Shown: positions 1-64,000 of the stretch, piece by piece | How positions within the stretch are numbered: the first letter of the stretch is position 1 | Layout of the letters: every line of letters starts with the position of its first letter | DNA from: a virus | Strand: one strand, 5' to 3' | DNA: 64,000 nucleotides | IMG/VR virus record: IMGVR_UViG_3300042894_006927 | Span: 15,790 to 79,789 of that record | Translations under genes and position numbers: made by a program | Notes under the pieces: generated by a model | The model's database searches: none | The model's input: the letters and a program-made list of their open reading frames with translations, nothing else | What the model was told of the DNA's origin: nothing

Positions 1-2
1 AT

Positions 3-134
3 ATGGATGCACACCTACCGAGAAACCCGCTTGAAAACTTTGAACTTGTTTATGACCTTATTAAATCAAAAATAAATACCGACATAAAATGGATAAATCA
101 ATATACGAAGGAATTTCGCCAATTAGCGGAATAG
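3..134 (+). CDS. 3' end of a CDS entering from the left (possibly glycosyltransferase-related)
   Basis: Open frame ...MDAHLPRNPLENFELVYDLIK...LAE* ending TAG at 132-134; context of glycosylation genes. Confidence 0.35.
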   Translation: MDAHLPRNPLENFELVYDLIKSKINTDIKWINQYTKEFRQLAE

Positions 135-655
135 AAATTAACGGGTATTCCAACCACCTTGTACTTATAGATGCCCTTTTCAAAAATGTGAAAAAGGGGG
201 CTATTAAGCATATTTTTGAGTATGGTTGCGGGTTTGGAAGCACCGCCTATTTCCTGCAAAAATCAAAATCGGTTATTGCCTTAGAAATGCAGTCAGATGG
301 TTGGTTTTGGCGTGTACGAAACGACCTTAAACCAATTTACCCGCACCTTGAAATTCACCTTGCTTTAGAGAGATGCCATTGGAATTTTCTCGGAAAATTT
401 AACCAAAATTTCGACCTTGTTTTTGTAGATGGACACGGAGATACAAGACCCGAATGTATTAACTATGCAATGGGAAAAGGTGTGCCGTATATTGTTTCCC
501 ACGATACCGAAGAAAAAGGGTATGGTTGGGAACGGGTTATAAATAACCAAGAATACCACAAATTAACAATGCGGGATTTTAATAATTGGACTACGCTTTG
601 GACAACGGACACGCAAGTATTTGGAAAACTAAAGTCGGATTTTAATTGGTTTTAA
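89..655 (+). CDS. Class I SAM-dependent methyltransferase (probably acts on glycan)
   Basis: IFEYGCGFGST motif I and FDLVFVDG motif; flanked by glycosyltransferases. Confidence 0.75.
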   Translation: MDKSIYEGISPISGIEINGYSNHLVLIDALFKNVKKGAIKHIFEYGCGFGSTAYFLQKSKSVIALEMQSDGWFWRVRNDLKPIYPHLEIHLALERCHWNFLGKFNQNFDLVFVDGHGDTRPECINYAMGKGVPYIVSHDTEEKGYGWERVINNQEYHKLTMRDFNNWTTLWTTDTQVFGKLKSDFNWF

Positions 656-659
656 AAAG

Positions 660-678
660 TTTGACTAATTTAGTCAAA
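660..678. promoter_or_regulatory. Perfect 19-bp palindrome, operator-like
   Basis: TTTGACTAA-T-TTAGTCAAA in the 656-721 intergenic gap. Confidence 0.4.
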
Positions 679-721
679 TGAAATTGAGCATTTTAATAGA
701 CATTACTCTAAAAAACAAAAA

Positions 722-1489
722 ATGAAAATAAGCATCGTTCACCCTTCCCGAAATAGGGTTAAAATGGCATCAGAAGCCATAGAAAAATGGAAGTCAGCAG
801 GAGTTGAATACATTTTGTCGGTTGATTTTTCCGATACCGCAGAGAACTTTATTAAGTACCAAGAAATTGCGAAAAAGAACAAGTGCAAATTGGTAATTAA
901 CCACAATAAAAATTGTGTTGATGCCGTAAACGCAGGGGCAAAACACACTACGGGGGATTGGATTGTCGTAGTTTCTGATGATTTTGATTGCCCCGAAGAT
1001 TGGGTTCAAAAGTTGCGAGAAATCGAAGGTTTTGATTCAAAAGAACCGAGAGTTATTTTGGTAAACGATGGCATTTCAAACAATATCGTTTCGTTGCCAA
1101 TTATTAACCGAATTGCATACGAGCAACTTGGCTACATTTACTATCCGAAATATGCTTCGATGTTTGCCGATACCGACCTTTTCGCTTTGGCAAAAAGAAA
1201 AAATTGGATGATTGATGCCAAGCATTTGTTGTTTGAACACAAACACTTTACAAATGGAAAAAGGGAAAGCGATGAAGCATATTTAAGACAAAATCAAAGT
1301 GCTTTTTGGGCAATCGGAAAGGCATTGTTTGAACGCAGGGTTCAGTCGGATTTTGAAATGGTTGACCTAACTGAACAAGAACGAATTACTTTTGAAAATC
1401 AAATTGAGGATTCAGTTTCTCAAAATCCAAGTCAACACCCCAACCTAAAGCCCATTACGATAATTAGCGGTGGTGGACAATGCAATTAA
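722..1489 (+). CDS. GT2-family (GT-A fold) glycosyltransferase
   Basis: KISIVHPSRNR start, NCVDAVNAGAK, VVVSDD (DxD-like), FADTDL, FEHKH. Confidence 0.8.
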   Translation: MKISIVHPSRNRVKMASEAIEKWKSAGVEYILSVDFSDTAENFIKYQEIAKKNKCKLVINHNKNCVDAVNAGAKHTTGDWIVVVSDDFDCPEDWVQKLREIEGFDSKEPRVILVNDGISNNIVSLPIINRIAYEQLGYIYYPKYASMFADTDLFALAKRKNWMIDAKHLLFEHKHFTNGKRESDEAYLRQNQSAFWAIGKALFERRVQSDFEMVDLTEQERITFENQIEDSVSQNPSQHPNLKPITIISGGGQCN

Positions 1490-2753
1490 AATTATGAAAG
1501 GGCTACATAACATTTACAAATCGCTTTTGTCTGATTCTGAATTGGATTACCGAGAGGTTTTTCCCGCTTTTTTTGAGCAAGATAAAAAGACCAAAGTTCT
1601 ATTTGTTTGTCCGAGAATGGATGCCTTTGGGCTTCGGAATATGTTTGTACCCGCATTGGGGTTATCCAATACGCCCAAAATGGCTTCTTGTATTTTTATG
1701 GCTCAAAAATCAAACAATGAGCATTTAACGGAGTTACGCCAAGACATTGACCTGCCAAGCGAAATAGTGCAACAAGCGGATGTAATTATTTTTCCGTTTT
1801 GCGATGTTCGTTTGCGACCAATCTACGCTTTAATACGAGAGTTGAAGCCAACGATACGCATTGCGTTCATTGTTGACTTTCCAATCGAACAATTAAAGGA
1901 CTATCATTTTTCCAAAAAGACCTACAATAAAGTAAAGGAGAACATTTACGAGAACATTTATTTTGCTGACAAGGTTTTTATTCCCTGCGAATCGTACAAT
2001 GAGGAAATAAGAAAAATGGTTGATGGCAGGTTTGAAATTTCAAAACCGCTTTTAACCGAGATTTACAATACAAAAATCAGCCCGATTGTGGTTGAAAGTA
2101 TTGATTTTCAAAAGATGCCCGAACTTTTTAACCCGCCACCGCCCTACCGAATAGGGTTTTACTCCCAACACGCAGGGGTAGGTAGGAATGAAAAGGAAAT
2201 CGAATTGATTAAGTTTTGCCAAGAAAACGAGGAAAGGTTTGAATATGTTATTTACGGGGCAAATCCATTTGGAAACCGAAAGGACAAAAAAATTGAGGAA
2301 TCAAATGGGCTTGAGGTTTATGAGGATAACTCACTTGCAAAATTGAGCAAAAAATTCAATGGAAATTTTAAGCCAATACGCAGGGTTCAAACCAACGACT
2401 ACATTTATCACTTCAAGAACATTTACAAATTGGGGTTAAGCATAGCCATAGTTATGCCGAAACGGGATGATTTTTTTAACCTTTCTCCGTTCCCCTTTAT
2501 TATTGAGGAATTGGCACTTATGCAGATTCCCGTAATTACCGACATACCATTAAATAAAATGCAGAAAGAAGGGGCGTTTTTTGTTTCAAACATCAATGAA
2601 GCCAAAGAAATTTTGCGTTCTTTAACCCCCGAAATGATTGCCGATAAAGGGCAGAAGGCACAAGAGGTTTTTGGCGGGAGTATTCTTACCGAGCAGGAAC
2701 ATTGGGTGGCTCTTGAACAAGCAATTTTGTCTGATTCGATTTATTCCTTTTAA
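1470..2753 (+). CDS. Putative GT-B fold glycosyltransferase-like protein
   Basis: KVLFVCP, ADVIIF, ADKVFIP, RIGFY, EELALMQIPVITD pattern resembles GT4-like phage enzymes; divergent. Confidence 0.5.
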   Translation: MVDNAIKIMKGLHNIYKSLLSDSELDYREVFPAFFEQDKKTKVLFVCPRMDAFGLRNMFVPALGLSNTPKMASCIFMAQKSNNEHLTELRQDIDLPSEIVQQADVIIFPFCDVRLRPIYALIRELKPTIRIAFIVDFPIEQLKDYHFSKKTYNKVKENIYENIYFADKVFIPCESYNEEIRKMVDGRFEISKPLLTEIYNTKISPIVVESIDFQKMPELFNPPPPYRIGFYSQHAGVGRNEKEIELIKFCQENEERFEYVIYGANPFGNRKDKKIEESNGLEVYEDNSLAKLSKKFNGNFKPIRRVQTNDYIYHFKNIYKLGLSIAIVMPKRDDFFNLSPFPFIIEELALMQIPVITDIPLNKMQKEGAFFVSNINEAKEILRSLTPEMIADKGQKAQEVFGGSILTEQEHWVALEQAILSDSIYSF

Positions 2754-2997
2754 ATGAAATTTCGATGTGATAATTCATCTTTTCGGCATATTGAGAAATC
2801 TTGTCAAAAGAAAGGTAAATATCCCCATTCATAAATCGTGAAATTATATCTAATCTTTCGCCCAAAAATTCGCTGAATTTAGTCAAAGTGTATTTTCTTT
2901 TTTCGGACTTTGATTTGCGTTCAATAAAATCTTTGCACAATTCAAAAAAAACATCATTAAGTTCGTCTTTATCCCTAATTTTATTATATCTTCGCAT
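2686..2997 (-). CDS. XRE/Cro-like helix-turn-helix regulator
   Basis: TLTKFSEFLGERLDIISRFMNGDIYLSFDKISQYAEKM HTH pattern; divergent from 3015. Confidence 0.6.
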   Translation of the reverse strand: MRRYNKIRDKDELNDVFFELCKDFIERKSKSEKRKYTLTKFSEFLGERLDIISRFMNGDIYLSFDKISQYAEKMNYHIEISFKRNKSNQTKLLVQEPPNVPAR

Positions 2998-3014
2998 AAA
3001 ATCAAAATTTTGTT

Positions 3015-3512
3015 ATGGTAACTGATTCAATCACTTCTTTCAAGGCAAAAATAGAAAAAGCAGAGGCAATTCTGAAATTAAAAACCGAGAAATTGGAGTT
3101 GTCGCAAAAATTGACAAAAACACTCAAAGCCGAAGCCAAAAAATCAAGTGGAAGCGATGCACTTGAAAAGCAATACAAAGCATCCGAATATGCCATTCTT
3201 GAAATTGAAAATGAAACGGAGGTTTTTATTCTGAAAAGTATTTTGAACGAGGACTTGGAAAGGTACTCTGAAATGCAGAAAAGAGAGGAAGAATTGCGTG
3301 AAAGGATTTCGTTGCTGCCCGAAATTGTTGACCGAATTAAGGACAAATACAATGCTAAAAAACGGCTTGGAAAATTGCCCAAAAACGATTCGGCAGATGC
3401 GTTGGATTTTCTACAAGATTATCAGTCGTATATGCACCAACCAAATGATGTCGAAGCCACAAAACTACTTCGCAGAGCAGACCGAATTGAGTTCAATCTA
3501 AATCAATTATGA
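3015..3512 (+). CDS. Hypothetical coiled-coil protein
   Basis: 165-aa helical, charged ORF coupled to the next gene (ATGA overlap). Confidence 0.6.
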   Translation: MVTDSITSFKAKIEKAEAILKLKTEKLELSQKLTKTLKAEAKKSSGSDALEKQYKASEYAILEIENETEVFILKSILNEDLERYSEMQKREEELRERISLLPEIVDRIKDKYNAKKRLGKLPKNDSADALDFLQDYQSYMHQPNDVEATKLLRRADRIEFNLNQL

Positions 3513-4144
3513 AACTAACAATGGTTATGCAATCCTACCTTTATGAATATGAAGGTGGGGCGAGTAATCGGGTTGATAAATTTCATCGTGCTTTAGCGGG
3601 ATTTGCAGGGCAAACGGAAAGTTCAAGCAACATTGAATTGATTGTAATTTCTCACGGATGCCCAATTACAAAAGCCCAATATCGAAACTTTGTTGAATTG
3701 CACAAGCCGAAAAACTTTAGGTATTATGAGGTTCAGCGAAATTCCCAATTTGAGGGCAGTCCAAGAGATATTGGCATAGTTAATGCAAAAGGGGAATACA
3801 TTGCCTATTTGGATTCCGATGATATGCTCGTTGTTGACTATTGCGAAAAACTAATTGATGCTCTAAATTTTTGGAACAACCCAAAATGGGCGTATTTTAA
3901 CGATTTGATTCGCACAAATACGGGTACAAGTGAACGCAAAATTAAAATGGAACAAGGTCGAATTGGAACAAGTAATTTGTGCCATAGACAAGACCTTTTT
4001 CCCGATGTCCGTTGGGCGGGATTGGATGGTTACGGACACGATTGGGGATTCATTTTGAGATTGAAAAAGTTTGGTGGCGAGGGCGTAAGGTTTCATAAAA
4101 TGGGATATGTAGTGTGCCACATTCCTTTCAAAATGGACTACTAA
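3509..4144 (+). CDS. GT2-family glycosyltransferase
   Basis: ELIVISHGC, PRDIGIVNAKGEYIAYLDSDD, GHDWGFI. Confidence 0.85.
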   Translation: MKLTMVMQSYLYEYEGGASNRVDKFHRALAGFAGQTESSSNIELIVISHGCPITKAQYRNFVELHKPKNFRYYEVQRNSQFEGSPRDIGIVNAKGEYIAYLDSDDMLVVDYCEKLIDALNFWNNPKWAYFNDLIRTNTGTSERKIKMEQGRIGTSNLCHRQDLFPDVRWAGLDGYGHDWGFILRLKKFGGEGVRFHKMGYVVCHIPFKMDY

Positions 4145-4173
4145 TTTGTACCTTCGGTTTTAAATGACCGAAA

Positions 4174-7140
4174 ATGAACTCATACGGACTTGTATTTGGT
4201 GGAGAAAAAACAAGCCACGATAGCGGAAACGATATTGCCTACCAAGTTGTAGCAGGAAATAATTACTCCCAAGTTGTAATTGAGGGCGATGAATATATCC
4301 TGCCAAAAGAAGCAATGCAATCCGAAAAAGTTTACGACTTTGTGGATAAATTGCCTATTGAAATGCTTGACGAAATTAAGCGTTCCGAGAATGTATTTAT
4401 TCAGTTTCCAAATTTACGGCAGGGGGATATGGTTGTCTGCAAAAATTCGGTTCGGAATGATGATTTGCACACAATTAAAGGAACTGCGAAAGAAATTGGA
4501 AACTACCTTCAAGGGCTTTCAGCGTGTAGAATGTATGCGAAAGGCGGTTACATTAGCGGTGAACTTGCCAACGGGGGCGGGGTAGAAGATGAAAGTCAGT
4601 TGCGTTTGCTTACCCCTATGCCACCGACAAAACTTGGCAAAACGGGCATTGATTCTCTAACTGAAATCATTGGAAAAGATAAAATGCGACCTGCCTTTTC
4701 GGGGGCGTTATATGCAGGTAAGGGAAGAATAGTTGCCACCGATGCAAACATATTGGTTGTTCTTGAAAACCAAAACTATCCGAAATCACTTGATGGAACA
4801 ATTAAATCTTTGTGGAATAAAGTGCCACAAGAAAGGTTGGTTGGTATTCCTTATCCAAATTGGGAAGCGGTTGTACCAAGCCAACAAAATTTTCAGACAA
4901 AAGAACTATCAATAGACGATGTTCTCGCCTATGCGTATGGGGGGTTTTTAGAGGGCAAAAAAATTATTAACGAAAAGGATTTTAACAAATACCAAAAAGA
5001 AGTATTCAAATACATTTTACGATTAAACATTGGGAACATTGAAATTGGCGTTGATTCGTTGTTGCTTACCCGTATTTTAAGGACTTTAAAGGCGAATGAT
5101 GTTCGGAAGATTGTTTTTCATATTGGGCAAACAAATCAAAGACCAATCAAAATAACAACCGACAATAAACACTATGGGTTAATAATGCCCGTAATGATTG
5201 CTGATAAAGTTGAAGATTTAGGAGAAGCCATTTATGTTAGTCAACAAATTTTTTACCCTATTTCGGAGAAGGATTTTAGGGCAATGTCAAAAAAATATGG
5301 CGAATACTTAACCGAATTTTCAAAAATGGTTGGGGGTGAAAGAATGGCAGAAGGTGGAGAAATTACTATGAATATGCCGCTTCTGATTCGTGTTTTGGAA
5401 TTGGCTAAAGAGGATGTGAAAGAGGACAAAGAAATTCATTTTATAGCAGAAAGGTTGCAGTCAATCGCAGACAAAGGCACTTTGACTATGGAAGATTACG
5501 ATTACATTTCGGGGTTGGAAAGTAACGACAAAATTCAAAAACTGATTGCCGAAAATGATAGTAACGATTCCGATTTAAGGTTTGAGCAGGGCGGGGAAGT
5601 AGAGGATTTAATAAGCAGAGGAATTGTTGACTTGAAAATGTACGATACAATCCCAAAACACGCAAATGAATATGGTTTGCAATGCCTTAATCCATTGTTT
5701 GTTCAAACTATTTGCGTAAGTGAACCAAAAAGATTAAAAGGTTTAGGCACAAAAGTATTATCGTACATTGAAAAATACGCAATCGAAAATGGACACGATT
5801 TAATTTTTGGTCATATCATTCAAGAAGCAAAATTTACTAAAGACGAAAGACAAACATTTTTTTGTGATATTGATATGATTAAGAATTGGTTGCACTCAAA
5901 CGGATATGCAATCAGGGATGAAAATAATGATTTTCATAAATTCATTCAAAGTAATAAGTTAGAAGGTGGAGGTAGCGTTTTGTTAGCCCCAAACGGAAAG
6001 CCGAGCAATTTAACCCCCGAACAATGGCATTTAGTCCGAACCCACGAATTTAAAGCGTGGTTTGGGGATTGGGAAGCCCTTGAAAACGCTAAATTAAGGG
6101 ATAAGGGAATGGATGAAGTTACCTTGAAAAATTTGGCATCGGATGTTTCAAAGGTTGTTGATGAGAATGGTGAGCCGTTGGTGGTTTATCACGGAGGTTA
6201 TATTGATTTTAATGTTTTTGATATTGATAAGACAGCAAATAAGAGATTTTATTTTACCCCAAGTAAAGAGTACGCTGAATTTAGAGGGCAAGTTTCTAAA
6301 GCGTATTTCTTAAAGATTATAGAATTATATTATGTAGATTGGCAACAAGGGAGAACTTTACAAAAACCAAAAGGTAAATTTTCGGGTTATGCTAATTTAC
6401 TAAATGGTATAAAAAATCTTAATGAAATAATTGTTTTTGAACCTACCCAAATCAAACTTGCCGATGGTAGCAACACTACATTTGATTCCAATAACCCCGA
6501 TATAAGGTTTGAACAAGGCGGGATGTTAGAAAATGGTGTTGGAGGGGAGTACGATAGTTTATATGCTTTTCTTTATTGGCACAAAGAGTACATCCCAATT
6601 TTCGCTAAAAAATACGGCATAAACGAATCGGAGTGGGAAGATTTTGTTAGTGGGGAATTGGGATATGATAAAGAAATTTTGCAAAACATTTTGGGGGATG
6701 GGTACAAACTATTTTACGATGAAGAAAAAGATATGTTTGAGGTTTCAGAGAAAAGGAAGCGAAAAAAATCGGGCAACTATAAAATAGAGAAAGTTTCAAG
6801 TAAAAATGAAAAACAAGTTTTGAGAATAATTAACGAGGAAATAGTTACCGAGTTAAAACCAAGATTAGCAGTTTTTTGGAATGATATGGTTGTGGGTGGT
6901 TCTACTTATGAATTTAAAAATGGCACATATAAATTTGACTTGGCTATTTTACCCGAATATCAAGGGCTTGGAATTTCAAAAGGTTTGATTCAGTCAATTA
7001 TTGACGATGCAAAAATGCTAAAAGCAAAAAGTTTGGAAGCAGAGGTTGTAAACAAAAAGTTGCTTTCATACCTTCAATCAATAGGGTTTTCGGCATACAA
7101 ATCTCAAGGTCAAGATTTTGCTTTCTTATCTCTAAAATAA
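4174..7140 (+). CDS. Polyvalent polyprotein: beta-clamp-like domain, GNAT, ART-PolyVal-like ADP-ribosyltransferase, GNAT; modules separated by xxGG motifs
   Basis: RPAFSG..VATDAN..YPNWEAVVP..GLIMPV (clamp); RLKGLGTKVL and EYQGLGISKGL (GNAT acetyl-CoA loops); EFKAWFGDW..GEPLVVYHG..FYFT..VFEPTQIK (ART-PolyVal). Confidence 0.75.
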   Translation: MNSYGLVFGGEKTSHDSGNDIAYQVVAGNNYSQVVIEGDEYILPKEAMQSEKVYDFVDKLPIEMLDEIKRSENVFIQFPNLRQGDMVVCKNSVRNDDLHTIKGTAKEIGNYLQGLSACRMYAKGGYISGELANGGGVEDESQLRLLTPMPPTKLGKTGIDSLTEIIGKDKMRPAFSGALYAGKGRIVATDANILVVLENQNYPKSLDGTIKSLWNKVPQERLVGIPYPNWEAVVPSQQNFQTKELSIDDVLAYAYGGFLEGKKIINEKDFNKYQKEVFKYILRLNIGNIEIGVDSLLLTRILRTLKANDVRKIVFHIGQTNQRPIKITTDNKHYGLIMPVMIADKVEDLGEAIYVSQQIFYPISEKDFRAMSKKYGEYLTEFSKMVGGERMAEGGEITMNMPLLIRVLELAKEDVKEDKEIHFIAERLQSIADKGTLTMEDYDYISGLESNDKIQKLIAENDSNDSDLRFEQGGEVEDLISRGIVDLKMYDTIPKHANEYGLQCLNPLFVQTICVSEPKRLKGLGTKVLSYIEKYAIENGHDLIFGHIIQEAKFTKDERQTFFCDIDMIKNWLHSNGYAIRDENNDFHKFIQSNKLEGGGSVLLAPNGKPSNLTPEQWHLVRTHEFKAWFGDWEALENAKLRDKGMDEVTLKNLASDVSKVVDENGEPLVVYHGGYIDFNVFDIDKTANKRFYFTPSKEYAEFRGQVSKAYFLKIIELYYVDWQQGRTLQKPKGKFSGYANLLNGIKNLNEIIVFEPTQIKLADGSNTTFDSNNPDIRFEQGGMLENGVGGEYDSLYAFLYWHKEYIPIFAKKYGINESEWEDFVSGELGYDKEILQNILGDGYKLFYDEEKDMFEVSEKRKRKKSGNYKIEKVSSKNEKQVLRIINEEIVTELKPRLAVFWNDMVVGGSTYEFKNGTYKFDLAILPEYQGLGISKGLIQSIIDDAKMLKAKSLEAEVVNKKLLSYLQSIGFSAYKSQGQDFAFLSLK

Positions 7141-7144
7141 AACA

Positions 7145-8671
7145 ATGCAAGTTTTTGAATTAACATTTTACCGAGTTGCAATACAAGGGAATGATTATTC
7201 TGAAATTATTTATGAAGGCATAAATTTCGATTATGCGAAAATGGAATACGATTCGGTTAATATATCGGATTTCCAAGACGATTTTGGCGGTGTGGTTGAA
7301 CTTGAAAAATTTGATAGGTTGTATGAGTATATTTACGATTTAGAGGATTTAGAGGATTTCCCATTTTTAAAACATTATGCCGACAATTCCTTATTTAAGG
7401 AAATAGATGAAACCGAAATTGAAACACTTTTTCAGAGAAGGGTTGACTACATAAACCAACAAAGTGATGAACTATTGAGCAGGGTTCAACAACACTATTT
7501 TCAAATTTATGGCGATTACAAATACAATAACATTCCCGTTACTAATGGTTTGCCCGAAGATGATGATGATTTTATTGAATTTGGTTGTATTCAATTAAGG
7601 TTGGCAGACCATTCCGAAAACCTACAAAACGTAGATAGGTTTGGCGTGTGCGATTATTACATTTCAGTAGTGATTGCAGATAAAAATGCAACAAAAGAGC
7701 AATTTTTTTCAAGTAAATTTGAAAGGCGAAAAAATGAAGTTGAATTGTACTTTGATTCAGATTCAAATTTCGATGAAATTATTGATGAAATAGAAGATAG
7801 AATTGAAAATGCAAGAGAACTTATTATGCCTAAATACGAGCAAAATAACCAAATGAAAATGGGGGGCAAATTAAATCCTTCAAAAACTCCCGCACCAATT
7901 AAAGAACGGGTTTATGGAAGCAAAATAAACAAGCCCGAATCTTCGGCATCGTTAAGGTCTGCTTCTGCAATAAAACTATCTTCCGAAAACATTTCAACGC
8001 TGAATAAAAAGGTATTGGAATTTAAGTCAAAATACATTAACCGAAACAAGAGAATGACACTTAATGCCCTAAAAGCGGTAATGCGTAGGGGTATGGGTGC
8101 TTATTCTTCAACACACCGACCAACAATTTCGGGTGGCAAACCAAATTCAAGGGTTGCTTGGGGATTAGCAAGGGTAAATGCCTTTTTGTTCAAAGCAGAA
8201 AATGGCAGACCAAAAAACCCAAAATATGTTCAAGATGATGATTTATTGCGTGAATTGGGATATAAGTTTGCTATGCAAATGGGCGGTGGTGTTTATCTTC
8301 CCGAATTGTACGATTTTGATGAAAGCGAATTAAAAAAAGGCGGGGAAATTTCCCCCGAAAAGTTTAAGATGCCAAACAAAGAGGTTTTGGAATATGGGGA
8401 TTTTTTGAAAAAGAATCACCCGAAAGTGTGGAAGGCGGGGGGAAACATTTTCGGAAACCAAGCATTTGAGAACTTGAAGCGGGTAAGCAATAGGGGTTAT
8501 TGGCTTGAAAGTGAAAGGTGGATGTATGAAAAATGGCAATCATTTGTAAAACGGCATCAACATAATCACCTTCTTGCAGGGATTATCGCCAATGTTAAGT
8601 GGGCTTCTTGGGGAAATATCGGAAAAGCAAAAGCGAAATCGGTAATTGAAAATGCTTTTTCCGATAATTAA
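7145..8671 (+). CDS. Modular protein: acidic N-domain plus two virion-type domains separated by xxGG motifs
   Basis: MKMGGKL, MQMGGGV, LKKGGEI junctions; LKAVMRRGMGAYSSTHRP..AWGLARVNAFL domain. Confidence 0.65.
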   Translation: MQVFELTFYRVAIQGNDYSEIIYEGINFDYAKMEYDSVNISDFQDDFGGVVELEKFDRLYEYIYDLEDLEDFPFLKHYADNSLFKEIDETEIETLFQRRVDYINQQSDELLSRVQQHYFQIYGDYKYNNIPVTNGLPEDDDDFIEFGCIQLRLADHSENLQNVDRFGVCDYYISVVIADKNATKEQFFSSKFERRKNEVELYFDSDSNFDEIIDEIEDRIENARELIMPKYEQNNQMKMGGKLNPSKTPAPIKERVYGSKINKPESSASLRSASAIKLSSENISTLNKKVLEFKSKYINRNKRMTLNALKAVMRRGMGAYSSTHRPTISGGKPNSRVAWGLARVNAFLFKAENGRPKNPKYVQDDDLLRELGYKFAMQMGGGVYLPELYDFDESELKKGGEISPEKFKMPNKEVLEYGDFLKKNHPKVWKAGGNIFGNQAFENLKRVSNRGYWLESERWMYEKWQSFVKRHQHNHLLAGIIANVKWASWGNIGKAKAKSVIENAFSDN

Positions 8672-8705
8672 AATTGTTTACTATCTTCGTAAAAATCAAT
8701 TTAAA

Positions 8706-9197
8706 ATGGCTTTAACGCTAAAGATTTTTGACAACAACCGAGAAATTTCTCGTCTTTGTGCTTTAGATTATATCCCAACAACATTCAAGGGAAATTCTTA
8801 TTTGCCAACAATTTCTTTAATCAAACTTGCAATCCACGAAAAGGTTGAAAATATGATTGAAGAATTTATCGTTGAGTGCAAAGCAAATGGAATGTCAGAG
8901 CAAAGTGCTTATGAGGAACTTTCGGTAAGGGCAGAGGAGTTGCTTGGCGAACCCATTTACGCAAATAACCTAAATGCCCTTTTGCACCAAATTACCGATT
9001 CCCAACAAAATTTTATTTTGTCCGATAGAATTGAGTACAACCTTCAAGAGTTGGAAAGAACACCAAGTAAAATAGAAGCAGAATTGATAGATGGAGTTTT
9101 TAAAGATGAAATCAAAACCTATCATTCATTCATTCGTACTTGCCAAGATGAATCTATACTTTCTTACCTTGAACTTTTAGGTCAACAAAACATTTAA
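8706..9197 (+). CDS. Hypothetical protein
   Basis: ATG at 8706 preferred over the TTG at 8646; preceded by TATCTTCG, a -7-like element. Confidence 0.6.
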   Translation: MALTLKIFDNNREISRLCALDYIPTTFKGNSYLPTISLIKLAIHEKVENMIEEFIVECKANGMSEQSAYEELSVRAEELLGEPIYANNLNALLHQITDSQQNFILSDRIEYNLQELERTPSKIEAELIDGVFKDEIKTYHSFIRTCQDESILSYLELLGQQNI

Positions 9198-9198
9198 T

Positions 9199-12100
9199 AT
9201 GGCTGACGAACAAAACATAAACGAGGAAGGAAACGCCCAAAATCCAAATTCTGCACCCGAAGTTGGAAATGACCCAAAGCCAAATGTTGAGGGGGATTTA
9301 GCGGCAGATATTTTAAGTACATCGGAAAGTTTAGACGACACCGAAAGCGAGGATTTTGATTTTCAAGATTCTTCTCAAAAACTTTATCCGTATAAGTCGG
9401 CAAGTAATAATCCGATAAAAGTGGGCGGGGCTTTTATCCCTTTAACGCTTACTGCTGAAACGACAACTGCTTTAAATAAAATGAAGGAAGCGGTTGGCGA
9501 CATTGATGCCTATATCGTTGAAAAACTCGGATATGACACGAAAACTGATGTTTGGCGTAGTTTCGCTTCCGAACAAATAGATGCCATTGCCTTGCAGATT
9601 TTTTCTTATGAAACCGATGGCTCTGCAATTATTTTGGGCGATATGGCGGGAACGGGAAAAGGAAGGGTTTGTGCGGGAATTTGTCGTTATGCGTATTTGC
9701 AGGGGCTTATGCCACTTTTTATTACTGAAAAAGCAAACCTATTTTCTGACTTTTACCGAGATTTAAACGACATTGGTGGATTTCCTAAACTAAACCACCC
9801 CGTAGCGGGTAATTTGCCCATTCCTTTGATTTTAAATGCGGGTTCAAAAGAAAAGATTGTAAATAAGGACAATTCAAGAATAAAGCCATCATCAAAAGCG
9901 GGTTCAAATGATATTTATGAGCCGAGAAAAAATATAGCGATGAGGTATGATGAAGTGCCGTTGTTATTTACCGCACAAAAGCAAGAAATACTATCTCGTT
10001 TTTACAAAAAAAACGAACTGCCCCGAAACTATCAGTTAATGGTTGCGACTTATTCACAATTTCAAGGAAAAGGAAGCGATTTAAGGGAGAAATTTGTCAA
10101 GAATAATGCAGATAAAATTTTTGTTATTTTAGATGAAAGCCACAACGCAGCAGGGGAATCTTCGGTTGGCAGATTTTTTCAAGAAATTTTGCCAATAGTT
10201 AATGGTGCTATGTTTTCGTCAGCAACCTACTCAAAAAGGGTTTCAAACTTAAAAATATATGCCCTGCGAAACGCTATGAGGCAGTTGGGTTCGATAAATT
10301 ATATTTCACAAGTTCTTGATAACGGCAGAGATAGATTAAATGAATACATTGCTACGGGTTTGGCAGAAGCAGGACATTTATTAAGAAGGGAAAGAAGTTT
10401 TGGAGATTGTCAGATAGACACGAAATTAGTTCAGAAAAGTGAGGAAGAAAGGATTTTTGAAGAATACGACAATGCCGTTAGGGGCTTCATTCAATTAAGG
10501 GATTTTTTGAAAAGTGATATTTACCAAAATGCCGTTGCTTCTTTAATTCAAGAAGTAATAGATAATTACAATTCGGAAAACAATACTTATATTTCAATAG
10601 CACCCGAATATGATAAAAATGCTCACGGAACGAGGGCAATGTATAATCAAAGATATACGGGGTTTTACACTCAATATGAAACATTTGGAATTGTAGGCAA
10701 AAACCATTTCAATTATATTGAGCAGTTATTGTTTAGCGTAAAAGCGGAATCCGTAGCAAAAATAGCAGTTGAAGAATTGCAAAGGAATCAGCCCGATGCC
10801 GATAGGGATGGTATTATTGCCAAAACAACTGACCCAATTCAACGACCAAAAAACTATACATTAGGTGCAACGAAACCAATCATTGCGGTTAAAAACACTC
10901 TTGAATCAATTTTTAAAAAGGTTGGAATTACGGAGGGCAAAATAGTGGATAGAGGGGATTTTGGTATTTACTTTCAGTATTTATTGGCATCAATTTATTC
11001 GGGAAGCGTAACCTTTAAAAAAATAGGTGGTAATAAACCCGAAACAATAACCTTTAAAGACCTTGAAATTAAAGTAACCCCCGATTCCACTTTAGATAGA
11101 GAACTCAAACGGGTAACTGAAATTCTTTTGGGATTAAAGTTTACTGCACCGCTTTCCCCTATTGACACAATAATTCAGAATGTTGAAAGTGAGAGGGCTA
11201 ATCAGCCAACGCCATTTTCTGCTATCGGGGATAATTTTACCTGCCGTGAAATTTCGGGAAGGAAAACAATGTTCATAAAGTTGCCCGATGGTAGATTTCA
11301 ATTAGTTAAAAACTCAAAAACCGAAAACAATGTTGCTTCGGCATTTCAAGCGTTTAACGATGGCAGAACTGACTTTTTAATCATAAATAAATCGGGTTCT
11401 ACGGGTGCTTCCGCACACTCAAGCCCACAATTTAAAGACACAAGACCGAGAACGCTTTTAATCCACCAAGTAGAGTTAAATGTTCAAACCGAAGTGCAAA
11501 AAAGGGGAAGGGTAAATAGAACGGGGCAGTTGTGGTTTCCGAGATACATTTACATCATTTCGCCTATTCCTTCCGAAACAAGGCGTATGATTATGCTTAT
11601 GCGTAAGTTGAAAACGCTTGATGCCCTTTCTTCGGGCAATCAAAAGCAATCAGAAGCAATGACAACAATTCAAAGTTCCGCAGGAGTTAAAATTCGGGAT
11701 TTTATCAATAAGTACGGGTGGAAGGCAGCAAGACCGATTTATTTAGAAATGCTTGGAAGGAATAGCGTAAACAATGATTCCAACGCTATTATATTAAACA
11801 ACGACCAAATTGCTTCATTAGAAAAATATAGTGAAGAAGATGAAAATGGAGAGGATGCTATGCAGTTGCTTATGCGATATATGGAATTGCAATTTACAAG
11901 TGTCCAAATTGAATTTTACAATAAATCGAATACCGCATATTTTGAATTGTATCAAAAAATGGATGAAAACGGCACTTGGGATTTGGACACCGAGTATCGT
12001 GATTTTCAAAGCGTAACAAGAAATAGGTTTGAACTTGTACCGCCAAAAGGAGAGGGCGTTTTTAATCAAGGCGTATATGTTGAGGATTGTGCGATTACTG

Positions 12101-14004
12101 CCGATGATAAGCGTTTGACAAAAGATACTTTAAAAAAGGAAATAGCAAAAGCACTTGACAATAATACCATTACTGAAAAAGTGAAAAAAGAAAGGGTATT
12201 AAAGTCAATAGAGCAGTCCAAAGAAACCTATCTTAATTATAGAGTAGAAATTTTTTGGGCTTCGGCTAATGTTAATTTGGGCTTAATCACCGATGATGAA
12301 GAAAGAAACGCAAAAAGGCAAGAATACGAGGAAAGGTTAGTTTCTGAAATACCAATTTGGGAATTTCCATTTGATAGGGCTTTGGCGTTAATAAATTCGT
12401 TAATTGGCATTAACAAAAACTACAACGCCCTTGATGTTATCGCTATGGAATCATCGCTTTTTACGGGTAGTGGTGGTGGTCAAAACAACATTTATGCAAG
12501 GGCTAAATGTATTGACATAAAAGTTGCCAAAATACCCGAAGATAGACCCGTAAAATACAATACTATTGCAGAATTTTCGGTTGTTTTCGCTTATTATGAT
12601 GGGCTTTCAACAAAAATTGAGGTAAATCTTTTTAATAGAGATTTTTATGAATTATTAAGTGCAATTACTATTGAACGAGAAAACGCAGAAATTGATGAAT
12701 GGCAAATCAGACAAAGAACGAGAGTTAATGCAAGGTTTCTAACGGGCAACCTATTTAGGGCGTATGCAATATCTTCAAACTACATAACCTACAACAACGA
12801 AAAAACAAGAATAGATAGAAACAAAATAATCGCTACGAGGAAAGATTTTGTTCGGTTTTCAGAGTATGGGGGTAGAGGTTTGAGGTACGGCATTAGATTA
12901 TACACGCAGAATCCAAATGTACCTAAATTAAAAGGGGAGATTTTTAGTGTGTTGCCACCAAAATTCGTTTCCTTTGATAGTGAGTATTTTATTGATTTAA
13001 TGTCGTCATACAAATATAGGGATGTCCTTGTAAAAGTTGATGCCGATACCCCACTATTATTTTTGGGGTTGAACGGATATGGTAATGGGCAATTTTTCGG
13101 AGGAATAGATAGGGAATTTGTAGTTGCTTTTTTTACAAAAGGAAGAAAAAAAGAAATAAACAACCCGTTTTTGCAGGATAGCGATTGGAGAAATAAAATG
13201 GGTTTAGGCAGGTATTTTTCGGAAGGTTATAGAACCCAATACCGAAGGAGTGCTGACCAAAGGTTTTCTTCTTTTGAGGTTACATACACGAACATCGGCT
13301 ATCATTTAACGAGAAGCGAAGCAGAATCGTTTTGCAAGTATTTAGCAAACTATTACACGATTGATTTGGCATTAGACACCAATGATGAAGGTTTGATAGA
13401 AGTAATTTCAGATGAAGATACTTTTTCTTCAAGCGGTTTTCAGACAATCGAAAGAGAAGCCCCCGATTTTGGGTTTGTTTTTGTTGGACATAACACAAAC
13501 GACCTATCTTCGCTTTTTGCGAACATTCCCGAAAGCAAACCTGCAATAAATCAAGGCGGTATTTGGCAAATTTATTTGTCTAAATTTCCTTCTGCATATC
13601 AACTGATGCAATATGATTTATGTGTTCCTAAAAATAGGGTAACACCTAAACTTGTAATTGACTTGATTTTAGAGGTTTTGGTTCAAGATGAAGCATTGAA
13701 ATATAGGTTTTTAAAAGAACTAAAAGACGCTATTAACGATGGCTCTGATGATGCCACTATCTACAACCGAACTTTCAATCTTATTTATCTTAAATTTAGC
13801 AATGAGGAAAGCATCTTCGGACTAAATACCGATATTGATGAAAGGGGGGAACTTTTGAGATTAGGGTTTGCAAATGCCGCAGACGAGGGGCAACCACTTG
13901 TTGCCGAAGAAGAATCCCGTTCCGAAATTAGGAAATTGGAGTTAAACCTTCTCAATGCTCAAAAATATATGATACTTTTAGAGTTTATGACGAAAAAAAT
14001 GTAA
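9199..14004 (+). CDS. Strawberry-notch/DarB-like SF2 helicase-domain protein
   Basis: EQIDAIAL, GDMAGTGKGR (Walker A), ILDESHN (Walker B), FSSATY, SGSTGASAH, QKRGRVNRTGQ (motif VI). Confidence 0.85.
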   Translation: MADEQNINEEGNAQNPNSAPEVGNDPKPNVEGDLAADILSTSESLDDTESEDFDFQDSSQKLYPYKSASNNPIKVGGAFIPLTLTAETTTALNKMKEAVGDIDAYIVEKLGYDTKTDVWRSFASEQIDAIALQIFSYETDGSAIILGDMAGTGKGRVCAGICRYAYLQGLMPLFITEKANLFSDFYRDLNDIGGFPKLNHPVAGNLPIPLILNAGSKEKIVNKDNSRIKPSSKAGSNDIYEPRKNIAMRYDEVPLLFTAQKQEILSRFYKKNELPRNYQLMVATYSQFQGKGSDLREKFVKNNADKIFVILDESHNAAGESSVGRFFQEILPIVNGAMFSSATYSKRVSNLKIYALRNAMRQLGSINYISQVLDNGRDRLNEYIATGLAEAGHLLRRERSFGDCQIDTKLVQKSEEERIFEEYDNAVRGFIQLRDFLKSDIYQNAVASLIQEVIDNYNSENNTYISIAPEYDKNAHGTRAMYNQRYTGFYTQYETFGIVGKNHFNYIEQLLFSVKAESVAKIAVEELQRNQPDADRDGIIAKTTDPIQRPKNYTLGATKPIIAVKNTLESIFKKVGITEGKIVDRGDFGIYFQYLLASIYSGSVTFKKIGGNKPETITFKDLEIKVTPDSTLDRELKRVTEILLGLKFTAPLSPIDTIIQNVESERANQPTPFSAIGDNFTCREISGRKTMFIKLPDGRFQLVKNSKTENNVASAFQAFNDGRTDFLIINKSGSTGASAHSSPQFKDTRPRTLLIHQVELNVQTEVQKRGRVNRTGQLWFPRYIYIISPIPSETRRMIMLMRKLKTLDALSSGNQKQSEAMTTIQSSAGVKIRDFINKYGWKAARPIYLEMLGRNSVNNDSNAIILNNDQIASLEKYSEEDENGEDAMQLLMRYMELQFTSVQIEFYNKSNTAYFELYQKMDENGTWDLDTEYRDFQSVTRNRFELVPPKGEGVFNQGVYVEDCAITADDKRLTKDTLKKEIAKALDNNTITEKVKKERVLKSIEQSKETYLNYRVEIFWASANVNLGLITDDEERNAKRQEYEERLVSEIPIWEFPFDRALALINSLIGINKNYNALDVIAMESSLFTGSGGGQNNIYARAKCIDIKVAKIPEDRPVKYNTIAEFSVVFAYYDGLSTKIEVNLFNRDFYELLSAITIERENAEIDEWQIRQRTRVNARFLTGNLFRAYAISSNYITYNNEKTRIDRNKIIATRKDFVRFSEYGGRGLRYGIRLYTQNPNVPKLKGEIFSVLPPKFVSFDSEYFIDLMSSYKYRDVLVKVDADTPLLFLGLNGYGNGQFFGGIDREFVVAFFTKGRKKEINNPFLQDSDWRNKMGLGRYFSEGYRTQYRRSADQRFSSFEVTYTNIGYHLTRSEAESFCKYLANYYTIDLALDTNDEGLIEVISDEDTFSSSGFQTIEREAPDFGFVFVGHNTNDLSSLFANIPESKPAINQGGIWQIYLSKFPSAYQLMQYDLCVPKNRVTPKLVIDLILEVLVQDEALKYRFLKELKDAINDGSDDATIYNRTFNLIYLKFSNEESIFGLNTDIDERGELLRLGFANAADEGQPLVAEEESRSEIRKLELNLLNAQKYMILLEFMTKKM

Positions 14005-14005
14005 A

Positions 14006-15337
14006 ATGTCAGCAACATCAGAAATAATTAAACAAAACCAAGAATTGCTTAAAAAAGCAATAGAAATTGCTATTAAAGATGCCCTTAAAGACATTAAATT
14101 GACTAAAGAGGACATTTCAGATGAACTTTTTTTAGACCTAATAAACATAGCAACTCAACGAGCAACAACAACAATACCTATGGGAGAAATTTCACTACCA
14201 CAAAGCAGGGCAGACGAGTGCCAAATATCTTTTAAAATTGACAAGCAAATTGCTTCAATTATTACTGACCTTAAACTCGGAAACAATGTTTATTTGTATG
14301 GTCTTGCGGGAACGGGAAAAACATACACCGCAGAAAAGGTCGCTGAACTTATGGGAATTTCAGCATACACAATAAATTGTTCTCAATGGACATCCCCGAC
14401 AATTATTGTTGGGGGGCAAACAATCGAAGGTTACAAAAACGGGCAACTTGAACTTGCGTGGAAAAATGGTGGGCTTTTAATCCTTGACGAGTTGCCAAAA
14501 CTTGACCCCAACACCGCAGGACTTTTAAACGATGCCCTTTCAAAAACGGGGAATCAGCCCGAAGTTTGTGAGATAAGCAAAGAAACCTACGACAAAGAAC
14601 GGGCAATGGGGGAAAGTGTAAAGTACGCATATTTCAAGGGAAAAGAAGCCATTGACTATTACGCAGATGCCCAAGCCAACAAGTATTACAAAGTAACCTT
14701 TCCAACAATCACAAGTGGTCGTGGGGAAATAATGAGAAAAGGCAAAAACTTTTGTGTTATTGCTTCGGGAAATACCGATATGATGAATCCAACATCAAAC
14801 TTTGGTGGTAATAACAAGCAAGATTACTCCCTTGTTGACCGATTTGCGGGTTCATATTACGAGGTAAGTTTTAATGAGCAACTTGAAATGTCGCTAACCT
14901 ACCAAGTAGTATTTTTGATTTGTAAGTCAATTCGTGAAATTTTAATTGCTGATAGAACAATCGAACAAGCAATTACTTTGCGTACAATGTTGAATTTCAA
15001 TCGAATCTATGAAAACCAAATGCTCAAATTGTTGGGCGTAAAAGAATATGGTTACAAGGGCATAGAGGTTGGCGGTATTGGAATTTTAGTAAAAACGCTG
15101 AAAGAAAGTTTTGATGCCTTTATTATGTTGCTTCCCGATACCCCCAAAAACGCAATACTTTCAGACCCAACGATTGATTCTTACATAAAAAATGCCACAA
15201 ACCGAGATTATCAGCAAACCTTTATGTTTGACTTTTTGAGGTTGAGAGGAATAACTTTGTGGGAAGCCCCTTTCAATAAACCAAAACCCGAAGATTCTTT
15301 TAAAAACATAATTGCCAATCAAACCATTAACCCATAA
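14006..15337 (+). CDS. MoxR/CbbQ-like AAA+ ATPase
   Basis: YLYGLAGTGKT, LLILDE, CVIASGNT, QDYSLVDRF. Confidence 0.85.
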   Translation: MSATSEIIKQNQELLKKAIEIAIKDALKDIKLTKEDISDELFLDLINIATQRATTTIPMGEISLPQSRADECQISFKIDKQIASIITDLKLGNNVYLYGLAGTGKTYTAEKVAELMGISAYTINCSQWTSPTIIVGGQTIEGYKNGQLELAWKNGGLLILDELPKLDPNTAGLLNDALSKTGNQPEVCEISKETYDKERAMGESVKYAYFKGKEAIDYYADAQANKYYKVTFPTITSGRGEIMRKGKNFCVIASGNTDMMNPTSNFGGNNKQDYSLVDRFAGSYYEVSFNEQLEMSLTYQVVFLICKSIREILIADRTIEQAITLRTMLNFNRIYENQMLKLLGVKEYGYKGIEVGGIGILVKTLKESFDAFIMLLPDTPKNAILSDPTIDSYIKNATNRDYQQTFMFDFLRLRGITLWEAPFNKPKPEDSFKNIIANQTINP

Positions 15338-15340
15338 ATT

Positions 15341-16642
15341 ATGAGGTTTGACGCTGAAAATTTTAACATAAACACAAATTTTGGTGCTTCTTGTAATCAA
15401 AGCAAGGATGTCTATGTTGGCATATTTGAAAACACCCAAGAACTCATAAATGAAATTTTGGGCGGTTATGATATTCAAGACCTTTCAAATAGGCGTTTAC
15501 CAAACGGGCTTAATGGCGATTTTTGGAGGCAATTTATTGAGAGGGATGTAAATAATAGCATAAACTTTTATGGTGGCACTCAAAACGATGATTTTGAATC
15601 TTTGTTTTTGAGAAAAAATTGGGGGCGAATGGATGAATTTAACAACATTTATGTAAATAGGATTCAGCCAATAATGCAACAAGTTTATAGGGATTTTTTA
15701 AGTCAAGGAAAAATAGAAAATCCCGAATTTGAGTACAACGATAGAGAACTTGGAAATTTTGCTTTTGAACGGGCATCAGTTGAGTTGTTGCCAATTTTTG
15801 AGTATTACGATGATAAGTTGGAGGTATCAGTTCCGCAAAAAAATGTTGAGGATAAAGGCGAAAAAACCTTCGATAAAACAAATGGCAACGAGGTTTTTTG
15901 GATTCCAAAATATGAGGACAAAAAAAAATCAAAACGGGCTTGTAAATTAAAAAAAGAGGGCAAACCAATATCTGAAATAATGTCAACGGAGGGGCTTCAA
16001 CCCCCAAAATATACAAGTTCAGTAAAAAAATCTTTTGTTTACAAAAAGGAAAAGCCAAAACTTAAAAAAGCGGTAAGGATTTTGCTTGACTTGTCTATTA
16101 TTGGGCGTAGAACTCCCGAACAAGCAATTTGGCGTGGATATGGTGCGGTTGGAATAATAAAATTTTTAGAAAGCGTTGGTTATGCCACATCGCTAATAGG
16201 TGTTGAAAGTACCGCATACGGAAGCGGAACAATAAGCCACGACCTTATTTGTGCCGTATTTTTAAAAAATTTTGGACAACCTTTGGACACATCAGAGTTG
16301 CTTTATGGGGCATCGGATGTTTCACTTGTCAGAGTAAAGTATTGGCTTTGGAATATGTTGGCGAGTAGTATGCTTAATAATAATGTTGGTGGAAGTCATG
16401 GGGGGATTATGTCGCATAATTGCGTTGTTTTCAATACATTCCGTTCAGTTGGTGCAAGATACGATAGGTTGTGGCAAGAGAATATAAATTCCTTTTCTAA
16501 CCGAAATACGGGAAATTTCCTTTACATTACTTTTGGGGATTGTTGGTCGGAAGATGAAATGATTGCCGAAATAAGAAGAAAAATAACCGATGTTTTAAAC
16601 ATAAACAACGAAGCGATACAATTTGCCCAAGCAAACCCCTAA
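15341..16642 (+). CDS. vWA-like partner of the MoxR ATPase
   Basis: Directly follows the AAA gene; VRILLDLS..RGYGAVGIIKFLESVGY pattern of phage vWA/CobT-like proteins; MIDAS degenerate. Confidence 0.55.
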   Translation: MRFDAENFNINTNFGASCNQSKDVYVGIFENTQELINEILGGYDIQDLSNRRLPNGLNGDFWRQFIERDVNNSINFYGGTQNDDFESLFLRKNWGRMDEFNNIYVNRIQPIMQQVYRDFLSQGKIENPEFEYNDRELGNFAFERASVELLPIFEYYDDKLEVSVPQKNVEDKGEKTFDKTNGNEVFWIPKYEDKKKSKRACKLKKEGKPISEIMSTEGLQPPKYTSSVKKSFVYKKEKPKLKKAVRILLDLSIIGRRTPEQAIWRGYGAVGIIKFLESVGYATSLIGVESTAYGSGTISHDLICAVFLKNFGQPLDTSELLYGASDVSLVRVKYWLWNMLASSMLNNNVGGSHGGIMSHNCVVFNTFRSVGARYDRLWQENINSFSNRNTGNFLYITFGDCWSEDEMIAEIRRKITDVLNINNEAIQFAQANP

Positions 16643-16651
16643 TTTTACGAT

Positions 16652-16912
16652 ATGGAAATTGCTGAACTGAAAAATAAAATAATGTTTGACTTGCTTTCCC
16701 GAAACAAGGAAAATATGGTTTTTTTATCGCCTAAACTTTGCTATTGTTTGGACTACCCCGACAAAATAATAGTTGAGTGCCAACAAGTTGAAATTACTCA
16801 AAGAAATAACGGCAGACCAAGAACAAAATTCTTTACCTATGATATTAGTGGGAATTACATTTCAGAAGAAATGCTATCAAAAGACGAAATAAATTCCTTG
16901 ATTGACTTATGA
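16652..16912 (+). CDS. Hypothetical protein
   Basis: 86-aa ORF in operon, overlapping the next start. Confidence 0.55.
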   Translation: MEIAELKNKIMFDLLSRNKENMVFLSPKLCYCLDYPDKIIVECQQVEITQRNNGRPRTKFFTYDISGNYISEEMLSKDEINSLIDL

Positions 16913-19065
16913 TTGATAAGCAAAAACTAATGAGTTTGACACAATTTGGTGTTTCGGAGAATGATATTAAAAGGTCGTTCCCCGAAACCTCTTATTTGTT
17001 TATTGCTTACGATGATGAAGGCGTTGTCCAATCAGTACAAAACATTCTCAATATAAATGAAACTTTTTTAATTGAAAAAATAAAGAGAGAAAGGGTAGCC
17101 AAACATTCAATACTGAAATATCCCTTTAATCCGCTAAATACGGCATTTTACAATTACTGCCTTTATATTTCAAGCCCTTCGGATAGAAGTGCTTTTGACA
17201 ATATGTATATTGGTTGGGTAAATGAATACTTAACAAAAAAAGAAAACGAAACAAAATTTGGAAATTCAGTTTATGAAATTGAGTTTTCGGGTTTAGATTC
17301 AGACATTCAAAAGTTTTGTTACGAATTTGTCTTGGATAACGAAAAAGGGGGAATGGTGCTTGACATTCTCTATTTGCTTCAAGCAAAATCAAAACTAATG
17401 GGTATGCCTTTGTTTGGAAAGATTATTTCAAAGGCGGTAACATCAGTTTATTTTGAGGGAATCGGTCTGCTTCCCGAATATGAAATCAGCAATATGCACT
17501 ACCTAATTGGGGGTTTTCAATCAAAAGTTGCCGACAAAGAAAAATTTGATGAAGCAAAAAAATTGGCAAGGCAGGGTATGGATATTGATGTTATTGCTTC
17601 AAAAACGGGTTGGATTTTAAATGCACCCGATGGTAAGCCCCGATTTGTGATTCCAAATGAAAAAGCAAATTGGAAAAAGGAAGCCCAACTTTATAGCGTA
17701 ACAAATTCCGAAATGATTTTGGCGTTAAAAGACCCAAGCGATAGAGTAAAAAATGATTTCGGTTTTGGATTTTCAAATAGTAGGCATCTATTAGAGTTTC
17801 CCAAACTCGGAGAAATTTTAGATTTTCCCGAATTATTCAACGCATATCCGCACTTTGAAAACATACCCATTTGCATTGGCGTTTCAAGAAGTTTAAGTGG
17901 CGGTACAAGAGGTGCTTTTTCGGACACCCCCGTAAAAAACATTTCTTCTATTCGTGAGGGGGATTGGAACGATGTTAGCAATTCAGTTTTAAGTACGCTT
18001 CTGCACGAAATACAACACGCAATCCAAGAGGAAGAAGGGTTTTCGGGAGGCGGGAACACTTTTTTTTCAAGGTTGGCTATGGCATCGGGGGTTGATTTTT
18101 ATAGAAAATATAGAATCATACTGAACGACTTTGAAAGTGTGTTCAAAGAAAGGGCTTTAAAAGAAAATGCTAAACAAGAGTTCCAAAGTGCTTTTCTTGA
18201 TAATCCTAATTTCAGCGAAATACACGATTATTTTAAGGGATTCTCAACAAGCGAATTGGGGCAATTTGCATCAATGTTTTCTTTTTGTTTCTTAATTATT
18301 TCATTGAGAAAGAACGAGCAAGAATTTATGAATTTTGCGAATACTGCGAGGGAGTTTATGTATGCTTTTAGCGGTATGGAAGAAACCCCCATATTTGCAA
18401 AATTGGTTAATTCTACGAAAGAAGTAAATGCTAAATATGACAATTTAAGAAGGGATTGGATTTCAAGGGGCTATGATGATAACGACTTAAATGCCATAAG
18501 TTATGCCTACTATTTATCTTTTGGCGGGGAGATTGAAAGCCGATATGTTCAGCAAAGTTTTTTCCAAAGAGTACCCGTAGAACTACAAAAAAAATTGAGG
18601 TTTTTGTCGTATGAAAACACGATTAACAACCTTTACATTTTTGACAAATCTTCTACTGCGGTAAAAAGCCAAAATGCCTTTGAAACTGCAAAAGGCAAAG
18701 GGGGCATATTACACCTTACAAAATCAGAAAACGCTTTTATTTTGCTTCACGAAGTAGGACACGCAGTTTATGATTTACTTATTAAGGCAAATTCATCAAA
18801 TGAAATTAAGTTTGTAAACGCCTTTGAAAACGAATCGGAAATTGTAAAAGAAAGGGGTTATTCCGAATTTTGTGCTAATTCTTTTGTTTCTTACTTGAAA
18901 AGGAAAAAAATTGAAGAACCCTTGACCAAGTATTTTAGATTGGAAGATAATATAGGGGTTGAACTTAATGCCCTTTTTGAAAAGTTTTTAAATTACGAGG
19001 TTGAAGATGATTATTCGGAAAAAGTAGAATTGTATCTTCAATATCTAAAAGAAATGCAAAAATGA
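16909..19065 (+). CDS. Large polyvalent protein: LPD23-like domain plus zincin metallopeptidase-like domains
   Basis: IASKTGW..DGKPRFVI, LGEILDFPELFNAYP, LLHEIQHAIQEEEGFSGGGN, GEIESR; second HExxH LLHEVGH. Confidence 0.75.
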   Translation: MIDKQKLMSLTQFGVSENDIKRSFPETSYLFIAYDDEGVVQSVQNILNINETFLIEKIKRERVAKHSILKYPFNPLNTAFYNYCLYISSPSDRSAFDNMYIGWVNEYLTKKENETKFGNSVYEIEFSGLDSDIQKFCYEFVLDNEKGGMVLDILYLLQAKSKLMGMPLFGKIISKAVTSVYFEGIGLLPEYEISNMHYLIGGFQSKVADKEKFDEAKKLARQGMDIDVIASKTGWILNAPDGKPRFVIPNEKANWKKEAQLYSVTNSEMILALKDPSDRVKNDFGFGFSNSRHLLEFPKLGEILDFPELFNAYPHFENIPICIGVSRSLSGGTRGAFSDTPVKNISSIREGDWNDVSNSVLSTLLHEIQHAIQEEEGFSGGGNTFFSRLAMASGVDFYRKYRIILNDFESVFKERALKENAKQEFQSAFLDNPNFSEIHDYFKGFSTSELGQFASMFSFCFLIISLRKNEQEFMNFANTAREFMYAFSGMEETPIFAKLVNSTKEVNAKYDNLRRDWISRGYDDNDLNAISYAYYLSFGGEIESRYVQQSFFQRVPVELQKKLRFLSYENTINNLYIFDKSSTAVKSQNAFETAKGKGGILHLTKSENAFILLHEVGHAVYDLLIKANSSNEIKFVNAFENESEIVKERGYSEFCANSFVSYLKRKKIEEPLTKYFRLEDNIGVELNALFEKFLNYEVEDDYSEKVELYLQYLKEMQK

Positions 19066-21176
19066 GTGCCGAATTAAACGAAAACGAGTTCGATTTATCG
19101 CAAAAAGCCGTTGGTATTTCTATCGGTGGTTCGGGTAGTGGTCAAACTCAAATCGGTGGTAGTGGTGGAAGCGGAAGCGGTGGTAGTGGTGGAAGCGGAA
19201 GCGGTGGTAGTGGTGGAAGCGGAAGCGGTGGAAATGGTGGAAGCGGAAGCGGTGGTAGTGGTGGAAGCGGAAGCGGTGGTAGTGGTGGAAGCGGAAGCGG
19301 TGGAAATGGTGGAGAAGGTGGAAGCGGTGGTAGTGGTGGAAGCGGAAGCGGTGGTAGTGGTGGAAGCGGAAGCGGTGGTAGTGGTGGAAGCGGAAGCGGA
19401 AGCGGTGGTAGTGGTGGAAGCGGAAGCGGTGGAAATGGTGGCGAAAATGGAAATGGTGGAAATGGTGGCGAAAATGCAAATGGTGGGGATGAAGAAGATG
19501 GCGAAGAAAACCCTGCCGAAGAACAAGAGGAAGGGGATAGCGAAGATGAACAAAATTCGCAAAACGATAGCAGATTAGGGCAACGATGCGTAATAATTTA
19601 TCCCAAAGAATTTGCGGGGCGGTTGGGTAATATAAAAAGGGTTATTTTTAAGGGTAAATCCGACACGCCAATAGAACCGAGAAACATAGATGGGTACACT
19701 CTTACATATCCATCAGAAACCGAATTTACTTTGTTTGAGGTAGAATATATCAATGAAAATGGGAAGTTAGAAGAAGGTTCTTTTATGGACATTGATGTTC
19801 TATTTGAAAATCAAGAATTTTTTGTAGTCGTTGACGGGGGTCAAGTATTAGAAGCGGTTTGTAGCGGTTTTGTTGAATCTGATAGAAACCCATATAAATT
19901 TTTTATTAAAACGGAAAATGGGCAAGTTTTTCCTGCGTTTAGGTGCTTTGTTCAACCCCAAGAAAAAAATGAAAACGAAAACGATGCCGAAGATGGGGAA
20001 AGCGATGAAGATGAAGATACCCAAGATAATGAGCAAGAAAATTCTATTGTAGGAAAAGAATTTGTTTTATTACGGGATAGTTTTACACACAAATCGGGGG
20101 AAAGGGGAACTATTCTTTCGTCATTAGGCGAGAGAATGCTTGAGGGCACGGAAGAATATGTTGTCAATGGTCATCGGATTTTTTACCCAATAGGAACATA
20201 TTATAGTGCTTATCGTGTCGCAATAGGAGATAGCAACTTTATTATCAACGACTTTGATTTTGTATTTGTAGGCGAAGAAGTAAGTTTTGTGATAAGTGAT
20301 GCAAACGAATATGGTTTACAAGAGGCAATCTATAATGGTTATAGTGTATTTGGATTTATTGAAGATTCACCACAAAATTTTTTGTTAGCATTAGATAGCG
20401 ATAACCCATCGTTGATTAAAACCGATATGTGTTTTGTTTCGTTAGAAACGATTGCGATTAGAAACCAAAGGCAAGATAGCCAAGATGATGATGATGATGA
20501 TGATGATGAGCAAACACCCGAAAACGAAGAAAATGTTTTTGTGGCATCCTTATTTTGGAATTATGTACTTAATGAGAGGAAATTAAGCGGGGATGTTTTT
20601 ACGGCTGATATAGACGAAAATTTTAGAGAGGTTACAAACGAGTTGTCTTTCCTTCGTAGTTTTCCCGCAAGTTTGTATGATGAATCAGTAATTTATAGCA
20701 AAGAAACGAAAGAATACGGGTATCTTACAACAAACGAATTTGATGTAAACACAATTCAAACCATTGATTATTTTGCAGTTACCAATTTCAATTTGTTTGA
20801 ATCGGTTATTTACCGAAATAATCCAAAAGAATTAAATTTTACCTATGTTGCCCTAAAGTATGTTTTGGACAATTTAAAAAGAAAAATGTTTTTTGTGCCA
20901 ACATATCAAGTAAATGAGGAATCGTTCTATATTATGGTTTACGAAAAGAGTGAGGATGAAATTATTGTAGTTACCAATTACGAGAAATTTAGCGTTAGAA
21001 AAAACGGGTTGGGCGATTATTTACACTTAATTGTTCATTTAATGAATTGGGCATACCTTAATAGGTTTGAACAAAATTTGTTTTTAGATTTCAAAAAACA
21101 AACCCAAAATTTACTCAAGCCAAACATTTTTTACGCAAAAATTTTTGAAGATTATTGCAAGGCACTTACAATCTAA
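19062..21176 (+). CDS. Acidic multidomain protein with N-terminal Gly/Ser-rich linker
   Basis: (GGSGGSGS)n tract, then beta-rich domains separated by D/E tracts. Confidence 0.7.
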   Translation: MSAELNENEFDLSQKAVGISIGGSGSGQTQIGGSGGSGSGGSGGSGSGGSGGSGSGGNGGSGSGGSGGSGSGGSGGSGSGGNGGEGGSGGSGGSGSGGSGGSGSGGSGGSGSGSGGSGGSGSGGNGGENGNGGNGGENANGGDEEDGEENPAEEQEEGDSEDEQNSQNDSRLGQRCVIIYPKEFAGRLGNIKRVIFKGKSDTPIEPRNIDGYTLTYPSETEFTLFEVEYINENGKLEEGSFMDIDVLFENQEFFVVVDGGQVLEAVCSGFVESDRNPYKFFIKTENGQVFPAFRCFVQPQEKNENENDAEDGESDEDEDTQDNEQENSIVGKEFVLLRDSFTHKSGERGTILSSLGERMLEGTEEYVVNGHRIFYPIGTYYSAYRVAIGDSNFIINDFDFVFVGEEVSFVISDANEYGLQEAIYNGYSVFGFIEDSPQNFLLALDSDNPSLIKTDMCFVSLETIAIRNQRQDSQDDDDDDDDEQTPENEENVFVASLFWNYVLNERKLSGDVFTADIDENFREVTNELSFLRSFPASLYDESVIYSKETKEYGYLTTNEFDVNTIQTIDYFAVTNFNLFESVIYRNNPKELNFTYVALKYVLDNLKRKMFFVPTYQVNEESFYIMVYEKSEDEIIVVTNYEKFSVRKNGLGDYLHLIVHLMNWAYLNRFEQNLFLDFKKQTQNLLKPNIFYAKIFEDYCKALTI
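19155..19487 (+). repeat. Coding tandem repeat, 24-bp unit GGTGGTAGTGGTGGAAGCGGAAGC (GGSGGSGS), about 11 imperfect copies
   Basis: Seen directly. Confidence 0.9.
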
Positions 21177-21197
21177 AAAAAATCTTAATTTTACATT

Positions 21198-21620
21198 ATG
21201 TACCAATCAAAAAAATACTTTGACGAAGGTTTGAACTTCGATGATGTTTTTCCCGAAAAGCAAGAAGCGTTACGAGGTCAAAATTTTGCTTTCGATTTTC
21301 AAGAAGTTGCCGATTTTGTTAGGATAAATTCGCAGGATTTTTCACTTTCGCAGCCCGAATTGGAAGCCGTTGATAAGCAAATAAAAATGGTTGTAGATTT
21401 GTGGCGTGGTCAATCTCAACCCGCACCCGTTCCCGCACCCGCACCCGCACCTATGCCCGAACCCGAACTGCAAGAGGATGAAGAAATTACGGCAGAAGAA
21501 ATTAGGGAAGAAATTATGGCACTTACCGAAGCCCTTGAGGTAATTGACGACCCCGAAGATAGGGCGTTACTTGAATCTGAAATAGATGCTTTAAACCAAG
21601 CCCTTGAATTTATAGAGTAA
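21198..21620 (+). CDS. Acidic protein with Pro-Ala linker and C-terminal helical hairpin
   Basis: PAPVPAPAPAPMPEPE then EEIREEIMALTEALEVI..EIDALNQALE. Confidence 0.7.
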   Translation: MYQSKKYFDEGLNFDDVFPEKQEALRGQNFAFDFQEVADFVRINSQDFSLSQPELEAVDKQIKMVVDLWRGQSQPAPVPAPAPAPMPEPELQEDEEITAEEIREEIMALTEALEVIDDPEDRALLESEIDALNQALEFIE

Positions 21621-21709
21621 TGAAACTCGTTTTTAGCAAAATAAAAAGGTTGCTTTCAACAACAAAACACCACATTGAACTATCAAAATCCCTAAACAAG
21701 TTTTAAGTT

Positions 21710-23092
21710 ATGACCAAGTTAGAATTACAAAACAAAATAGCCGTTTTAGAAAAAAACATTTCAAAAACGAAGAATCCTACATCGTTGGCTATATTGCAAA
21801 AAAACATTGAAGATGCACGAAAAAAACTTGCGGCACTTGAACAAGGCACTCCCGCACCCGCCCCAAATGGCGGTTCTTCTGAATTGGAAAAACTTTATGC
21901 TCAAAGGGAAACATTAAAAAAGGGTTTAAGTAGTTCCAATCCCGTTGTTCAGAAATCAGCAAAAGCGGCACTTCCAAAAGTTGAAGCCCGTATTGCTGAA
22001 TTAGAAGGGGCATCACCCGCCCCCGCACCTGCGAAGCGTATGCCAAAATCAAAGGCAGAAAAACCCGCTAAAACAACCGCAAAAAGAGGTCGCAAACCAA
22101 AGGCAGAAACCCCCGCAGAGGAAAAACCTAAAATCAAGCGTGGTCGTAAGCCAAAAGCCGAAACCCCCGCAGAGGAAAAGCCAAAAGTCAAGCGTGGTCG
22201 TAAGCCAAAAGCCGAAGCCCCCGCAGAAATACCCGTAGCAGCCGTAAGGCGTGGTCGTAAGCCAAAAGCACCTACCGAAACCCCCGCAAAAGCCCCCGCA
22301 AAGCGTGGTCGCCCCGCCCTTCCAAAAGGTGCAAAAAGCCAAGAAGTTTCAATAGATTCTCTAACTAAATTGGCAAATGCGTTAGTTGAATTTTGCATTG
22401 AAAACGGCATATCAAACCCAAGCGTTTCTGATTTGCAAGGAATCCTTAACCTTCTTGACAAAGGAAAGGCATTAAAATTTGCCAAAGGCGGTAAAATTTC
22501 CAAAAGCGGCAGTTATCTCTCTAAATGGCAAATCAAAGAAATTCTTACCGATGGCGGTATGAAAATAGGCTCTGATGAATTACTTTCGGGAGTTTGGTTA
22601 AAAAAAAAAGATAGTGGTGTAGCCCAAATGCGAATGGGCGGTGAAGTTGGGTACTTCGTTATTGATGATGATATTCTTGATAGCGGAAAGTCCGTAATGC
22701 TCGGCAATCGTAGAATTTCTGCAAAAAACAAAAAATTTCAAGGCGTTTTTGAAGGAAAAATGGTCGGTGGCGTAATGAAAGTTTACGACTACGATGATGA
22801 AATGTGGAAAGTAGTTAATCCCGATGAATGGCAACAAGCGTATGCCGAAGGTGGCGAGGTTGGAAGATTTCATAGGGGAAGGTCGGTTATGGTTGCAGAA
22901 GAAAATGACAACGAAAACTACGACAATTTTAGAGGTAAAGAGTTGGTAATAACCGAAAAATTTACAAACTCTAAAGAAAACCCATATTTTGATGAAGGGC
23001 TTTCGGGTATGGCACTATATCATTTAATGGAGAGAGAAACGGGGAAAAAAATTCCTTTTGCCCTTTATGATTATGAATTGGAAGCATACTAA
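21710..23092 (+). CDS. Putative DNA-condensing core protein with AT-hook-like repeats plus xxGG-delimited modules
   Basis: Five (K/R)RGR(K/P) repeats in an Ala/Pro/Lys-rich region; FAKGGKI, MRMGGEV, YAEGGEV. Confidence 0.7.
   Translation: MTKLELQNKIAVLEKNISKTKNPTSLAILQKNIEDARKKLAALEQGTPAPAPNGGSSELEKLYAQRETLKKGLSSSNPVVQKSAKAALPKVEARIAELEGASPAPAPAKRMPKSKAEKPAKTTAKRGRKPKAETPAEEKPKIKRGRKPKAETPAEEKPKVKRGRKPKAEAPAEIPVAAVRRGRKPKAPTETPAKAPAKRGRPALPKGAKSQEVSIDSLTKLANALVEFCIENGISNPSVSDLQGILNLLDKGKALKFAKGGKISKSGSYLSKWQIKEILTDGGMKIGSDELLSGVWLKKKDSGVAQMRMGGEVGYFVIDDDILDSGKSVMLGNRRISAKNKKFQGVFEGKMVGGVMKVYDYDDEMWKVVNPDEWQQAYAEGGEVGRFHRGRSVMVAEENDNENYDNFRGKELVITEKFTNSKENPYFDEGLSGMALYHLMERETGKKIPFALYDYELEAY
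22082..22320 (+). repeat. Coding repeat with 54-bp period encoding KRGRKPKAETPAEEKPK
   Basis: AAGCGTGGTCG at 22136 and 22190, with further degenerate copies. Confidence 0.85.
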
Positions 23093-23094
23093 TT

Positions 23095-25527
23095 ATGCAA
23101 CACCAAGATTCATACATTGTCGTAAAGGAATTTACTGACAACGGAAAAAAAACGAGAGAGGTTATTGCAACGGGAGTAACCAAGCAAGGCTTTATTGATG
23201 CCTACACCGAAAAAGGTTGTGTAATGAGAGGGGGCGAAAACCCCCATTTTGAGGACATTTATTCGGGTATAATTTACAAGTTGGAAAAAGAATTTGAGCA
23301 AGGCGGTCAAATTGATAGGGAAAGGGATATTCAGATTGCCAAAACAATTTTGATGCAAATGGGTGGCTCAAACCGACTGCAAATGTTTACGGGGGCATAC
23401 AATTTTGTGGCAGTACCCTATGGGGTTTCATTTCGGATTAAAAACCGAAGCGTAAACTATGTGAAAATTGTGCTGAACGCAATGGACACTTACGATATTG
23501 AATTTGGGCGAATTAGTGGGGTAAACTACAAGATTGTAAAAGAATTAAGCGGAATCTACAACGACCAATTAGTTGAAATTTTTACCCGTTATACGGGAAT
23601 GGTTTTGCGTTTAAGAAAAGGCGGTGCAATTCAAGGGGAAGAAAATGCCGAAATGGTTATGAATCAAAACCTACAAATTCGCCACCACACCGAAGAATTA
23701 GAAGAAATCCTAAAATCGGGAAAGGAAGTTCCTGCTTGGGTTGTTTCAAAAGTTAGCAGGGCGGCAGATAGTATGTCAGATGCCACACACTACCTTGAAG
23801 GAACACCCGATAAAATGGAAAGGGGTGGGAATACAAGAATTGTAGATATTTCAAAACTGAAAACTTATGTTTTGACTTATATTCCCGTTTTTGACATTAA
23901 ACGGGCAATGCAAATAAAGCAAAAAGCGGTTTACGCAGAAAGCGAGGAAGATGCCATTGCCCAACTTCCAAGAACGGCAAAAGTAATTTCAATAAAAGTT
24001 ACTTCGGGCGGTGGTCGTGGCATACCCCAACGACAAAGGGGGCGTGGAGAATCACAATCTCAAAAAATTCGGAAAGAAATAAAAGCGTTAAAGGAAACAT
24101 TGCCCTTTTTGGAGGGTAAAGACAAAAAACAAATTGAAGATGAAATCAAAAACCTAAATGATACATTGGATGAGATGGATACATTGGATGAAATGAGGGC
24201 GGAAGGACAATATGCCGAAGGCGGAGGGGTTAATAAAATGGCAATGGGCGGTGAGGTTTCCAAACAATATGAAGACATACCTAATACAACATACCAACTA
24301 AAGATTAAAGTTTATTATGACAAGGGGGGTATGAACTATTATTCGGGGGGGACAAACAAAAGAGGTTATTACCTTTCAGTTACACCCGTTCAAATTGAAA
24401 GGCAAGGAAATAATGTGATGATTGAATCATATACGGCATTTTCGGGCATAAAAAAGTTAATTTTAGAAGTAGAAAGACAAAGCCCAAAATCGGCTGAAAA
24501 AGCAAAAGAACTTGCCGAATCTTCAATTTCCGAATTAAAGCAGTATGTTTTAAATCAAATGATTGAAAGAGGCGAAATACCACAAGCCCTTCCTATGCCC
24601 GAACCCGAACCAATGCCCGATGAAGATGAAATAAACCCCGAAGAAATTAGGGCTGAAATCGTAGCGTTAGAGCAAGTTTTAGAAGTGTTGGAAGGAGAGG
24701 ATAGGCAATCAATCCAAGAGGAAATCGAAATACTAAAACTTGCATTGGAAGGAATGGGCAATTATGCCAAAGATGGGGATAGCATAAAAAATTGGTACAC
24801 AAGCACATACCCTTCCGATGATTTGGGCGAAGAATTAAACCCCGATGCTAAATTTAGTGGATTAGAAGAAAATTTGGCAGACATTTACACTTATTTGGGT
24901 GTTGCCGATTCGGTTGTTCGTGAAAGAGTTTTTGAAAGATATTCTGAAATTTTTAATAAGCCATACGAATATATTTACGACAAGTGGGTTAAATCGGAGA
25001 AATTTGCCAAAGGTGGCGGGATTGGTGAATTGCCCCCAAAAGGAGAATTAACCAATAAAGATAATTTTCTGCTCAAATATGAAAAAAAGGGTGGCGACTA
25101 CGAATTTTACATTTACAAACCCGAAACAAAAAAAGTTAGTGGATATAATCAAGTAAAGCATATTTGCGTAAATTCAGATTGCCCACACAAAATGACTTAT
25201 GAGCAATTTTTAAATTACTTGTATGCAGAATTGTATTTAGATAATATGAAATATGCCAATGGCGGTGAAATTTTTGTATGCCCCGTTGGAACTGAAATCC
25301 AAACTTTGATTTTTGACAAATCAATGTTTAACCTTCGGGAAGCAAAAGCGTGGGCAAAGAAAAACAATTTTGAAAACGCTTATGTTGATGGCAAATTAAA
25401 CACTTTGCGAATACGACAAAAAGACCCCGCTATGTTTACCGAAGATGGATTTAGAACAATTCAATTAAGGCAAGGCGTTCAAGCAGTAATTGGTTGCCCG
25501 AAGCGTAAAATCAGCAGAAAAAAATGA
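23095..25527 (+). CDS. Polyprotein of about 8 small modules separated by xxGG motifs
   Basis: FEQGGQI, LRKGGAI, MERGGNT, YAEGGGV, MAMGGEV, (YAKDGDSI), FAKGGGI, YANGGEI. Confidence 0.7.
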   Translation: MQHQDSYIVVKEFTDNGKKTREVIATGVTKQGFIDAYTEKGCVMRGGENPHFEDIYSGIIYKLEKEFEQGGQIDRERDIQIAKTILMQMGGSNRLQMFTGAYNFVAVPYGVSFRIKNRSVNYVKIVLNAMDTYDIEFGRISGVNYKIVKELSGIYNDQLVEIFTRYTGMVLRLRKGGAIQGEENAEMVMNQNLQIRHHTEELEEILKSGKEVPAWVVSKVSRAADSMSDATHYLEGTPDKMERGGNTRIVDISKLKTYVLTYIPVFDIKRAMQIKQKAVYAESEEDAIAQLPRTAKVISIKVTSGGGRGIPQRQRGRGESQSQKIRKEIKALKETLPFLEGKDKKQIEDEIKNLNDTLDEMDTLDEMRAEGQYAEGGGVNKMAMGGEVSKQYEDIPNTTYQLKIKVYYDKGGMNYYSGGTNKRGYYLSVTPVQIERQGNNVMIESYTAFSGIKKLILEVERQSPKSAEKAKELAESSISELKQYVLNQMIERGEIPQALPMPEPEPMPDEDEINPEEIRAEIVALEQVLEVLEGEDRQSIQEEIEILKLALEGMGNYAKDGDSIKNWYTSTYPSDDLGEELNPDAKFSGLEENLADIYTYLGVADSVVRERVFERYSEIFNKPYEYIYDKWVKSEKFAKGGGIGELPPKGELTNKDNFLLKYEKKGGDYEFYIYKPETKKVSGYNQVKHICVNSDCPHKMTYEQFLNYLYAELYLDNMKYANGGEIFVCPVGTEIQTLIFDKSMFNLREAKAWAKKNNFENAYVDGKLNTLRIRQKDPAMFTEDGFRTIQLRQGVQAVIGCPKRKISRKK

Positions 25528-26147
25528 AAAAAGAAAAATTCGCTGCGATTGCACTTGCCCTTACCGCAGGAGTTTTTTTGTTGGGAACAACGATTGGTTT
25601 TTTAATTCCACAATTAAGGCGAAAGGTTGAAAAAAAATCATTGAAAAAACTTCTATTTGTAGGCGATAGTCAAACCAAGCCAAGTTACTCGTATGCCAAC
25701 AAATTGTCTGCAAAATTGGGTTCGATGTTTTCTAAAATAGCGGAAAACGGGAAGCAAACCGAGTGGATGAAAAACCAAATTTTAAACACCGATATTTCGC
25801 CCTATGATGCTATTTTTGTTTTTGGTGGTGGTAACGATATTTCAGCGAATAGGGTTGGTAAGGCACAACAAAACCTTAATGCCATTTACTCGTATGTCAA
25901 AAATAACGACAAGATTTTGGTTGCGGTTTCCCCACCATCAAAAGCCCTTTCAACGATTCACAATGAAATCCAAAAAAACCAAAATTTAGAATTGCGGGAT
26001 TTTGTTTTAAACCATCCCCTGCCCGATTTGAAAATTGATGCCACCGAAATCACAAACAAATCTTTTTTTAGTTCCGATAACATTCACCTAAATCCCGCAG
26101 GGCAGAATCACCTTTCAAACATTATTTATTCACGATTAAAGGGTTGA
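25524..26147 (+). CDS. Membrane-anchored SGNH/GDSL hydrolase
   Basis: N-terminal TM; blocks FVGDS, ENG, GGGND, DNIH. Confidence 0.85.
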   Translation: MKKEKFAAIALALTAGVFLLGTTIGFLIPQLRRKVEKKSLKKLLFVGDSQTKPSYSYANKLSAKLGSMFSKIAENGKQTEWMKNQILNTDISPYDAIFVFGGGNDISANRVGKAQQNLNAIYSYVKNNDKILVAVSPPSKALSTIHNEIQKNQNLELRDFVLNHPLPDLKIDATEITNKSFFSSDNIHLNPAGQNHLSNIIYSRLKG

Positions 26148-26863
26148 TTATGTCAGCAATAACGGATTTTTTTGATGTTATTTTAAGGGGCGAAAGCAGA
26201 ACCTATGACGACCATAATTGGTATGTTTCGGGTGGAAGATTAAGGGGCTACATAAAAGGCAGAAACACAAACCCGTACCCTTTACTGAAAAAGGATTTGA
26301 GTAAATACTCATTCGGAGAAATTAAAGCGTTCCAATCAAGGGATAGGGATGCCAATGGTCAATTATGGGCAACGGGCAGATACCAAATTATTCCTTCAAC
26401 ATTGCGGGGGGTTCAAAAACAAGTTGGATTGCCCGATTCAGCAATTTACAATTTAGAAAATCAAGATAAATTAGGGTTTGCTTTATTGGTTGAAAGGAGA
26501 AACACACGAAATTACCTTTATGGGAAAGTTGCCGATACGCTTGAAAACCGACAATTAGCGGCACTTGATGTTGCAAAAGTTTGGTCAAGCGTGGGAGTTC
26601 CTTACCGAGTTTTTGGTGGAAGGGGAAGGTATGTTGAAAAAGATGAATCTTACTACAAAGGCGGTGGCGACAAGGCGAGTGTTCCAAGTATAAATGCCCA
26701 ACAAGCATTACAAAAACTGCGAAATTCATTACTAAACAATCAAGTTCCCCAAGCACCGAAAATAAAGCGAGATTTTACTTGGGCTTATTACATTTCGGGT
26801 GGGTTGCTTTTAAGTTCAGCAATAGCATTTTATTTTATCGCTAAACGCAGGAAAAATAAATGA
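26144..26863 (+). CDS. Lysozyme-fold muramidase/transglycosylase with C-terminal membrane anchor (virion-associated)
   Basis: ILRGES (catalytic Glu), ATGRYQII, ENQDKL, WSSV; TM followed by KRRKNK. Confidence 0.75.
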   Translation: MIMSAITDFFDVILRGESRTYDDHNWYVSGGRLRGYIKGRNTNPYPLLKKDLSKYSFGEIKAFQSRDRDANGQLWATGRYQIIPSTLRGVQKQVGLPDSAIYNLENQDKLGFALLVERRNTRNYLYGKVADTLENRQLAALDVAKVWSSVGVPYRVFGGRGRYVEKDESYYKGGGDKASVPSINAQQALQKLRNSLLNNQVPQAPKIKRDFTWAYYISGGLLLSSAIAFYFIAKRRKNK

Positions 26864-26883
26864 TTTTTAATTGCTTTTTTATT

Positions 26884-26891
26884 TATATTTG
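26884..26891 (+). promoter_or_regulatory. Bacteroidota -7 promoter element
   Basis: TATATTTG (TAnnTTTG) 24 nt upstream of the 26915 start. Confidence 0.55.
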
Positions 26892-26914
26892 CAATACAAA
26901 TAAATTTTAATGTT

Positions 26915-27304
26915 ATGGCAAAACTACCTCACATTTACTTTCTTGAGCAACTTGATTTGACCGAACAAGACATTCTTTCGGAGTTCAAAAATTATCGTTT
27001 AGAAAACGCAAAAGCCAAAAAGTTTGTAGAATCAAAAGATTTGACAAACGCTTTAAGTGTTTCAAACCGAATTATTGAAAAGGTTATTCCAATGCTTGAC
27101 GAAGAAGATTTTTCTGATGAAGAAATTGAAAAAGCCAAGCAAGATGCCCTTTCGCAATTTTCAACAAAACAAAGTTCAAATGGCGAAGCCAATGATAACT
27201 CCGAAAATTCTGATTCAAAAAATGATTTAGGAATTTTGGGTTGGGTTTTGGGCGGTGCTGCCCTACTTGGCGGTGCTTTTTTCTTATTCAAGCGTAAAAA
27301 ATAA
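26915..27304 (+). CDS. Tail-anchored membrane protein
   Basis: C-terminal LGILGWVLGGAALLGGAFFLF-KRKK. Confidence 0.7.
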   Translation: MAKLPHIYFLEQLDLTEQDILSEFKNYRLENAKAKKFVESKDLTNALSVSNRIIEKVIPMLDEEDFSDEEIEKAKQDALSQFSTKQSSNGEANDNSENSDSKNDLGILGWVLGGAALLGGAFFLFKRKK

Positions 27305-27879
27305 TGCTCGTTTGTAATTATAGGAGTTTTGAAGGTCTGCCCCTGCCGAATGTTAGAACAATATCGGGTGGGTTAGGTCGGTATGGACTTGACATAATTA
27401 CAATGGTGGCACGAAATGAAACGGGAACGGCTCAACAAGTTGATTTCTTTTCCCGTAGCAATCCCGCAGGGGTTCGTGTCAGTAACGATGCAATTTCTAT
27501 GAGTGGGCTTATTACCCGTACCCAAGCAAGTCCTCTTGTTATTACAAAAGGGAAATTCTTTGCAAGTGGCGAAAATTCTATTGAGCAACAAAATCAACCT
27601 TTGCTGATTTACACAAAAACCGCATCGGGGGCTTACGACCAAATTCAAATGAATCCGAGTGCGTACCAATCTTCTCTGCGAACAAGTCAATACCCTATTG
27701 ACATTCCATTGAAAGCAATTATTGATAGCCAAAGTAGTTTCTCAACAACCATTTTGCCTAACACTACAATCCGTATAGTGTTAAAGAGTTTCCAACCGCT
27801 TAATAAGTCGAAGGATTTACGGGCATTTCGTGAATTTATGGGAATAAAATGGCAGAAACAAAAGAAATTTGGATTTTAG
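27304..27879 (+). CDS. Capsid-protein paralog (candidate second or minor single jelly-roll)
   Basis: Aligns by eye along its length with 30284..31039 (RNETGTAQQV/TNSTASTQDV, PAGVRV/PAGTSV, QASPLVI/QNSPMMV, PSAYQSSL/PLAFRSSL, IIDSQS/VINQDS). Confidence 0.6.
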   Translation: MLVCNYRSFEGLPLPNVRTISGGLGRYGLDIITMVARNETGTAQQVDFFSRSNPAGVRVSNDAISMSGLITRTQASPLVITKGKFFASGENSIEQQNQPLLIYTKTASGAYDQIQMNPSAYQSSLRTSQYPIDIPLKAIIDSQSSFSTTILPNTTIRIVLKSFQPLNKSKDLRAFREFMGIKWQKQKKFGF

Positions 27880-28262
27880 AAACCGCAAAAGCATACGAAG
27901 AAAAACTTGCCACACGCATCCGCAAGAATACTTCATTGAAAAGCCGTTATCCCAAAATGCTAATTAAAGCAAGGATTGACTTTGTTTTTTTTGTCGTTTC
28001 CTTATATTTCGGGCTTGACAAAAATTGCTTTTATGAAAAGAAACGGCAGGGCGGACTTCCATCAAATTTTTCAGAAATTCGGGGGTTTGCATTTGCATTG
28101 CTAAAGCAACGATACAACTACTCAAACGAAATGATTTCATTACACACAAAATTTTCACAAAATTGGATTGCAAGGTGCATCTACAAGTTTTCGATTTCGG
28201 AAAATTCCGAGTTTCAAAAATGCGAACTGATTTCAAAACAAATAGCCAATTCTAACTTATGA
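27849..28262 (+). CDS. HTH protein resembling the DnaA C-terminal domain
   Basis: VSLYFGL..EIRGFAFALLKQRYNYSNEMIS..SQNWIARCI. Confidence 0.45.
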   Translation: MAETKEIWILETAKAYEEKLATRIRKNTSLKSRYPKMLIKARIDFVFFVVSLYFGLDKNCFYEKKRQGGLPSNFSEIRGFAFALLKQRYNYSNEMISLHTKFSQNWIARCIYKFSISENSEFQKCELISKQIANSNL

Positions 28263-29155
28263 GAGGTCGTAAAAAAATAATTGTTGACAAAGCGGAAGAT
28301 GCCACAATTCTTTCAGAACCCGAATTGATGAAGCCAATGGGGGCGACACAATCGCCTTTGCTTGACCCAATTTCTACCGAAGCATCGGGAGAAGGTTCGG
28401 GAAAAGCAAAAATCCTTCAAAATTTAGGGGGGGCTACTTCTGACGACACCTTTGATGAAAACGATGATAATTTTGAAAGTAACCAACCCGAACCGAAAGT
28501 TAGAAGCCAAAAAAAGCAATCGGCAAGTTTTAATTCTGAAAGCGTAATTTCCGACAATAATTTTCCCGAACCACCCGAATCAAATTTTGATGAACCCGAT
28601 GAATTTGATGAAGAATATGAAGAAGGGTCTAACGACCTTCCCGAAGGATATTTAGACAAGGAAATTCCAAAACAAGCGAAATTCATTACCGACCTTGTTA
28701 CTAATTTGCTTGAAACATTGATTTTGCAGAAATACGCTATTGATGTTGATAGCGTGAGGACTTCCTTAATGGAAATTTCCGATATGCAACAACAAGTTCC
28801 GAATGTAATCAAAGGTCTTAATGACTACAATATGGGATTTAAAAATGCCATAGAGTTTACCAAAGATGAAAAGAAACTTATTGTTACGGGATTGGTAAAC
28901 ATTCTGAAAAAATACCCTGCAATTTCAGACAAACTAACGGGGGAAGCACAATTAGGTTTGGCTATTTTAACGATTGGATTGACTAAATTAGGCGTTTTAA
29001 AACAAATGAGAGATAAGGGAACGGAGATTTTAACCAACATAAATGCCACTTTAAATCAGTATCGTGAATTTTACAAAGCCAAAACCGAACAAATGCGTAA
29101 TCAACAAGCCCAAGCAGAGCAAAGCGGAAACGCAAGGGCAGAACAATATGGATAA
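28259..29155 (+). CDS. Hypothetical protein, acidic N-terminus and hydrophobic helix (possible packaging accessory)
   Basis: Immediately upstream of the ATPase; QLGLAILTIGLTKLGVL. Confidence 0.55.
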   Translation: MRGRKKIIVDKAEDATILSEPELMKPMGATQSPLLDPISTEASGEGSGKAKILQNLGGATSDDTFDENDDNFESNQPEPKVRSQKKQSASFNSESVISDNNFPEPPESNFDEPDEFDEEYEEGSNDLPEGYLDKEIPKQAKFITDLVTNLLETLILQKYAIDVDSVRTSLMEISDMQQQVPNVIKGLNDYNMGFKNAIEFTKDEKKLIVTGLVNILKKYPAISDKLTGEAQLGLAILTIGLTKLGVLKQMRDKGTEILTNINATLNQYREFYKAKTEQMRNQQAQAEQSGNARAEQYG

Positions 29156-29165
29156 TCTTTAGGAA

Positions 29166-30080
29166 ATGGCGATACGGAAAAGCAAACCCACAAATGAGCC
29201 GAGTAAAAGGAAATCGGATAGCCGAAGCAACGGCATATCGGTTATTACGGGTATGCAGGGCGTAGGAAAATCATTTAATCTGAACAGCCGAGTAAGGCAG
29301 TACGCCCAATTTCATAAACGCCCCGTAATTGTCTATGATGTAAACGATGAATATGCTGATTATGAAATTGTGCGTTGGTCTGACATTAAAAACCTAAAAG
29401 GCGGTATTGTTCGCAGAGTATTACCCTATAAGCAGAAGCGTAGCGGGAGTAAGGTAAGGGAAATCAAAGCGTTTGACTTGGAAGATTTAAGAAATGGTTT
29501 TTTTTATTTGCTTGAAAACTTTAAAAACGGGTGTTTAGTATTGGATGATTTTAATTCCTACACTATTTCGACACGAAAGACAAACATCCTTTCTACTCTG
29601 ACAAGGGCAAGGCATCACGGGTTGGATATAATTATTGTTTTGCAAGAACTTGGAAAAGTAACCAAAGACCTTTTTGCGAACTCGTCTTATTTCGTAATGC
29701 ACCGACAAAATACTTCGCTTGACATTGAAAGAAAAAAAATAACAAACTTTCCTTTGTTTAAGATTGCAGAGAACATTGTAAATGCTCAATTTCATTTGGT
29801 TGAGAAAATGAATGAAATGGGCAAGTTTTCATTGGAAAGCGAATACAAAATGTATCGTAGTTTTTATGTTGAAATTGATGTAAAGCGAAATAAAATCTAC
29901 GGGTGTACGAGCAGAGAAATGTTCCGAGAAGCAATTAAGAAATACCTTAAAACTTCGGACAAATACCGAGAGGTTTATGAATTTATGGCTGAAAATGATT
30001 TGAGAAAGACGAACAAAGAGGATTTGGATAGGGCTATAAATGAGGTTTCGGGCAGGTATATGGGCTTTTTTGCAGGTTAA
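29166..30080 (+). CDS. Genome-packaging ATPase, A32/FtsK-HerA superfamily
   Basis: ITGMQGVGKS Walker A, IVYDVNDEY, CLVLDD Walker B, ARHHGLDIIIVLQ (Arg finger plus Gln sensor); adjacent to the capsid gene. Confidence 0.8.
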   Translation: MAIRKSKPTNEPSKRKSDSRSNGISVITGMQGVGKSFNLNSRVRQYAQFHKRPVIVYDVNDEYADYEIVRWSDIKNLKGGIVRRVLPYKQKRSGSKVREIKAFDLEDLRNGFFYLLENFKNGCLVLDDFNSYTISTRKTNILSTLTRARHHGLDIIIVLQELGKVTKDLFANSSYFVMHRQNTSLDIERKKITNFPLFKIAENIVNAQFHLVEKMNEMGKFSLESEYKMYRSFYVEIDVKRNKIYGCTSREMFREAIKKYLKTSDKYREVYEFMAENDLRKTNKEDLDRAINEVSGRYMGFFAG

Positions 30081-30227
30081 TAATTGGGTTTTTAAGTTAT
30101 TTATTGTGTATTTGCAAGAAACTTAAAATCAGCAAGTTGCAATATGAATGGGAATGTTATATCATTTAAAATTCCTTTTTAATTCTTTTTCTTAATAATT
30201 GAAATGTTTATTCTACGGAATTGAGTG

Positions 30228-30235
30228 TAAATTTG
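30228..30235 (+). promoter_or_regulatory. Bacteroidota -7 element for the major capsid gene
   Basis: TAAATTTG in the 200-bp AT-rich gap before 30284. Confidence 0.5.
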
Positions 30236-30283
30236 ACTGATAAATCATTTAAACACTCACTTGCGAGGTAAAACAAATCAATT

Positions 30284-31039
30284 ATGAAAAATCGTATCAC
30301 TTCTCTTGAAAATGCTATGGAACGGAATTTCCGTAACTATGGCGGCTATAATGACTTCTCTATGGGTCAGTATGGCGATGGAACATTCCTTAACGCCAAT
30401 GGCGGTGGGGCAGTTCCCGTTTCCCGTTTGAATCCAAACGCACGGCTTTACACTTTGGTAATAACCAATAGTACGGCAAGTACGCAGGATGTTATCATTC
30501 TAAACGCAGGGGATGGCGTACCTCCTACTTCTGCTTCCGTTCCCGCAGGAACATCGGTTACTTTGCAACAAAGTTCTTACAATCGGTTATTGACCGAATC
30601 CCAAAACTCTCCAATGATGGTAGCGGGTTGTAAGGTGTCGGTAAAAGATGCAAGTCAATTCAGTAATGTTTGGACTTTGGCATACCTAAATGCCGCAGGT
30701 TTGTTGCAACAAGCAACTCTTTCGCCTTTGGCGTTCCGTTCTTCTCTGCAAAACTTGGCAACGCAGATTGACCTTTCCGAAGATGATTTCCAATATGTTA
30801 TCAACCAAGATAGCCGTTGGACAATCCCCGTGAATGGCACTTCTTCCGTTTCGGGTGGAGAGAGCATCACGCTGAACTTGTTTGTTAAATCGCAAATCCA
30901 ACCTACCCGCATTTTGCAAGGGCAGAGCAATGTTTCGATTAGCAATCAAGGCGTTCCTTCGGGTTTGCCTACCCAAAAACTTGAAGTGGTGAATCGCACC
31001 ATTGCGGGGGGTATGAATGGCGGAATGTCCGTAATGTAA
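30284..31039 (+). CDS. Putative major capsid protein (candidate single jelly-roll)
   Basis: Beta-strand-rich, low-charge 251-aa protein after the packaging ATPase; has its own promoter element and a strong terminator; paralog at 27304. Confidence 0.65.
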   Translation: MKNRITSLENAMERNFRNYGGYNDFSMGQYGDGTFLNANGGGAVPVSRLNPNARLYTLVITNSTASTQDVIILNAGDGVPPTSASVPAGTSVTLQQSSYNRLLTESQNSPMMVAGCKVSVKDASQFSNVWTLAYLNAAGLLQQATLSPLAFRSSLQNLATQIDLSEDDFQYVINQDSRWTIPVNGTSSVSGGESITLNLFVKSQIQPTRILQGQSNVSISNQGVPSGLPTQKLEVVNRTIAGGMNGGMSVM

Positions 31040-31066
31040 ATTGCTCAATGGAGTAATGTCCATAAC

Positions 31067-31104
31067 AAAAGGGGGCGGGGTACTTTTGCCCCGCCTTTTT
31101 TTTT
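31067..31104 (+). terminator. Rho-independent terminator after the capsid gene
   Basis: GGCGGGGTA-CTTT-TGCCCCGCC stem followed by T9. Confidence 0.85.
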
Positions 31105-31119
31105 ACTAAAAAGAATTTT

Positions 31120-31641
31120 ATGCAACCAACATTAGTCGGCACTATTATTCAGCAAAACTTTTCGGGTGTTCAGCAACTTGCTCAAAAAATGGGCTATCCC
31201 GTTCCGCAAACGCCCCAAGAAGCACAAACTTTTTTCGTAAACCTTCGTGATAACGAAGCACCACAAGATTTTGCCCGATATGTTATGTCGGTTCATCCGA
31301 ATTGGCAACTCTTTGGAAAAAACATTTGCAACACTATGTTGCTAAACAATAATTCTCAACCTATGCAATACCGAAACGCTTGTTGCGGGTTTGTAAATGC
31401 CGATGGTAGCCAAAACGGAAATGGCAACGGAAACGGAAACGGAAACGGCAATGGAAACCAAATGCAAAATAACCAACAAACCAACCAACAAATTGAAATC
31501 CCGCAAGAATTTAGGCAGGGATTTGATTTTCTTTCACAAAGAATTGGTGAAATTGCAAGTACCCGAAATCAGAATCAGATTATTCAATACGGACTTGTTT
31601 TCGTAGTCGGATTGGTAGCGGGAAAGGTATTGTTCAAATAA
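31120..31641 (+). CDS. Tail-anchored virion membrane protein
   Basis: YRNACCG and FVNADG motifs, (GN)n linker, C-terminal TM. Confidence 0.7.
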   Translation: MQPTLVGTIIQQNFSGVQQLAQKMGYPVPQTPQEAQTFFVNLRDNEAPQDFARYVMSVHPNWQLFGKNICNTMLLNNNSQPMQYRNACCGFVNADGSQNGNGNGNGNGNGNGNQMQNNQQTNQQIEIPQEFRQGFDFLSQRIGEIASTRNQNQIIQYGLVFVVGLVAGKVLFK

Positions 31642-31650
31642 AAAAATTTT

Positions 31651-32139
31651 ATGCTTGAATATCGAAATAACAACGGAAAAGTAGGCGGTAAAATACTTGC
31701 TGAACAAGTTATGTTTAATCGTTCAAAAATGAACGAATTGATGGCTCGTTTTGGCTACAATACCGAAAATTTAAGCGATTATCAACTCGTTTCCCTTATG
31801 GGCGATTTGTCGTTTAAAAACAAGCAATTTGTTCCAACACTTGCAACCTACATAAACACTAATTTTAGGGGTTTTGTGGGGGAAATTGTAGCGGGAATTG
31901 GCGGTTTAGTAACTGCACTTGATGATGCTTTTAAAACATCAGATGATGAAACTCGGCAAACCCAAGCCCAAGCAGAATTAGAAAGGGCAAAAGCAGATGC
32001 CGAACAAGCGAAAGCAGATTCGGAACGGGCTTCTTCATCCGCAAAAATGTGGACTTATATTGGCGTTTCCGCAGTCGTTGTTATCGGTGTTGTAGCGGGT
32101 GTAATTCTTTATCGTAGAAGGTCTAAAAAATCGGTGTAA
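31651..32139 (+). CDS. Tail-anchored virion membrane protein
   Basis: Coiled coil, C-terminal TM plus RRRSKK. Confidence 0.7.
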   Translation: MLEYRNNNGKVGGKILAEQVMFNRSKMNELMARFGYNTENLSDYQLVSLMGDLSFKNKQFVPTLATYINTNFRGFVGEIVAGIGGLVTALDDAFKTSDDETRQTQAQAELERAKADAEQAKADSERASSSAKMWTYIGVSAVVVIGVVAGVILYRRRSKKSV

Positions 32140-33737
32140 TGGCTATTGACAAAGTTAAATATCCTTTTTCCGCAAAACTTGTGGAAATTATTGGTATGCA
32201 AAATGACTTTGCAAATCCTTGTCAAATTGATTTAACTGCCGATATTGCTTTAGCCAAAAAAGTATTAGAGCAGCCATCGGTAGGACTTGATTGGGGCAAA
32301 TCTTATTTTTTGTATAAATTGGGAAGTAATGCAAAAGGAGTTGATACCTTAACGGGCATACAAAAAATAACGATGCCCTCAAAGCCAACGAACAAAACGC
32401 CCGACCAAATTAGTGCCGTTTTAAACGCAATAAAAGTAAATGCAGATGATACTGCGAAAAGGTTTGGAAGCCCCGAACTTTTTGAACTTTTTACTAAAAT
32501 TTTTTACGATGAAATAACCAACGAGTGCCGAGAGCATCAAAGAAACCACGAAATTTGGACACCCATTTTAGGTGCGGATTATGTAATTCAATTTACCGAC
32601 CCGCTTTTAAAACAACGAGGGGCAACCATTGAAAGCGTTTCACCTGCAATTCGTGAGCAAATTCGCCCCGTTTTCCTAAACTTTGAAAATTCTCTACGGC
32701 ACTTAACCGCTTTAGAAAAAAAGGCGGATTATTTGGAACAAGACATTCAAACATACAATACTTGGATAAGCGAAATTGAAGAATTAACAAGGGATAATTC
32801 AAGCGATAAACTTTCTTTGGCTTTGCGTAAATATGGTTCAAGTTGTACGCCTATTTTGGCAAGAAGAAATGGCATTTTAGAGCAGGGCAGTATGGAAGCC
32901 TACCCAAGATGGGGGGGCAATAAGAATTGGTCGCAAGGTTGGCATTGTATTTTAGAGAAAGGTATGCCTAAATATAGGGCTACACATCCCGAAGCAGTTG
33001 CAGACCCGTTAGGTCAAGCACAATTTAGGGGCGACCAAATAAACGCTTTAAGCCTTCGTTTAGCGGCTTTTAAGAGTGAAAGAGCAAGGTTTAAAGTATT
33101 GCTCAAAAATGTAATTGATACTGAAATCCCGAACCAAAAAAAGGTTGTTGCGGAAAAGACAAAATTGTGGAATGACCAACAAAAGGTAATTGTAACTTTT
33201 TTAAATGGAATTGCCGATGCCGCAAGAATAGAGGCAGAAGCCGCAAATCTCCCCGCAATAATTGAAGCCCAAAGACAAGCAAAGATATTAGAAGAAGAAA
33301 CCAAGCGGCAACTTGCTTTAATTGCCGCAAAGGAAGCAAGAGAGAAAAGAACACAATCTTTGCTTATTGGCGGTGGCGTAGCAGCAGTTGGTGTGGCATA
33401 TTTTAGTACGAGGGGTGCAGGTGGTGGAAGCCGACTTGGAAACATTGCCGTAGGTGCATTGATGTTAGGCGGTTTAGGGTATGGAATTTATACATATATG
33501 AAAGCCCCCAAAGAAGTTGAGGAATTACCTACTAACGACCAACAAGCAACAATAAGTGCCAACGCTTTAGCGAGTTTGACAAGAAAAAATGCAATGTATT
33601 TTGGTAAAGTTTATGTAAACGAGAAAAGGCAATGTAGTGGCAGAATGACACTTGAACAACAAAGGGCGTGTGAATCCCAATTTACTGCGTTTTCGAGTTT
33701 TATGGGTATGCCAATGGGTTCAACGGGAAATTCTTAA
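32139..33737 (+). CDS. Coiled-coil membrane protein with two TM segments
   Basis: Long helical region; LLIGGGVAAVGVAYF and IAVGALMLGGLGYGIY. Confidence 0.7.
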   Translation: MAIDKVKYPFSAKLVEIIGMQNDFANPCQIDLTADIALAKKVLEQPSVGLDWGKSYFLYKLGSNAKGVDTLTGIQKITMPSKPTNKTPDQISAVLNAIKVNADDTAKRFGSPELFELFTKIFYDEITNECREHQRNHEIWTPILGADYVIQFTDPLLKQRGATIESVSPAIREQIRPVFLNFENSLRHLTALEKKADYLEQDIQTYNTWISEIEELTRDNSSDKLSLALRKYGSSCTPILARRNGILEQGSMEAYPRWGGNKNWSQGWHCILEKGMPKYRATHPEAVADPLGQAQFRGDQINALSLRLAAFKSERARFKVLLKNVIDTEIPNQKKVVAEKTKLWNDQQKVIVTFLNGIADAARIEAEAANLPAIIEAQRQAKILEEETKRQLALIAAKEAREKRTQSLLIGGGVAAVGVAYFSTRGAGGGSRLGNIAVGALMLGGLGYGIYTYMKAPKEVEELPTNDQQATISANALASLTRKNAMYFGKVYVNEKRQCSGRMTLEQQRACESQFTAFSSFMGMPMGSTGNS

Positions 33738-33750
33738 ATTTGAATAAAAT

Positions 33751-34731
33751 ATGCTACCAAATTACGAAATACAAATTGTGCCAAGTGGAATGACAATCTA
33801 CAATCCACCTATGTCGGATGATGCGTTTAATCCCGCCATTGGCAACATAAGCGACTATAATAAAGCAGCAAAAGAAATTTGTATAGGTGAAGGAAAATTG
33901 GCACAAAACAAACGAGATTACACGGCTTATGCGTTGCAATTAGCAAACAAAAGAGATAATGTAAGCGGTTGGAATGAGGTAATAAACGGCTTGGAAGGTG
34001 CTAAAAAAACCGATGGTTGCGAATGGGGTGCAAAGCGTGGAAGGGTTGCGGAGGTAATTCGGGTTTTAAAGCGTGAAAAAAGTGAATGGGAAAAAGCCAA
34101 AGCGGGAATTGGAACGCCCGTAGTTAGTAGTGTTGATGGTAAAACACAATTAACCGCCCCGAATTGGAATCCTACAACAGCAAATTGGGAAGCGATAGCA
34201 AAAGATTTAGGCGACAAGTTATTATCAAAGCAAGAACTTGTTTCAATCCTAAAATCAAAAATTTCTATTGAATTAGCCAAAGGAAATAACGCAGGGATAA
34301 TTTTGGCACAAAAAATTTACGATGGCTCAATAAACGGACTTGAAATAAATAAAAAGGCAGTTGCTTGGGGTGTAAAAAGGACAAGAGTAAATGCCGCTAT
34401 TCGTTTAATTAAAAGTACAATTCGCAGACCCGAAACTCTTGTAGATATTGTTTCGGGGCAACCCGTAAAAATTGATACGCCCTCTTTGGAAGATTTGGCA
34501 AAAGAAACTTCCGAAACCGAAAAAAACTTTTTTGATAAAATCGGTGATTTTTTCGGCATTTCTCCCGATGATGAAGCGGGTGATGTAACGGGTGGCAACA
34601 TTAACGGAAGCGGAGAAGGTGATAAACCAAATTACACGCCTCTTTTAGCGGGGGGCGGGGTTGTGGTAGCAATTATTTTAGTTGGTGTTTTAGTAAGTGC
34701 CGCAAACAAAGGAGTAAAACCAAAATCATAA
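33751..34731 (+). CDS. Tail-anchored membrane protein
   Basis: Internal duplicated motif (WGAKRGRV/WGVKRTRV); C-terminal TM. Confidence 0.7.
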   Translation: MLPNYEIQIVPSGMTIYNPPMSDDAFNPAIGNISDYNKAAKEICIGEGKLAQNKRDYTAYALQLANKRDNVSGWNEVINGLEGAKKTDGCEWGAKRGRVAEVIRVLKREKSEWEKAKAGIGTPVVSSVDGKTQLTAPNWNPTTANWEAIAKDLGDKLLSKQELVSILKSKISIELAKGNNAGIILAQKIYDGSINGLEINKKAVAWGVKRTRVNAAIRLIKSTIRRPETLVDIVSGQPVKIDTPSLEDLAKETSETEKNFFDKIGDFFGISPDDEAGDVTGGNINGSGEGDKPNYTPLLAGGGVVVAIILVGVLVSAANKGVKPKS

Positions 34732-35033
34732 TGAGAATAACAAACTATTCCGTTCCAAACGACGAACAAATGCGAGAAATTGAAGGTCGGTATTTTATTC
34801 CCCAAGAGATTGTTGACCAAGTGGCTTATGCGGTTAATAAGGGCAAAGAAATTGTTGAAAATGTAACTACGCCAACAAACGGAAATCAAGGTGGCGGTGC
34901 AAACAATGGAAATCAGCAGAAAAATGGCGGTACAAACATTGGAAAACCATTGCTTTATACGGGTGGTGCTATTGTTTTAGGACTTGCCGTTTATTTTGGT
35001 TACAAGTATTACACAAAAACCCTTAAAAAATGA
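34731..35033 (+). CDS. Small tail-anchored membrane protein
   Basis: C-terminal TM plus KYYTKTLKK. Confidence 0.7.
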   Translation: MRITNYSVPNDEQMREIEGRYFIPQEIVDQVAYAVNKGKEIVENVTTPTNGNQGGGANNGNQQKNGGTNIGKPLLYTGGAIVLGLAVYFGYKYYTKTLKK

Positions 35034-35206
35034 GAACATTAGACGACATTGAGCAAAAAAGTGATAAAAAAACATTGTCTGATAAAGTGAAAAATTTACC
35101 AACGAGTACAAAAATTGCGGTTGCCGTAGTTGTTTTAGGCGGTATGTTTTTTGCGTATCGAAAATTCTTTGTAAAAAAAGCAGAACCGAACATTATTGTT
35201 GACTAA
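35030..35206 (+). CDS. Small membrane protein (58 aa, not in the ORF track)
   Basis: MRTLDDIEQK..KIAVAVVVLGGMFFAYRKFF..VD*; coupled to both neighbours (ATGA, TAATG). Confidence 0.7.
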   Translation: MRTLDDIEQKSDKKTLSDKVKNLPTSTKIAVAVVVLGGMFFAYRKFFVKKAEPNIIVD

Positions 35207-36003
35207 TGGAGAACAAACTGCGGTATAGTTTGAATGTAAATTCGCCCTTTAAGGTGTTTCTTGACTTGCAAGTTAAGAAAGCACCCGTGCGAGTATTTAT
35301 CCGCATTTTTAATCCAAATTTGCCAAATACATTTGCTTATTCACGAAAGCAAGATTTTGAAGTTCCAACATCGTTCAATTACAAAATCGGAGTTCCCGAT
35401 TTTATTCCCCCGCTTGTTTTGGAAGTTTATACTGACAAAAATGAACCCGCTTCTGATTATGTAACTGCAAAATTTAGGGTTGAGGAAACGGGAAGCACAA
35501 TTAAGAGAATCCCGATGAAGCATAGGAACGCAATTAAATTTCTGCGTGAATTTTCTTTAAAGGCAGGTTTTTTAGAGCCGAACAAAACATATTCAAACGG
35601 GAAGATTCAAATTAACTATTTGCCCTACATTACTTATGAAAATGGGCAGATGCACACTACCCCCGCAAGGATTCATAAAACGGAAAATTATATTGAGGTA
35701 AGCAAGTTCCATTTTGATAGGATGCCAACACCCCGAAGAAATGCAATTCTTTTCCACGAATTATCACATAATTTTATTTCCCGAAATCCAAATTCAGAAG
35801 AAGAAGCAGACGACCATAGTGCCGACCTTTATTCTTTATCGGGGCTTCCGCCAAGCGAGTTCATTTATGGCTTTTCAACCATATTTAGGCAACACAATCC
35901 AAAAGAGTTTGCCAATATGATGAAAGACCCTAACTATCAAAAATTACATTCAATGCAAGTAAACCGATTGCGTAGAATGATTAACAAAATGTCAAACAAA
36001 TAA
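35206..36003 (+). CDS. Zincin-like metalloprotease in the virion module (candidate maturation protease)
   Basis: ILFHELSH (HExxH) followed by EEEADD (third-ligand Glu). Confidence 0.65.
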   Translation: MENKLRYSLNVNSPFKVFLDLQVKKAPVRVFIRIFNPNLPNTFAYSRKQDFEVPTSFNYKIGVPDFIPPLVLEVYTDKNEPASDYVTAKFRVEETGSTIKRIPMKHRNAIKFLREFSLKAGFLEPNKTYSNGKIQINYLPYITYENGQMHTTPARIHKTENYIEVSKFHFDRMPTPRRNAILFHELSHNFISRNPNSEEEADDHSADLYSLSGLPPSEFIYGFSTIFRQHNPKEFANMMKDPNYQKLHSMQVNRLRRMINKMSNK

Positions 36004-36005
36004 TT

Positions 36006-36713
36006 ATGGGATATTTACCATCTTTTAGACCTACTGAAATTTTTGTAACCCCAAGACAAGAGGGGGTTTTTGGAATTTCCCAAGATTCTTTTATGCAGTT
36101 TGCACAATCAACACAAGTTGGCGGAAGCGGTGGCGTTCAAACACCAAGTCAGCCGAGTAGTGGTGGTGGCGGTGGTGGAAGCGGCATACAAATGGGCGAC
36201 CAAGTTGGCATAAATCCCAATGATAATAGTGGTAGTGTAAATCCGCCCCCGCCAAGCACCCCGCCAACAAACTTTTGTCCTACAACATATTTCCCCGTTT
36301 GTGCCAATGGGCAAACTTTTGGAAATGCTTGTGAAGCAGAAAACGCAGGTTTTACTCAATACACACAAGGAGAGTGTGCCACAAATGGCAATGGCGGTGG
36401 CGATAACGGAAATGGCGGTGGAAATCAGCCCGTTTATGACCCCGAAACGGGTTGTATTATTCAAGGGTTTGATAATTTAGGCAATCCTATCTACATTGAC
36501 CAAAACGGGAATCCATCTTTAAATCCCGAAGGTTGTCAAATAAGCCCCGATTTTAATAGCGGTGGCGGTGGCGGTGGCGACAACGGGAATGGTGGCGGTG
36601 GCGGTGGAACAATTCCCGATGATGAAAAAATTATTGCTTTCGTAAAGAAAAATTGGATGTATTTACTTGCCGTAACTGCGGGAATTTATTTACTCACAAA
36701 TAAATCGAATTAA
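36006..36713 (+). CDS. Gly-rich membrane protein with Kazal-type domain
   Basis: CPTTYFPVCANGQTFGNACEA..GEC; C-terminal TM. Confidence 0.7.
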   Translation: MGYLPSFRPTEIFVTPRQEGVFGISQDSFMQFAQSTQVGGSGGVQTPSQPSSGGGGGGSGIQMGDQVGINPNDNSGSVNPPPPSTPPTNFCPTTYFPVCANGQTFGNACEAENAGFTQYTQGECATNGNGGGDNGNGGGNQPVYDPETGCIIQGFDNLGNPIYIDQNGNPSLNPEGCQISPDFNSGGGGGGDNGNGGGGGGTIPDDEKIIAFVKKNWMYLLAVTAGIYLLTNKSN

Positions 36714-36787
36714 AAAGCAATTAAAAATCAATAATAATTCAAAAAAAAACCTTTACTTTTAATCTCTAACAACAAAAACAAAACGCT

Positions 36788-36997
36788 ATGTTTGAAAATT
36801 TGAAAACTGAAAACTACATTGGTGGAATATCGGGTGGGTTAGTAGCCTACTACGGAATCCGTAAATTTCGCCCAAACACAAATGTTTACCTTCATTGGGG
36901 GGCTACTGCTTTAGCCGTATGGGTCGGTTCAAAGTATGTTGCACCACAAGTTGCCAAACTTTTTCAAGGTGGCGAAGAAGTCGCCCCCGTTGAGTAA
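36788..36997 (+). CDS. Small two-TM membrane protein
   Basis: Gly-rich hydrophobic helices. Confidence 0.65.
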   Translation: MFENLKTENYIGGISGGLVAYYGIRKFRPNTNVYLHWGATALAVWVGSKYVAPQVAKLFQGGEEVAPVE

Positions 36998-37212
36998 TGG
37001 CAAGACAAGTTAAAAATACCGAGTATGCGGCAGGTTTGCCGTATGCCCCTAAATATGCGGTTTCGGGAAGGATAGTGGTTGCCAACGGCAATTACACTTC
37101 CTTCCGAAACTTTGCGGAAACGGGGCAAAAAGCGACAAAAATTTCCCTTATTGGGAAAATAGCCGTTGCAGGTATTTTGACATACTTACTTTATCAATTA
37201 ACAAAAAATTAG
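36997..37212 (+). CDS. Small tail-anchored membrane protein
   Basis: FRNFAETG motif then TM. Confidence 0.65.
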   Translation: MARQVKNTEYAAGLPYAPKYAVSGRIVVANGNYTSFRNFAETGQKATKISLIGKIAVAGILTYLLYQLTKN

Positions 37213-37217
37213 AAAAA

Positions 37218-37691
37218 ATGGCACGACCAAAAAAAACACAATCATTTGGGGCTGAACTTGCCGCAGGTTTGAAAAAAATTATGGGTGGCGAAAAACAAGC
37301 CGAAAAACCAAAGGCGAAATCCCCCGCAAAGGCAAAATCCCCTGCAAAGGCAAAATCCCCTGCAAAGGCAAAATCCCCTAAAGTATCTTTAAAAGCCAAA
37401 GTGAAGCCAAGAGATTTGAACCGAGTTGAAAAAAAGGGTAAAATCGCTAAATTTTTAAGTGCAAAAGGCACTAAAAAACAAACTGCACGGGGTAAAAAGC
37501 AAGACAACAAATTCATTGCTCTACCCGCAGGAAAAAGGATTGCAACAAAAGTGGCTACCATTACTAAAGCGGATGGAACTGCATTTACACGCAGAAACCC
37601 AAATGCAACCGAAGGGAAAATTTATTCCGAAAAGCGTAAAAACCGAGCCGATGTATTCGGAAAGGTTGCTCGTATGGGCGGTAGAATGTAA
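37218..37691 (+). CDS. Histone H1-like basic DNA-binding protein
   Basis: (KAKSPA)x4 repeat, very Lys-rich; ends VARMGGRM. Confidence 0.65.
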   Translation: MARPKKTQSFGAELAAGLKKIMGGEKQAEKPKAKSPAKAKSPAKAKSPAKAKSPKVSLKAKVKPRDLNRVEKKGKIAKFLSAKGTKKQTARGKKQDNKFIALPAGKRIATKVATITKADGTAFTRRNPNATEGKIYSEKRKNRADVFGKVARMGGRM

Positions 37692-37725
37692 TTGTATTAA
37701 AAATTAAAAATTTAATTTAAGAATT

Positions 37726-38253
37726 ATGAGATTTTCAACAATTTTTAGTAGTCCACAAGGTTGTACTTGCTATGACAACAAAAATAGTCAATGTGCCCCT
37801 AATTATTGGTGCAACGAATGTCGCAAGAATCCAAGTAACCCAAATTGCAATATGCGGGTTGGAAATAGGGTAGTGCCTCGTTACCAAACCCAAAGTGGAA
37901 ATGGTCAAATTTATGCTACCCCCACAAATCGCTTCCGAAATGCTATGCCTTTGATGCCAATGGGTATTAACACGGGCGGTTTTGGTATGCCAATGGGCAA
38001 TAGCGGTAGGGATGCCTACCAAAATGCGGTTGGTATGGGAAATCCAACAATGGTTGCCCCTGCTTTTGGAGGAACACAAACGCCAAGTAGCGGTATTAAC
38101 AACTATTGTATTAAATGCTTAAAAAAAGGGTGCGGATGTGTCAGAGATGAAAGAGGTCGCCCACGATGCGACTGCGGAGATTTAACGCCAAGCGGAATAC
38201 GGCTTAATAAATTTTGCAAAAGGCATCCCGAACTTTGTAATGTTCAAATCTAA
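37726..38253 (+). CDS. Cys-rich hypothetical protein
   Basis: Cys clusters at both ends; FRNAMP and YQNAVG motifs. Confidence 0.6.
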   Translation: MRFSTIFSSPQGCTCYDNKNSQCAPNYWCNECRKNPSNPNCNMRVGNRVVPRYQTQSGNGQIYATPTNRFRNAMPLMPMGINTGGFGMPMGNSGRDAYQNAVGMGNPTMVAPAFGGTQTPSSGINNYCIKCLKKGCGCVRDERGRPRCDCGDLTPSGIRLNKFCKRHPELCNVQI

Positions 38254-38266
38254 AAACAATTAAATA

Positions 38267-38497
38267 ATGAAAAACAAAGTTTATGCTTTCGCTAATTTCC
38301 GCAATGCGGAAGGCGAATTATCGGGGCGGCTTCAAATGCCCCAAGCATCCATTGTCGGTACTGCCGTTGGTGCAATCGCAGGACACTTTATTGGCAGAAA
38401 TGCTAAATCGGGTATGGCGAAAAAATTAAATGCCTACAATGGGGCTGCTTATGGTCTTTTAATCGGTGCTTTAATCGAAGGGTATCGGTCAGTTTAA
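38267..38497 (+). CDS. Glycine-zipper membrane protein
   Basis: FRNAEG; GTAVGAIAG and GAAYGLLIGALI. Confidence 0.65.
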   Translation: MKNKVYAFANFRNAEGELSGRLQMPQASIVGTAVGAIAGHFIGRNAKSGMAKKLNAYNGAAYGLLIGALIEGYRSV

Positions 38498-38516
38498 TTA
38501 AAAAAAAGAAAAAGAA

Positions 38517-38981
38517 ATGGGAACTATTTTAGGTTTATCCTCTCGTATGGTCAGCATTGACCCGAATGAACCCTCATTCAACGACCAAATAAATGCCACT
38601 ATTGCTCAAGGAGTTGATAACAATGCTTCTTATTTTCCTTCGGGGGCAAGACAAGCGTTTGCGGAACAAACTCAAACGAAAATCGGTGCTTTAACAAGCG
38701 ACATTTTGCCCGTTGGGGAGTATATGATTCCAAATGCTTATTTGTTAGCCGATGGCGATGTTAATGCCGATGCTAATGCCGATGCGGGTGGAATTGAAGT
38801 AGGTGCTTCTTATGTTGTACCTTCAACTGCAATGTTGTTAGGCAATGTGCTTGGTGGAATCTTGGCTTATCAAATGACCGCAAACCGCAAAGGGCGTGTT
38901 TGGTGGACTATTGGTGGAGTAATTGCGGGTGGCATTGCTACCTCTCTTGCTTACAATGTAGGTCGGGGCTTTAGCCGATGA
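38517..38981 (+). CDS. Two-TM glycine-zipper membrane protein
   Basis: LLGNVLGGILAY and WWTIGGVIAGGIA. Confidence 0.65.
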   Translation: MGTILGLSSRMVSIDPNEPSFNDQINATIAQGVDNNASYFPSGARQAFAEQTQTKIGALTSDILPVGEYMIPNAYLLADGDVNADANADAGGIEVGASYVVPSTAMLLGNVLGGILAYQMTANRKGRVWWTIGGVIAGGIATSLAYNVGRGFSR

Positions 38982-39400
38982 AAAAAGGCGTAGTGGTTGG
39001 AATTGGCTCGGTTTTGCTTGTCGGAATTGCGATAGGCGGGTATTTTCTATGGAGAAATACTCGCAAATCCGAAACTGATAGCGGAAAAGCCAATGGTGGA
39101 GATACGGGTGGGGGAATTGATGTTACCCCGCCTACTATTCCTTCCAACGAAACTTTACCCCCGCCAACGCAGGGATGCCCAAGTAAATCATATACCCGCC
39201 AACGCAATGATGCCTTTCCCTTGAAATGGGGTTCAGAAGGTGCAAATGTAGGTAGGTTGCAGAGGGCGTTGAATATGAAATTGGGCTACAATTTAAGTGT
39301 TGACAATAAGTTCGGTTGTTTGACCGAATCTGCCCTTCGCCAAGCGTTAAGAAAAAATGAAATTTCGCAGACCGAATTAGAATCACTTGAAAATCAATGA
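38978..39400 (+). CDS. N-anchored protein with peptidoglycan-binding (PGBD-like) domain
   Basis: FPLKWGSEGANVGRLQRALN..VDNKFGCLTESAL. Confidence 0.75.
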   Translation: MKKGVVVGIGSVLLVGIAIGGYFLWRNTRKSETDSGKANGGDTGGGIDVTPPTIPSNETLPPPTQGCPSKSYTRQRNDAFPLKWGSEGANVGRLQRALNMKLGYNLSVDNKFGCLTESALRQALRKNEISQTELESLENQ

Positions 39401-39792
39401 AAACATCGTCAATTTATATTTTAGCGGGAACACTTGCTTTAGGCGGTGTTGCAATTCTTGTTTTGGCGTTGCGTAAACGCCCCGAAGAAACCGAATCCCC
39501 TATTGATGTTACTCCCCCAACTCAAAATGGCGGTGGCGGTGGCGGTACTCGGCAATTTTCGTGTATGTACGGAAACGAATTTCCTTTGCAGTTTGGCTCT
39601 TGCGGTTCAAATGTCGAAAAATGGCAAACATATTTGAACTCCAAAAGGGGCGAAAATTTAGCCGTTGATGGAAAGTTTGGTGCTTTAACCGAATCCGCTA
39701 CAAAACGGCATCCCGCCTTTGGAAATTTATCTACTTTCAATCAAGGAAAAGTAAGCGAGGTTGATTTCAATATGGCGACTTTTCAAGGTTAA
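39397..39792 (+). CDS. N-anchored protein with PGBD-like domain
   Basis: FPLQFGSCGSNVEKWQTYLN..VDGKFGALTESA. Confidence 0.75.
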   Translation: MKTSSIYILAGTLALGGVAILVLALRKRPEETESPIDVTPPTQNGGGGGGTRQFSCMYGNEFPLQFGSCGSNVEKWQTYLNSKRGENLAVDGKFGALTESATKRHPAFGNLSTFNQGKVSEVDFNMATFQG

Positions 39793-39808
39793 TGCAATCT
39801 AAAATGAA

Positions 39809-40219
39809 ATGGCAAAAGCATCGTTTCTACCCAAAAAAAATGATTTACCCGATGTTTGGGTAAATTGGTTTGATAACCTTCAAGGAGAGGTAGGGATAAA
39901 TAATGCCCGATTTCTTTGGACTAAATGGTGGAACGAAATTAAGCCAACTTCAAGCAACACAATAAACCTTCGCAATCAAATGGAAGCGAGGGGAATTGTA
40001 ATTGAACCCGAATCTGCTTTAGGAAAAATCGGTGATATTGGCTCTGATGTGTTTTCGGGCATTGGAACTGCCTTTCGTGGCGTTGGAACGCTAATTACTA
40101 TTTCGGTGGTTGGCGGGATTGCTATTATTGGACTTGTTCTTTACAATTTCACAAAAGATGAAAGTGGTCGTGCTGAACTGAAAAATTTAGCATCAAAAAT
40201 TGCAACAAAAGGGATGTAA
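39809..40219 (+). CDS. Membrane protein
   Basis: Trp-rich N-domain, amphipathic helix, TM ITISVVGGIAIIGLVLY. Confidence 0.65.
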   Translation: MAKASFLPKKNDLPDVWVNWFDNLQGEVGINNARFLWTKWWNEIKPTSSNTINLRNQMEARGIVIEPESALGKIGDIGSDVFSGIGTAFRGVGTLITISVVGGIAIIGLVLYNFTKDESGRAELKNLASKIATKGM

Positions 40220-40220
40220 A

Positions 40221-40697
40221 ATGAACAAAAAGCAACTCATTTTTATTGGTGCAACTGCGACTGCGATTGGGTTTTTCTTTATTGGAAGAAGCATTTATCG
40301 AAAAATTCGGCTTGAAGATATTTTGAAGCAGATGCAAACGGCATCAACGGGTGATATTTCTACGGATTTAGGATTAGTTTTTAGCGGTCAGCCATACCTT
40401 AACCAACTTGCAGGGAAAACATTGATTTTATTGCAGGATTCGGTTGCGAGAAAATATGCAAATGACTTGAAAGGATATATTTGCCAAACCTATGTTTGTA
40501 ACACAAACGAGGGTGGAATTTATGGGGTGTTTCAGCGTATTTCAAATAAAGCCCAAGTAGCCCAAGTTTCAAAGTGGTACAAAGCGTTATTCGGAAGGGA
40601 TTTACTTGCTGATTTAAACGCTGATTTAAACGATACGGAATTAGAAAAGGTAAGAACAATAATTGCTTCAAAACCCGATTACGAAATTGCACAATGA
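40221..40697 (+). CDS. N-anchored protein with an annexin-like repeat
   Basis: NTNEGGIYGVF..SNKAQVAQVSKWYKALFGRDLLADLNADL resembles the annexin repeat consensus; ATG at 40221. Confidence 0.6.
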   Translation: MNKKQLIFIGATATAIGFFFIGRSIYRKIRLEDILKQMQTASTGDISTDLGLVFSGQPYLNQLAGKTLILLQDSVARKYANDLKGYICQTYVCNTNEGGIYGVFQRISNKAQVAQVSKWYKALFGRDLLADLNADLNDTELEKVRTIIASKPDYEIAQ

Positions 40698-41218
40698 ATA
40701 GAAAATTAGCAATAGGATTAGCCGTTGGTGGCGGTACTATAATTGTTGTAGGACTTGCTACCTATTTTGGCGTTAAACTTGCTTCAAAGCCCGAAAATCA
40801 ACAAGGCGGTGGCGGTGGTGAAAATGGCGGTGGAACAAGACCCCCAAGCGAAGATGAATCCGTGCCACAAACGGGAACACAAGAGGCAAAAATGTCTTTT
40901 CCCCTTGCGATTGGTGATAGGGGCGTAGGCGTTGCTTACCTTCAAAAATCCCTGCAATGTTTAGGCAAGTATTCGGGAAGCATTGATGGAAAATTCGGTA
41001 TTGAAACATACAAGGCGATTAGAAGTTATTTTACTTTCCAATGGTTTAATTGTACTTTTCATTACGAGTGCAAATTGTCTGAAAAACAATGGAAGGAAAT
41101 TGTCCAACAAGCAAGGCAAAAATGTGGGTTGGCAACTTTCTCTTTACCCGATTCAATTTGGGAAGAATATACCCAAGCCCATACTGATTTTTGGAACAAA
41201 AAACGCCAAGAAAAATGA
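40694..41218 (+). CDS. N-anchored protein with PGBD-like domain
   Basis: FPLAIGDRGVGVAYLQKSL..IDGKFGIETYKAI. Confidence 0.75.
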   Translation: MNRKLAIGLAVGGGTIIVVGLATYFGVKLASKPENQQGGGGGENGGGTRPPSEDESVPQTGTQEAKMSFPLAIGDRGVGVAYLQKSLQCLGKYSGSIDGKFGIETYKAIRSYFTFQWFNCTFHYECKLSEKQWKEIVQQARQKCGLATFSLPDSIWEEYTQAHTDFWNKKRQEK

Positions 41219-41676
41219 TTAAGCGTGGGTGGATAATTGGTGGCGTAATTGCGGGAATTTTAGCCGTTCCAATTACCTATTTTTTGGTTCAGTACAAAAA
41301 GTTAATGGACTACGAAATTAACCCCGACACAATTACCCGAATTTCAAAAGAAGGCAGAAGGTACAAGTATAGGGTTGTTTTTAATTTTGAAAACAAATCT
41401 TCGCTTGGTTATACGATTGAGCAACAAAGTTATGAGGTGTTTTTAGGTAATTTGAAAATCGGTGAAGGAAGTTACAAAGAGAATGTGGAAATAAAGCCAA
41501 AATCAGTAAGCAAATTGCCTATGGTTATGGAGTTTGTTTTACCTACAAACGCCCAAGCAATAGGTTATTTGCTTGAATTGTTTTCAAGCGGAAAAGTTTT
41601 GATAAATGTAAAATGGCAAGTATCTTTAATGGGCTTAAAAACGAACATTGAAAAACAAATGGAGTTTAAAATCTAA
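41215..41676 (+). CDS. N-anchored LEA_2/WHy-like beta protein
   Basis: FNFENKSSLGYTIEQQSYEVFLGNLKIGEG..VEIKPKSVSKL; ATG at 41215. Confidence 0.6.
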   Translation: MIKRGWIIGGVIAGILAVPITYFLVQYKKLMDYEINPDTITRISKEGRRYKYRVVFNFENKSSLGYTIEQQSYEVFLGNLKIGEGSYKENVEIKPKSVSKLPMVMEFVLPTNAQAIGYLLELFSSGKVLINVKWQVSLMGLKTNIEKQMEFKI

Positions 41677-41679
41677 ATT

Positions 41680-42174
41680 ATGTCGAAAAATTCAAAAATC
41701 TTATTGGCGGTAATTGTTTCGGGAATTATTGGCTTTTTTGTTGGGAAAAAAAGTAAGCAATCAAACTTTTCTAACTTTGAAAAAGGCGGTGGAATGTTTC
41801 CTTGCCCCGAACCGACAAAAAATTTGGAATTAAATACCCGTAACCGAAACAAGGCAATTAAAGCAGATTGGATTCAATATGGGCCTTTAAACCTTTCAGA
41901 TTCAGCGTATTACAATCGACTTGCAAAGCATTGGAATACGAGTGTTGGGGTTGCAAAAAAATCTAATTGCGGAAATTGTGCTGCTTTTGATGTTTCCCCA
42001 AGAATGAAAGGTTGTATGTCAGTAGGCGAATTGCAAGATAAAGATGGTGCTTTTGGATATTGTTGGATGCACAAATTTAAGTGCCATTCTGCCCGTACTT
42101 GTTACACTTGGGCGAAGGGCGGTGCAATTACAACTGACAAAGTATCTTATGGTTGGCAAGAAAGAAATCAATAA
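41680..42174 (+). CDS. N-anchored protein with Cys-rich metal-binding module bounded by xxGG motifs
   Basis: FEKGGGM-CP..CGNCAAF..GYC..FKC..RTCYT-WAKGGAI. Confidence 0.65.
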   Translation: MSKNSKILLAVIVSGIIGFFVGKKSKQSNFSNFEKGGGMFPCPEPTKNLELNTRNRNKAIKADWIQYGPLNLSDSAYYNRLAKHWNTSVGVAKKSNCGNCAAFDVSPRMKGCMSVGELQDKDGAFGYCWMHKFKCHSARTCYTWAKGGAITTDKVSYGWQERNQ

Positions 42175-42210
42175 AAATCAATTTAAAAATCAATTTTAAA
42201 ATCAAATCCT

Positions 42211-42462
42211 ATGGAAAACAAGGAACTTATCAATTACGGGGGTGGAATTGTTGGTGGCATTTTAGGAAATGTTATCAATGACCGATTCACCAAATTTGGA
42301 ATGGCAGGGCGACTTGGACTAATTGCCGTTGGTGTTTTTGGCGGTTATTTTTTAACCAAAACTTTGCAGGACAAAGGTGGTTTTAGAAATGCCGATGGCG
42401 GTTGCGGTTGCGGTTGCGGTGGAAAATGTGGTGGCGGTTGCGGTTGCGGTTGTGATGATTAA
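42211..42462 (+). CDS. Two-TM protein with Cys-Gly tail
   Basis: FRNADG followed by GCGCGCGGKCGGGCGCGC. Confidence 0.65.
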   Translation: MENKELINYGGGIVGGILGNVINDRFTKFGMAGRLGLIAVGVFGGYFLTKTLQDKGGFRNADGGCGCGCGGKCGGGCGCGCDD

Positions 42463-42465
42463 CAC

Positions 42466-42473
42466 TATATTTG
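42466..42473 (+). promoter_or_regulatory. Bacteroidota -7 element
   Basis: TATATTTG upstream of 42497. Confidence 0.45.
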
Positions 42474-42496
42474 TGGTGGACTTAAAACATTGAGCA

Positions 42497-42685
42497 ATGT
42501 TCGGATTAGATAAAATCATTGATTCTCGGATTCAAGATTTGATTCACAAACTTTCAGAAGAAATGGGCGAACCGATTTCTGAAATAAAAGTGCTGTTAAA
42601 ACTTGACGAGCAAACGGGAAAAACAATCGCCTACTCGGTTGTAAATGGAAAAGCGGGTAGGAGAATTTCATTAAAAGAGGTTTAA
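42497..42685 (+). CDS. Hypothetical protein
   Basis: 62-aa ORF in operon. Confidence 0.55.
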   Translation: MFGLDKIIDSRIQDLIHKLSEEMGEPISEIKVLLKLDEQTGKTIAYSVVNGKAGRRISLKEV

Positions 42686-42686
42686 A

Positions 42687-42959
42687 ATGGCACAATCAAG
42701 CGGTATAAATCTTCGGTCTTGGTCAAACAATGTGGTGCAAGTTCAGAACTTTACCTACTTGTCAATTTACAACATAGGGGCATCTGACTTGGTGCTTAAA
42801 TTTGGTTTGGGCGATAGTGCCACTAATTCCAATGTTGTACCTGCAAACGGGGGCGTTTGGACTTCCCCGCAAATTGTGGCAAAAATTGAAAGCATTTACA
42901 TATTAAATTCATCGGGTTCGGCTTACAATATAATGACCGATGGGCAAATAGTTTCCTAA
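42687..42959 (+). CDS. Small all-beta protein (possible penton/vertex protein)
   Basis: YLSIYNIGASDLVLKFG..VVPANG..SIYI pattern; precedes spike-like genes. Confidence 0.4.
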   Translation: MAQSSGINLRSWSNNVVQVQNFTYLSIYNIGASDLVLKFGLGDSATNSNVVPANGGVWTSPQIVAKIESIYILNSSGSAYNIMTDGQIVS

Positions 42960-43294
42960 TGTCTAAAAAAATAGTTCTGCCATTTACTGAAAATGAATTA
43001 TTCGTAACTGCGGATAAATCCAAGATTTTCATTGAGGGAACGCCAATAAACATTGACTTCTGCTATTGCAGGGTTGAGTTTTTGGTACGGCATACGGGAA
43101 GGGAAATGGATATTGCCCTTTTTACTTTTTTCGATAAATCAGCATACGAGAAAAGCCCAAACACGCCTTTGGTAACAAATCTCAACAAATTTATGGTTCG
43201 GGTTGAGTTGGATGATTCGCAACAATTATGCGTTCAAACTGCCTTGCATTTTATGAAGGACAAATTGATTCAAGATGGCTACAAAGTGGAATAA
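42959..43294 (+). CDS. Hypothetical protein
   Basis: 111-aa coupled ORF. Confidence 0.55.
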   Translation: MSKKIVLPFTENELFVTADKSKIFIEGTPINIDFCYCRVEFLVRHTGREMDIALFTFFDKSAYEKSPNTPLVTNLNKFMVRVELDDSQQLCVQTALHFMKDKLIQDGYKVE

Positions 43295-43296
43295 AA

Positions 43297-43815
43297 ATGG
43301 GGCAAGTATCAAAAGCGGCTTATGGTTGGAATCCTGCACCAAAAAGAGATTTTAGTGGCGGTGCTTATGGCGTAATTTATTCAACACAAAACCAACCTGC
43401 ATTAGCCCCAAATACCCCGCAAATTATTACTCTGAACACCCTAAATGGTTCAAGCGGGATTTCTTTAGACAACAACAAAATTGTTATTGCCACACCCGCA
43501 ACCTATCGAATGTCAGTAACGATTTTAACTCAAAATGCCGACAACAAAGAACACGATATTACCTTTTGGCTAAAATTTTTGGGTAATGATTACCCAAATT
43601 CGGCACATACAACAACACTTCCTGCACGGAAAAGCACGGGAACGCCAAGTTTTCAGTTGTTTACATACGATTTCATTGGAACTTCTATTAACCCAAACGA
43701 CTATGTTGAGTTATTTTGGAAAGCAGAATCGGTAGCCGTATCTTTGAAGTATACGATTGGGGTTGGTGTGCCTAATGCACCTTCCGTAAGCGTCAACATT
43801 AATAGAGTTGCTTAA
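43297..43815 (+). CDS. Spike-like protein with C1q/TNF-like beta domain
   Basis: GISLDNNKIVIATPATYRMSVTI..NDYVELFW; ATG at 43297. Confidence 0.5.
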   Translation: MGQVSKAAYGWNPAPKRDFSGGAYGVIYSTQNQPALAPNTPQIITLNTLNGSSGISLDNNKIVIATPATYRMSVTILTQNADNKEHDITFWLKFLGNDYPNSAHTTTLPARKSTGTPSFQLFTYDFIGTSINPNDYVELFWKAESVAVSLKYTIGVGVPNAPSVSVNINRVA

Positions 43816-43816
43816 T

Positions 43817-44587
43817 ATGGGCAAAGTTTCAGCATTTGGATATGGTTTTCTACCCCCCGTAAGTGGGGGCGGTGGCACTACAACCCTACAAATAGGAGAT
43901 ACAATCGTAAATAATGCGGTTGCAGGTGGAGTTTTATTTGTTGCTTTTGCGGCAGGTCAAAATCGCCTTTCAATGAATCCCAATAATTTCTTTTGGGATG
44001 AATCTAATTTAAGATTGGGTTTAGGAACGAATACGCCTTCGCAAAAACTACACGCATTTGGCGGTGCTTCTGATGTAGGTATTTTGACCGATGCAAATTC
44101 GGGATTACAAAACAAGGCATACATTTTTGGTACGGGTGGCGATAAGCGATGGGATTTGAATGTTTTTGGAAACAATACGGGGGCTAATGTTGGCGATGAT
44201 TTTTCCATACGCAGATACAACGATGCAGGGGCGTTAATTGACACGCCTATTTCCATTGTTCGTTCTACGGGTGTTGCCACAATCAACGGCAAAACAATGG
44301 CTGACAAACTTGATGTTACAACGGCATCTACGGGTGCAAACATTTTGTTTGTCGTTCCTCAAATTTACAATAGCGTTGCTTCCCCAAGAACGGGAAATAT
44401 AACCTCTGATTTAACGGGTGCAAACATTGGAATTGTGCAAAAAATTTATCACCAACAAGTAGGCGTTCCGAGTTTTCCCGTAGGTTGGGTTTTGGTTGGC
44501 ACGGGTAGTTATGTAGGTGGAACGCTAAATATCATTTATGCTGAATGGGTTTCGGGAACAAGGGTTGAGTATTGGATTGTTCAATAA
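43817..44587 (+). CDS. Fibre/spike protein
   Basis: NNFFWDESNLRLGLGTNTPSQKLH fibre repeat typical of Bacteroidota phage fibres. Confidence 0.6.
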   Translation: MGKVSAFGYGFLPPVSGGGGTTTLQIGDTIVNNAVAGGVLFVAFAAGQNRLSMNPNNFFWDESNLRLGLGTNTPSQKLHAFGGASDVGILTDANSGLQNKAYIFGTGGDKRWDLNVFGNNTGANVGDDFSIRRYNDAGALIDTPISIVRSTGVATINGKTMADKLDVTTASTGANILFVVPQIYNSVASPRTGNITSDLTGANIGIVQKIYHQQVGVPSFPVGWVLVGTGSYVGGTLNIIYAEWVSGTRVEYWIVQ

Positions 44588-44593
44588 AAAAAT

Positions 44594-45409
44594 ATGTCAA
44601 ATCGCTATTCTACCATATTGGCTTTAGGAGGTTCGATTGAGCCTTTTTTTCTTGACACCTACCCCAATGCGTCAGTAGCCTATTCCCTTAGATTACTAAG
44701 CAGCACCTATGCTGGTTCTGCAATTAGGGTAAGAAGGTCAAGCGATAATACTGAGCAGAACATTGGCTTTAGTGCAGGAGTGTTGGATACTGCCGCCTTA
44801 CTAAGTTTTTGCGGTGCGGGAAATGGTTTTGTTACTACATTCTACGACCAAAGCGGTAACGCAAAGAACAGCGTACAAACTTCCGCAGGTTCACAACCAA
44901 GAATTGTTTTGTCGGGGGTATTAGAAACATTAAATTCAAAGCCTACAATAAATTACATTTCAGGTACGGCAACGGGTACACCTTTACAAAATGTAACTGC
45001 TCAAAGTATATTTAATGTAGGTCAAGTAGTTACATATAACCAACTTCAATCACTTATTTCTTTCGATAGTGTATCAGGTTTTGGCCCGTGGATTCGTTCT
45101 ATATCTCCTAATTATTGGAGAACACCAAGTACGAGTGCAACAGATTCCTTTGATTTCACACATTTAAGTAATATGTACTTTAACGGCAACCTACATATAA
45201 CAGCAAACAACTTTTTAAACCCACACATTTTATCGTCTTTTGGGTTATCAGCGATTACTAAAAAGTTTGGCATAAGCGACATTACTTTTCTTGGAAGATG
45301 GTTTTTAGGTAAAATGTCCGAGTGTATCGTATATCCAACAAATCAACAAAGCGGATTTAAGTCAGGAATCGAATCAAACATGAGTTCTTATTATTCAATT
45401 CCATTATGA
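44594..45409 (+). CDS. Receptor-binding protein with concanavalin/arabinofuranosidase-B-like domain
   Basis: AYSLRLLSSTYAGSAIRVRRSSDNTEQNIGF..GFVTTFYDQSGN. Confidence 0.6.
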   Translation: MSNRYSTILALGGSIEPFFLDTYPNASVAYSLRLLSSTYAGSAIRVRRSSDNTEQNIGFSAGVLDTAALLSFCGAGNGFVTTFYDQSGNAKNSVQTSAGSQPRIVLSGVLETLNSKPTINYISGTATGTPLQNVTAQSIFNVGQVVTYNQLQSLISFDSVSGFGPWIRSISPNYWRTPSTSATDSFDFTHLSNMYFNGNLHITANNFLNPHILSSFGLSAITKKFGISDITFLGRWFLGKMSECIVYPTNQQSGFKSGIESNMSSYYSIPL

Positions 45410-45657
45410 CCATATTAGGCTATAAATACTTAACTGAGGCTGATGCTCAAAAGGCAAGGAAAGATTGCTCTGATTATTATGGCATTCCTGTTTCTCCTGA
45501 AGATACAACCCGATATTGGGTAGATTATTATTGTGCAATGTTAGATGAGCCAAAGTTTTGGTTTATACTATTTAATGATAGTTTAACTATTGTATTAGGA
45601 GAACCTATCGAATTTGAAGTTATTCAACCAACCCCATTTGAAGATGCGACCAATTAA
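45406..45657 (+). CDS. Small fibre-associated protein
   Basis: GYKYLTEADAQKAR..YYGIPVSPEDTTRYWV; coupled to the previous gene. Confidence 0.6.
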   Translation: MTILGYKYLTEADAQKARKDCSDYYGIPVSPEDTTRYWVDYYCAMLDEPKFWFILFNDSLTIVLGEPIEFEVIQPTPFEDATN

Positions 45658-45665
45658 CCACATCG

Positions 45666-45785
45666 TATTGCAAAGATTGGGTTATTTCAGAGCAAGAAGT
45701 TGAGCAAAACCAATATGCAGAATTTAATTGGATAGAAAATTTGCCAACAAAAAATTGGATTCCACCAACACCGCCTAACCCTTAA
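45666..45785 (+). pseudogene. Start-less 3' remnant of a fibre-associated gene
   Basis: YCKDWVISEQEVEQNQYAEFNWIENLPTKNWIPPTPPNP*; no ATG/GTG/TTG between the in-frame TGA at 45639 and this segment. Confidence 0.5.
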
Positions 45786-45797
45786 AAAAATATCAAA

Positions 45798-46742
45798 ATG
45801 TTAAAAAAAGGTAGCAAAGGACAAGGAGTAAAATCCCTGCAATCATTTTTGGGAATAGATGCTGATGGCGTGTTTGGAAATGAAACTGAAAACGCTGTAA
45901 AAGAATTTCAAAAGAAATTTAATTTACGCCCCGATGGAGTTGTTGGTAAGGAAACTTTTGAAGAAATGGGAATACTAACAACCGATATTTCGGAAAATTG
46001 CGAGAACGATGATGATACAATAATTCAAAATTATTTTTTGCCCGAAAACGAGTATTTTAAAAGCGTTCAAAAAAAGAATTGGGCATTTCTTCATTACACC
46101 GCAGGGGGTTCAAACCCATTTAAAGTTGTAGATGCTTGGGCAAAGGATAATCGTGGAAGGGTGGGTACTGAATTTGTTATTGGTGGGCAATCGGTAAGCG
46201 GAAATGACACTAAATATGATGGTGTGATTGTAAGGGCTATTCCCGAAGGTGGATATGGTTGGCACTTGGGTATTGGAAACAATGAATTGCACCGAAATAG
46301 CATTGGAATCGAAATTTGCTCAATGGGGTATTTAACCAAAGGTGGCTATTGGACAAGATTAATTAGAAACGGAGAAACAAAAAGGGTTTTTATTAAAAAA
46401 AATCCCGAATCATTTTATACCTATACGGGGGTAGAAGCACACAAAAAACAAATAGTCATTTTGGAAGAACCATTTTTAGGGCATATTGCTTGGCATAGAT
46501 TCAGCGACAAACAACTTTCATCGGTACACAATGTTCTTGAATTAATCGAAAGGCGTGATGGAATTGATATTACTAAAGGGTTGCCCGAAATGATTAAAAA
46601 GTATGGTTGGAAAGCATTTGCAAATAGAAATTTGCCCTATGTAACAAGCAACTATGGTGTTTATTCACACACCAACGTAAGTGTTCAAAAACTTGATGTT
46701 TTTCCTCAACCCGAACTAATTGAAATACTGACTTCATTATGA
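45798..46742 (+). CDS. Endolysin: PGBD plus N-acetylmuramoyl-L-alanine amidase
   Basis: LKKGSKGQGVKSLQ..ADGVFG..PDGVVG; FLHYTAG, WHLG, SIGIEIC, YSHTNV..KLD. Confidence 0.85.
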   Translation: MLKKGSKGQGVKSLQSFLGIDADGVFGNETENAVKEFQKKFNLRPDGVVGKETFEEMGILTTDISENCENDDDTIIQNYFLPENEYFKSVQKKNWAFLHYTAGGSNPFKVVDAWAKDNRGRVGTEFVIGGQSVSGNDTKYDGVIVRAIPEGGYGWHLGIGNNELHRNSIGIEICSMGYLTKGGYWTRLIRNGETKRVFIKKNPESFYTYTGVEAHKKQIVILEEPFLGHIAWHRFSDKQLSSVHNVLELIERRDGIDITKGLPEMIKKYGWKAFANRNLPYVTSNYGVYSHTNVSVQKLDVFPQPELIEILTSL

Positions 46743-47326
46743 ATTGGTTAAATATACTTTCAAACCGATTTTTGCATTACGGAGTTTTGATTGCACTTTT
46801 ATTTATGGCATATCAAGGCTGCAACGAATGGAAAAATGAAGCGGAAATTCAAGAGAAAAACACCAATGAACTTTTGCGTGAAACCTCAATAAAAACAAAG
46901 CGTTTGGAACTTGACAATAAAAAATTAAGAGAGTTGTTTCCGAGTTTTTTAGATAGCATTGAAAAAGAATATAATATCAAGTCAAAAAACATTCAAAAAA
47001 TTCATTTTGTTAAATGGAGAACAAAATGGGATACATTATTAGTGCCAATCCAAATAATTAAAAACGATACAATTCCTTGCTTTGGGGAAAGGTGGGAATT
47101 AGATACATTTTGCATTAAACAAAAGTATTTTCGCCCTGCGGGAGATAGCGTTGGAAAACTTGAAATTAAAAGGGATTTTGATGTAAACATTATTGCTTAT
47201 AGAACCCGACCAAAACCTAAATTTTGGAGTTGGCTTGGGGGCAAGTGGGAACAAAATATAATTGTTACTTCGCCTTGCTTTCCCGATAGCAGTATCTTTG
47301 AAAACATTTTATTTGAAAAAAAGTAA
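46739..47326 (+). CDS. Putative spanin-like lysis protein
   Basis: N-terminal TM ending QGC, coiled coil, follows the endolysin. Confidence 0.45.
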   Translation: MNWLNILSNRFLHYGVLIALLFMAYQGCNEWKNEAEIQEKNTNELLRETSIKTKRLELDNKKLRELFPSFLDSIEKEYNIKSKNIQKIHFVKWRTKWDTLLVPIQIIKNDTIPCFGERWELDTFCIKQKYFRPAGDSVGKLEIKRDFDVNIIAYRTRPKPKFWSWLGGKWEQNIIVTSPCFPDSSIFENILFEKK

Positions 47327-47339
47327 TTAAATTAGCATT

Positions 47340-47684
47340 ATGGAAGCAAATTTCTTTCACTCACTATTGGGAAACATCGAACCAATGACATTCCTTTTAT
47401 TCCTTGTTTGGGGGATGATTGGCATTTTTGTAAACATTCTAATTCACGCTTCGGGAAGGGATGTAAGAACCGATTACTCGCCTTTGCAATTCTCTTGGAG
47501 TTACTTAATCAAGGATAATTGGAAAAGGGGTTTGCTCGGCATATTGCTTTTAATCGTTGCAATTCGTTTTTCCAATGAAATTTTAGGGGTTGAAACTACG
47601 GCTTTTGCTTCATTTTGGATTGGATTAACCTCACATAAGTTAATCAACATTTTTCGCAGATTAAGTAAGCAAAAAAGCATTTAA
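47340..47684 (+). CDS. Putative holin (3 TM)
   Basis: Three hydrophobic helices and basic C-tail, in the lysis cluster. Confidence 0.55.
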   Translation: MEANFFHSLLGNIEPMTFLLFLVWGMIGIFVNILIHASGRDVRTDYSPLQFSWSYLIKDNWKRGLLGILLLIVAIRFSNEILGVETTAFASFWIGLTSHKLINIFRRLSKQKSI

Positions 47685-47685
47685 T

Positions 47686-47946
47686 ATGCCACCAACACAA
47701 GCACAATTACTCGGACAAATACTCACAAAACTTGAAGGTCTTGAAAAGGCAATTAAGGGGGATGAATTAGGCAACGAAGGACTTGCAAAAAGGGTTACAA
47801 GATTGGAAACAAAACTTGACGACCAACAAAAGTTTTTGGAGAAAATCAAAACCACGATGTCAGTATCTTGGAAATTTGCGGGGCTTGTTGGCGGTGCAGT
47901 TGGCTCTTTAGTTTCAGTATTGGGATTCCTTTGGGGTAAAAATTAA
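47686..47946 (+). CDS. Coiled coil plus C-terminal TM (holin/XhlA-like)
   Basis: GLAKRVTRLE..WKFAGLVGGAVGSLVSVLGFLW. Confidence 0.5.
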   Translation: MPPTQAQLLGQILTKLEGLEKAIKGDELGNEGLAKRVTRLETKLDDQQKFLEKIKTTMSVSWKFAGLVGGAVGSLVSVLGFLWGKN

Positions 47947-47950
47947 AGCA

Positions 47951-48172
47951 ATGGCAAAAGGAGTAGCAGACAAAATTTATGGGGAACTGAAAAGCAAACC
48001 CGTTGAAATTCTTGCGGTAGTTTTAGGTTTGGCATCTACGGCTTTAATAACCTACAACACAATTATTGCGATGCGGGAACGCAAAAGCAGGGCAGAATTA
48101 GAGGATATTCAAAAAGAAATGACAATTCTGCAATACCAAAAACTAAAAAGTGAGATTGAGGGGAATCAATAA
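47951..48172 (+). CDS. Small membrane protein
   Basis: Single TM plus coiled coil. Confidence 0.55.
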   Translation: MAKGVADKIYGELKSKPVEILAVVLGLASTALITYNTIIAMRERKSRAELEDIQKEMTILQYQKLKSEIEGNQ

Positions 48173-48402
48173 TCCCTTAACCCAAGTTGAAATTGGGCAA
48201 GTCGGGTATCATCTTCCATACTATTAAGCCCAAGCGAAATACTTTCGCCATAACAATTACAAGTAGCATCCCCGTTGGAGTTTATTCCAAACGAGATAAA
48301 ACCCGCAGAAATTGGGTTAAAATGCCTAAATGATGAATGTGCTAATGAGGGGGTAAAAACAATGATTTCATCGTTTTGGGTGCGAACATATTTTGCTCTC
48401 AT
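48166..48402 (-). CDS. Conserved phage hypothetical protein
   Basis: IIVF..HS..PISAGF..CYGESISLGL motif recalled from phage small proteins. Confidence 0.6.
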   Translation of the reverse strand: MRAKYVRTQNDEIIVFTPSLAHSSFRHFNPISAGFISFGINSNGDATCNCYGESISLGLNSMEDDTRLAQFQLGLRDY

Positions 48403-49068
48403 TCAACCTATGTTTAAATCGGTTTCAATTATGTCTAAAGCCCCATCTCTGCCTACAATTTTTGCGATGTAGGAACGGGTAGTTGGGTTTACCGAATCGG
48501 CAAGTGCTTTGGGCGTTGCATAGTTTCCAAGTCGGGCTTTTTTCCCCGTATCTCCATACGCCCCTGCGTTGTAAACTGCAATAACCCTATCAAGGCGTAG
48601 TTTACTGCCTTCTTTTGCCCAATCGTTGTCAATAAGTTGACCTAACACGATGCTTCCAATAAGAATGTTTAATTCGGGCTTTAATTGGTCTGCGTTGGTA
48701 ATTGTACGGGTTTTGCCATTGGCATCAAATTTAATCCCAAAATCAGCCAATTTGCTGCGTTCTGCGGGTGTCATTCTACCCTTTTCAAGTTCCCGTTCAA
48801 GTTGGGCTTTTGCGTACTCTCTATTCCATTGCATTAGCCCTTGAGTGATATGCCCTGCACTTCCCGCATCCGCTTTCCCGCCACTTTCAACGGCTATAAA
48901 TGCCGTAATTACCTTTGGCGGTATTTTTGAATTAAGCGAAGCGAATTTTATGTATGAGCCATAGTTTGACCAAATCCGTTGAAGCATTGATTTAATCTGA
49001 CTTCTGCTGCCCCAATTTGAAGGCGAAGCCAATCCCGTAGCGGGAACATCAACATAAAGAGTTGCCAT
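48403..49068 (-). CDS. Soluble lytic transglycosylase (SLT) domain protein
   Basis: FIAVESGG, GLMQ, PELNILIG, AVYNAG. Confidence 0.85.
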   Translation of the reverse strand: MATLYVDVPATGLASPSNWGSRSQIKSMLQRIWSNYGSYIKFASLNSKIPPKVITAFIAVESGGKADAGSAGHITQGLMQWNREYAKAQLERELEKGRMTPAERSKLADFGIKFDANGKTRTITNADQLKPELNILIGSIVLGQLIDNDWAKEGSKLRLDRVIAVYNAGAYGDTGKKARLGNYATPKALADSVNPTTRSYIAKIVGRDGALDIIETDLNIG

Positions 49069-49217
49069 TATTGAGTGCGAATTTTAATTCTACGATTGTT
49101 TTTTTGCGGGTCGGGGGAAACAAAGTTTTTAGCCCAATACCAATATGAGGTTGCGATAGCACCTATCGAAGCAAGTGTGATAGTAACCCAAAGAATAACC
49201 ATTTGCCGTTTTTCCAT
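49068..49217 (-). CDS. Small single-TM protein (49 aa, not in the ORF track)
   Basis: MEKRQMVILWVTITLASIGAIATSYWYWAK..RTQ*; TAATG-coupled to the SLT gene. Confidence 0.65.
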   Translation of the reverse strand: MEKRQMVILWVTITLASIGAIATSYWYWAKNFVSPDPQKNNRRIKIRTQ

Positions 49218-49236
49218 AAAATCGTTTTAAACGAAA

Positions 49237-49431
49237 TTACGGATTTTTTTGGCTTGGTCGGTATATTGATTCCTCACGCTTTTGCAAAAATTCATCGCAA
49301 TAGTCGTTCATTATGAACTCAATAAAACTCGTTGAAGATTGCCTTCTAATTTTAGCAACCTTTTGAATTTTCTCGTATATTTCTTTGTCAAAACGAAATG
49401 TGGTCGTTTTCTTTTCTACTTGCTCTGCCAT
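49237..49431 (-). CDS. Ribbon-helix-helix (Arc-like) regulator
   Basis: KTTTFRFDKEIYEKIQKVAKIRRQSSTSFIEFIM. Confidence 0.7.
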   Translation of the reverse strand: MAEQVEKKTTTFRFDKEIYEKIQKVAKIRRQSSTSFIEFIMNDYCDEFLQKREESIYRPSQKNP

Positions 49432-49433
49432 AA

Positions 49434-49709
49434 TCAAATTGCCAAATTGTTTTTATCTACAAAATTTACATAATGGGTATGCCCTTTAAACACTATCAGA
49501 TACCCCATTCTATACCTTACCTTATAGCCATAAGGATTTTCATTTAGCCATTCCTCTATTTGATTTTTTGACTTAAATCCAACATCGAAATTAGGCAGGG
49601 GCAATTTTAAATGCCCCGTAAAGTTTAAAAAATACTTGTTGCCTTTTTGCTTGTACCCACAATCAAAAATGCTTCCAAAACCTATTGGGTCGTTAAACGC
49701 ATCAGTCAT
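49434..49709 (-). CDS. Hypothetical protein
   Basis: ATG at 49709 (MTDAF..) in leftward operon. Confidence 0.5.
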   Translation of the reverse strand: MTDAFNDPIGFGSIFDCGYKQKGNKYFLNFTGHLKLPLPNFDVGFKSKNQIEEWLNENPYGYKVRYRMGYLIVFKGHTHYVNFVDKNNLAI

Positions 49710-49986
49710 AGGATTCTTTTTTAATTTCAATGAAAATTCGGTATGCCCTTTCAATTATTTTAGCCGAAAAACTTGGCTCAAAACCTTTTGAAAAAAGTTT
49801 GTTTAACCACTTGTTTTCCACTCTTGAATCGGGGAATCCCTTTCCAATCATTAAATCGGTTTCATATACCCTCTCGTAGAAAGAATCTGAAAACGCTTCA
49901 ATCACCATTTCATAATACGGAGTAAAGGCATCTTCGGGTTCGGTTGTCAAGTATCTATCAAGCGATTTTTGAAAGTCGGTCAGCAT
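49702..49986 (-). CDS. Hypothetical protein
   Basis: First gene after the promoter at 50004-50035. Confidence 0.6.
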   Translation of the reverse strand: MLTDFQKSLDRYLTTEPEDAFTPYYEMVIEAFSDSFYERVYETDLMIGKGFPDSRVENKWLNKLFSKGFEPSFSAKIIERAYRIFIEIKKESYD

Positions 49987-50003
49987 ATTTTTGGTTTATA
50001 TTG

Positions 50004-50035
50004 CAAATGTAAATACAATGCAAATAAATTGCAAC
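50004..50035 (-). promoter_or_regulatory. Bacteroidota sigma-70 promoter
   Basis: Minus strand GTTG-N20-TACATTTG. Confidence 0.6.
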
Positions 50036-50998
50036 TTATTTTTTCCTCCAAATTTCATTTGTAAGGAAATGAGTAACAACATAATGAATACCTGCGTGTA
50101 GTGGCGTATTTATTGGCTTTTTAATCAGCGAATAAAGTCGGGAACAATCAAGTATTTTGCGTTCAACTCCGTTGCTAACTTCTCCGTTGAAAATGATTTC
50201 TCCATCAAACTCCAAAGATTCTGCAATCATATCTGCCAAAAAAGAAATAGTAACTTCTTCTCCCGTACCAATGTTCAAGGGCTTCAATGCCGTTGTCCAA
50301 TCTACAAGTTCTGATTTTGCAAGTTCTATTAAAATGTTCGCAAGATTAACCGAAAAAATAAACTCCCGTTTTGGCGTTCCCGTACCCCACAACTCAACCG
50401 ATTTTGTGCCTTGCGTTTTGGCTATGCTGATTTTTCGGATGATTGAAGGAATAACGTGGGAATGTTCCGAGTGAAAAGCATCTTTAAACCCGTAAATGTT
50501 GCAGGGAATTACGGGCAAAAAAACTCTTTCCTCTTGTCTTGAAATTGACATACACGCTTGAACACCCGTAAGTTTTGCAAGTGCATAAGGTCTATTGCTT
50601 TCGTGGATATTTGTGTTGAAAAGCAGATTTTCATTCATTGGTTGGGCGGCATCTTGCGGATAAATACAAGACGAGCCAATAAAGAAAAACTTTTTCACGG
50701 ATTTGGTTTGCTGACAAGCCCTTATGATGTTGTTTTGCATAACCAAATTGTTCATTAGAAACTCATACTGATAAATCGAATTTGCACCAATACCGCCAAC
50801 CATAGCAGCACAATGAAAAACAATTTCGGGTTTCATTCTTTGTATGAATCTAAAAGTTTTTTGTTCATTCAGAAGGTCAAAGGTTTTTGAATTTGCTGAA
50901 ATCACTCGCTTGAAGCCCCTGCCCTTTAACTGCGATACCAATTCATCACCGAGAAGCCCCGTGCCACCCGTAACTAAAATGCTTGTAGATTCGTTCAT
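50036..50998 (-). CDS. fcl: GDP-L-fucose synthase
   Basis: ILVTGGTGLLG, AAMVGGIGAN, GSSCIYP, YALAK, PCNIYG, HVIP, WGTGTPKREF. Confidence 0.9.
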   Translation of the reverse strand: MNESTSILVTGGTGLLGDELVSQLKGRGFKRVISANSKTFDLLNEQKTFRFIQRMKPEIVFHCAAMVGGIGANSIYQYEFLMNNLVMQNNIIRACQQTKSVKKFFFIGSSCIYPQDAAQPMNENLLFNTNIHESNRPYALAKLTGVQACMSISRQEERVFLPVIPCNIYGFKDAFHSEHSHVIPSIIRKISIAKTQGTKSVELWGTGTPKREFIFSVNLANILIELAKSELVDWTTALKPLNIGTGEEVTISFLADMIAESLEFDGEIIFNGEVSNGVERKILDCSRLYSLIKKPINTPLHAGIHYVVTHFLTNEIWRKK

Positions 50999-51456
50999 TT
51001 TTTTGGATTGTTTACAATAATGGGCGTTGAAAAAATGTAGTGGTCAGTACCAAATGCTTTTTTCAATTTGTCGAAAAATCCCAATTCCCAACTTCCATCT
51101 TCCCGCTTTTTCCTTTCATTGTCAATTCGGATAAGCGTTAATTCGGGGTAGTATTTTTTGAACCGATTTACCCTTGTAATTGACTTGGCATCCCAATCGC
51201 CTTTTATCTCAACATATTGGGTTTTAATTTCCTCGCCAACCTTGATTTTTATAGTGAAATCAAGTTTTGTGTTTGTAGTTCCCCTTTTTATCCCTTCAAA
51301 ATAAAAAACGGGGCTTTCATATTCCCAATCCTCAATTTTGCCATTTTCTTTTGCCAACTGCAAATATCTTGCATACCACAATTCATAAAATGATTTGAAA
51401 TAGCAAGTTTTATCCCCAACAACAACCCAACCTCTAAAATTACTTTGCCTTCCCAT
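50995..51456 (-). CDS. PD-(D/E)XK endonuclease (DUF1064/TnsA-N-like)
   Basis: FKSFYE..WEYE..LDF..YVEIKG. Confidence 0.7.
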   Translation of the reverse strand: MGRQSNFRGWVVVGDKTCYFKSFYELWYARYLQLAKENGKIEDWEYESPVFYFEGIKRGTTNTKLDFTIKIKVGEEIKTQYVEIKGDWDAKSITRVNRFKKYYPELTLIRIDNERKKREDGSWELGFFDKLKKAFGTDHYIFSTPIIVNNPKK

Positions 51457-51688
51457 TTTTGATTAAATCAATGAAATCTTGAGAGAAAAAATGAAATCCA
51501 TAAAACAATACAACCCCATCGAAATCAACATAAAATGTTGTTTCAAAAAAGCCCTCATAAATGACTTCAATTTCGTACCATAACTGCGACTTATGAATTG
51601 AAAAATCAATGGCAGGAGTATTTAACCTTCTGCGTAACGAAAGTTCAGCATAAAACTCACTTATGTATTTGTGCGAGTAATTCTTCAT
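51440..51688 (-). CDS. Hypothetical protein
   Basis: ATG at 51688; fills the gap in the operon. Confidence 0.45.
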   Translation of the reverse strand: MKNYSHKYISEFYAELSLRRRLNTPAIDFSIHKSQLWYEIEVIYEGFFETTFYVDFDGVVLFYGFHFFSQDFIDLIKNGKAK

Positions 51689-52394
51689 CTTCTTTTTTGG
51701 TTTCTGCCCAATCTGAATTTTCGTGTCTGCAAACAATACTTGTATCAACAACGGGGTCTATTCCCCGAAAATAAAGGTCTTGGTAAAAAAAGGTGTCGGA
51801 ATGGTGTTCCATATTCTTTTCAAAACGAAAAGAAACAAAATTGAAAACACGCATATCAATTAAAGCACAACCTATGCCTTGACCGAAATTGTATTTTGCC
51901 TTTCCATCCATAAAAAGTAAACTTTCAGCGTACTCTCTATTCCGATGTCGAATATGCCCCGTAATATCTTCCTCAATCGTGATTAAAAGCGGTTTTCTTT
52001 TTACTCCATCCATAAAAGGATAAACACCACACGCAATCGGGCTTTTGTGAGCAAGTAAAAGTTCTATAACATTTTTAGGCGGGAAAACATCGCACTCAAT
52101 ACTCATAAAGTATTCAGCCCCAAACAATTTTGCTTCTGAAACCAAAATGTTTTGAGAATGTGTAATATACATTACCGAAGTAAGATTTTTAGGGGAAAAA
52201 TGCCTAATGCTACTTATTTCGGGATATTGTCTTTTCAATCTTGAAAAAAGGTCTTTTTGGGGAGAATTGTCCACCAAAATAATGACAAAATTAGGATAGG
52301 TAAGTTGAAAAATGTGTTTCAGCCATTTATCAATTACATATTCTTTTTTGTCGGAAATAGGGGCTACTACGGCAACAAGTGGATTTTCTACCAT
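51657..52394 (-). CDS. GT2-family glycosyltransferase
   Basis: VAVVAP, LTYPN..ILVDNS, SIECDV, GIGCALI, HSDTFF, CRH. Confidence 0.8.
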   Translation of the reverse strand: MVENPLVAVVAPISDKKEYVIDKWLKHIFQLTYPNFVIILVDNSPQKDLFSRLKRQYPEISSIRHFSPKNLTSVMYITHSQNILVSEAKLFGAEYFMSIECDVFPPKNVIELLLAHKSPIACGVYPFMDGVKRKPLLITIEEDITGHIRHRNREYAESLLFMDGKAKYNFGQGIGCALIDMRVFNFVSFRFEKNMEHHSDTFFYQDLYFRGIDPVVDTSIVCRHENSDWAETKKEDEELLAQIHK

Positions 52395-52609
52395 ATAAAA
52401 CGCATATCGTGAACGCTATAAACATTTTTGCCTACAACCCAAGCAATACCTTGAATAAGCCCTGCCTTTTCTCTTGCTTCCCATTTGGTGCGAAATTCCC
52501 TCGCATTAGTCCAAAAAGGGGGAAATTCACCAACAATAACTTGCGGTGGCAGAGAAAGGTAGTGTTCCTTTTCCTCTTGTGTAGGGTATCTATTCGGCTT
52601 TTTAGGCAT
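52388..52609 (-). CDS. Hypothetical protein
   Basis: ATG at 52609, immediately downstream of a promoter. Confidence 0.5.
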   Translation of the reverse strand: MPKKPNRYPTQEEKEHYLSLPPQVIVGEFPPFWTNAREFRTKWEAREKAGLIQGIAWVVGKNVYSVHDMRFIW

Positions 52610-52612
52610 ACA

Positions 52613-52644
52613 CAAATTTATTTATTATTTAATTACAATGCAAA
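52613..52644 (-). promoter_or_regulatory. Bacteroidota sigma-70 promoter
   Basis: Minus strand TTTG-N20-TAAATTTG, exact consensus. Confidence 0.75.
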
Positions 52645-52650
52645 TAAAAT

Positions 52651-52680
52651 ATGTGCTGATGTATGCTGATATGTGCTATT
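52651..52680. repeat. Three 10-bp direct repeats
   Basis: ATGTGCTGAT GTATGCTGAT ATGTGCTATT. Confidence 0.6.
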
Positions 52681-52688
52681 GTCTGCGT

Positions 52689-53306
52689 TTATATGCTTTT
52701 TTTAGGGATTTTCATATTGTCAAGCAATGCGAAATTTATGTTCGGTTTCCTTGCCCAATCATCGTTGTTGTCAATAGGTCTATCACTTGGCACTAAACTT
52801 TGACTTGGATAAACAATTACATTTTTCAAATTATATTTTTCGATTAAATCGTCTTGTTTGCCCCCGTAACTTGCAGTAAGAATTAAGTTTTTAGGGATAT
52901 TTCCCAACCTATTTACCCAATAATTTAATGACTTTGTATAAGCCCACATTTCAACCGAAGGATTTTTCCTCGCAAGTTCCAACCAAAGGTCAAAGTATTT
53001 TTGATTAAAAAAATCTCCCGAAGCGTGTATTCGTATTGCCTTGCAATCTTTTGGTATTTGTGGCTCACCCCCATTTTTTACCAATTCAAAATTTTTCCAC
53101 CTATGCTCTCTAACCGCAGGGAATCTCTCGGCACTTGCAGCGTAACACCTATAAGCACCTTTTGTTACATCAAACTTACCGCTTATTCTATCAACAACAA
53201 CTTTACACTCCATAGCAAAGGGGCAGGTAGTTCCCGTTGGTAGATTCCACTCGTACACAATACCCGAATAGTATTTCTTGTTTTTAACAAACTTTCCAAT
53301 GCTCAT
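52689..53306 (-). CDS. GP88-like protein (radical-SAM-related phage family)
   Basis: WNLPTGTTCP..C..CYA, RIHASGDF, WAYTK. Confidence 0.7.
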   Translation of the reverse strand: MSIGKFVKNKKYYSGIVYEWNLPTGTTCPFAMECKVVVDRISGKFDVTKGAYRCYAASAERFPAVREHRWKNFELVKNGGEPQIPKDCKAIRIHASGDFFNQKYFDLWLELARKNPSVEMWAYTKSLNYWVNRLGNIPKNLILTASYGGKQDDLIEKYNLKNVIVYPSQSLVPSDRPIDNNDDWARKPNINFALLDNMKIPKKSI

Positions 53307-53349
53307 ATTCAGAGATTATTTTGATAAAATAAATTTACAAAGTTTCCGA

Positions 53350-54121
<772 letters not shown>

Positions 54122-54124
54122 ATT

Positions 54125-54739
54125 TTACTTAATGCAGTTTGCCAAACTTCTTAACGCTATTCCATCGACATCAAAAACTTCATACCTTCTTGAAAATTCC
54201 AATTTTATTTTCGTTGCGACCTTGCTACAAAGTATGTTTAAGTCGTCTTGGCTATGAATAAGAAATCCGCTTTGAACTTGGTATAAATACTCCCCCTTCT
54301 TATCTCCAAATTTACTTGAAATGGCATTGCAGGTTACACTTGTTCCATCTTCAAACAAAATAATCATATCTGCATCTTTTGAAATGTACCCATAAATGTC
54401 TGAAAACTTGCTCGTTTTAATAAGAATTGTAAAATAAATTGCCAATGTGGTATTTATCCTTCTCATTTGCACAAAGCCGCTTTCGTAATTTTCGGAAATT
54501 AGCCTATTGTCAACAACTAAATCCTTGCTGAAAAAGGGTTTGGTGTCGGTAAATTGATATAAATGCCCATCAAATTCATCTTTTTCGTTTTTTTCGTAGG
54601 TGCAATCCCCAACTGCTATTGGCGTTTCGGGTTCAGCATACTCCCAAGTTCCGTTGTTTTTGATAACAATTTTTCGACCATTGTGTGTTTGGGCAATCAT
54701 ACTACCCGCAAAAAGAAATAAGAAAAGAATGTGTTTCAT
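54125..54739 (-). CDS. Secreted protein with signal peptide
   Basis: MKHILFLFLFAGSMIAQ signal; GRKIVIKNNGTWEY; own promoter. Confidence 0.65.
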   Translation of the reverse strand: MKHILFLFLFAGSMIAQTHNGRKIVIKNNGTWEYAEPETPIAVGDCTYEKNEKDEFDGHLYQFTDTKPFFSKDLVVDNRLISENYESGFVQMRRINTTLAIYFTILIKTSKFSDIYGYISKDADMIILFEDGTSVTCNAISSKFGDKKGEYLYQVQSGFLIHSQDDLNILCSKVATKIKLEFSRRYEVFDVDGIALRSLANCIK

Positions 54740-54763
54740 AAAAAAATGATTTTGTTTGTTGAG

Positions 54764-54795
54764 CAAATGTATGTACGGAATAAATACTATGCAAA
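54764..54795 (-). promoter_or_regulatory. Bacteroidota sigma-70 promoter
   Basis: Minus strand TTTG-N20-TACATTTG. Confidence 0.75.
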
Positions 54796-54804
54796 TAATT
54801 AAAG

Positions 54805-55419
54805 TTAAGGAATGTTAATGTTGGAGAGTTTCCTTCCAATTACTACTCCTTCGGAATTAAGAACATCAACGATTTTGGTGTTTGGAACAAATGTTAATGC
54901 TTCGGCAACGCTTTCCCCTTGTTGAGTTGTTACTTGCACCACGCAACCAATAGAAGGAATTTCCATTGCTTTTGTGGACTTCATCCAACCTTCGGATTTA
55001 GACCACGCTTTAGAAATTAACTTAAAGGTGTCGCCATCGCCCCAAAATTGAATGTCCGAAACATTTTTTTTAGCACCATTGGAATCGGTGTTTTCAAAGG
55101 TTTTTTTACTTTTTTCTTTTCGGCTTCTCCACTCTGCTTTAAGGTCGGCTCTATTTCCCCAATAAATATACCCGTTAATCGTCTGCAAGTTGCCTAAATT
55201 TTGAACTTGGCTATTTCTGAAATACGCATTACCACAAATTTTTTGCAATTTGCCTAAACTTTGGATTTGACTATCTTGAAAAAACGCATAACCTCTTATT
55301 TCCAACAAAACGCCCAAATCGTTTATGCTCTGAAACTCCGAGAAATCGGCATTGCCATCAATGATTTCGGTTGTTTTTGGGTCAAAATCTTTTAGGTTGG
55401 TAATAATTTTCTTGCTCAT
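54805..55419 (-). CDS. Fusion of short LRR-like repeats and a conserved phage domain
   Basis: LGxLxxIxGxAxF repeats; EGWMKSTKAMEI..GCVVQVTTQQ..VAEALTFVP. Confidence 0.6.
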   Translation of the reverse strand: MSKKIITNLKDFDPKTTEIIDGNADFSEFQSINDLGVLLEIRGYAFFQDSQIQSLGKLQKICGNAYFRNSQVQNLGNLQTINGYIYWGNRADLKAEWRSRKEKSKKTFENTDSNGAKKNVSDIQFWGDGDTFKLISKAWSKSEGWMKSTKAMEIPSIGCVVQVTTQQGESVAEALTFVPNTKIVDVLNSEGVVIGRKLSNINIP

Positions 55420-55448
55420 TTGTTTTAATTTTTATTGGTTAAAATTGA

Positions 55449-55673
55449 TTAGGTTAAAATTTTTGGAGTTAGGTGTAAGCCACAACGGGGGCATACTTGA
55501 ACGCTATTCCTTTCCGCATAACGCTTTACCGCCAAAATCATTCCTGCTTTTATTTTAAGAGAATCCTCGTCTTGTTTTTTTTGGAAGGTTTCTCTGATTT
55601 CATTTTCGGAAACATTGGGATTGGTTTCGGCAAATGCGGAAATAATTATTTCAAGAATTTCATTTTCACTCAT
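55449..55673 (-). CDS. Hypothetical protein with CxxC
   Basis: VCPRCG near the C-terminus. Confidence 0.5.
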   Translation of the reverse strand: MSENEILEIIISAFAETNPNVSENEIRETFQKKQDEDSLKIKAGMILAVKRYAERNSVQVCPRCGLHLTPKILT

Positions 55674-55939
55674 TTCCCGAATTTTACGAATCTGCCCGTT
55701 TTGGAATCACGAACAAGAGAGTTTTTTTGCAGTTTTTCTAATTGCTTAATTAACACCAAATTTTCATTTCGTAGTCGGGAAATTTCAACTTGAAAATCTT
55801 GTACTTTTTGGTTTGCTTTTTGCAGGGCATCGTAGGTTTTTTCCGCAGTTTCCTTTTCGTAGTCAACACGAAGGGTAAACCACATCGCTAATGCGAAAGT
55901 GATAATTGCAAAAATGGAAATGACAATAAAGTTGCTCAT
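55670..55939 (-). CDS. Membrane-anchored coiled-coil protein
   Basis: N-terminal TM; C-terminal RDSKTGRFVK motif. Confidence 0.6.
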   Translation of the reverse strand: MSNFIVISIFAIITFALAMWFTLRVDYEKETAEKTYDALQKANQKVQDFQVEISRLRNENLVLIKQLEKLQKNSLVRDSKTGRFVKFGK

Positions 55940-55965
55940 AACTAAAGGGTTTTTGATTTATGCTT

Positions 55966-55997
55966 CAAATATATTTACAATGTATTTAATATGCAAA
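55966..55997 (-). promoter_or_regulatory. Bacteroidota sigma-70 promoter
   Basis: Minus strand TTTG-N20-TATATTTG. Confidence 0.75.
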
Positions 55998-56005
55998 TAA
56001 AAGGT

Positions 56006-56251
56006 TCAATAATCATCATCAACGAACAATGGGGCTACGCCTTCAAATTTAGTTTGTCGGATAACCAATTCAAATTTAGAACACGCTTCAACCCTACTCA
56101 TTTTTTGTTGCAGGATTTCCAAGATTGACCCAACCGAATAAACAAGTCGGTTTTGTTCTATTTCAAGCCCAATTACGGCATCATCAAACCCTTCAAGTTC
56201 TTGAAATTCTAATTCGGGGTAAAGGTCTTTGATTGTGGAATAAATGCTCAT
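56006..56251 (-). CDS. Conserved phage hypothetical protein
   Basis: EGFDDAVIG..RLVYSV..ILEIL motif. Confidence 0.6.
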   Translation of the reverse strand: MSIYSTIKDLYPELEFQELEGFDDAVIGLEIEQNRLVYSVGSILEILQQKMSRVEACSKFELVIRQTKFEGVAPLFVDDDY

Positions 56252-56565
56252 AAAAATCGTATTGATATGTAAAGTCCAAAAATGCTTCCAAGTGTTGCAC
56301 CTAAAGAATAAGAGAACCTATCATTGAGAGTTCCAAAAGCGGCTTTTTTGATATTCAAAGTCCAAATCATTGAAATCAAAAACGAACTAATGATAACACC
56401 GATGTAATTTTTGTGGGCAAGAAAAATCGTATTCATAGCCACAAACATAATTTGCACAAACGCAGTAATGAAAAGCGATAGATTAAACCCGTACCTTAAT
56501 AAAACCAATTTGTAATGTTTGTAAACGGCATATAAAATTGCCCCAATTACTTTTAAGTTTGTCAT
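56248..56565 (-). CDS. Small multi-TM membrane protein
   Basis: FVQIMFVAMNT..SFLISMIW..YSLGATLGS. Confidence 0.6.
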   Translation of the reverse strand: MTNLKVIGAILYAVYKHYKLVLLRYGFNLSLFITAFVQIMFVAMNTIFLAHKNYIGVIISSFLISMIWTLNIKKAAFGTLNDRFSYSLGATLGSIFGLYISIRFL

Positions 56566-57359
56566 AAAAGGTCGTCAAGCGTAAATTTTTTTCTTGGATT
56601 GTTTTGTGGTATTTGCGGTAATGGTGCGGGGATTGGCTCTACCCCGTTTTGTTCGGTAGGTTCAGCCAAAACCCTTTCCTCTAAAGGTTTTGCCATATCG
56701 GTAAATTCAAACGGCACTTCATCTTCTTGGTTTTCCAATTCAAGCAAGTTCGCAGCGACAAGTGTAACAACGGGATATTTACGGGTTTTTCCCGAAATTT
56801 CCTTTTTGGTTCTAAAACTTACAATCAAGTCAAAAGGAACTTCCTGCCAATTTTTGCCATATTGATTAACCATATCTAATGTTCCAATGATGTTTTCAAT
56901 GGAAGATTTACTGCCTTTAGTTTCAAACTGCCAAACGCCCAAGCAATCTTGAAGCCCCCGTATTCCAAAACGCAATTTAAGAGTGTGCCTAAACGCTTCG
57001 ATGCTTGGTACTGATTCTATACCCTTTTGCTCAAATTGATAGGTTTTTGGGTTCATAACTTGGAATGTTTCGCCATCACCATAGGCAATCAAAACACCCT
57101 TATCCCATAATTCATACTGCTCTTGAACGAGAAAGTTTGAATTTACATTTGGGAAAAAAATGGGTATTCTGCTTTGGTTTTCCCCAAATTTTGAATAAAA
57201 AACACTCTTGTAAGCCCCCGATGCAACAAAATAGTCGGTGCTTTTTGGCAAACCTGCTTCGGTCTTTTCGCCAATTTTGATTTTACCGATTATAGGCGGT
57301 TCAATGCTTTTTCCTTTGCGTACAATACGCTTAAATTCATTATCCATTTTCTCTGACAT
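56562..57359 (-). CDS. Gp3-like/recombination directionality factor-like protein
   Basis: IIGKIKIGEK..LPKSTDYF, LGVWQFETKG..SI, KYPVVTL. Confidence 0.6.
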   Translation of the reverse strand: MSEKMDNEFKRIVRKGKSIEPPIIGKIKIGEKTEAGLPKSTDYFVASGAYKSVFYSKFGENQSRIPIFFPNVNSNFLVQEQYELWDKGVLIAYGDGETFQVMNPKTYQFEQKGIESVPSIEAFRHTLKLRFGIRGLQDCLGVWQFETKGSKSSIENIIGTLDMVNQYGKNWQEVPFDLIVSFRTKKEISGKTRKYPVVTLVAANLLELENQEDEVPFEFTDMAKPLEERVLAEPTEQNGVEPIPAPLPQIPQNNPRKKFTLDDLL

Positions 57360-57786
57360 AATTTATTCGGGTTGAAAGATATTCACATTCGGCATACAAC
57401 AATTCAAAAATTGTATCAACATCGTCTTGTTCGCCTTGATATTCATTTGAAGCGGTATGGAAAGCAAAAGAAACATCAAGCCCTAAATCCGAAATCAACT
57501 TTTTAAGTTCATCAACCAATGGAATCAAATCGCCATAACTTGTTTTTTTGATAATATCCACAATGCTAACGGAATTAAAAACCACTTCGATTTTTTTAGT
57601 GTCGGGGCTTTTTTCCCCAATGTTTTGTAGTTCATCAATACAAACTTGCAAAAAGAGTTTTGGTCGGGTAATATCTTTGACTACCCAAATTCGTGAATCA
57701 GCCCCACCTTTGTAATGCCTACGCAGGGCAATTACATTGGTATAGGTTTCTAAATCAAATAAAGCAGAGGCAATGTAAATGTTCAT
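57340..57786 (-). CDS. Hypothetical protein (possibly a degenerate RNase H-like fold)
   Basis: ATG at 57786 (MNIYIAS..); IEVVFNSVSIVD and FAFHTASN loosely resemble RNase HI elements. Confidence 0.4.
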   Translation of the reverse strand: MNIYIASALFDLETYTNVIALRRHYKGGADSRIWVVKDITRPKLFLQVCIDELQNIGEKSPDTKKIEVVFNSVSIVDIIKKTSYGDLIPLVDELKKLISDLGLDVSFAFHTASNEYQGEQDDVDTIFELLYAECEYLSTRINYVRENG

Positions 57787-58032
57787 AACTTGTATTTTAC
57801 TGCCAAAGTAAGCAACAAAAATTGGAAACAACAATACATATAGCACATAAAAATATCCCAAAGTTTTCAACAATTTGCAAACAGCAGCACGAATAAGCCC
57901 GAAATACAAGCGTATAACACGCATCTTAAAATACAAAAAAAACTTTTTAACACAAGTTTTTAATATGTTGTTGAAAACTTTGTTTGCCTAAATTGGCAGA
58001 AGTCCTTAACATTGTTCCACAAATCAAATCAA

Positions 58033-58881
58033 ATGAAAGTAGTTATTTTTGACCTTGAAACTACGGGTGTAAGTGTAACCCAAGACCGAATAATCGAAAT
58101 CGCACTTAATAAAGGCGAGTTAATTCAAACTGAAAACGGCAGGTGGGATTTTGTTTCTGAACGGCAGTTAAAGCAAGTTTGCAATCCCTTTGCCGAAGAT
58201 TATGTTGATGATGCGGGAAATAGGATTACCGAGTTAAACCCTTTTGTGCTTGAATTAACGGGGTTGCAAGAAGATTTAATACGATTTTTTAGCCCATATT
58301 TTAAAGAAGTTGCAAGAACGGCAGAAGCGTTTATTGGCGACCTGCCTTTAGTTGGCTACAACATTGACAATTTCGATTTTCCGTTGCTTGTAAGAGAAAT
58401 GGAAAGGGCGGGTATTAAAAAGGAGTGGAAAAATCCAACCATTGATGCCCTTACATTGTATAGAAAAATGTTCCCTTCTACCCTTTCAGCAGTTTATGAA
58501 CGATTAACGGGAAAAACATTCAGACACGCACACCGAGCAATGTTTGATGTGAACGCAACGGCAGAAATAATTTGCCATTTGTTTGAGTTCCATTTGCCTA
58601 TTGATGATAAAGCCCCCGATTTTGTAATGGAATCAATAAGTGGCAAAAGGTCAGATATTGATAGAAAATTCAAGTACGATGAAAATATCGGAGATTGGGT
58701 ATTTATGTTTGGAAAGCATAGGGGCAAAGCGGTTAAGCAAAATTTGGACTACCTTAAATGGATGATGATGCCCGACACCGATTTTCACGAATCAACAAAG
58801 CAGTTTGCAAGAGAAATCTTTTTTGATGAAGTTGCTAAACAAAGCGGAATACCCTTCGCAGAAAACAATGAAAATGAATAA
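58033..58881 (+). CDS. DnaQ-like DEDDh 3'-5' exonuclease with C-terminal FGKH domain
   Basis: IFDLETTG, GYNIDNFD, HAHRAMFD; FMFGKHRGK. Confidence 0.85.
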   Translation: MKVVIFDLETTGVSVTQDRIIEIALNKGELIQTENGRWDFVSERQLKQVCNPFAEDYVDDAGNRITELNPFVLELTGLQEDLIRFFSPYFKEVARTAEAFIGDLPLVGYNIDNFDFPLLVREMERAGIKKEWKNPTIDALTLYRKMFPSTLSAVYERLTGKTFRHAHRAMFDVNATAEIICHLFEFHLPIDDKAPDFVMESISGKRSDIDRKFKYDENIGDWVFMFGKHRGKAVKQNLDYLKWMMMPDTDFHESTKQFAREIFFDEVAKQSGIPFAENNENE

Positions 58882-59254
58882 ATTAACCTTAAACTTTGTA
58901 CCAAGACAAGTTACAAAGCACAAAAACAAAACCTTGATTTTAGCGGTTTTCGATTCAAAGAAAAATTGGGTGAAAAAAAACCCATTCAAGCCCATTGTTT
59001 GCCCCGTTCAAAACAAGATTGTTATAGAATTACAAAGTCGAAACTTTGAAAACACAATGATTGCATATTTCATTTCTGATATTGGTTCGGAAACGGAAAT
59101 CAAGAAGAATTTTTTGGGTATTCCTACCCAACCATTCGGGTTTGTAAATATGCCCGTTTTATCCTTTCCAAATTACGACAAACTGCGTATCACAAAAGAA
59201 AATTTAATATCCCAAAACGGAATTTTTGTAGCAAACATTTTTACAATCCTATGA
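58874..59254 (+). CDS. Hypothetical protein
   Basis: Coupled ORF in the replication operon. Confidence 0.5.
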   Translation: MNKLTLNFVPRQVTKHKNKTLILAVFDSKKNWVKKNPFKPIVCPVQNKIVIELQSRNFENTMIAYFISDIGSETEIKKNFLGIPTQPFGFVNMPVLSFPNYDKLRITKENLISQNGIFVANIFTIL

Positions 59255-59466
59255 AATTACACATTCTTACTACCGAGCAGGTTTTTGAGTACATTAAATC
59301 AAACAACAACGGCATAGTTCCAAGAGGTTGTTCATATCGAAGTTTAAATGCAAGGGCGTTAAGTTCAGACCTTCCCAAAAAAATTATTGTAGGTAAAAAC
59401 GAGGGGAATAGAATTAACCTTTGGGCAGTAGCCGACCTGCAAGACCTTTTAAACTTACTTGTATGA
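59251..59466 (+). CDS. Small putative DNA-binding (excisionase/winged-helix-like) protein
   Basis: LTTEQVFEYI..SYRSL..LP..NLWAVADLQDLL. Confidence 0.45.
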   Translation: MKLHILTTEQVFEYIKSNNNGIVPRGCSYRSLNARALSSDLPKKIIVGKNEGNRINLWAVADLQDLLNLLV

Positions 59467-60932
59467 GCCAAGAGCAGATTGACCAATCGCTTTTTGACTT
59501 AAAATTAGAGCAAAGTGTTTTAGGCACTTTTCTTATCAATAGCGTTTATTTCCAAATTTCTTTGGCTGACATTAGTGGAGAGGTTTTTTGCTTGGAAAAG
59601 AACCAAAACTTTTACGATTTATTGCGTTTTGTTTACGATGAAGAAGGCAAATTTGACCTAAATAGAATTTTCGCTGAAATTAGGTTTCAAAAGAAAGAAG
59701 AAGAATTTTCCAATGCGTTCATTGCTGAAATTTTCGGGGAAGCGGATATTGACAACCTTCACGATTTTTGCAAAATACTCAAAGCGTATTATTTAAGGCG
59801 TTCAATGAACTTGCTTGGAAATAAGTTGTTAGAGGAATCAAAAGATGGAGAAGTAAACCCTTACGACCTTTACGAAGAATCCGTAACGGCACTTTCAAGG
59901 GTTTCCGAACAAGCGAGTAGAATTAAAGTTATTACCGCAGTAAAAGGGCTTATGGAATACATTACTTTAGAGCCGAAAGATAGAAAATCAACGGGGCTTG
60001 ACCTATTGGATGCACGATTTAATGGCGGGGTTTTTGAAACCGATTTGGTAACGATTGGGGCAAGACCCGCTATGGGCAAAACGGCATTTATTTGTTCGGC
60101 TTCTTACAATCTTGCATCAAGGGGCAAAAATGTTCTTATCTTTTCATTAGAAATGAATTACGAGCAGATTTATATGCGACACCTTGCGATGCACACCAAA
60201 GAAACATTTGCATCGGTAAATTCAAAAAGGTTTTTGCACCAAGATTCATTTTGGGCGAGGTTCAAGGAGTTTGAGGAAAAGATTGCCCCGCATATTTTTT
60301 ACATTGATAAATCGGGAATGACATATAACCAAATTATCAATGAAATAAAGCGTTTATGTAAGCAACACCAATTCGATGCCATTTACATTGACTATCTTCA
60401 AAAAACTTTGGGCGAAGCATCAAGCAATGTTAGGATTGAAGTTACAAATGCAGTACAATCTATCAAAAGTTGTGCGAAAGAAGTAAAAACACCGATATAT
60501 TTGCTTTCTCAATTAAAGCGTGAAGTGGACACAAGGGCAATTCCAAGACCAACCTATGCCGACCTTATGGAATCGGGTTCGATAGAAGCGGAATCTGACC
60601 GAGTTTTGTTACTTTACCGACCAATCGCTTATTACGACAAAAGAAAAGATGATAAGTTTCTTACCGAAATGATTAACGGAATGGAACAACCCACACAAAA
60701 TTGGGGAGAGGTAATTATTGACAAGGATAGACACGATGGCGGTAATGGCGGAGTTTGGATGCCTTTTGATGGCAGGACAATGTATTGGTGCAATTTTGAA
60801 AGCGAAATTACATCGGACTACGCAAATCCAAGCGGAAACGGGCAGAGATATAATGATGAAGATAGCGTAAAATCTTCTCAATTTTCAAATCCAAAAACAC
60901 CGAGTTTAGACGATTTTGAATCACCCTTTTAA
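59463..60932 (+). CDS. dnaB: Replicative DNA helicase
   Basis: EQSVLG N-domain, GARPAMGKT, FSLEM, IDYLQ, LSQLKRE, ESGSIE; ATG at 59463. Confidence 0.92.
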   Translation: MSQEQIDQSLFDLKLEQSVLGTFLINSVYFQISLADISGEVFCLEKNQNFYDLLRFVYDEEGKFDLNRIFAEIRFQKKEEEFSNAFIAEIFGEADIDNLHDFCKILKAYYLRRSMNLLGNKLLEESKDGEVNPYDLYEESVTALSRVSEQASRIKVITAVKGLMEYITLEPKDRKSTGLDLLDARFNGGVFETDLVTIGARPAMGKTAFICSASYNLASRGKNVLIFSLEMNYEQIYMRHLAMHTKETFASVNSKRFLHQDSFWARFKEFEEKIAPHIFYIDKSGMTYNQIINEIKRLCKQHQFDAIYIDYLQKTLGEASSNVRIEVTNAVQSIKSCAKEVKTPIYLLSQLKREVDTRAIPRPTYADLMESGSIEAESDRVLLLYRPIAYYDKRKDDKFLTEMINGMEQPTQNWGEVIIDKDRHDGGNGGVWMPFDGRTMYWCNFESEITSDYANPSGNGQRYNDEDSVKSSQFSNPKTPSLDDFESPF

Positions 60933-61888
60933 TGGCAAAGCGGAAAGCAAATAACAATCCCAAAAAGCCCCAAAAACCAAAAAAAAGGGGCAGACCAAGA
61001 AAGAGGGTAAATCTTTCCGTTAAATTCTATTGGCAAATTTATAGGGCTTTAAAAGCGTATTACAAAAAGGAAAAATACAATGTTGAGCCGAGATTGTTGC
61101 GTATTTATGCTAAAGATGCCAACAAGTATTTAGAAGAAAAAGCAAGAAGGGAAGGAAGGCAACGGCAAAAGGAAATTGATTTTTTCATAAAAATCATTGA
61201 GGGGGGCGAAGAAACGAAACTCCAAAGAGAGGAATTATTTGAACTTTTAAATCTGCCATTTCCCGAATTTAAAATTTCTTCGGGATTTTGGTATTGGGAA
61301 TTAGAAAATGAAACAATAAACATTCCGAGAGGGGTAAATTTTATCATAAATTACACTCTAATTGGTGATGAAGATGCCTTTTTTGAGGGTATTCGTGGGG
61401 AAATACCTTACTCTGAAATCGTAAACAAAATAAACGACTATGTTCGCTATGGTGGCGTTCCGAGAGATTCATCAAATGTTCCAATTTGGGATGCTCTTGT
61501 TTTAGAAAATGGGGAAAAAATCGTTATTCTAACACTTGTCGAACAAGATTTTGAGGGTATTCCAATGCCCGAACCCGAACCCGAAGATGAAGGGGAAGGG
61601 CAAGGCGAGGGTGCAGAGGAAAAGCCGAAAGGGGGCGAAAAAGGCGACAAACCAAGCCCAAAAGAACAAAAGGAAAGGGAACGCAAAGCAAAAGCCGAAG
61701 CCGACAAAGCCGACATTGATAAGTTATTTGCCTTGTTAAATGGTAAATTAGACGAGCAGGGCAGAGTGCTTGACATTTTGATTAAAAAGAAACAAGCGGG
61801 AATGGGATATAAAGCGGAACAAAGCAGATTGAAAGTGCTTGAAAAAGAAATTGAGGAACTGCGTAAAAAAATTGATGAATTGCAATGA
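60932..61888 (+). CDS. Basic N-terminal AT-hook protein with C-terminal coiled coil
   Basis: KKRGRPRKR; PMPEPEPE linker. Confidence 0.6.
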   Translation: MAKRKANNNPKKPQKPKKRGRPRKRVNLSVKFYWQIYRALKAYYKKEKYNVEPRLLRIYAKDANKYLEEKARREGRQRQKEIDFFIKIIEGGEETKLQREELFELLNLPFPEFKISSGFWYWELENETINIPRGVNFIINYTLIGDEDAFFEGIRGEIPYSEIVNKINDYVRYGGVPRDSSNVPIWDALVLENGEKIVILTLVEQDFEGIPMPEPEPEDEGEGQGEGAEEKPKGGEKGDKPSPKEQKERERKAKAEADKADIDKLFALLNGKLDEQGRVLDILIKKKQAGMGYKAEQSRLKVLEKEIEELRKKIDELQ

Positions 61889-62688
61889 AAACCAAATTAG
61901 CAGGGAATAAAACTGCGTTTACGAGCCACCTTAAAGATGCCAAAATTGCAAGGGAAAATTTCGTTGCTCAAAAAAGTGGAAGTGTACTCAAAATTGTTAA
62001 AAACGACCAATGCCTTACTTTCCTTACCGCCCCAAAAGCCGAAAAAAATAGTACGCTTTTACAATGTTGCAAGGATGTAAAAATTTCAGCAGAAAAATTC
62101 ATAGAAAAAAGGGGCAATCCAATTTCAGAGGATTATTTTATCCCTACGGAATTTTCAAATTTTGATGATTTAGTTGAGGGTATGGCTCTCTTTAGCATTG
62201 ATGTTAAAAGTTGCTATTGGAGAAGTGCTTATTTGCTTGACATTATTTCGCTTGAAACCTACCTAAAATATCTACCAAACAAGTTAGACCGAAATAAAGC
62301 GATAGGATGCCTTAAAAGGAAAACCGAGAGCATATACTACCAAAGCGGGGTTGAGGTGCGGAGAGAGGTAAAAGAAAACGAATTGGGGCTGATTAACACC
62401 TACATTAAGTCCTACATTTACGACATTTTTTTAGAAGCAAAGGAAAAATTTGAACTTTACCACTATCATACTGACGAATTTTGGATTGGGATTGGAATGG
62501 CGGGGGAATTGGATGCTTTTTTGAAATCAAAGGGATTTAGAACTACTTGCAAAATCTTTAAGGTTCTTGAAATCAAAGATAATGGGGTTTCCGTTTTCTT
62601 TCCAAAGGAAAAAATCGTTAAATTCGTGAGGAAAAAGAAAGAAAATGGCACAAAAGTTTTACGCAAAATCGGGAACGCAACGACTTAA
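61885..62688 (+). CDS. Minimal family-B DNA polymerase-like protein (palm/fingers only)
   Basis: IDVKSCY (motif A DxxSxY), KLDRNKAIG (motif B KxxxNxxxG), YHTDEF (motif C) in correct order; 267 aa. Confidence 0.55.
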   Translation: MKTKLAGNKTAFTSHLKDAKIARENFVAQKSGSVLKIVKNDQCLTFLTAPKAEKNSTLLQCCKDVKISAEKFIEKRGNPISEDYFIPTEFSNFDDLVEGMALFSIDVKSCYWRSAYLLDIISLETYLKYLPNKLDRNKAIGCLKRKTESIYYQSGVEVRREVKENELGLINTYIKSYIYDIFLEAKEKFELYHYHTDEFWIGIGMAGELDAFLKSKGFRTTCKIFKVLEIKDNGVSVFFPKEKIVKFVRKKKENGTKVLRKIGNATT

Positions 62689-62998
62689 ACGCAATCCATT
62701 TGCGGTTGGTTTTTTAGACCTTTTTGTTAATTCGGGTACAATTCCTGCGGGAACGCAAGTTGATGTTGAAAAATTTGTTGTTGAAAGGTATCAAGATGGA
62801 AATAAAAGGTTTGCCGTTTTGACCGATGGGGATTATGTTGATGCCGACAAATTAGTTTCTTATTCCTTTTTGCCCGAATCCGATAGATTGGTTCAATCAA
62901 AACCTAAAAAGTTCCCCGCTTGGGCAATGTTCGCTATTGGAATTGCAGTAGTTGGCGGGGTATATTTGGGCGGTAGGCGTTTGTTTAGAAAGCGGTAA
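62645..62998 (+). CDS. SH3-like domain protein with C-terminal TM
   Basis: IPAGTQVDV..FAVLTDGDYVDA; TM plus RRLFRKR. Confidence 0.5.
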   Translation: MAQKFYAKSGTQRLKRNPFAVGFLDLFVNSGTIPAGTQVDVEKFVVERYQDGNKRFAVLTDGDYVDADKLVSYSFLPESDRLVQSKPKKFPAWAMFAIGIAVVGGVYLGGRRLFRKR

Positions 62999-63406
62999 TC
63001 ATTTTTTGCCACGAAGTAGAAAAAATCCGAGCAGCAATCCTAAAGCCAAAATTGAAGCACCTTCCATTTGCTTAACACGATAGTCCTCTCCCGTAATTGC
63101 TTCCACAAAATCTTCGCAGTCAAAGAAAAACAAGTGATATTCTTTTCTTTTAGCAAGATATTTTCGCATTAAATCATCGGTGGAAATTCCCGAAATCCGA
63201 GTTTTGTTTACACGCAATAGTTTTCTATCCCCAAAAAACTTTTCCCAAGAATCAATGGCACTTCCTTTCTTTGGTGTATTGTGAATCAAATTTGGTTTGC
63301 CATCAATTTCAATATAAACCCCAAAATGATTGATTAAAGGGTAGGTAGTTTTTGTTTCTACAACATCCCCATTTTGTATTCCCGTAGGCAAATTTGGAAC
63401 TTTCAT
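62999..63406 (-). CDS. Permuted NlpC/P60 (LRAT/PPPDE-like) enzyme with C-terminal TM
   Basis: GDVV..HFGVY..IHN..YHLFFFDCEDFV (compare NCEHF); ILALGLLLGFFLL-RGKK. Confidence 0.7.
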   Translation of the reverse strand: MKVPNLPTGIQNGDVVETKTTYPLINHFGVYIEIDGKPNLIHNTPKKGSAIDSWEKFFGDRKLLRVNKTRISGISTDDLMRKYLAKRKEYHLFFFDCEDFVEAITGEDYRVKQMEGASILALGLLLGFFLLRGKK

Positions 63407-63417
63407 TTAGCAAAGTT

Positions 63418-63477
63418 AAAAAAAGGGGGCGGCACACAATAGGTAACCAAACAAACTATGTAGAAAACCCGCCCCCC
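63418..63477 (-). terminator. GC-rich stem with long structured loop and U7 tail on the minus strand
   Basis: GGGGGCGG (63425-32) pairs with CCGCCCCC (63469-76); A7 at 63418-24. Confidence 0.55.
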
Positions 63478-63546
63478 AATTCACTAAATCCGATGCAAAA
63501 ATAGTGTTTTTTCTTTAAAGCCATAATCGGGTACGTTTTTCATAAG

Positions 63547-63777
63547 TTATTTATTAAAGGTTTCGTTGTAGTAATGTTCTGCTGTCAAAGTGCCACCTTG
63601 AACTACATAAGCATCATATTTATCTGCAAATTCAATTATCTGCCCGTTCTCGATTGTTTTTGCTTTTTTCAATGCCCTAAGTAACTCAATGCCAATTTCA
63701 ATCTTAACACTTGAAGGTAGGATATCTTGTAGGTCTTGCCAAAATTGCTCTACTGCCGTTTTTTGCTTGTTGCTCAT
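63547..63777 (-). CDS. Conserved phage hypothetical protein
   Basis: KQKTAVE..AKTIENGQI..AEHYYNETF family pattern. Confidence 0.65.
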   Translation of the reverse strand: MSNKQKTAVEQFWQDLQDILPSSVKIEIGIELLRALKKAKTIENGQIIEFADKYDAYVVQGGTLTAEHYYNETFNK

Positions 63778-63998
63778 AGTTGTTGTTTAACGATTTCAAT
63801 TAGTTTGTTAAGACATTCAAGTTCTGCTTCTTCTTCTCTACCACCTTCAATTAAATAATTTATCATTATTGTGTGATGCGGAAACACCCCATATTGTTCT
63901 CTTAAATTATACTTCTCTCTAAACCATCGAAATGCTTGTTGGTAAAGTGGTGCTGAACATACTTGTCCATGAAATTGCTCATGTGATTTACATTGAGT
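63774..63998 (-). CDS. 3' part of a conserved Bacteroidota-phage protein (truncated by window end)
   Basis: SAPLYQQAFRWFREKYNL..EEAELECLNKLIEIV. Confidence 0.6.
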   Translation of the reverse strand, partial: TQCKSHEQFHGQVCSAPLYQQAFRWFREKYNLREQYGVFPHHTIMINYLIEGGREEEAELECLNKLIEIVKQQL

Positions 63999-64000
63999 AG

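Follow-up and report, generated by a model that had tools for sequence, protein, structure and literature searches.

Polyvalent proteins are regarded as anti-defence weapons that a phage carries, ready for use, into its host cell. Adenain, a viral maturation protease, cuts at the consensus (M/L/I)-x-G-G|x with a hydrophobic residue at P4, and for both adenain and ASFV pS273R a Gly-Gly consensus punctuates packaged viral proteins, while C39 double-glycine leaders likewise have hydrophobic residues ahead of their Gly-Gly. Iyer, Burroughs, Anand, de Souza and Aravind (2017; PMC5512222) described polyvalent proteins, in phages as well as in conjugative elements, as chains of 2-15 unrelated effector domains per polypeptide, and proposed that zincins process them; in the main text of that paper the words 'linker' and 'glycine' do not occur, and none of the 14 uses of 'motif' shown there concerns a junction peptide. 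Two tail tape-measure proteins of tailed phages are also cut: T5 pb2 after R1127 (Linares et al. 2023; PMC10038345), and lambda gpH, which is matured to gpH* and gpHC with removal of a C-terminal peptide of ~14 kDa, both the site and the catalyst being unknown (PMC12617516).

Polyvalent proteins in an uncultured phage lineage

In the window, i.e., the whole 64,000-nucleotide stretch of viral DNA analysed here, ORFs 4174, 7145, 21710, and 23095 are polyvalent multi-effector proteins, resembling those described by Iyer et al. in their unrelated effectors within one chain, the presence of GNAT, and extensive domain mosaicism. ORF 4174 (4174..7140, + strand; 988 aa) combines ART-PolyVal (Pfam PF18760, 1.5e-12) and GNAT (7.9e-9) with clamp-like, acetyltransferase-like, and other modules, PHROG blocks covering residues 595-780 and 153-340. 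ORF 23095 (23095..25527, +; 810 aa) is a string of ~7 modules, delimited by homology-block ends and AF2 pLDDT dips, that fold separately in the AF2 model and are separately distributed, with 6,664 homologues of single modules. ORF 21710 (21710..23092, +; 460 aa) consists of a coiled coil, five to six KRGRKPK AT-hook-like repeats, and then small modules, and ORF 7145 (7145..8671, +; 508 aa), recognised by the motif copies listed below, has no confident family match in Pfam or PHROG. The signature domains ART-PolyVal, LPD23, and SNF2-type helicase are all present, the last in a context gene of polyvalent-protein type, the SNF2/Strawberry-notch helicase ORF 9199 (9199..14004, +; 1601 aa; Pfam Helicase_C_4 8.4e-21, AAA_34, ResIII), which has zero motif copies. 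With regard to the MPTase hub, Pfam MPTase-PolyVal (PF18818) has no match in the 79.8-kb contig, ORF 16909 carries two conserved HExxH sequences, and a predicted zincin is encoded on its own by ORF 35206.

The polyvalent genes are encoded directly upstream of virion morphogenesis genes, a synteny retained in two related loci (L002 and L003). The morphogenesis module includes a Zot/FtsK-type packaging ATPase (ORF 29166; 29166..30080, +; Pfam Zot 2.1e-6, PHROG terminase-like/Zot); in 43 of 51 IMG/VR loci a homologue of this ATPase is no more than 10 kb away from the zincin. The lineage is one of large, uncultured phages of 50-170 kb, many with an FtsK/Zot-type ATPase and at least one with inverted terminal repeats. 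Neither PHROGs nor Pfam recognised tape measure, portal, terminase, or tail genes among the ~48 larger ORFs, and a Protein Atlas search with ORF 30284, which may encode the capsid protein, was uninformative. No motif-rich protein was detected in cultured phages by tblastn, which matched isolated single modules only (ART, and in KVP40-like phages the module of residues 72-173). Searches of viral contigs with single proteins or the ORF 21710 alignment found no relatives; a metagenome scan for related loci yielded four.

A recurrent Gly-Gly peptide at module borders

The polyvalent proteins of this virus and their homologues share a linear peptide of 7-8 residues, K-[YFM]-A-x-G-G-x-[VI], with an invariant Gly-Gly core, a preceding Ala, and a terminal Val or Ile. 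Copies are found in ORF 4174 (YAKGGYI 4534, LANGGGV 4564, MAEGGEI 5344, FEQGGEV 5581, LEGGGSV 5959, and FEQGGML 6508), ORF 7145 (MKMGGKL 7853, MQMGGGV 8273, LKKGGEI 8330, and WKAGGNI 8429), at the module joints of ORF 21710 (FAKGGKI 22478, MRMGGEV 22628, and YAEGGEV 22841), where they are invariant in the homologue alignment, and in ORF 23095 (FEQGGQI 23293, LRKGGAI 23611, MERGGNT 23815, YAEGGGV 24211, MAMGGEV 24238, FAKGGGI 25003, and YANGGEI 25252). The membrane protein ORF 41680 (41680..42174, +; 164 aa) is organised as a TM helix, FEKGGGM (41776), a Cys-rich domain, WAKGGAI (42109), and a short tail. All strings listed in the earlier note were found where it had placed them, and WKAGGNI and YAYGGFL (4930) are further strict-pattern matches missing from that list; ARMGGRM, the string that closes ORF 37218 and that the note had also counted, has Ala three residues ahead of Gly-Gly and no bulky residue, and is not a true copy.

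That the motif exceeds background, as a comparison with shuffled sequence could reveal, is clear for the four polyvalent ORFs: [FYMLW]xxGGx[VILM] occurs 20 times in 2,766 aa, whereas per-protein shuffling gives an expectation of 0.80 +/- 0.89, and a tighter pattern gives 20 observed vs 0.15 expected, with none of 1000 shuffles as high as the observed count for either pattern. The remaining 23,022 aa of the genome hold 14 strict-pattern copies vs 5.7 expected, mainly Gly-Gly in transmembrane helices (such as LLIGGGV and WIIGGVI). Among the 150 best representatives of the homologues, 146 carry the motif, with 986 copies altogether. Y, M, and F are enriched at position 0 relative to background (8.4x, 10.5x, and 5.2x), and L and I are depleted (0.4x and 0.1x); GG is present in 329 of 401 [YFM]-A-x-??-x-[VI] sites, and the flanks beyond the eight motif residues show no conservation in the homologue alignment. 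Homologues of <50% identity keep the motif as amino-acid classes, and the codons of Y, F, and M are 2-3 bases apart, whereas L and I, a single step away, are avoided at position 0. These residue preferences fit recognition by a protein pocket rather than a neutral spacer. Some copies are paired at a spacing of only ~9 residues, and others lie at extreme N-termini (MAKGG..., MKKYADGG...) or close to C-termini. A decayed copy, YAKDGDSI, is present at 24763 in ORF 23095. Literature searches on the motif and on Gly-Gly processing of phage virion proteins returned nothing relevant.

Homology blocks along ORF 23095 (210 in all) have their ends clustered at motif positions, and AlphaFold2 confidence falls below 50 exactly at residues 173-180, 557-561, and 635-644 with confident domains between them, the remaining copies being contained in longer low-confidence stretches (25-73, 240-282, 373-450, and 715-735). 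The ART match of ORF 4174 (595-781) is flanked by copies at residues 596 and 779. These results bear out the proposal that the copies stand at domain boundaries and show that the motif marks module borders; it sits in disordered or flexible linkers that separate independently folding modules. With one short seam flagging the borders, thousands of unannotated phage proteins could be parsed into domains from sequence only. One exception to the border position is YAYGGFL, which falls within the PHROG domain match to residues 153-340 of ORF 4174.

Recombination at motif copies

Both protein blocks (~90% identity) and DNA blocks shared with L001, L002, and L003 terminate at motif copies, the DNA homology with these three relatives stopping within a few bases of them, and 6 of 8 distinct breakpoints coincide with a copy. 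For example, blastn homology to all three stops at 22854-22863, within YAEGGEV of ORF 21710 (recombination breakpoint at 22841..22861, +). The single module between FAKGGGI and YANGGEI in ORF 23095 (25003..25272, +) has 84.6% DNA identity by blastn to positions 3554-3812 of L003, where its counterpart lies in the other, neighbouring polyvalent gene. In relatives of ORF 21710, extra modules, mostly ending in [FY]AxGGG[VI], are added ahead of the same end module, so that different domains do occur between the same motifs in related genomes, as the earlier note had suggested checking.

Within the motif, synonymous codon choice departs strongly from that in the rest of these genes (GCC for Ala, 72% vs 21%, p=1.5e-8; GGG for the third Gly, 86% vs 16%, p=2e-13), and a conserved DNA form of ~20 nt (TAT GCC AAA GGC GGT GGG GTT GG) accompanies the peptide. 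The degenerate 23-mer pattern TAYGCCRANGGYGGTGGGGTTGG, built from these motif copies, has exact matches in a phage of 29% GC. Since blocks end at the motif, a module is found in a relative's neighbouring gene, and the synonymous codons are biased, the motif is a recombination seam. It is the crossover point for module insertion, deletion, and transfer between genomes and between genes, which strongly supports the domain-swapping junction suggested in the earlier note, and a seam used in this way explains in-frame exchange of effector repertoires.

Possible processing and alternative explanations

By analogy with the cut tape measures, the motif is probably also a processing site, and it is plausible that the polyproteins are cut into separate effectors. 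The sequence of T5 pb2 at its cut is FVPR|AEGGMMYPG, the sole A-x-G-G-x-hydrophobic site of the protein; cleavage thus directly precedes A-E-G-G-M-M, which corresponds to the A-x-G-G-x-[VI] core common to the copies described here, although Arg precedes the Ala in pb2 and Tyr, Phe, or Met does so here. Lambda gpH contains FATGG (733) and YATGG (778) in the C-terminal region where its cut falls, and a cut at FATGG would give a C-terminal fragment of 12.5 kDa vs the ~14 kDa reported. The motif therefore offers a concrete cut-site hypothesis for gpH and similar proteins, whose site was called unknown in 2025 (PMC12617516). The carriers here are polyvalent proteins; pb2 and gpH, in contrast, serve tailed phages as tail tape measures and contain only one or two copies. 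In the proposed mechanism, the seam peptide would be cut just before its Ala, as in pb2, and the modules would be set free either inside the particle or once they have reached the host, most likely by the morphogenesis-module zincin ORF 35206, with the HExxH protein ORF 16909 as a second candidate. We consider that the whole is best explained by a peptide that is at once module seam, crossover point, and putative protease site, a combination which we think has about an even chance of being correct.

The processing envisaged in the earlier note followed adenain and ASFV, i.e., a clan CE (Ulp1-like) cysteine protease cutting after Gly-Gly. The Gly-Gly core with an upstream bulky residue, the apparently tailless type of this virus with its FtsK/Zot-type ATPase (an FtsK/A32-type DNA-packaging ATPase being a feature in common), and the inverted terminal repeats in one relative are in line with this model, and a Gly-Gly consensus punctuates the proteins in both cases, their packaging here being suggested by gene position. 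The analogy is nevertheless not supported on several points: searches of the 79.8-kb contig, itself perhaps incomplete (CheckV estimate 46%), found neither Peptidase_C48 (PF02902) nor C5 (PF00770) nor C39 (PF03412) at E<=10; the bulky [YFM] would be five, not four, residues before a post-GG cut (P5, with Ala at P4), and Leu and Ile are depleted; and the only phage precedent with a mapped cut, T5 pb2, is cleaved ahead of Ala and not after GG. Such maturation is therefore very improbable. With respect to C39 leaders, small proteins of related loci do have a leader followed by the motif; however, the motif described here is internal and repeated, and the residues after Gly-Gly are conserved too.

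Two further explanations dispense with cleavage. The motif could be a docking or packaging tag, that is, a peptide to which some component of the virion or of its delivery route binds (capsid interior, inner membrane, or ejection channel), with many copies providing avidity and the proteins staying whole. Residue preferences suited to a binding pocket, terminal and tandem copies, which make sense for a tag, the copy that follows the membrane anchor of ORF 41680 and of the small leader-motif-TM proteins, and the adjoining morphogenesis module all speak for this; yet one tag per protein would suffice whereas the motif stands at nearly every module border, T5 pb2 is cut beside the same core peptide, and no candidate receptor was identified, so we regard the tag as rather unlikely. 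Alternatively, the motif could be a recombination seam only, a tolerated flexible linker whose DNA microhomology permits in-frame exchange and which spreads with its carrier modules in the absence of any protein recognition. The breakpoints, the synonymous-codon bias, and the exact matches in the 29% GC phage are what such a seam would leave. Nevertheless, the amino-acid classes persist below 50% identity with distant Y/F/M codons and avoidance of the one-step L and I, the copies within the window itself show less codon bias, and motif-free linkers exist and recombine too (breakpoint 24608), which makes a mere seam doubtful in our judgement. Two points count against the preferred reading of seam, crossover point, and protease site: cuts at extreme termini or between copies ~9 residues apart would achieve little, and the strong codon bias represents a DNA-level force that could help to retain the motif in the absence of any cutting.

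Candidate proteases

ORF 35206 (35206..36003, +; 265 aa) is a predicted zincin of the morphogenesis module with HELSH ... EEEAD, whose C-terminal part matches Pfam PhageMetallopep below the cut-off (9e-4), and it has 51 IMG/VR relatives. Of the 10 contigs examined, 9 encode both the zincin and motif-rich proteins: the zincin family is represented in the genome of this virus and in four contigs retrieved via motif DNA alone (G001-G004), and four of five further zincin contigs have ORFs with 8-24 motif copies elsewhere on the contig. A motif-rich ORF lies within +/-10 kb of the zincin in only 5 of 51 loci, a figure that taken by itself would count against a link; read over their whole length, the four contigs just mentioned do carry such ORFs. 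In addition, ~22 zincin loci encode a small protein with a Pro/Ala-rich leader, one motif copy, and then a transmembrane helix. Also in favour of the link, G001, G002, and G004 have the zincin and no detectable homologue of the ORF 29166 ATPase. The co-occurrence may reflect only shared ancestry of one viral lineage. Circumstantially, ORF 35206 would be the best candidate protease for the motif, a candidate maturation enzyme in a poorly known large-phage lineage with no recognisable terminase, portal, or tail genes. A complex prediction of the zincin with residues 360-400 of ORF 23095 scored 0.00 and was uninformative either way. In the broadest reading, which we hold to be improbable as a whole, a zincin code [YFM]|A-x-G-G would be the bacterial-virus counterpart of adenovirus/ASFV core-polyprotein maturation, would underlie the tape-measure cuts of lambda and T5, and would double as an in-frame recombination site driving effector shuffling, the morphogenesis-module zincin cutting effector strings and membrane-protein leaders throughout a lineage of 50-170 kb phages.

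ORF 16909 (16909..19065, +; 718 aa), an LPD23 protein (PF18838, 1.1e-7) of the same operon, has HEIQH at residue 366 and HEVGH at 614; H366, E367, H370, and E376 are invariant in 12 homologues and the second HExxH is nearly so, and this HExxH...E makes it a candidate processing peptidase. Its AF2 model is mediocre (pLDDT 63), Foldseek found nothing in the PDB at E<=0.001, and VIA-align gave helical-bundle matches only (Z ~6) and no structural match to a peptidase. PDB sequence searches with ORFs 16909 and 35206 had no match. Of the two proteases named in the earlier note, ORF 35206 gained circumstantial support from the co-occurrence described above, whereas no support emerged for ORF 62999, an LRAT-like protein with a membrane anchor encoded on the opposite strand among replication genes. 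An M23 Gly-Gly endopeptidase adjoining the polyproteins was discounted, since ORF 25524 encodes a GDSL lipase and the ORF 26144 product is only endolysin-like, and HEIAH at the contig end is outside any ORF. RadC-type JAB (PF04002) has no match in the contig of this virus; among 172 motif-rich homologues, only ~9 carry a RadC-JAB module, the L003 ortholog being one of them, and one G001 protein has it as well. The module thus occurs in phage-type proteins, whereas Iyer et al. (2017; PMC5512222) list RadC only for conjugative elements.

A Gly-Gly motif enriched in four viral proteins

The strict pattern [FYMLW]xxGGx[VILM] occurs 20 times in ORFs 4174, 7145, 21710, and 23095 (2,766 aa in total; ORFs are named by window coordinate), far above the background of 0.80 +/- 0.89 expected from per-protein shuffles (n = 1000), among which 20 was reached in 0 of 1000. 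Both flanking features accompany 19 of 37 Gly-Gly dipeptides in these four ORFs versus 13 of 163 in the rest of the genome, where 14 copies are observed against 5.7 expected and the surplus is mostly Gly-Gly within transmembrane helices. All motif strings named in an earlier note on this DNA were found where it had placed them; the ARMGGRM with which ORF 37218 ends, also counted there, does not qualify as a true copy, having no bulky residue.

A full HMMER search with ORF 23095 retrieved 6,664 proteins (E <= 0.001) of 68 to 2,271 aa, in which separate stretches of the query match at differing places. Among the 150 best representatives with pairwise identity below 50%, 146 contain the motif, with 986 copies in total (8.75 per 1000 aa). 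The logo of 769 copies gives the consensus K-[YFM]-A-[KDE]-G-G-x-[VI], with zero information beyond these eight positions. Directly before A-x-G-G-x-[VI], Y, M, and F occur at 8.4, 10.5, and 5.2 times background, whereas L (0.4x) and I (0.1x) are disfavoured, and GG occupies 329 of 401 [YFM]-A-x-??-x-[VI] sites. Since these preferences follow amino-acid classes, they place the peptide under protein-level selection. Gaps between successive copies peak at 60-100 residues (median 84), with a minor class of <20 residues. Seven motif-rich homologues (P0162, P0166, P0171, P0185, P0188, P0200, and P0204) carry a different conserved string at the C-terminus, [FW]xY[STE]IGGL right before the stop, as the end of a terminal module. 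In motif-rich ORFs of the zincin loci L040 and L050, many copies are preceded by a ~35-residue basic repeat (...RRQ.NKSE.WEKPMSQRKN-[FY]DNGGGV), and several of these proteins share a C-terminal module ending in ...KxYLRPEYKRI.

Module boundaries and module exchange

Ends and starts of 210 local homology blocks in ORF 23095 cluster at residues 67, 173, 241, 373/382, 637, and 720, all of which are motif copies, and at residue 557, a decayed copy (YAKDGDSI); the sole remaining boundary, close to residue 500, coincides with a PEPEP linker. AlphaFold2 predicts confident domains at residues 74-172, 181-239, 320-372, 512-556, 562-634, 645-714, and 736-801, with pLDDT <50 precisely at 173-180, 557-561, and 635-644, and the remaining copies fall within longer low-confidence stretches. 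Copies at residues 596 and 779 of ORF 4174 flank its ART block (595-781). These block ends and pLDDT dips place the motif in flexible linkers that separate modules folding on their own, in agreement with its earlier description as a domain boundary marker. The copy YAYGGFL in ORF 4174 falls within a PHROG domain match.

Sequence comparison shows that modules have been exchanged at the motif. The three motif copies of ORF 21710 are kept in 19 metagenomic homologues, several of which have one to four added modules after the third copy, followed by the same C-terminal module; most added modules terminate in [FY]A[KEN]GGG[VI]. Protein blocks of 72-93% identity are shared with the relatives L002 and L003 and the proteins P0058 and P0059; they break off at residue 245, 633, or 632, in each case at a motif copy. 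In L003, ~330 additional residues, including a RadC-JAB module, are inserted behind the first copy. At the DNA level, blocks end or start at 22854-22863 (YAEGGEV, starting at 22841), 23306/23315 (FEQGGQI, 23293), 23828 (MERGGNT, 23815), 24213 (YAEGGGV, 24211), 25006/25009 (FAKGGGI, 25003), and 25255/25267 (YANGGEI, 25252), and only the ends at 24181 and 24608 lie away from copies. The ORF 23095 module at 25009-25267 is 84.6% identical to one that L003 carries in its ORF 21710 ortholog, a different gene, likewise flanked by motif copies. Protein and DNA block ends at the copies thus bear out the earlier suggestion of a junction for domain swapping.

Synonymous codon usage within the motif is also strongly biased. 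Ala is encoded by GCC in 21 of 29 cases versus 82 of 391 elsewhere in the same genes (p=1.5e-8), the first Gly never uses GGA (p=1.3e-6), and GGG encodes a third Gly, where there is one, 18 times out of 21 versus 16% elsewhere (p=2e-13), the DNA consensus being TAT GCC AAA GGC GGT GGG GTT GG. The degenerate 23-mer TAYGCCRANGGYGGTGGGGTTGG, built from these copies, has two matches in G001, a 29% GC phage contig without a detectable module in common with this virus. The codon bias and these matches point to conservation of the motif at the DNA level too; conservation of both the peptide and its DNA is what a microhomology site for in-frame recombination should show.

RadC-type JAB modules (HNHPSGxxxPSxxD) lie between motif copies in L003 (5027-8668), G001 (61271-63442), and P0060, P0064, P0095, P0106, P0107, P0126, and P0163; they are found here in phage-type polyvalent proteins, whereas Iyer et al. 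(2017) have RadC only for those of conjugative elements. At the N-terminus of ORF 21710, a coiled coil precedes five or six AT-hook-like repeats of the KRGRKPK / RRGRP type (window 21710-22400), the number of which differs between relatives (alignment A1 of its homologues), suggesting a DNA-binding packaged protein. Glycogen-branching enzymes (PF02806) were also matched weakly in a search with this ORF (P0023-P0057, E 1e-6 to 1e-3); most of their best local alignments span ~5% of the ORF, and none contains the motif.

Candidate proteases and possible processing

The observation in the earlier note is confirmed, as is its junction and module-swapping part, and its model of adenain- or ASFV-type cleavage after Gly-Gly is unsupported: Pfam models for proteases of that clan match nothing in the contig, the spacing of the hydrophobic residue differs, and the cut mapped in phage T5 precedes Ala. 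Pfam models for Ulp1/C48, adenain/C5, C39, MPTase-PolyVal, and RadC have zero matches in the contig. The 62999 protein (62999-63406, minus strand), which the earlier note named beside the 35206 protein as a possible protease, is a 135-aa LRAT/H-box-NC-like protein (NHFGVYI ... FFDCEDF) and more likely a lipid-acting enzyme; it has a C-terminal transmembrane helix and is encoded among replication genes. A scan for HExxH found one site in ORF 35206 (265 aa, zincin; HELSH...EEEAD) and two in ORF 16909. The latter has invariant H366, E367, H370, and E376 in 12 homologues but matches neither a Pfam peptidase family nor, as a structural model, a peptidase fold in the PDB; its HEIQHxIQxxEGF site is invariant, LLHExGH is nearly so, and PF18819 is present in distant homologues.

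A word-based search with the zincin found only four close relatives. Unexpectedly, a full-length homologue in G001 (29% identity, E 2e-20) lies between the two motif-rich genes of that contig. An alignment-based scan detected it in 51 IMG/VR loci, 43 of which have a packaging ATPase homologue within 10 kb, which makes the zincin part of a conserved morphogenesis module. ORFs with at least three motif copies lie within +/-10 kb of it in only 5 of 51 loci. Among five zincin contigs read whole, four (G007, G009, G010, and G011) have ORFs of 8-24 copies elsewhere; the remaining one is fragmentary, at 55% completeness. Conversely, G002, G003, and G004, contigs found via the motif's DNA alone and containing ORFs with 14-19 copies, all encode the zincin (E 1e-47 to 1e-82); no homologue of this packaging ATPase was detectable in G001, G002, and G004. 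The zincin and motif-rich proteins thus occur together in 9 of 10 contigs examined, a circumstantial link that could come from shared ancestry of one viral lineage. About 22 zincin loci encode a 108-135-aa protein consisting of a Pro/Ala-rich leader (20-45 residues), a single copy of the motif (MAEGGET, FEEGGEL, YEDGGAI), and a transmembrane helix ahead of a charged coiled coil; the motif looks like a leader junction there, and a clear homologue is absent from the window. These genes lie ~8-10 kb upstream of the zincin in L015, L017, L019, L021, L022, L024, L027, L029, L043-L045, and L054-L058.

The closest experimental precedent is the maturation cut of T5 and lambda tape-measure proteins. 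T5 pb2 is cut after R1127 (Linares et al. 2023, PMC10038345), within FVPR↓AEGGMMYPG, the sole A-x-G-G-x-hydrophobic site in its 1,219 aa; the cut therefore lies directly before Ala, not after Gly-Gly, and Arg stands where the proteins here have Tyr, Phe, or Met. In lambda gpH (NC_001416 gene H), FATGG lies at 733 and YATGG at 778, both outside Pfam domains and within the region removed at maturation, with ~0.015 copies expected by chance. A hypothetical cut before A734 would give a computed 12.5 kDa fragment; the C-terminal peptide is reported as ~14-kDa, its exact site and catalyst being unknown according to a 2025 paper (PMC12617516). By analogy, FATGG/YATGG is a predicted, testable cut site for gpH*. 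A putative cut before Ala would release modules starting with A-x-G-G; several representative proteins begin with M-A-x-G-G and would share this N-terminus after loss of the initiator Met, which is only a consistency. The carriers correspond to the polyvalent proteins described by Iyer et al. (2017, PMC5512222), who proposed zincin peptidase processing of such proteins; their main text contains neither "linker" nor "glycine", and the uses of "motif" seen in it never concern a junction peptide. A literature search for the motif strings found none in a phage context. It is plausible, with the balance about even, that the motif is a processing site, the zincin being the candidate enzyme and the bond before Ala the predicted one.

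Genomic setting and lineage

The source is a single IMG/VR virus contig of 79,789 bp with a CheckV completeness of 46%; the window covers its bases 15790-79789. Because relatives with the same packaging ATPase and zincin measure 69-84 kb at an estimated completeness of 90-100%, the contig is probably more complete than 46%. One relative, the complete 68.8-kb G007, is assigned inverted terminal repeats. Primase and helicase genes lie in the 15.8 kb upstream of the window. A long plus-strand gene block (4174-47684) starts with large proteins bearing polyvalent signatures: ORF 4174 (ART-PolyVal and GNAT), a 1601-aa SNF2/Strawberry-notch helicase, a MoxR-type AAA+ protein, and ORF 16909 (16909-19065; LPD23). 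From ~25.5 kb, a morphogenesis module on the same strand encodes a GDSL lipase, a lysin-like protein, the Zot/FtsK-type packaging ATPase (29166-30080), many small membrane proteins, and the zincin (35206-36003). Neither the window nor the 15.8 kb upstream has a recognised gene for a terminase, portal, HK97-type capsid, or tail, and an Atlas search with a putative capsid protein returned nothing. Contigs of the zincin loci (L013-L063) range from 30 to 146 kb, and a PHROG match is lacking for most of their structural genes; they look like a sizeable lineage of large, uncultured phages without recognisable terminase or portal. ORF 19062 (window 19062-19500), without a family match, begins with ~120 residues of (GSGSGGSGG)n, followed by a 580-residue body.

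What the first reader, a model, noticed from the sequence alone, without database searches (positions are those of the whole stretch)
27304..31104. Large tailless virus with A32-type ATPase and two paralogous capsid-like proteins
Seen: packaging-ATPase motifs, followed by a separately promoted and terminated beta-rich 251-aa gene with a clear 191-aa paralog at 27304. No terminase, portal, HK97 capsid or tail genes appear in a virion module that looks continuous from 25.5 to 45.7 kb. Known: two single-jelly-roll capsid proteins plus an A32-like ATPase and internal membrane characterise SH1/P23-77-like viruses, whose genomes are roughly 17-31 kb; PRD1 and PM2 are about 10-15 kb. Inference: a >64-kb Varidnaviria-like lineage infecting Bacteroidota, much larger than characterised relatives.
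Basis: partly seen in the sequence, partly recalled or inferred. Interest (0 to 1): 0.85.

Follow-up and report, generated by a model that had tools for sequence, protein, structure and literature searches.

The report
Large tailless-type jelly-roll lake phage
This stretch holds the DNA-packaging motor and two related jelly-roll coat-type proteins of an uncultured lake-water bacterial virus of at least 80 kb; it looks like a tailless, membrane-lined virus and is about twice the size of the largest cultured bacterial virus of that build that I compared.

Summary

No terminase, portal, HK97 capsid, tail or double-jelly-roll family was found anywhere on the 79.8-kb contig. At least 16 of 39 genes in the 25.5-47.9 kb block carry membrane anchors, and a lysis cassette follows.

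The jelly-roll family has 240 representative clusters in metagenomes and no Pfam, PHROG or PDB sequence match. It shows no detectable similarity to P23-77 VP16/VP17, PRD1 P3/P31 or any SSIP-1 protein.

Caveats:
- The virion has never been seen.
- The contig is a fragment (CheckV completeness 46%).
- The 191-aa fold is inferred by homology.
- Several large ORFs have no fold assignment.

This scan has already reported the same kind of virus on other DNA (29 notes in at least 21 genomes). I found no paper describing it.

The parts
27304..27879 (+). Small jelly-roll paralogue (191 aa), a candidate second capsid or vertex protein
   Evidence: It is homologous to the 251-aa protein: BLASTP E 1e-6 and hhalign probability 94.6%. 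It has no Pfam or PHROG hit. Its homologues are metagenomic only. The fold was not predicted directly.
27849..28262 (+). 137-aa protein of unknown function with one weakly hydrophobic segment
   Evidence: It is conserved in L002.
28259..29155 (+). 298-aa protein with an acidic, low-complexity N-terminal half and a different C-terminal half; a scaffold or assembly role is a guess
   Evidence: The sequence has 51 D+E against 34 K+R. There are no family hits. The C-terminal part is conserved upstream of the ATPase in L006.
29166..30080 (+). A32/P9/B204-type genome-packaging ATPase (304 aa)
30081..30283 (+). Intergenic region with a Bacteroidota-type -7 box, TAAATTTG, at 30228-30235
   Evidence: This is a motif match only, not statistically enriched.
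30284..31039 (+). Large jelly-roll protein (251 aa), the candidate major capsid protein
31072..31092 (+). Intrinsic terminator hairpin followed by a T-run
31120..42462 (+). Cluster of about 24 mostly small proteins with N- or C-terminal membrane anchors. It includes anchored PG-binding proteins, a zincin, a Cys-rich protein and a very basic protein.
25524..26863 (+). Membrane-anchored GDSL esterase and an endolysin-like (phrog_90) protein with a C-terminal anchor
43228..45409 (+). Three beta-rich spike or receptor-binding-type proteins
   Evidence: Atlas features give C1q/BclA_C-like neighbours, score 0.96. PHROG hits are tail spike and virion structural protein. Pfam gives ArabFuran-catal.
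45798..47946 (+). Lysis cassette: a PG-binding plus amidase endolysin, then small membrane proteins

Best explanation
The region is the core of the morphogenesis module of an uncultured lake-water virus, probably of Bacteroidota, with a genome of at least 79.8 kb.

Proposed mechanism (inferred, not shown): the separately terminated 251-aa jelly-roll protein forms the bulk of an icosahedral shell. The 191-aa paralogue is a second capsomer subunit or the vertex protein. The shell assembles around a vesicle studded with the roughly 20 or more anchor-bearing small proteins encoded downstream. The B204/P9/A32-type ATPase then pumps the double-stranded DNA into this procapsid through a special vertex. 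No terminase or portal is involved, and there is no tail. Anchored cell-wall enzymes and spike proteins serve entry, and an endolysin cassette serves release.

Shown here: the ATPase fold class, the jelly-roll fold of the 251-aa protein, the paralogy, the membrane-anchor richness, the terminator, and the absence of detectable tailed-phage hallmark genes on the contig.

Inferred: capsid role, stoichiometry, internal membrane, taillessness and host.
For: ATPase:
- Foldseek top 15 PDB hits are all STIV/STIV2 B204 (E 1.3e-5, probability 1.0).
- The profile aligns with the P23-77 packaging ATPase across Walker A, Walker B and the LT..R..G....Q segment (E 4.6e-4). It aligns with that segment of PRD1 P9 (E 0.025).

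251-aa protein:
- It has a disordered N-arm with a conserved helix and a disordered C-arm.
- A terminator follows the gene.

Paralogy. A divergent relative, L008, carries the gene in tandem duplicate. The ATPase-to-jelly-roll gene order is kept at 44-52% identity in L006.

Context:
- A hydropathy scan finds membrane anchors in 16 of 39 ORFs, and more are visible by eye.
- The block also holds anchored PG-binding, esterase and endolysin-like genes, spike-like genes and a lysis cassette.
- The gene order of ATPase, capsid gene, small membrane proteins and lysis genes resembles PRD1.
- No terminase, portal, HK97, tail or DJR family was found on the 79.8-kb contig.
- The late block is flanked by replication genes on both sides.

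Host and habitat: there is no Shine-Dalgarno signal and leaders are A-rich. Lake-water metagenomes of many studies hold the sequence. Contigs of a lake metatranscriptome library (X19) lie at 99% identity or more inside both paralogue genes. That is a weak hint only.
Against: - No virion has been seen.
- No P23-77, SH1 or HCIV capsid chain appears in the top 50. hhalign finds no similarity to VP16, VP17, P3 or P31.
- The best structural match is a penton-base domain, so the proteins could be vertex proteins rather than major ones.
- The 191-aa fold was not modelled.
- The contig is a fragment with genes cut at both ends, and CheckV completeness is 46%. Unseen DNA could encode other structural genes.
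- Several large ORFs have no fold assignment: 1470-2753, 7145-8671, 16909-21176, 21710-23092 and 32139-33737.
- The spike-like gene at 43228 resembles proteins of tailed phages.
- The ATPase also passes the Pfam Zot threshold.
Confidence: 0.6

Rival explanations
1. The virus is tailless and membrane-lined with an A32-type motor, but the two single jelly-roll proteins are vertex (penton or turret) or minor capsid proteins. The true major capsid protein would be an unrecognised double jelly-roll or another fold encoded elsewhere.
Against: - No DJR family was found in six frames: Pfam Capsid_NCLDV and Phage_Capsid_P3_N were both negative.
- From their sequences, the unassigned ORFs look helical, acidic, low-complexity, membrane-anchored or polyvalent-protein-like.
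- The 251-aa gene has its own terminator and is the family conserved next to the ATPase.
- The family is large, with 240 clusters, and is duplicated in L008. This fits a major structural protein.
Confidence: 0.17
2. It is a large tailed phage (Caudoviricetes) whose terminase, portal, HK97 capsid and tail genes lie on the unassembled part of the genome. In that case the ATPase, jelly-roll and membrane-protein block would have another role.
For: The contig is incomplete and CheckV estimates 46% completeness. Spike-like genes resemble those of tailed phages. IMG/VR classed the record as viral.
Against: - About 44 kb of co-oriented late genes end in a lysis cassette and are flanked by replication genes on both sides. 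They contain no tailed-phage hallmark.
- A B204-type ATPase next to a strongly terminated jelly-roll gene and dozens of membrane proteins has no known role in tailed phages (from general knowledge, not tested here).
- Earlier notes of this scan report complete relatives of 72-84 kb without such genes. I did not check these.
Confidence: 0.12
3. It is a virus or mobile element with a different particle type, pleomorphic or vesicle-like. The ATPase would act as a Zot/pI-like assembly or export ATPase, and the jelly-roll proteins would be DNA-binding or chaperone (nucleoplasmin-like) or surface proteins.
Against: B204 is clearly the best match in both structure searches. The ATPase has no membrane segment. 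No inovirus or conjugation genes were found. The capsid-like N- and C-terminal arms, the spike genes and the lysis cassette fit a lytic icosahedral virus.
Confidence: 0.08

Closest known systems
STIV/STIV2 (Turriviridae): genome-packaging NTPase B204 and penton base A223
   Different: STIV is an archaeal virus of about 17 kb (from general knowledge) with a double jelly-roll MCP. There is no sequence-level similarity. The ATPase here has a 100-aa helical C-terminal extension.
Halopanivirales (Helvetiavirae, realm Singelaviria): Thermus phage P23-77, IN93, SH1, HCIV-1
   Same: These viruses have two single-jelly-roll capsid proteins of unequal size, an A32-type ATPase in one gene block, and many small membrane proteins. 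The ATPase profile aligns with the P23-77 ATPase (E 4.6e-4).
   Different: - There is no detectable similarity to VP16 or VP17, and none of their chains is in the top 50 structural matches.
- The gene order differs: here it is small paralogue, two genes, ATPase, then large paralogue. In P23-77 it is ATPase, VP16, VP17.
- The genome is at least 79.8 kb against 16-31 kb (abstracts).
- The hosts are mesophilic freshwater bacteria rather than extremophiles.
[quoted passage not shown]
   Same: SSIP-1 is a tailless, membrane-containing phage of a Bacteroidota host. It is reported to have PRD1-type architecture and two MCP types (PMC6356626). At 43,788 bp it has the largest genome of this build that I compared.
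   Different: No homologue of the jelly-roll family or the ATPase was detectable by tblastn, HMM or hhalign. Its genome is about half the size of this contig, and it comes from a hypersaline habitat.
PRD1 (Tectiviridae)
   Same: The gene order is similar: packaging ATPase P9, capsid gene, a run of small membrane proteins, a transglycosylase and a holin. The ATPase shares the post-Walker-B LT..R......Q segment.
   Different: PRD1 has a double jelly-roll MCP, P3, and a 15-kb genome. The jelly-roll family here shows no similarity to P3 or P31.

Membership tests
A32/P9/B204-like viral packaging ATPases (FtsK-HerA superfamily) | Walker A and Walker B motifs in an ASCE P-loop fold | tested here: met
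   GMQGVGKS at residues 29-36 and LVLDD at 124-128. The AlphaFold model has a parallel-sheet P-loop core.
A32/P9/B204-like viral packaging ATPases (FtsK-HerA superfamily) | Closest structural relatives are B204 and FtsK/HerA/VirB4-type ATPases, not terminases | tested here: met
A32/P9/B204-like viral packaging ATPases (FtsK-HerA superfamily) | Conserved segment after Walker B (the P9/A32-specific motif region) | tested here: inconclusive
   LSTLTRARHHGLDIIIVLQ aligns with the P23-77 segment FEVLTGGRENGHNVVFVTQ (E 4.6e-4, probability 33%). It also aligns with the PRD1 P9 segment LLTQGRSKKIPMIILSQ (E 0.025). These are weak pairwise scores, and I recalled the motif definition from memory.
A32/P9/B204-like viral packaging ATPases (FtsK-HerA superfamily) | DNA packaging activity at a unique vertex | not testable with these tools
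   This needs biochemistry or cryo-EM.
Helvetiavirae / Halopanivirales (two vertical single-jelly-roll MCPs) | [quoted passage not shown] | tested here: inconclusive
   The 251-aa protein is modelled as a jelly-roll. The 191-aa protein is inferred to share the fold by homology only. A capsid role is not shown for either.
Helvetiavirae / Halopanivirales (two vertical single-jelly-roll MCPs) | Homology to VP16/VP17 or VP4/VP7-type MCPs | tested here: inconclusive
   hhalign of a 69-sequence profile against single VP16 and VP17 sequences gives probability about 1%. None of their chains is among the 50 best VIA matches. Neither test excludes distant homology.
Helvetiavirae / Halopanivirales (two vertical single-jelly-roll MCPs) | Contiguous block of ATPase, small MCP and large MCP | tested here: not met
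   The order here is small paralogue, two genes, ATPase, then large paralogue. In P23-77 it is ATPase, VP16, VP17.
Helvetiavirae / Halopanivirales (two vertical single-jelly-roll MCPs) | Internal membrane and tailless icosahedral virion | not testable with these tools
   Membrane-anchor richness is indirect evidence only.
Bamfordvirae-type (PRD1-like) viruses | [quoted passage not shown] | tested here: inconclusive
   Pfam Capsid_NCLDV and Phage_Capsid_P3_N were negative in six frames, and no PHROG capsid hit was found. Several large ORFs were not modelled.
Caudoviricetes (tailed phages) | Terminase large subunit, portal and HK97-fold MCP | tested here: inconclusive
   None was found on 79.8 kb, either by PHROG/Pfam scans of the larger ORFs or by six-frame searches with TerL_ATPase, Terminase_6N, Phage_portal and Phage_capsid. 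The record is a fragment.
SSIP-1-like phages | Homologous capsid proteins or ATPase | tested here: inconclusive
   No hit by tblastn, by HMM in six frames or by hhalign against each SSIP-1 ORF (best probability 5%). Searching against single sequences is a weak test.

The most novel reading that the evidence does not exclude
This contig represents a widespread, undescribed high-rank lineage of bacterial viruses. They would build tailless, membrane-lined icosahedral capsids from a jelly-roll protein family of their own, with 240 clusters and no link to any named family. They would package 80 kb or more, possibly over 150 kb, with an A32-type motor. This would break the apparent size ceiling of about 45 kb for non-tailed prokaryotic dsDNA viruses and show that large genomes in bacteria do not need the HK97, portal and terminase machinery.
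Probability: 0.5. Interest if true: 0.88.

Novelty: new variant of a known kind. Interest (0 to 1): 0.78.

Why it matters
All cultured tailless, membrane-containing prokaryotic dsDNA viruses that I could check have genomes of about 10-44 kb. Large bacterial virus genomes are otherwise known only from tailed phages.

A freshwater lineage with an A32-type motor, its own jelly-roll capsid family and a genome of 80 kb or more would widen the known range of this virion architecture in bacteria. It would also give a prokaryotic counterpart to the size expansion seen in eukaryotic jelly-roll viruses.

The lineage appears poorly covered by current viral marker sets. The capsid family has no Pfam or PHROG model.

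It also offers testable questions on capsid geometry, genome condensation (a very basic AKSP-repeat protein is encoded here) and delivery of large polyvalent proteins.

Tried and rejected
- Complex prediction of the 251-aa core with the 191-aa paralogue gave no verdict (score 0.00). It counts neither for nor against binding.
The 74-kb, 32-kb and 21-kb Logan/ENA contigs of more distant relatives could not be read.
- IMG/VR scans with the jelly-roll and ATPase profiles found nothing. The GTDB genome scan found nothing, so there is no prophage or host link.
- A host probe with the sugar epimerase found nothing.
- I tried to extend the contig by end patterns. Two IMG/VR contigs (G001 and G002, the same virus) share only 98 nt at 91% identity and two other genes. 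They lack the jelly-roll and ATPase genes, so they do not extend it.
- The Atlas search for the 191-aa protein scored 0.85, which is chance level, and no structure is held.
- PDB sequence searches with both profiles and four large ORFs gave nothing meaningful.
- The phrog_2666 label 'terminase large subunit' is not diagnostic. The profile rings in all 14 control cellular genomes.
- On RNA-library contigs, parts of the stretch without cover cannot be read as silent, and depth cannot rank genes.
- The absence of P23-77, SH1, HCIV and other Halopanivirales chains from the structural top 50 is not evidence that the folds differ.
Full report
**Where the window lies.** The window is bases 15790-79789 of a single 79,789-bp IMG/VR virus record. 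The record has no terminal repeats and genes are cut at both ends. IMG/VR classes it as 'linear', and CheckV estimates 46% completeness. The genome is therefore at least 79.8 kb and may be much larger.

**The observation.**
- The 304-aa product of 29166-30080 has Walker A GMQGVGKS and Walker B LVLDD. Its family matches are only weak and generic: Zot, AAA_22, DUF87/HerA and phrog_2666.
- The PHROG label 'terminase large subunit' is not diagnostic, because that profile rings in all 14 control cellular genomes.
- The 251-aa gene (30284-31039) follows a 203-nt gap that contains a Bacteroidota-type TAAATTTG box. This is a motif match only.
- A strong hairpin plus T-run follows the gene at 31072-31092.
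- The 191-aa product of 27304-27879 is a genuine but distant paralogue. BLASTP gives 29% identity over 113 residues, E 1e-6. Profile-profile comparison gives probability 94.6%, E 6.9e-8.

**Folds.**

*The 251-aa protein.* I built an alignment of 16 homologues. AlphaFold gives a confident beta-sandwich core (residues 52-204; blocks of pLDDT about 80-97). An N-terminal helix, a disordered linker and a disordered C-terminal arm flank the core.
- Foldseek against the PDB returns jelly-roll capsid proteins and nucleoplasmin cores (best E 5e-4).
- These scores are middling, and non-viral jelly-rolls score alike. The fold class is supported, but no specific kinship follows.
- The BFVD search was likewise generic.

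*The ATPase.* I used 11 homologues. The model has pLDDT 70.
- The 15 best Foldseek hits are all the B204 packaging NTPase of STIV/STIV2 (E 1.3e-5, probability 1.0).
- The profile also aligns with the P23-77 packaging ATPase across Walker A, Walker B and the following LT..R..G....Q segment (E 4.6e-4). It aligns with that segment of PRD1 P9.
- The 'A32-type' call is therefore supported.

**Context.**
- A simple hydropathy scan finds a membrane anchor in 16 of 39 ORFs between 25.5 and 47.9 kb. Several more glycine-rich anchors are visible by eye.
- Anchored enzymes in the block:
  - a GDSL esterase and an endolysin-like (phrog_90) protein;
  - three anchored PG-binding paralogues;
  - a zincin.
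- Other virion-type genes:
  - a very basic AKSP-repeat protein;
  - spike-like beta proteins;
  - an endolysin cassette.
- The order of ATPase, capsid gene, small membrane proteins and lysis genes parallels PRD1.
- Upstream (4-25 kb) lie large polyvalent proteins with ART, GNAT, Sno-type helicase, MoxR-like AAA, LPD23 and zincin domains.
- Replication genes flank the late block on both sides. DnaG primase and UvrD lie upstream. DnaB, an exonuclease and RNase H lie downstream.

**The refutation test.** PHROG and Pfam scans of the larger ORFs (about 150 aa or more) on the contig found no terminase, portal, HK97 capsid, tail or double-jelly-roll protein. Six-frame searches with TerL_ATPase, Terminase_6N, Phage_portal, Phage_capsid, Capsid_NCLDV and Phage_Capsid_P3_N were also negative. 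Because the record is a fragment and several large ORFs stay unassigned, this is strong but not final.

**How widespread, and is it known?**
- An HMM of the 251-aa family finds 240 representative clusters at E 1e-3 or better, and 75 at 1e-10 or better, among 1.84 billion representatives. Most are 200-250 aa. The ten clusters I looked up carry no name beyond 'hypothetical protein'.
- None of 69 diverse members hits any PHROG. None hits a capsid or other structural Pfam family; one member hit an unrelated transposase zinc-ribbon domain. The profile hits nothing in PDB sequences.
Seven JGI metagenome contigs do.
- In these contigs the ATPase-to-jelly-roll order is kept at 44-52% identity (L006). 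One relative has the gene in tandem duplicate (L008).
- The sequence occurs in lake-water metagenomes of many studies.
- Contigs of a lake metatranscriptome library lie at 99% identity or more inside both paralogue genes. This is a weak hint that they are transcribed, nothing more.
- Start-codon leaders lack Shine-Dalgarno motifs (5 of 59, equal to background) and are A-rich. This fits Bacteroidota, but the host is inferred.

**Comparison with known viruses.** The virus works like the tailless, membrane-containing jelly-roll viruses.
- It resembles Halopanivirales (P23-77, SH1, HCIV-1) in having two unequal single-jelly-roll proteins plus an A32-type ATPase. These viruses now sit in the realm Singelaviria (PMC12714852).
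- Membership is not shown. There is no similarity to VP16 or VP17, the gene order differs, and the genome is several times larger.
It is a 43.8-kb tailless membrane phage of a Bacteroidota host, reported to have two MCP types (PMC6356626). I took this lead from an earlier scan note.
- I could detect no SSIP-1 homologue of either the capsid family or the ATPase.
- I found no paper describing viruses of this build with genomes of 80 kb or more.

**Earlier scan notes.** Twenty-nine notes in at least 21 other genomes describe the same kind of virus. They include reported complete linear genomes of 72-84 kb and one contig of at least 211 kb. I did not verify these, and they do not count as independent evidence here.

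**Verdict.**
- Best reading (about 0.6): a tailless, membrane-lined virus with a single-jelly-roll capsid and an A32-type packaging motor.
- Rival 1 (0.17): the jelly-roll proteins are vertex or minor proteins, and the major capsid protein is unrecognised.
- Rival 2 (0.12): a tailed phage whose head and tail genes lie on unseen DNA.
- Rival 3 (0.08): another particle type.

Noticed in passing
window 27304-42462: The motif [FY]R[NS]xxG occurs five times on + strand ORFs, all in the morphogenesis block. Three copies lie near an N-terminus, including those of both jelly-roll paralogues. Residue shuffles give a mean of 0.8 and a maximum of 4 in 200. FRN is invariant in the 251-aa family. It could be a shared targeting or processing signal.
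   Followed up: partly
L008:2-1681: A divergent JGI relative (43-48% identity) carries two tandem copies of the 251-aa-type gene. This is an independent duplication of the capsid-like gene.
   Followed up: no
window 37218-37691: A 157-aa protein has 46 Lys+Arg and (AKSPAK)n repeats and ends in ARMGGRM. It is histone-H1-like in composition and is a candidate genome-condensing protein for a large packaged genome.
   Followed up: no
window 4174-25527: A block of large polyvalent-type proteins sits directly upstream of the capsid module. Domains include ART-PolyVal with GNAT, a Sno/SNF2-type helicase of 1601 aa, a MoxR-like AAA, LPD23 with two HExxH zincin motifs, and a Gly/Ser-rich acidic 704-aa protein. 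Many x-x-G-G motifs occur at apparent domain borders, as another first-reader note says.
   Followed up: partly
window 38978-41218: Three paralogous proteins (140, 131 and 174 aa) have an N-terminal membrane anchor, a Gly-rich stalk and a PG_binding_1-like domain. They are possible cell-wall-binding entry or exit factors anchored in the viral membrane.
   Followed up: no
window 63774-63998, with G001:C1:15894-15991 and G002:C1:12851-12948: The truncated gene at the contig end shares 98 nt at 91% identity with two IMG/VR contigs of one otherwise unrelated virus. CheckV rates those contigs 10-16% complete, which implies a genome of about 300 kb. This is a short shared gene segment between otherwise different viruses.
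   Followed up: partly
whole window: There is no Shine-Dalgarno signal (5 of 59 starts, equal to background). Leaders are A-rich and G-poor. No tRNA genes were found. GC content is 34-43%.
   Followed up: yes
window 43228-43815: A 195-aa beta-rich protein has language-model neighbours (score 0.96) that are C1q/BclA_C-like proteins of tailed phages. It is probably a trimeric receptor-binding knob.
   Followed up: no
L001:1-16500 (contig bases upstream of the window): This region holds a GDP-mannose-dehydratase-like fragment at the contig start, DnaG primase, a UvrD-like helicase, several methyltransferase-like genes and glycosyltransferases. It is a replication and modification region.
   Followed up: partly

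What the first reader, a model, noticed from the sequence alone, without database searches (positions are those of the whole stretch)
27304..42462. Second shared motif [FY]-x-[NS]-[AFY]-x-G in capsid and membrane proteins
Seen: FRNYGG and FLNANG (30284 N-terminus), YRSFEG (27304 N-terminus), YRNACCG and FVNADG (31120), YRNNNG and FRGFVG (31651), FSSFMG (32139 C-terminus), FRNFAETG (36997), FRNAMP and YQNAVG (37726), FRNAEG (38267), FSNFEKG (41680), FRNADG (42211). That is about 14 copies, some degenerate, in 10 otherwise unrelated structural proteins, usually at the edge of a disordered region. In both capsid paralogs it lies just before the predicted folded core. Inference: a maturation-cleavage site that removes propeptides, or a capsid-docking peptide. 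It is distinct from the GG motif, so the virus may use two tags, one for shell/membrane and one for core cargo.
Basis: partly seen in the sequence, partly recalled or inferred. Interest (0 to 1): 0.8.

Follow-up and report, generated by a model that had tools for sequence, protein, structure and literature searches.

The report
Shared aromatic-Asn-Ala-Gly motif in virion proteins
A short peptide, aromatic-x-Asn-Ala-x-Gly, recurs and is conserved in the flexible arms and membrane-side linkers of the capsid and small membrane proteins of an uncultured 80-kb tailless phage, so it is probably a shared assembly tag, but whether it docks or is cut is unresolved.

Summary
All the listed strings are in the sequence. 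The core [FY]-x-N-[AFY]-x-G is specific to the morphogenesis block. It occurs 7 times in 5,002 aa there and 2 times in 20,837 aa elsewhere, and 143 order-permuted control patterns average 0.30 in the block. It is a peptide-level motif, because codons differ between copies.

In homologs down to 44% identity (capsid protein) and 25-30% identity (31120 family) the aromatic residue and the Asn are kept, in 2-3 tandem copies, inside regions AlphaFold leaves disordered.

About five of the 14 listed copies are weak: they lack Asn, change in close relatives or have no divergent data.

The residue pattern fits a type I turn: N/S, then A, then D/N/T/S, then G.

Best reading, about 0.35: a turn-forming docking or tether peptide at the capsid-membrane interface. 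A maturation cleavage site, about 0.25, is not excluded; a conserved HExxH zincin lies in the block. This motif and the GG motif have complementary distributions.

Nothing was shown biochemically. The scan's other notes on this genome are first-reader notes only, and none were found on other DNA.

The parts
30329..30346 (+). MCP (30284-31039) site 1, FRNYGG, aa 16-21, at the C-terminal end of the N-terminal helix
   Evidence: F16 is nearly invariant and R17 and N18 are invariant in 16 homologs down to 44% identity. The G is not kept (FRNYYDDAG, FRNFWDESA). AF2 models a helix at 2-18 and disorder at 19-51.
30386..30403 (+). MCP site 2, FLNANG, aa 35-40, in the disordered arm before the beta-sandwich core (which starts near residue 52)
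   Evidence: Kept as FLSANG, FVNANG, FVNQVS or YSNANG in homologs. pLDDT is below 50.
30683..30700 (+).
   Evidence: Y134 and G139 are invariant; N136 and A137 are at least 90% conserved. In the AF2 model it is the loop between strands 130-135 and 141-146, with pLDDT about 78-84. Relatives read YRNALG or YKNALG.
31369..31407 (+). 31120 protein, tandem sites YRNACCG and FVNADG, aa 84-96, between a helical N-domain and a C-terminal membrane anchor
   Evidence: In 17 homologs (14 after redundancy filtering; 25-30% identity in the distant clade), N86, C88 and G90 are nearly invariant, and site 2 reads [FM][VI]NA[DT]G. The distant clade has a third site, G[FY][KR]NA. AF2 leaves 75-158 disordered and models a helix at 152-172.
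37102..37125 (+). 36997 protein (71 aa), FRNFAETG, aa 36-43, just before the C-terminal hydrophobic segment
   Evidence: It reads FRNFAESG in L001, where the protein is 79% identical. No divergent homologs were available.
37933..37950 (+). 37726 Cys-rich protein, FRNAMP, aa 70-75
   Evidence: FRNA is kept in L001 (FRNAVQ); there is no Gly.
38017..38034 (+). 37726 protein, YQNAVG, aa 98-103
   Evidence: In L001 a 133-aa module sits exactly between N and A, giving YQNANG at one junction and FNSAVG at the other.
38297..38314 (+). 38267 glycine-zipper membrane protein (76 aa), FRNAEG, aa 11-16, N-terminal to the zipper
   Evidence: Invariant in 5 homologs at 68-97% identity. Pfam Gly-zipper_Omp, E 1.1e-5.
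42382..42399 (+). 42211 protein (83 aa), FRNADG, aa 58-63, between two hydrophobic segments and a C-terminal Cys/Gly tail
   Evidence: Sequence only. No homolog data could be obtained.
27319..27336 (+). Small MCP paralog 27304, YRSFEG, aa 6-11 (weak copy, Ser in place of Asn)
   Evidence: Paralog of 30284 (E 3e-5). The string is identical in relatives at 92-93% identity only.
31660..31677 (+). 31651 protein, YRNNNG, aa 4-9 (weak copy)
   Evidence: Close relatives read YQNNNG or YQNNSG.
41767..41787 (+). 41680 protein, FSNFEKG, aa 30-36, after an N-terminal membrane anchor; it overlaps a GG-type site (FEKGG)
   Evidence: Sequence only. Transmembrane segment at 4-22.
31864..31881 (+). 31651 FRGFVG, aa 72-77: probably not a member (no Asn, hydrophobic context)
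33690..33707 (+). 32139 FSSFMG, aa 518-523: probably not a member
   Evidence: It becomes FTGFSG in L001 and L004.
35206..36003 (+). Putative zincin metallopeptidase (HELSH ... EEEAD), the only protease candidate in the block
   Evidence: HExxH is visible in the translation. Pfam PhageMetallopep scores E 0.0032, below its cutoff. Protein atlas look-alikes are viral hypothetical proteins and DUF4344 metallopeptidase. It is 94-95% identical in L001 and L004, while its neighbours are 60-90% identical.
29166..30080 (+). FtsK/A32-type packaging ATPase between the two capsid paralogs (context)
   Evidence: Pfam Zot 2.1e-6; phrog_2666 5.7e-13.

Best explanation
The motif is a conserved short linear element with consensus aromatic-[R/K/x]-Asn(Ser)-Ala(Tyr/Phe)-[D/N/T/S/E]-Gly. 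It combines an aromatic anchor residue with a type I turn. It sits in the N-terminal arm of the major capsid protein and in the linkers beside the membrane anchors of several non-homologous small virion proteins.

Most likely it is a docking or tether peptide. The arm of one capsid subunit and the linkers of the membrane proteins would plug the same kind of clip into a common surface of the jelly-roll capsomers or of one assembly partner. Tandem copies would add avidity. The result would couple the internal membrane and its proteins to the shell.

Shown: the block-specific enrichment, the conservation, the placement in segments predicted disordered, the closeness to membrane anchors, and the turn conformation of the in-core copy.

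Inferred: that all copies share one partner, and that the partner is the capsid.
For: Block-specific enrichment that is not due to composition, with differing codons between copies.

Conservation in divergent homologs at sites that AF2 leaves disordered, which is the pattern of a conserved island in a flexible region.

Copy number changes between clades: a third site appears in the distant 31120 clade, YNNAM is duplicated in P0185, and both junctions of the L001 insertion regenerate the motif. This suggests selection on the motif itself.

Residues between tandem copies are invariant: CCG in 31120, and F25, S26, Q29 and Y30 in the MCP arm. This fits a segment that becomes ordered on binding.

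The observed residues match known type I turn preferences (N/S/D at i; D/N/S/T/G at i+2; G at i+3; established knowledge). The identical in-core copy is modelled as a hairpin loop.

The motif lies on the soluble side next to the membrane anchor in 31120, 36997, 41680 and 42211.

Only 27304 and 30284 are paralogs, so the sharing is not by descent.
Against: No partner or pocket has been identified.

The local context of the motif differs between copies: a helix C-terminus in MCP site 1, a hairpin loop in the core, and a position ahead of a helix at 31120 site 3. It may therefore be local structural punctuation without a common partner.

The pattern was defined after looking at the data. An unbiased exact-pattern scan does not single it out.

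Three of the six carriers have only close or no homolog data.

A zincin in the block and a second, cleavage-like GG motif keep proteolysis plausible.
Confidence: 0.35

Rival explanations
1. The motif is a maturation cleavage site, cut after Asn or before the small or aromatic residue that follows it. The protease would be the virion-module zincin 35206 or a host protease. Cutting would trim the MCP arm and free soluble modules from their membrane anchors.
For: The same short motif occurs in several non-homologous virion proteins, at arm/core or anchor/module boundaries and in segments predicted disordered.

A highly conserved HExxH protein lies in the block.

A second motif, [MFY]xxGG, punctuates the upstream polyvalent-type proteins, so proteolytic processing is plausible in this virus.

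The 133-aa module in L001 is flanked by motif copies on both sides, like a cleavable cassette.

Precedents: adenovirus precursors share consensus sites, sometimes contiguous (PMC4246237). Phage 80alpha capsid and scaffold proteins share an N-terminal motif cut by the host protease Prp (PMC5744158).
Against: Asn is replaced by Ser, Ala or Gly at some sites.

Turn-forming sequences are poor protease substrates (established knowledge).

Invariant residues between tandem sites, and a well-conserved MCP arm, would be unexpected for discarded spacer peptides.

The zincin is unassigned, and its Pfam hit is below the cutoff.

No processing data exist.
Confidence: 0.25
2. The motif is convergent local structural punctuation (turn, helix cap) with no common partner. 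Each copy is conserved for its own fold, and the block-wide sharing reflects similar Asn/Gly/Ala-rich, beta-rich membrane-proximal proteins.
For: The in-core copy is an ordinary hairpin loop. Contexts differ between copies. N..G in general is modestly over-represented in the block, 48 observed against 34 expected. The unbiased exact-pattern scan is not significant.
Against: The full motif is about 30 times over its compositional expectation in the block (6 observed against 0.20 expected), and the link between F/Y at -2 and NA.G is seen only in the block (6 of 7 against 0 of 5). Order-permuted controls reach at most 2. Most copies lie in segments predicted disordered in isolation, where a fold-specific turn is not expected. 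Copies are gained or regenerated in relatives.
Confidence: 0.25
3. The sharing is a chance pattern produced by post hoc motif definition, and only the MCP and 31120 copies are individually functional.
For: The motif was read out of the same data it is tested on. Exact F.NA.G in 4 proteins is unremarkable against shuffles. Four or five of the 14 listed copies fail simple conservation checks.
Against: 7 observed against a mean of 0.30 for permuted controls. There is independent conservation in two families at 25-50% identity, and new copies appear in relatives.
Confidence: 0.1

Closest known systems
Adenovirus protease (AVP) consensus sites, (M/I/L)XGG|X and (M/I/L)XGX|G, in capsid and core precursors, with the pVI N-terminal peptide lodged in the hexon cavity (PMC4246237)
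   Same: One short consensus is shared by several non-homologous virion proteins of a jelly-roll-capsid virus. Sites lie near termini and can be contiguous. A precursor peptide both docks in the capsomer and is cut.
   Different: The sequence is different (aromatic-x-N-A-x-G). No adenain-type cysteine protease was found here; the only candidate is an unassigned HExxH protein. No cleavage is shown. The host is a prokaryote, and the capsid proteins appear to be single jelly rolls.
Phage 80alpha capsid and scaffolding N-terminal motif cut by the host protease Prp, shared with ribosomal protein L27 (PMC5744158)
   Same: A short N-terminal motif is shared by non-homologous structural proteins. In that system the peptide is needed for assembly whether or not it is cut.
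   Different: That is a tailed HK97-fold phage with one N-terminal F|A site per protein and a known host protease. Here the copies are internal, tandem and next to membrane anchors, and the host and protease are unknown.
Cargo-loading or targeting peptides of protein shells (encapsulin cargo peptides, T4 capsid-targeting sequences; from my own knowledge)
   Same: A short conserved peptide on otherwise unrelated proteins directs them to a shell protein.
   Different: Those tags sit on lumenal cargo. Here the tag is also on the shell protein's own arm and on membrane proteins, and no pocket is known.
Asparagine-dependent capsid autoproteolysis (nodavirus Asn/Ala, tetravirus Asn/Phe, picornavirus VP0, reovirus mu1; MEROPS asparagine peptide lyases; from my own knowledge)
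   Same: A conserved Asn followed by Ala, Phe or Tyr lies in capsid protein arms next to amphipathic or membrane-associated segments.
   Different: Those are single sites inside a folded catalytic environment of RNA-virus capsids. Here there are many sites in different proteins, Asn is not strictly invariant, and no catalytic residue is identified.
Type I beta-turn with G1 bulge (for example N-P-D-G hairpin loops; from my own knowledge)
   Same: The N/S-A-[D/N/T/S]-G residues match the turn preferences, and the in-core MCP copy is modelled as a hairpin loop.
   Different: A generic turn does not explain the coupled aromatic residue at -2, the restriction to the block, or the tandem copies in disordered linkers.

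Membership tests
Viral maturation-protease cleavage motif (adenovirus AVP / T4 gp21 type) | One short consensus shared by several non-homologous virion precursors | tested here: met
   9-10 credible copies in 6 proteins; only 27304 and 30284 are paralogs.
Viral maturation-protease cleavage motif (adenovirus AVP / T4 gp21 type) | A dedicated protease, virus-encoded or recruited, in or with the virion module | tested here: inconclusive
   35206 has HELSH...EEEAD and is highly conserved. Pfam PhageMetallopep scores 18 bits against a cutoff of 23.7. PHROGs and PDB sequence searches gave nothing.
Viral maturation-protease cleavage motif (adenovirus AVP / T4 gp21 type) | Mature protein termini generated at the motif | not testable with these tools
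   Needs virion proteomics or an in vitro assay.
Viral maturation-protease cleavage motif (adenovirus AVP / T4 gp21 type) | Sites lie in accessible, unstructured segments | tested here: met
   MCP 19-51 and 31120 75-158 have pLDDT below 50. The exception is the in-core copy at 134-139.
Shell-docking / targeting peptide (encapsulin cargo peptide, adenovirus pVI N-terminal peptide) | Short conserved peptide at termini or linkers of unrelated proteins destined for the same particle | tested here: met
Shell-docking / targeting peptide (encapsulin cargo peptide, adenovirus pVI N-terminal peptide) | A defined binding pocket on the shell protein | not testable with these tools
   Needs a capsomer or virion structure, or binding assays.
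Asparagine peptide lyase-type capsid autoproteolysis | Strictly invariant Asn at the scissile position | tested here: inconclusive
   N18 of the MCP is invariant. At MCP site 2, Ser replaces Asn in 2 of 16 sequences. At 31120 site 2, two homologs carry Ala or Gly. The L001 junction reads FNS.
Asparagine peptide lyase-type capsid autoproteolysis | Catalytic acidic residue positioned next to the Asn in the assembled capsid | not testable with these tools
   No assembled-capsid model exists.
Tailless membrane-containing viruses with two single-jelly-roll capsid proteins (Sphaerolipoviridae / Simuloviridae / Thermus phage P23-77 type) | Two paralogous jelly-roll capsid proteins | tested here: inconclusive
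   Paralogy at E 3e-5. AF2 gives an eight-or-more-stranded sandwich at 54-204. Foldseek best E is 5e-4, to single-jelly-roll coat proteins. VIA Z scores are 5.4-6.8, to STIV A223, PBCV-1, PR772, FLiP and PRD1 P3. That range can reflect only a common arrangement.
Tailless membrane-containing viruses with two single-jelly-roll capsid proteins (Sphaerolipoviridae / Simuloviridae / Thermus phage P23-77 type) | FtsK/HerA-type packaging ATPase next to the capsid genes | tested here: met
   Pfam Zot scores 27.8 bits against a cutoff of 20.3; phrog_2666 5.7e-13. The gene lies between the two capsid genes.
Tailless membrane-containing viruses with two single-jelly-roll capsid proteins (Sphaerolipoviridae / Simuloviridae / Thermus phage P23-77 type) | Genome of about 16-31 kb (ICTV profiles) | tested here: not met
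   The contig is 79,789 bp. Relatives lie on contigs of up to 85,333 bp.
Type I beta-turn / G1-bulge hairpin loop | N/D/S at i, D/N/S/T/G at i+2, G at i+3, flanked by strands | tested here: met
   The residue pattern holds across copies. Copy 134-139 lies between strands 130-135 and 141-146 in the AF2 model. The conformation of the arm and linker copies is unknown.

The most novel reading that the evidence does not exclude
This uncultured 80-kb tailless membrane phage uses a two-code maturation system. GG-type sites would release domains of the packaged polyvalent proteins. Aromatic-x-Asn|Ala sites would be cut by an Asn-directed activity, either the virion zincin or an Asn-lyase-like reaction. 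That second cut would trim the capsid arm and free soluble modules from their membrane anchors. It would be the first proteolytic maturation programme described in a prokaryotic jelly-roll, membrane-containing virus.
Probability: 0.2. Interest if true: 0.8.

Novelty: new variant of a known kind. Interest (0 to 1): 0.5.

Why it matters
Prokaryotic tailless membrane-containing viruses are not known to use shared peptide tags or proteolytic maturation. How their membrane proteins are recruited under the shell is also poorly understood.

This motif is conserved, restricted to the morphogenesis block, and present on both the capsid arm and the membrane proteins. That gives a concrete, mutable handle for studying capsid-membrane coupling in a new and unusually large lineage: about 80-85 kb, against 16-31 kb for known viruses with two single-jelly-roll capsid proteins.

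If the motif turns out to be a cleavage site, it would extend adenovirus-like maturation logic to phages.

Tried and rejected
- **DNA-level repeat:** rejected, because codons differ among copies.
- **Compositional artefact:** rejected by per-protein shuffles and by the order-permuted patterns.
- **Paralogy as the source of sharing:** rejected except for 27304/30284.
- **BLOSUM seed scan for unbiased motif discovery:** uninformative, because it was dominated by Trp- and Gly-rich seeds.
- **Exact 4-of-6 pattern scan:** does not single out the motif.
- **Complex prediction:** cores of both capsid proteins plus 31120 residues 70-105 gave no verdict (score 0.00, controls not run) (the first attempt was busy).
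- **The look-up of encoding contigs:** The 74-kb and 85-kb relatives could therefore not be fetched, and orthologs of 36997, 41680 and 42211 in the divergent clade remain unseen.
- **Searches for relatives:**
  - Viral-contig scans with the MCP, the ATPase and alignments A1 and A3 found none (A2 was too divergent to use).
  - Genome contigs found none.
  - GenBank phages found none.
  - The genome search cannot reach metagenome records or relatives of a virus record.
- **L001 insertion:** the 133-aa inserted module has no homolog in this genome.
- **N-glycosylation sequon reading** (NAS, NAT and NTT in the distant clade): dropped, because the window clade has NAD, NAE and NAN.
- **Literature:** searches found no description of this virus group or motif.

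Full report
**Setting**

The window is the right-hand 64 kb of a single 79,789-bp virus contig. Genes are tightly packed on the + strand up to about 48 kb.

- Gene 29166-30080 is an FtsK/A32-type packaging ATPase (Pfam Zot 2.1e-6; phrog_2666 5.7e-13).
- It lies between two paralogous small proteins, 27304 (191 aa) and 30284 (251 aa), which share 29% identity over 113 aa (E 3e-5).
- An AlphaFold model of 30284, built on 16 homologs, has an N-terminal helix at 2-18, a disordered stretch at 19-51, a confident beta-sandwich at 54-204 and a disordered tail.
- Its best structural matches are viral jelly rolls. Foldseek reaches E 5e-4 to single-jelly-roll coat proteins. VIA-align gives Z 5.4-6.8 to STIV A223, PBCV-1, PR772, FLiP and PRD1 P3. 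These values are middling, so 'jelly-roll capsid protein' is likely but not proven.
- Downstream lie about 25 small proteins, many with one or two predicted membrane segments. Among them are a glycine-zipper protein (38267) and three paralogs with a peptidoglycan-binding domain.
- Upstream lie very large proteins with domains typical of 'polyvalent proteins': ART-PolyVal, LPD23, a Strawberry-notch-type helicase and GNAT.

The general picture of a large tailless, membrane-containing phage is plausible. It was not the subject of this check.

**Is the motif there, and is it more than chance?**

- Against per-protein shuffles, [FY].N[AFY].G occurs 9 times against 1.5 expected, and [FY]RN[AFY] 7 times against 0.9. 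None of 200 shuffles reached either count.
- The better control keeps the residue classes and permutes their order. The true order gives 7 hits in the block 26915-42462 (5,002 aa) and 2 in the remaining 20,837 aa of the genome. The 143 permuted orders give a mean of 0.30 and at most 2 in the block.
- For [FY].NA.G the counts are 6 in the block and 0 outside.
- Within the block, 6 of 7 NA.G are preceded by F or Y two residues earlier. Outside it, 0 of 5 are.
- Codons differ between copies, so this is a peptide feature and not a DNA repeat.

Two cautions apply. The pattern was defined on the same data it is tested on. And an unbiased scan of exact 4-of-6 patterns does not single out F.NA.G. The statistics alone therefore make the motif likely, not certain.

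**Conservation**

This is the independent evidence.

*Capsid protein 30284.*
- It has 16 homologs down to 44% identity.
- F16, R17 and N18 are invariant or nearly so, followed by Y or F. The Gly is not kept (FRNYYDDAG, FRNFWDESA).
- The second site persists as [FY]x[NS][AQ]x[GS].
- Both copies of a tandemly duplicated capsid gene in a distant relative (L007) keep both sites.

*The 31120 family.*
- It was searched with a small profile and gave homologs at 25-30% identity.
- The linker between a helical N-domain and the C-terminal membrane helix is otherwise unalignable. It still keeps [FY]-x-N-A, then Cys-Cys-Gly, then [FM]-[VI]-N-A-[DT]-G.
- The distant clade has a third copy, G-[FY]-[KR]-N-A, where the window clade has an (NG)n repeat.
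- One member has a local duplication of YNNAM.
- AlphaFold leaves this whole linker disordered. The motif is thus a conserved island in a flexible region.

*The other carriers.* The copies in 36997, 37726 and 38267 are kept, but only relatives at 68-97% identity were available.

*The L001 insertion.* In L001 the 37726 homolog carries a 133-aa module inserted exactly between the N and the A of YQNAVG. Both junctions read as motif copies, YQNANG and FNSAVG. The module has no homolog in this genome.

**What does not hold**

- FRGFVG in 31651 has no Asn.
- FSSFMG in 32139 becomes FTGFSG in close relatives.
- YRNNNG in 31651 loses its Arg.
- YRSFEG in 27304 is seen only in near-identical relatives and belongs to a paralog of the MCP.
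It is conserved (Y134 and G139 invariant) and modelled as the loop between two strands.

A fair count is 9-10 credible copies in six proteins: 30284, 31120, 36997, 37726, 38267 and 42211.

**What it is likely to be**

The residues fit a type I turn. They are Asn or Ser first, a small residue next, then Asp, Asn, Thr or Ser, then Gly, with an aromatic residue two positions before the turn. The in-core copy shows the sequence doing exactly that.

Four observations lean toward a segment that becomes ordered on binding, and away from a plain cleavage site:
- Asn exchanges with Ser, and at one tandem site with Ala or Gly.
- Residues between tandem copies are invariant: CCG in 31120, and F25, S26, Q29 and Y30 in the capsid arm.
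- Copies come in tandem, and their number changes between clades.
- Turn-forming peptides are poor protease substrates.

My best reading is that the motif is a docking or tether clip at the capsid-membrane interface, used both by the capsid protein's own arm and by the membrane proteins. It lies on the soluble side next to the membrane anchor in 31120, 36997, 41680 and 42211. Confidence is about 0.35.

Cleavage remains a serious rival, at about 0.25:
- The sites lie at arm/core and anchor/module boundaries.
- A highly conserved HExxH protein sits in the block, although its family assignment is below threshold.
- The upstream cargo-like proteins are punctuated by a different, GG-type motif.
- The L001 module is flanked by motif copies like a cassette.
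- Adenovirus and phage 80alpha provide precedents for shared sites on non-homologous virion proteins. In both, the same peptide also has an assembly or docking role (PMC4246237; PMC5744158).

The two readings are not exclusive.

A third possibility, at about 0.25, is that each copy is local structural punctuation with no common partner. The differing contexts of the copies argue for this. The block-specific link to the aromatic residue and the regeneration of copies in relatives argue against it.

**The 'two tags' idea**

The distributions are indeed complementary. [MFYLI]xxGG sites cluster in 4174-25527, with up to 10 per protein. The Asn motif is confined to 26915-42462.

**Limits**

- No biochemical or structural evidence exists for any function.
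- The only complex prediction gave no verdict (see Tried and rejected).
- No published description of this virus group or of the motif was found.
- The earlier notes on this genome are first-reader notes only.

Noticed in passing
L007:2-1681: A distant relative (43% identical MCP) carries two tandem copies of the large capsid gene. Both copies keep the FRN and YSNANG sites.
   Followed up: partly
L001:17561-18484 (homolog of window 37726-38253): A 133-aa module is inserted exactly inside the YQNAVG copy. Both junctions read as motif copies. The module has no homolog in the window genome.
   Followed up: partly
window 4174-25527: The large proteins carry 'polyvalent protein' domains: ART-PolyVal, LPD23, a Strawberry-notch-type helicase, GNAT and AAA_5. 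They hold many [MFY]xxGG[EGK][IV] sites, up to 10 per protein.
   Followed up: partly
window 35206-36003: The HExxH protein is the most conserved gene of the block: 94-95% identical in L001 and L004, while its neighbours are 60-90% identical.
   Followed up: partly
window 42211-42462, 31120-31641, 37726-38253, 41680-42174: Cys-rich segments accompany the motif: a CGCGCGGKCGGGCGCGCDD tail, an invariant CC/CxxC between the tandem sites in the 31120 family, and Cys-rich ends in 37726 and 41680. These may be metal-binding or disulfide modules.
   Followed up: no
window 37218-37691: A Lys/Ala/Pro-rich protein with AKSPAK repeats (Pfam DUF1388, 6e-7) looks like a histone-H1-like DNA-condensing protein. 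It ends in ARMGG.
   Followed up: no
window 25524-26147: A GDSL-type lipase/acylhydrolase (Pfam 6.6e-9) with an N-terminal hydrophobic segment sits at the start of the morphogenesis block.
   Followed up: no
window 38978-39400, 39397-39792, 40694-41218: Three paralogs each have an N-terminal membrane segment and a peptidoglycan-binding-like domain. PG_binding_1 passes its cutoff only in 40694.
   Followed up: no
window 31420-31470 (31120 aa 98-115): An (NG)n repeat varies in length among close relatives. In the distant clade it is replaced by a third motif copy.
   Followed up: partly
window 44594-45409: The N-terminal part matches the catalytic domain of alpha-L-arabinofuranosidase B (PF09206, 3e-9). 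It may be a glycan-degrading virion or lysis protein.
   Followed up: no

Follow-up and report, generated by a model that had tools for sequence, protein, structure and literature searches.

A 267-residue palm protein resembling family B DNA polymerases and its obligate basic neighbour in a virus from lake water

Can a protein of only 267 residues, carrying the motifs of a family B DNA polymerase (PolB) and little else, serve a virus as a DNA-synthesizing enzyme? The question was raised by an open reading frame, hereafter mini-PolB, that occupies positions 61885-62688 (+) of the stretch of DNA analyzed here (64,000 nucleotides; hereafter the window). The window was taken from IMG/VR record IMGVR_UViG_3300042894_006927 (79,789 bp), which is classed as linear and has a CheckV completeness estimate of 46%. 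Since it spans bases 15790-79789 of that record, its final base is also the final base of the contig, and the mini-PolB gene lies 1.3 kb from the contig's right end. A first-pass annotation, made from the sequence alone, had interpreted the product as a stripped-down polymerase, a primer-synthesizing enzyme or a nucleotidyltransferase, possibly working with a separately encoded exonuclease and with the basic protein encoded upstream (from position 60932). The stretch 60900-64000 was found in 20 lake-water or freshwater metagenome runs from 17 studies, which indicates that the virus is widespread in lakes.

The three motifs that had drawn attention to this gene, D..S.Y (D106-Y111), K...N...G (K133-G141) and Y.TD (Y194-D197), each match the protein once and follow one another in the order known from PolBs; all three appeared in that order in a single one of 200,000 shuffles of the mini-PolB residues, which confirms the first-pass annotation on this point. 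Motif A (DVKSCYW, D106-W112; 62200-62220, +) has its Asp at the close of a strand formed by residues 101-107 and a Tyr, Y111, five residues further on (D+5), and this Tyr occupies the position of the PolB sugar-gate Tyr. The motif B-like segment (KLDRNKAIG, K133-G141; 62281-62307, +) keeps the PolB spacing, with Asn at K+4 and Gly at K+8, and falls within a modeled helix (residues 133-142), while in motif C (YHTDE, Y194-E198; 62464-62478, +) T196 and D197 form the turn of a hairpin made of strands 191-195 and 198-202. Motif A is separated from motif B by 26 residues and motif B from motif C by 55 residues, and with only 26 residues between the first two, the fingers must be tiny.

The conservation of these residues was assessed in an alignment of 81 family representatives sharing 18-30% identity with the query. 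D106 and D197 were the sole invariant residues (81/81 each), so that both aspartates singled out by the first-pass annotation are indeed retained in homologs. Motif A was further marked by C110 (71/81), Y111 (79/81) and W112 (76/81), motif B by a Lys or Arg at K133 (81/81), R136 (76/81), N137 (50/81) and G141 (66/81), and motif C by T196 (67/81). In the family consensus, motif A reads D-h-x-x-C-Y-W, motif B reads K-x-x-R-N-x-A-h-G-x-L and motif C reads h-h-h-T-D-C. The Ser of DxxSxY, given by the first-pass annotation as part of the motif, turned out to be peculiar to the window's subgroup and is replaced in this role by the conserved form just given. Motif B is devoid of the Ser and Tyr of the KxxxNSxYG pattern, and its R136 is better conserved than N137 and G141. 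A conserved basic residue was also found in the last palm strand, K246 (62620-62622, +; Lys or Arg in 72/81), which is a possible counterpart of the primer-contacting lysine of the PolB KxY motif.

An AlphaFold2 model of mini-PolB, computed with the 81-row alignment, had a pLDDT of 94 and a pTM of 0.87. It comprises an N-terminal beta-alpha-beta region (residues 1-54), a palm with minimal fingers (residues ~55-250), in which the K133-G141 helix comes after two short helices, and a low-confidence tail (residues 251-267). As modeled, D106, T196-D197 and K133-G141 are arranged in the way that motifs A, C and B normally are in polymerases. A Foldseek search of the PDB returned Pol epsilon, Pol alpha, UL8, Tgo and Pol II as top matches, with weak E-values (7e-4 and up) and probabilities of up to 1.0. 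The PolB alignments begin at model residue 55-87, where the PolB palm starts, and stop at 249-250 (for example, model residues 81-249 were matched with KOD residues 381-607), and about 150 residues superpose on the palm and fingers of PolBs. Model residues 249-250 correspond to KOD 607-608 and RB69 729, which we take to be the border between palm and thumb, and the offsets of the aligned ranges place D106 on HSV 717, Pol alpha 860 and RB69 411, presumably the motif A aspartates of these enzymes (HSV pol D717, Pol alpha D860, RB69 gp43 D411). Because the matched region covers the palm from its beginning up to where the thumb would follow, mini-PolB is best described as a palm with vestigial fingers, and the fold comparison revealed that the N-terminal, exonuclease and thumb domains are all missing from its 267 residues. 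The very short fingers and the absence of an exonuclease domain proposed earlier are thus borne out by the model and the alignments. The first-pass annotation had made its reading depend on a predicted palm domain, and the fold obtained is a PolB-type palm with short fingers, so that the reading survives. In agreement with what characterizes a PolB palm, a catalytic Asp is present in both motif A and motif C, while motif C lacks the first of the two aspartates of the PolB DTD motif.

At the level of sequence, the relationship could not be detected. Searches of Pfam, PHROGs and the PDB with the protein and with family profiles gave nothing meaningful, none of 81 relatives matched Pfam, the profile search of the PDB returned no PolB, and neither PF00136 nor PF03175 matched anywhere on the window's contig. 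When the family was compared by hhalign with a profile of 78 phi29-type polymerases, the probability was 0.07%; neither this alignment nor the one with phi29 and PRD1 was significant, and in these alignments motifs B and C were co-aligned and motif A was not. In the ESM Atlas, mini-PolB falls among unnamed virus-only clusters, and in the nearest named clusters, which scored low, 10% of the members bear DNA_pol_B_2 or DNA_pol_B. Since no sequence-profile link is detectable, we call the protein PolB-like by its structure and motif pattern and do not count it as a member of a Pfam family. A search of a viral structure library matched small uncharacterized giant-virus proteins, a 290-aa crustacean-virus protein and several phage DNA polymerases.

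A word-indexed search found five close relatives of mini-PolB (47-99% identity), and an exhaustive HMMER search recovered 111 cluster representatives (50% identity clusters) at E<=1e-3. Nearly all family members are stand-alone proteins of 250-310 aa; the extra parts of the few longer ones (339-543 aa) contain no Pfam domain. Pattern scans of IMG/VR yielded 29 further loci, each with a mini-PolB family member, and the counts of neighbours and polymerases given below refer to a set of 30 contigs bearing the cassette, five of which were rated 90-100% complete and most of which are incomplete. No match was obtained when three family members were compared by tblastn with 50,697 phage isolate genomes, and no relatives were found in scans of viral contigs with patterns A1 and A4 or in a scan of cellular genome contigs with pattern A1 alone. 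Likewise, a literature search retrieved no description of such a protein or module, and papers on PolB diversity and polymerase swapping do not mention a protein of this type.

Directly upstream of mini-PolB, the window encodes a protein of 318 aa (60932-61888, +), here called the partner, whose AlphaFold2 model had a pLDDT of 72. Its N-terminus is very basic (13 Lys and Arg and no Asp or Glu among the first 30 residues), and it is composed of a helical region (residues 28-105), an alpha/beta domain (119-206), a disordered charged linker (208-239) and a C-terminal helical hairpin (243-317), an architecture common to the window's protein and the family found in its relatives. The tip of the hairpin is formed by Y293 in the window's partner and by Thr or Ser in most relatives; the corresponding alignment column holds Ser, Thr or Tyr in 26 of 31 sequences, and every one of the 31 has a hydroxyl-bearing residue at that column or directly beside it. 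Clustering of neighbouring ORFs revealed a partner-family gene (188-331 aa) in each of the 28 loci with upstream sequence, and in 27 of them it lies on the same strand and either within 22 nt of mini-PolB or overlapping it, the exception being L003, where a partner-family member is found 2.2 kb upstream. The upstream ORF of the window was not found with a plain HMM of the relatives' partner family; a profile-profile comparison (hhalign) of the window's partner family with that of the relatives gave a probability of 95.3% and an E-value of 2e-8 over residues 25-176. The partner is the sole obligate neighbour of mini-PolB, and the link to the upstream basic protein, suggested at first from the window alone, is strongly supported by this adjacency. 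Searches with the partner gave no match in Pfam, PHROGs or the Atlas, Foldseek returned nothing and a fold search retrieved generic helical hairpins only. A predicted complex of mini-PolB and partner scored 0.28 against a mark of 0.32, a value that speaks neither for nor against their binding.

The two genes belong to a plus-strand block headed by a stand-alone DEDDh 3'-5' exonuclease (58012-58881, +; RNase_T, 4e-16; phrog_192 'DNA polymerase exonuclease subunit', 3e-35) and containing a DnaB-type replicative helicase (59421-60932, +; DnaB_C, 2e-52; phrog_19, 2e-69). The stop codon of DnaB overlaps the start codon of the partner gene (TAATG, 60930-60934), and that of the partner gene overlaps the start codon of mini-PolB (ATGA, 61885-61888), mini-PolB being the last of these three genes; a scan for promoters and terminators gave matches at or below chance. 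Among the 30 cassette-bearing contigs, DnaB was present in 5 and the DEDDh exonuclease in 4. Such figures mark both as lineage-specific neighbours, they led us to reject either one as an obligate partner, and they deprive the proposed cooperation with the separate exonuclease of generality. In another subgroup, a PD-(D/E)XK nuclease (DUF3799) and RecT are encoded 1-3 kb downstream of the cassette (21 loci, among L006-L030), and the block of the DnaB-bearing subgroup also includes DUF932, DUF7833, a DNA methylase and a PD-(D/E)XK nuclease. The survey of related loci thus indicates that the cassette always resides within a block for replication and recombination in which the partner alone is obligate.

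Several other genes were seen in or near these blocks. A DUF7833 protein, which may be a helicase loader or initiator, is encoded upstream of DnaB in two related loci (L005:4047-4640 and L031:6925-7530, directly upstream in the latter). Beside the replication genes, in a divergently transcribed block, the window encodes a Gp3-like 'recombination directionality factor-like' protein (56562-57359, -; PF18897, 8e-29). An LRAT/NlpC-like protein of 135 aa, hydrophobic at its C-terminal tail, is encoded at 62999-63406 (-), and 6 related loci have homologues at a distance of 4-5 kb from the cassette.

The first-pass annotation had also pointed out that no primase is visible in the window. This is correct for the window and does not extend to the contig, as a full DnaG primase (zinc ribbon, DNAG_N and Toprim) is encoded on the same contig outside the window (L002:2157-3872, -); the argument from a missing primase therefore fails. 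Searches of the 30 contigs for Pfam DNA_pol_A, DNA_pol_B, DNA_pol3_alpha (DnaE-type, PF07733) and Prim-Pol gave no match, nor did DNA_pol_B_2 on the window's own contig, while control genomes gave the expected polymerase matches. With DnaG found outside the window and the polymerase searches empty, the virus emerges as one that encodes DnaB and DnaG and no recognized polymerase, a result with which another, very divergent polymerase or the use of host Pol III may be compatible. A DnaG-type Toprim domain is missing from most cassette-bearing contigs, near-complete ones included. Elsewhere on the contig, we noted a UvrD-like helicase in the 15.8 kb preceding the window (L002:11724-13103, +) and, within the window, a polyvalent protein of 988 aa that combines ART-PolyVal and GNAT domains (4174-7140, +) and whose residues 153-340 match phrog_6615 ('DNA polymerase').

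Taken together, these findings led us to hypothesize that mini-PolB is probably an active minimal DNA polymerase that acts with the partner in viral DNA replication; we infer its catalysis, its use of dNTPs, the physical binding of the pair and the role in genome replication. The palm would supply the catalytic aspartates, D106 at a strand end and D197 in a hairpin, the very short fingers helix would carry K133 and R136, and a Tyr would stand at the sugar-gate position. The partner probably provides the grip on DNA, and perhaps the priming function, that the core is without, and the pair would give the virus a DNA-synthesis module of its own, encoded in its replication block. Such a module probably makes short products, in initiation or end synthesis, and could conceivably make the whole genome. 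The invariant aspartates, the gate Tyr, the basic pair of the fingers and purifying conservation over ~110 clusters argue for a working PolB-type nucleotidyltransferase and against a dead scaffold, and the missing thumb, combined with an obligate basic neighbour whose gene overlaps that of mini-PolB, favours a two-protein enzyme. What speaks against an active polymerase is that no sequence profile ties the family to PolB and that the first Asp of DTD is absent; moreover, activity is not known to us from any PolB without a thumb, and a literature search found no such case. In addition, a virus encoding DnaB and DnaG could replicate with host Pol III, and the window's virus could hence do without a polymerase of its own. 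Of the earlier interpretation, the PolB-type fold, the conserved aspartates and the link to the basic partner have held, while the exonuclease and DnaB as a rule and the reasoning from the absent primase have not.

Where on the genome would such an enzyme act? In contigs of at least 45 kb, the cassette lies at a median of ~3 kb from a contig end, and in three loci (L005, L020 and L031) the partner gene begins 37-395 nt from it. Inverted terminal matches were detected in 5 of the 13 contigs examined: they measure 653 bp in G025 (L034/L035) and 127 bp in G007 (L032/L033), and truncated inverted terminal repeats of 114, 57 and 48 nt were found in G015, G023 and G029, respectively. The repeat of G007 is suspect and may be an artefact, since 127 is a common assembler k-mer size. 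Related contigs terminate within 50-350 nt of each other and not at an identical base. No inverted match of this kind was detected between the ends of the window's own contig. Its last 370 bases (63628-64000) reach a word depth of 50-480 in four lake metagenomes, up from ~9, which is 10-50 times higher and accompanied by many alternative continuations and loose ends; these bases are either repeated or common to several strains. The rise in depth and the alternative continuations show that the stop at position 64000 is an assembly break, and because lake-metagenome contigs continue beyond it in several variants, we rejected that position as a physical end of the genome.

A further landmark was provided by a packaging-type P-loop ATPase of the Zot/FtsK-like kind (~300 aa; 29166-30080, +; Pfam Zot, 2e-6; phrog_2666, 6e-13), homologues of which (~280 aa) were found in 20 of 29 contigs, including all five near-complete ones, in mid-contig. 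With the ATPase in the middle and the cassette near the ends, the cassette-bearing contigs share a single fixed linear map. A search of the 30 contigs for Pfam Terminase_6N gave no match. On the window's contig and four complete relatives, neither TerL_ATPase nor the HK97 capsid family was detected, and Pox_A32 was not found; judged by these gene contents, the cassette-bearing lineage may be non-tailed.

The layout of the ends brings to mind a minimal protein-primed module for end replication in which the partner is the terminal protein. According to this idea, the first nucleotide would be joined to the hydroxyl residue at the tip of the partner hairpin (Y293, Thr or Ser in relatives), synthesis on a linear genome would start from its ends, and either mini-PolB or host Pol III would carry out the elongation. 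Its appeal lies in analogy with phi29 (gp3, the terminal protein, and gp2, the PolB) and PRD1 (P8, the terminal protein, and P1, the PolB), where the gene of a non-enzymatic protein of ~260-320 aa is likewise placed directly upstream of the polymerase gene and beside a genome end, and some relatives of mini-PolB have inverted terminal repeats. However, the phi29 and PRD1 polymerases measure 553-572 aa and include an exonuclease, TPR1/TPR2 and a thumb, none of which mini-PolB has, and they share no sequence similarity with it; furthermore, these systems prime covalently, a step that is hypothetical for the mini-PolB pair, and the window's contig has no terminal repeat. The evidence for protein priming accordingly consists of analogy and of the partial terminal repeats of relatives, and comes from contigs other than the window's, whose right end is an assembly break and whose ends show no inverted match. 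As said, the 127-bp repeat of G007 is possibly an artefact. No known terminal protein is similar to the partner, and a virus with DnaB and DnaG has no obvious need of such a mechanism. With 26 residues between motifs A and B and 55 between B and C, there is also no room in mini-PolB for the TPR1/TPR2 insertions that define protein-primed PolBs. We therefore regard terminal-protein function of the partner as a tentative proposal, and protein-primed end synthesis as the most attractive specific mechanism within our main reading, albeit one that we would not expect to hold. It is doubtful, though conceivable, that the pair is the smallest protein-primed replication system yet seen and a hallmark of an unrecognized lineage of freshwater and marine viruses with large (50-146 kb) linear genomes that end in inverted repeats and with virions that are possibly tailless, in which the 267-aa core would start on a hydroxyl of the partner before other factors take over.

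Could mini-PolB instead be the main replicative polymerase, working at the fork with DnaB and DnaG, while the DEDDh exonuclease proofreads and the partner serves as thumb or processivity subunit? Its position in one gene block with exonuclease and DnaB, the DnaG on the contig and the failure to find any other polymerase would fit this assignment. Nevertheless, we consider it unlikely, as exonuclease, DnaB and DnaG-type Toprim are missing from most cassette-bearing contigs, near-complete ones included, and the conserved function cannot depend on proteins that are so often absent; a thumbless core of 267 aa also seems a poor candidate for the processive copying of 50-146 kb. Equally improbable, in our opinion, is a palm nucleotidyltransferase with a task outside replication, be it lesion bypass or gap filling in recombination by RecT and exonuclease, untemplated tailing, the production of a nucleotide signal or of a counter-defence product. 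Here, the PolB-specific spacing of motif B and the superposition of ~150 residues on PolBs favour a templated polymerase, no cyclase or Cas10-type protein was hit among the top-ranked matches, and no defence or anti-defence genes were recognized beside mini-PolB. Finally, a dead PolB remnant acting as a scaffold in a helicase complex is very hard to credit, given that the metal-binding Asp pair, the gate Tyr and the motif B Lys are conserved family-wide, that most family members have no helicase nearby, and that herpesvirus UL8, the inactivated PolB of the helicase-primase complex on which this idea is modeled, is a protein of ~750 aa that has lost the catalytic residues invariant in mini-PolB.

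Compared with canonical family B enzymes (Pol alpha, Pol delta, KOD/Tgo, E. coli Pol II, HSV UL30 and RB69 gp43), mini-PolB has one-quarter to one-third of their size, fingers cut down to ~30 residues and no N-terminal, exonuclease or thumb domain. Its motif C contains TD and not DTD, its motif A reads DhxxCYW and not DxxSLYPS, similarity at the Pfam or profile level is absent, and it has an obligate separate partner. A resemblance in size and predicted fold was found with small PolB-like proteins of eukaryotic large DNA viruses, namely those of Hyperionvirus (268 aa) and Terrestrivirus (342 aa) and the 'divergent family B DNA polymerase' of Dikerogammarus haemobaphes virus 1 (290 aa), all of which were matched by Foldseek with a probability of 1.0 and E-values of 3e-5 to 2e-4. 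These proteins share only 13-18% identity with mini-PolB and are likewise uncharacterized. The piPolB of pipolins, a PolB variant proposed to begin DNA synthesis without a pre-made primer, is a full-length PolB with an exonuclease domain, and it did not appear among the matches of mini-PolB.

If active, mini-PolB would be much smaller than any other polymerase of the family B structural type, and a palm, ~30 residues of fingers and a separate accessory protein would suffice for DNA synthesis, a point of interest for the assembly of replicative polymerases around a palm core; an active enzyme of this size could also yield a compact tool for biotechnology. The module is unannotated, with no Pfam or PHROG family for either protein, and mini-PolB with its partner may represent an undescribed minimal DNA-synthesis system. 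Such a system would explain how a viral lineage with no recognizable polymerase copies its DNA or the ends of it.
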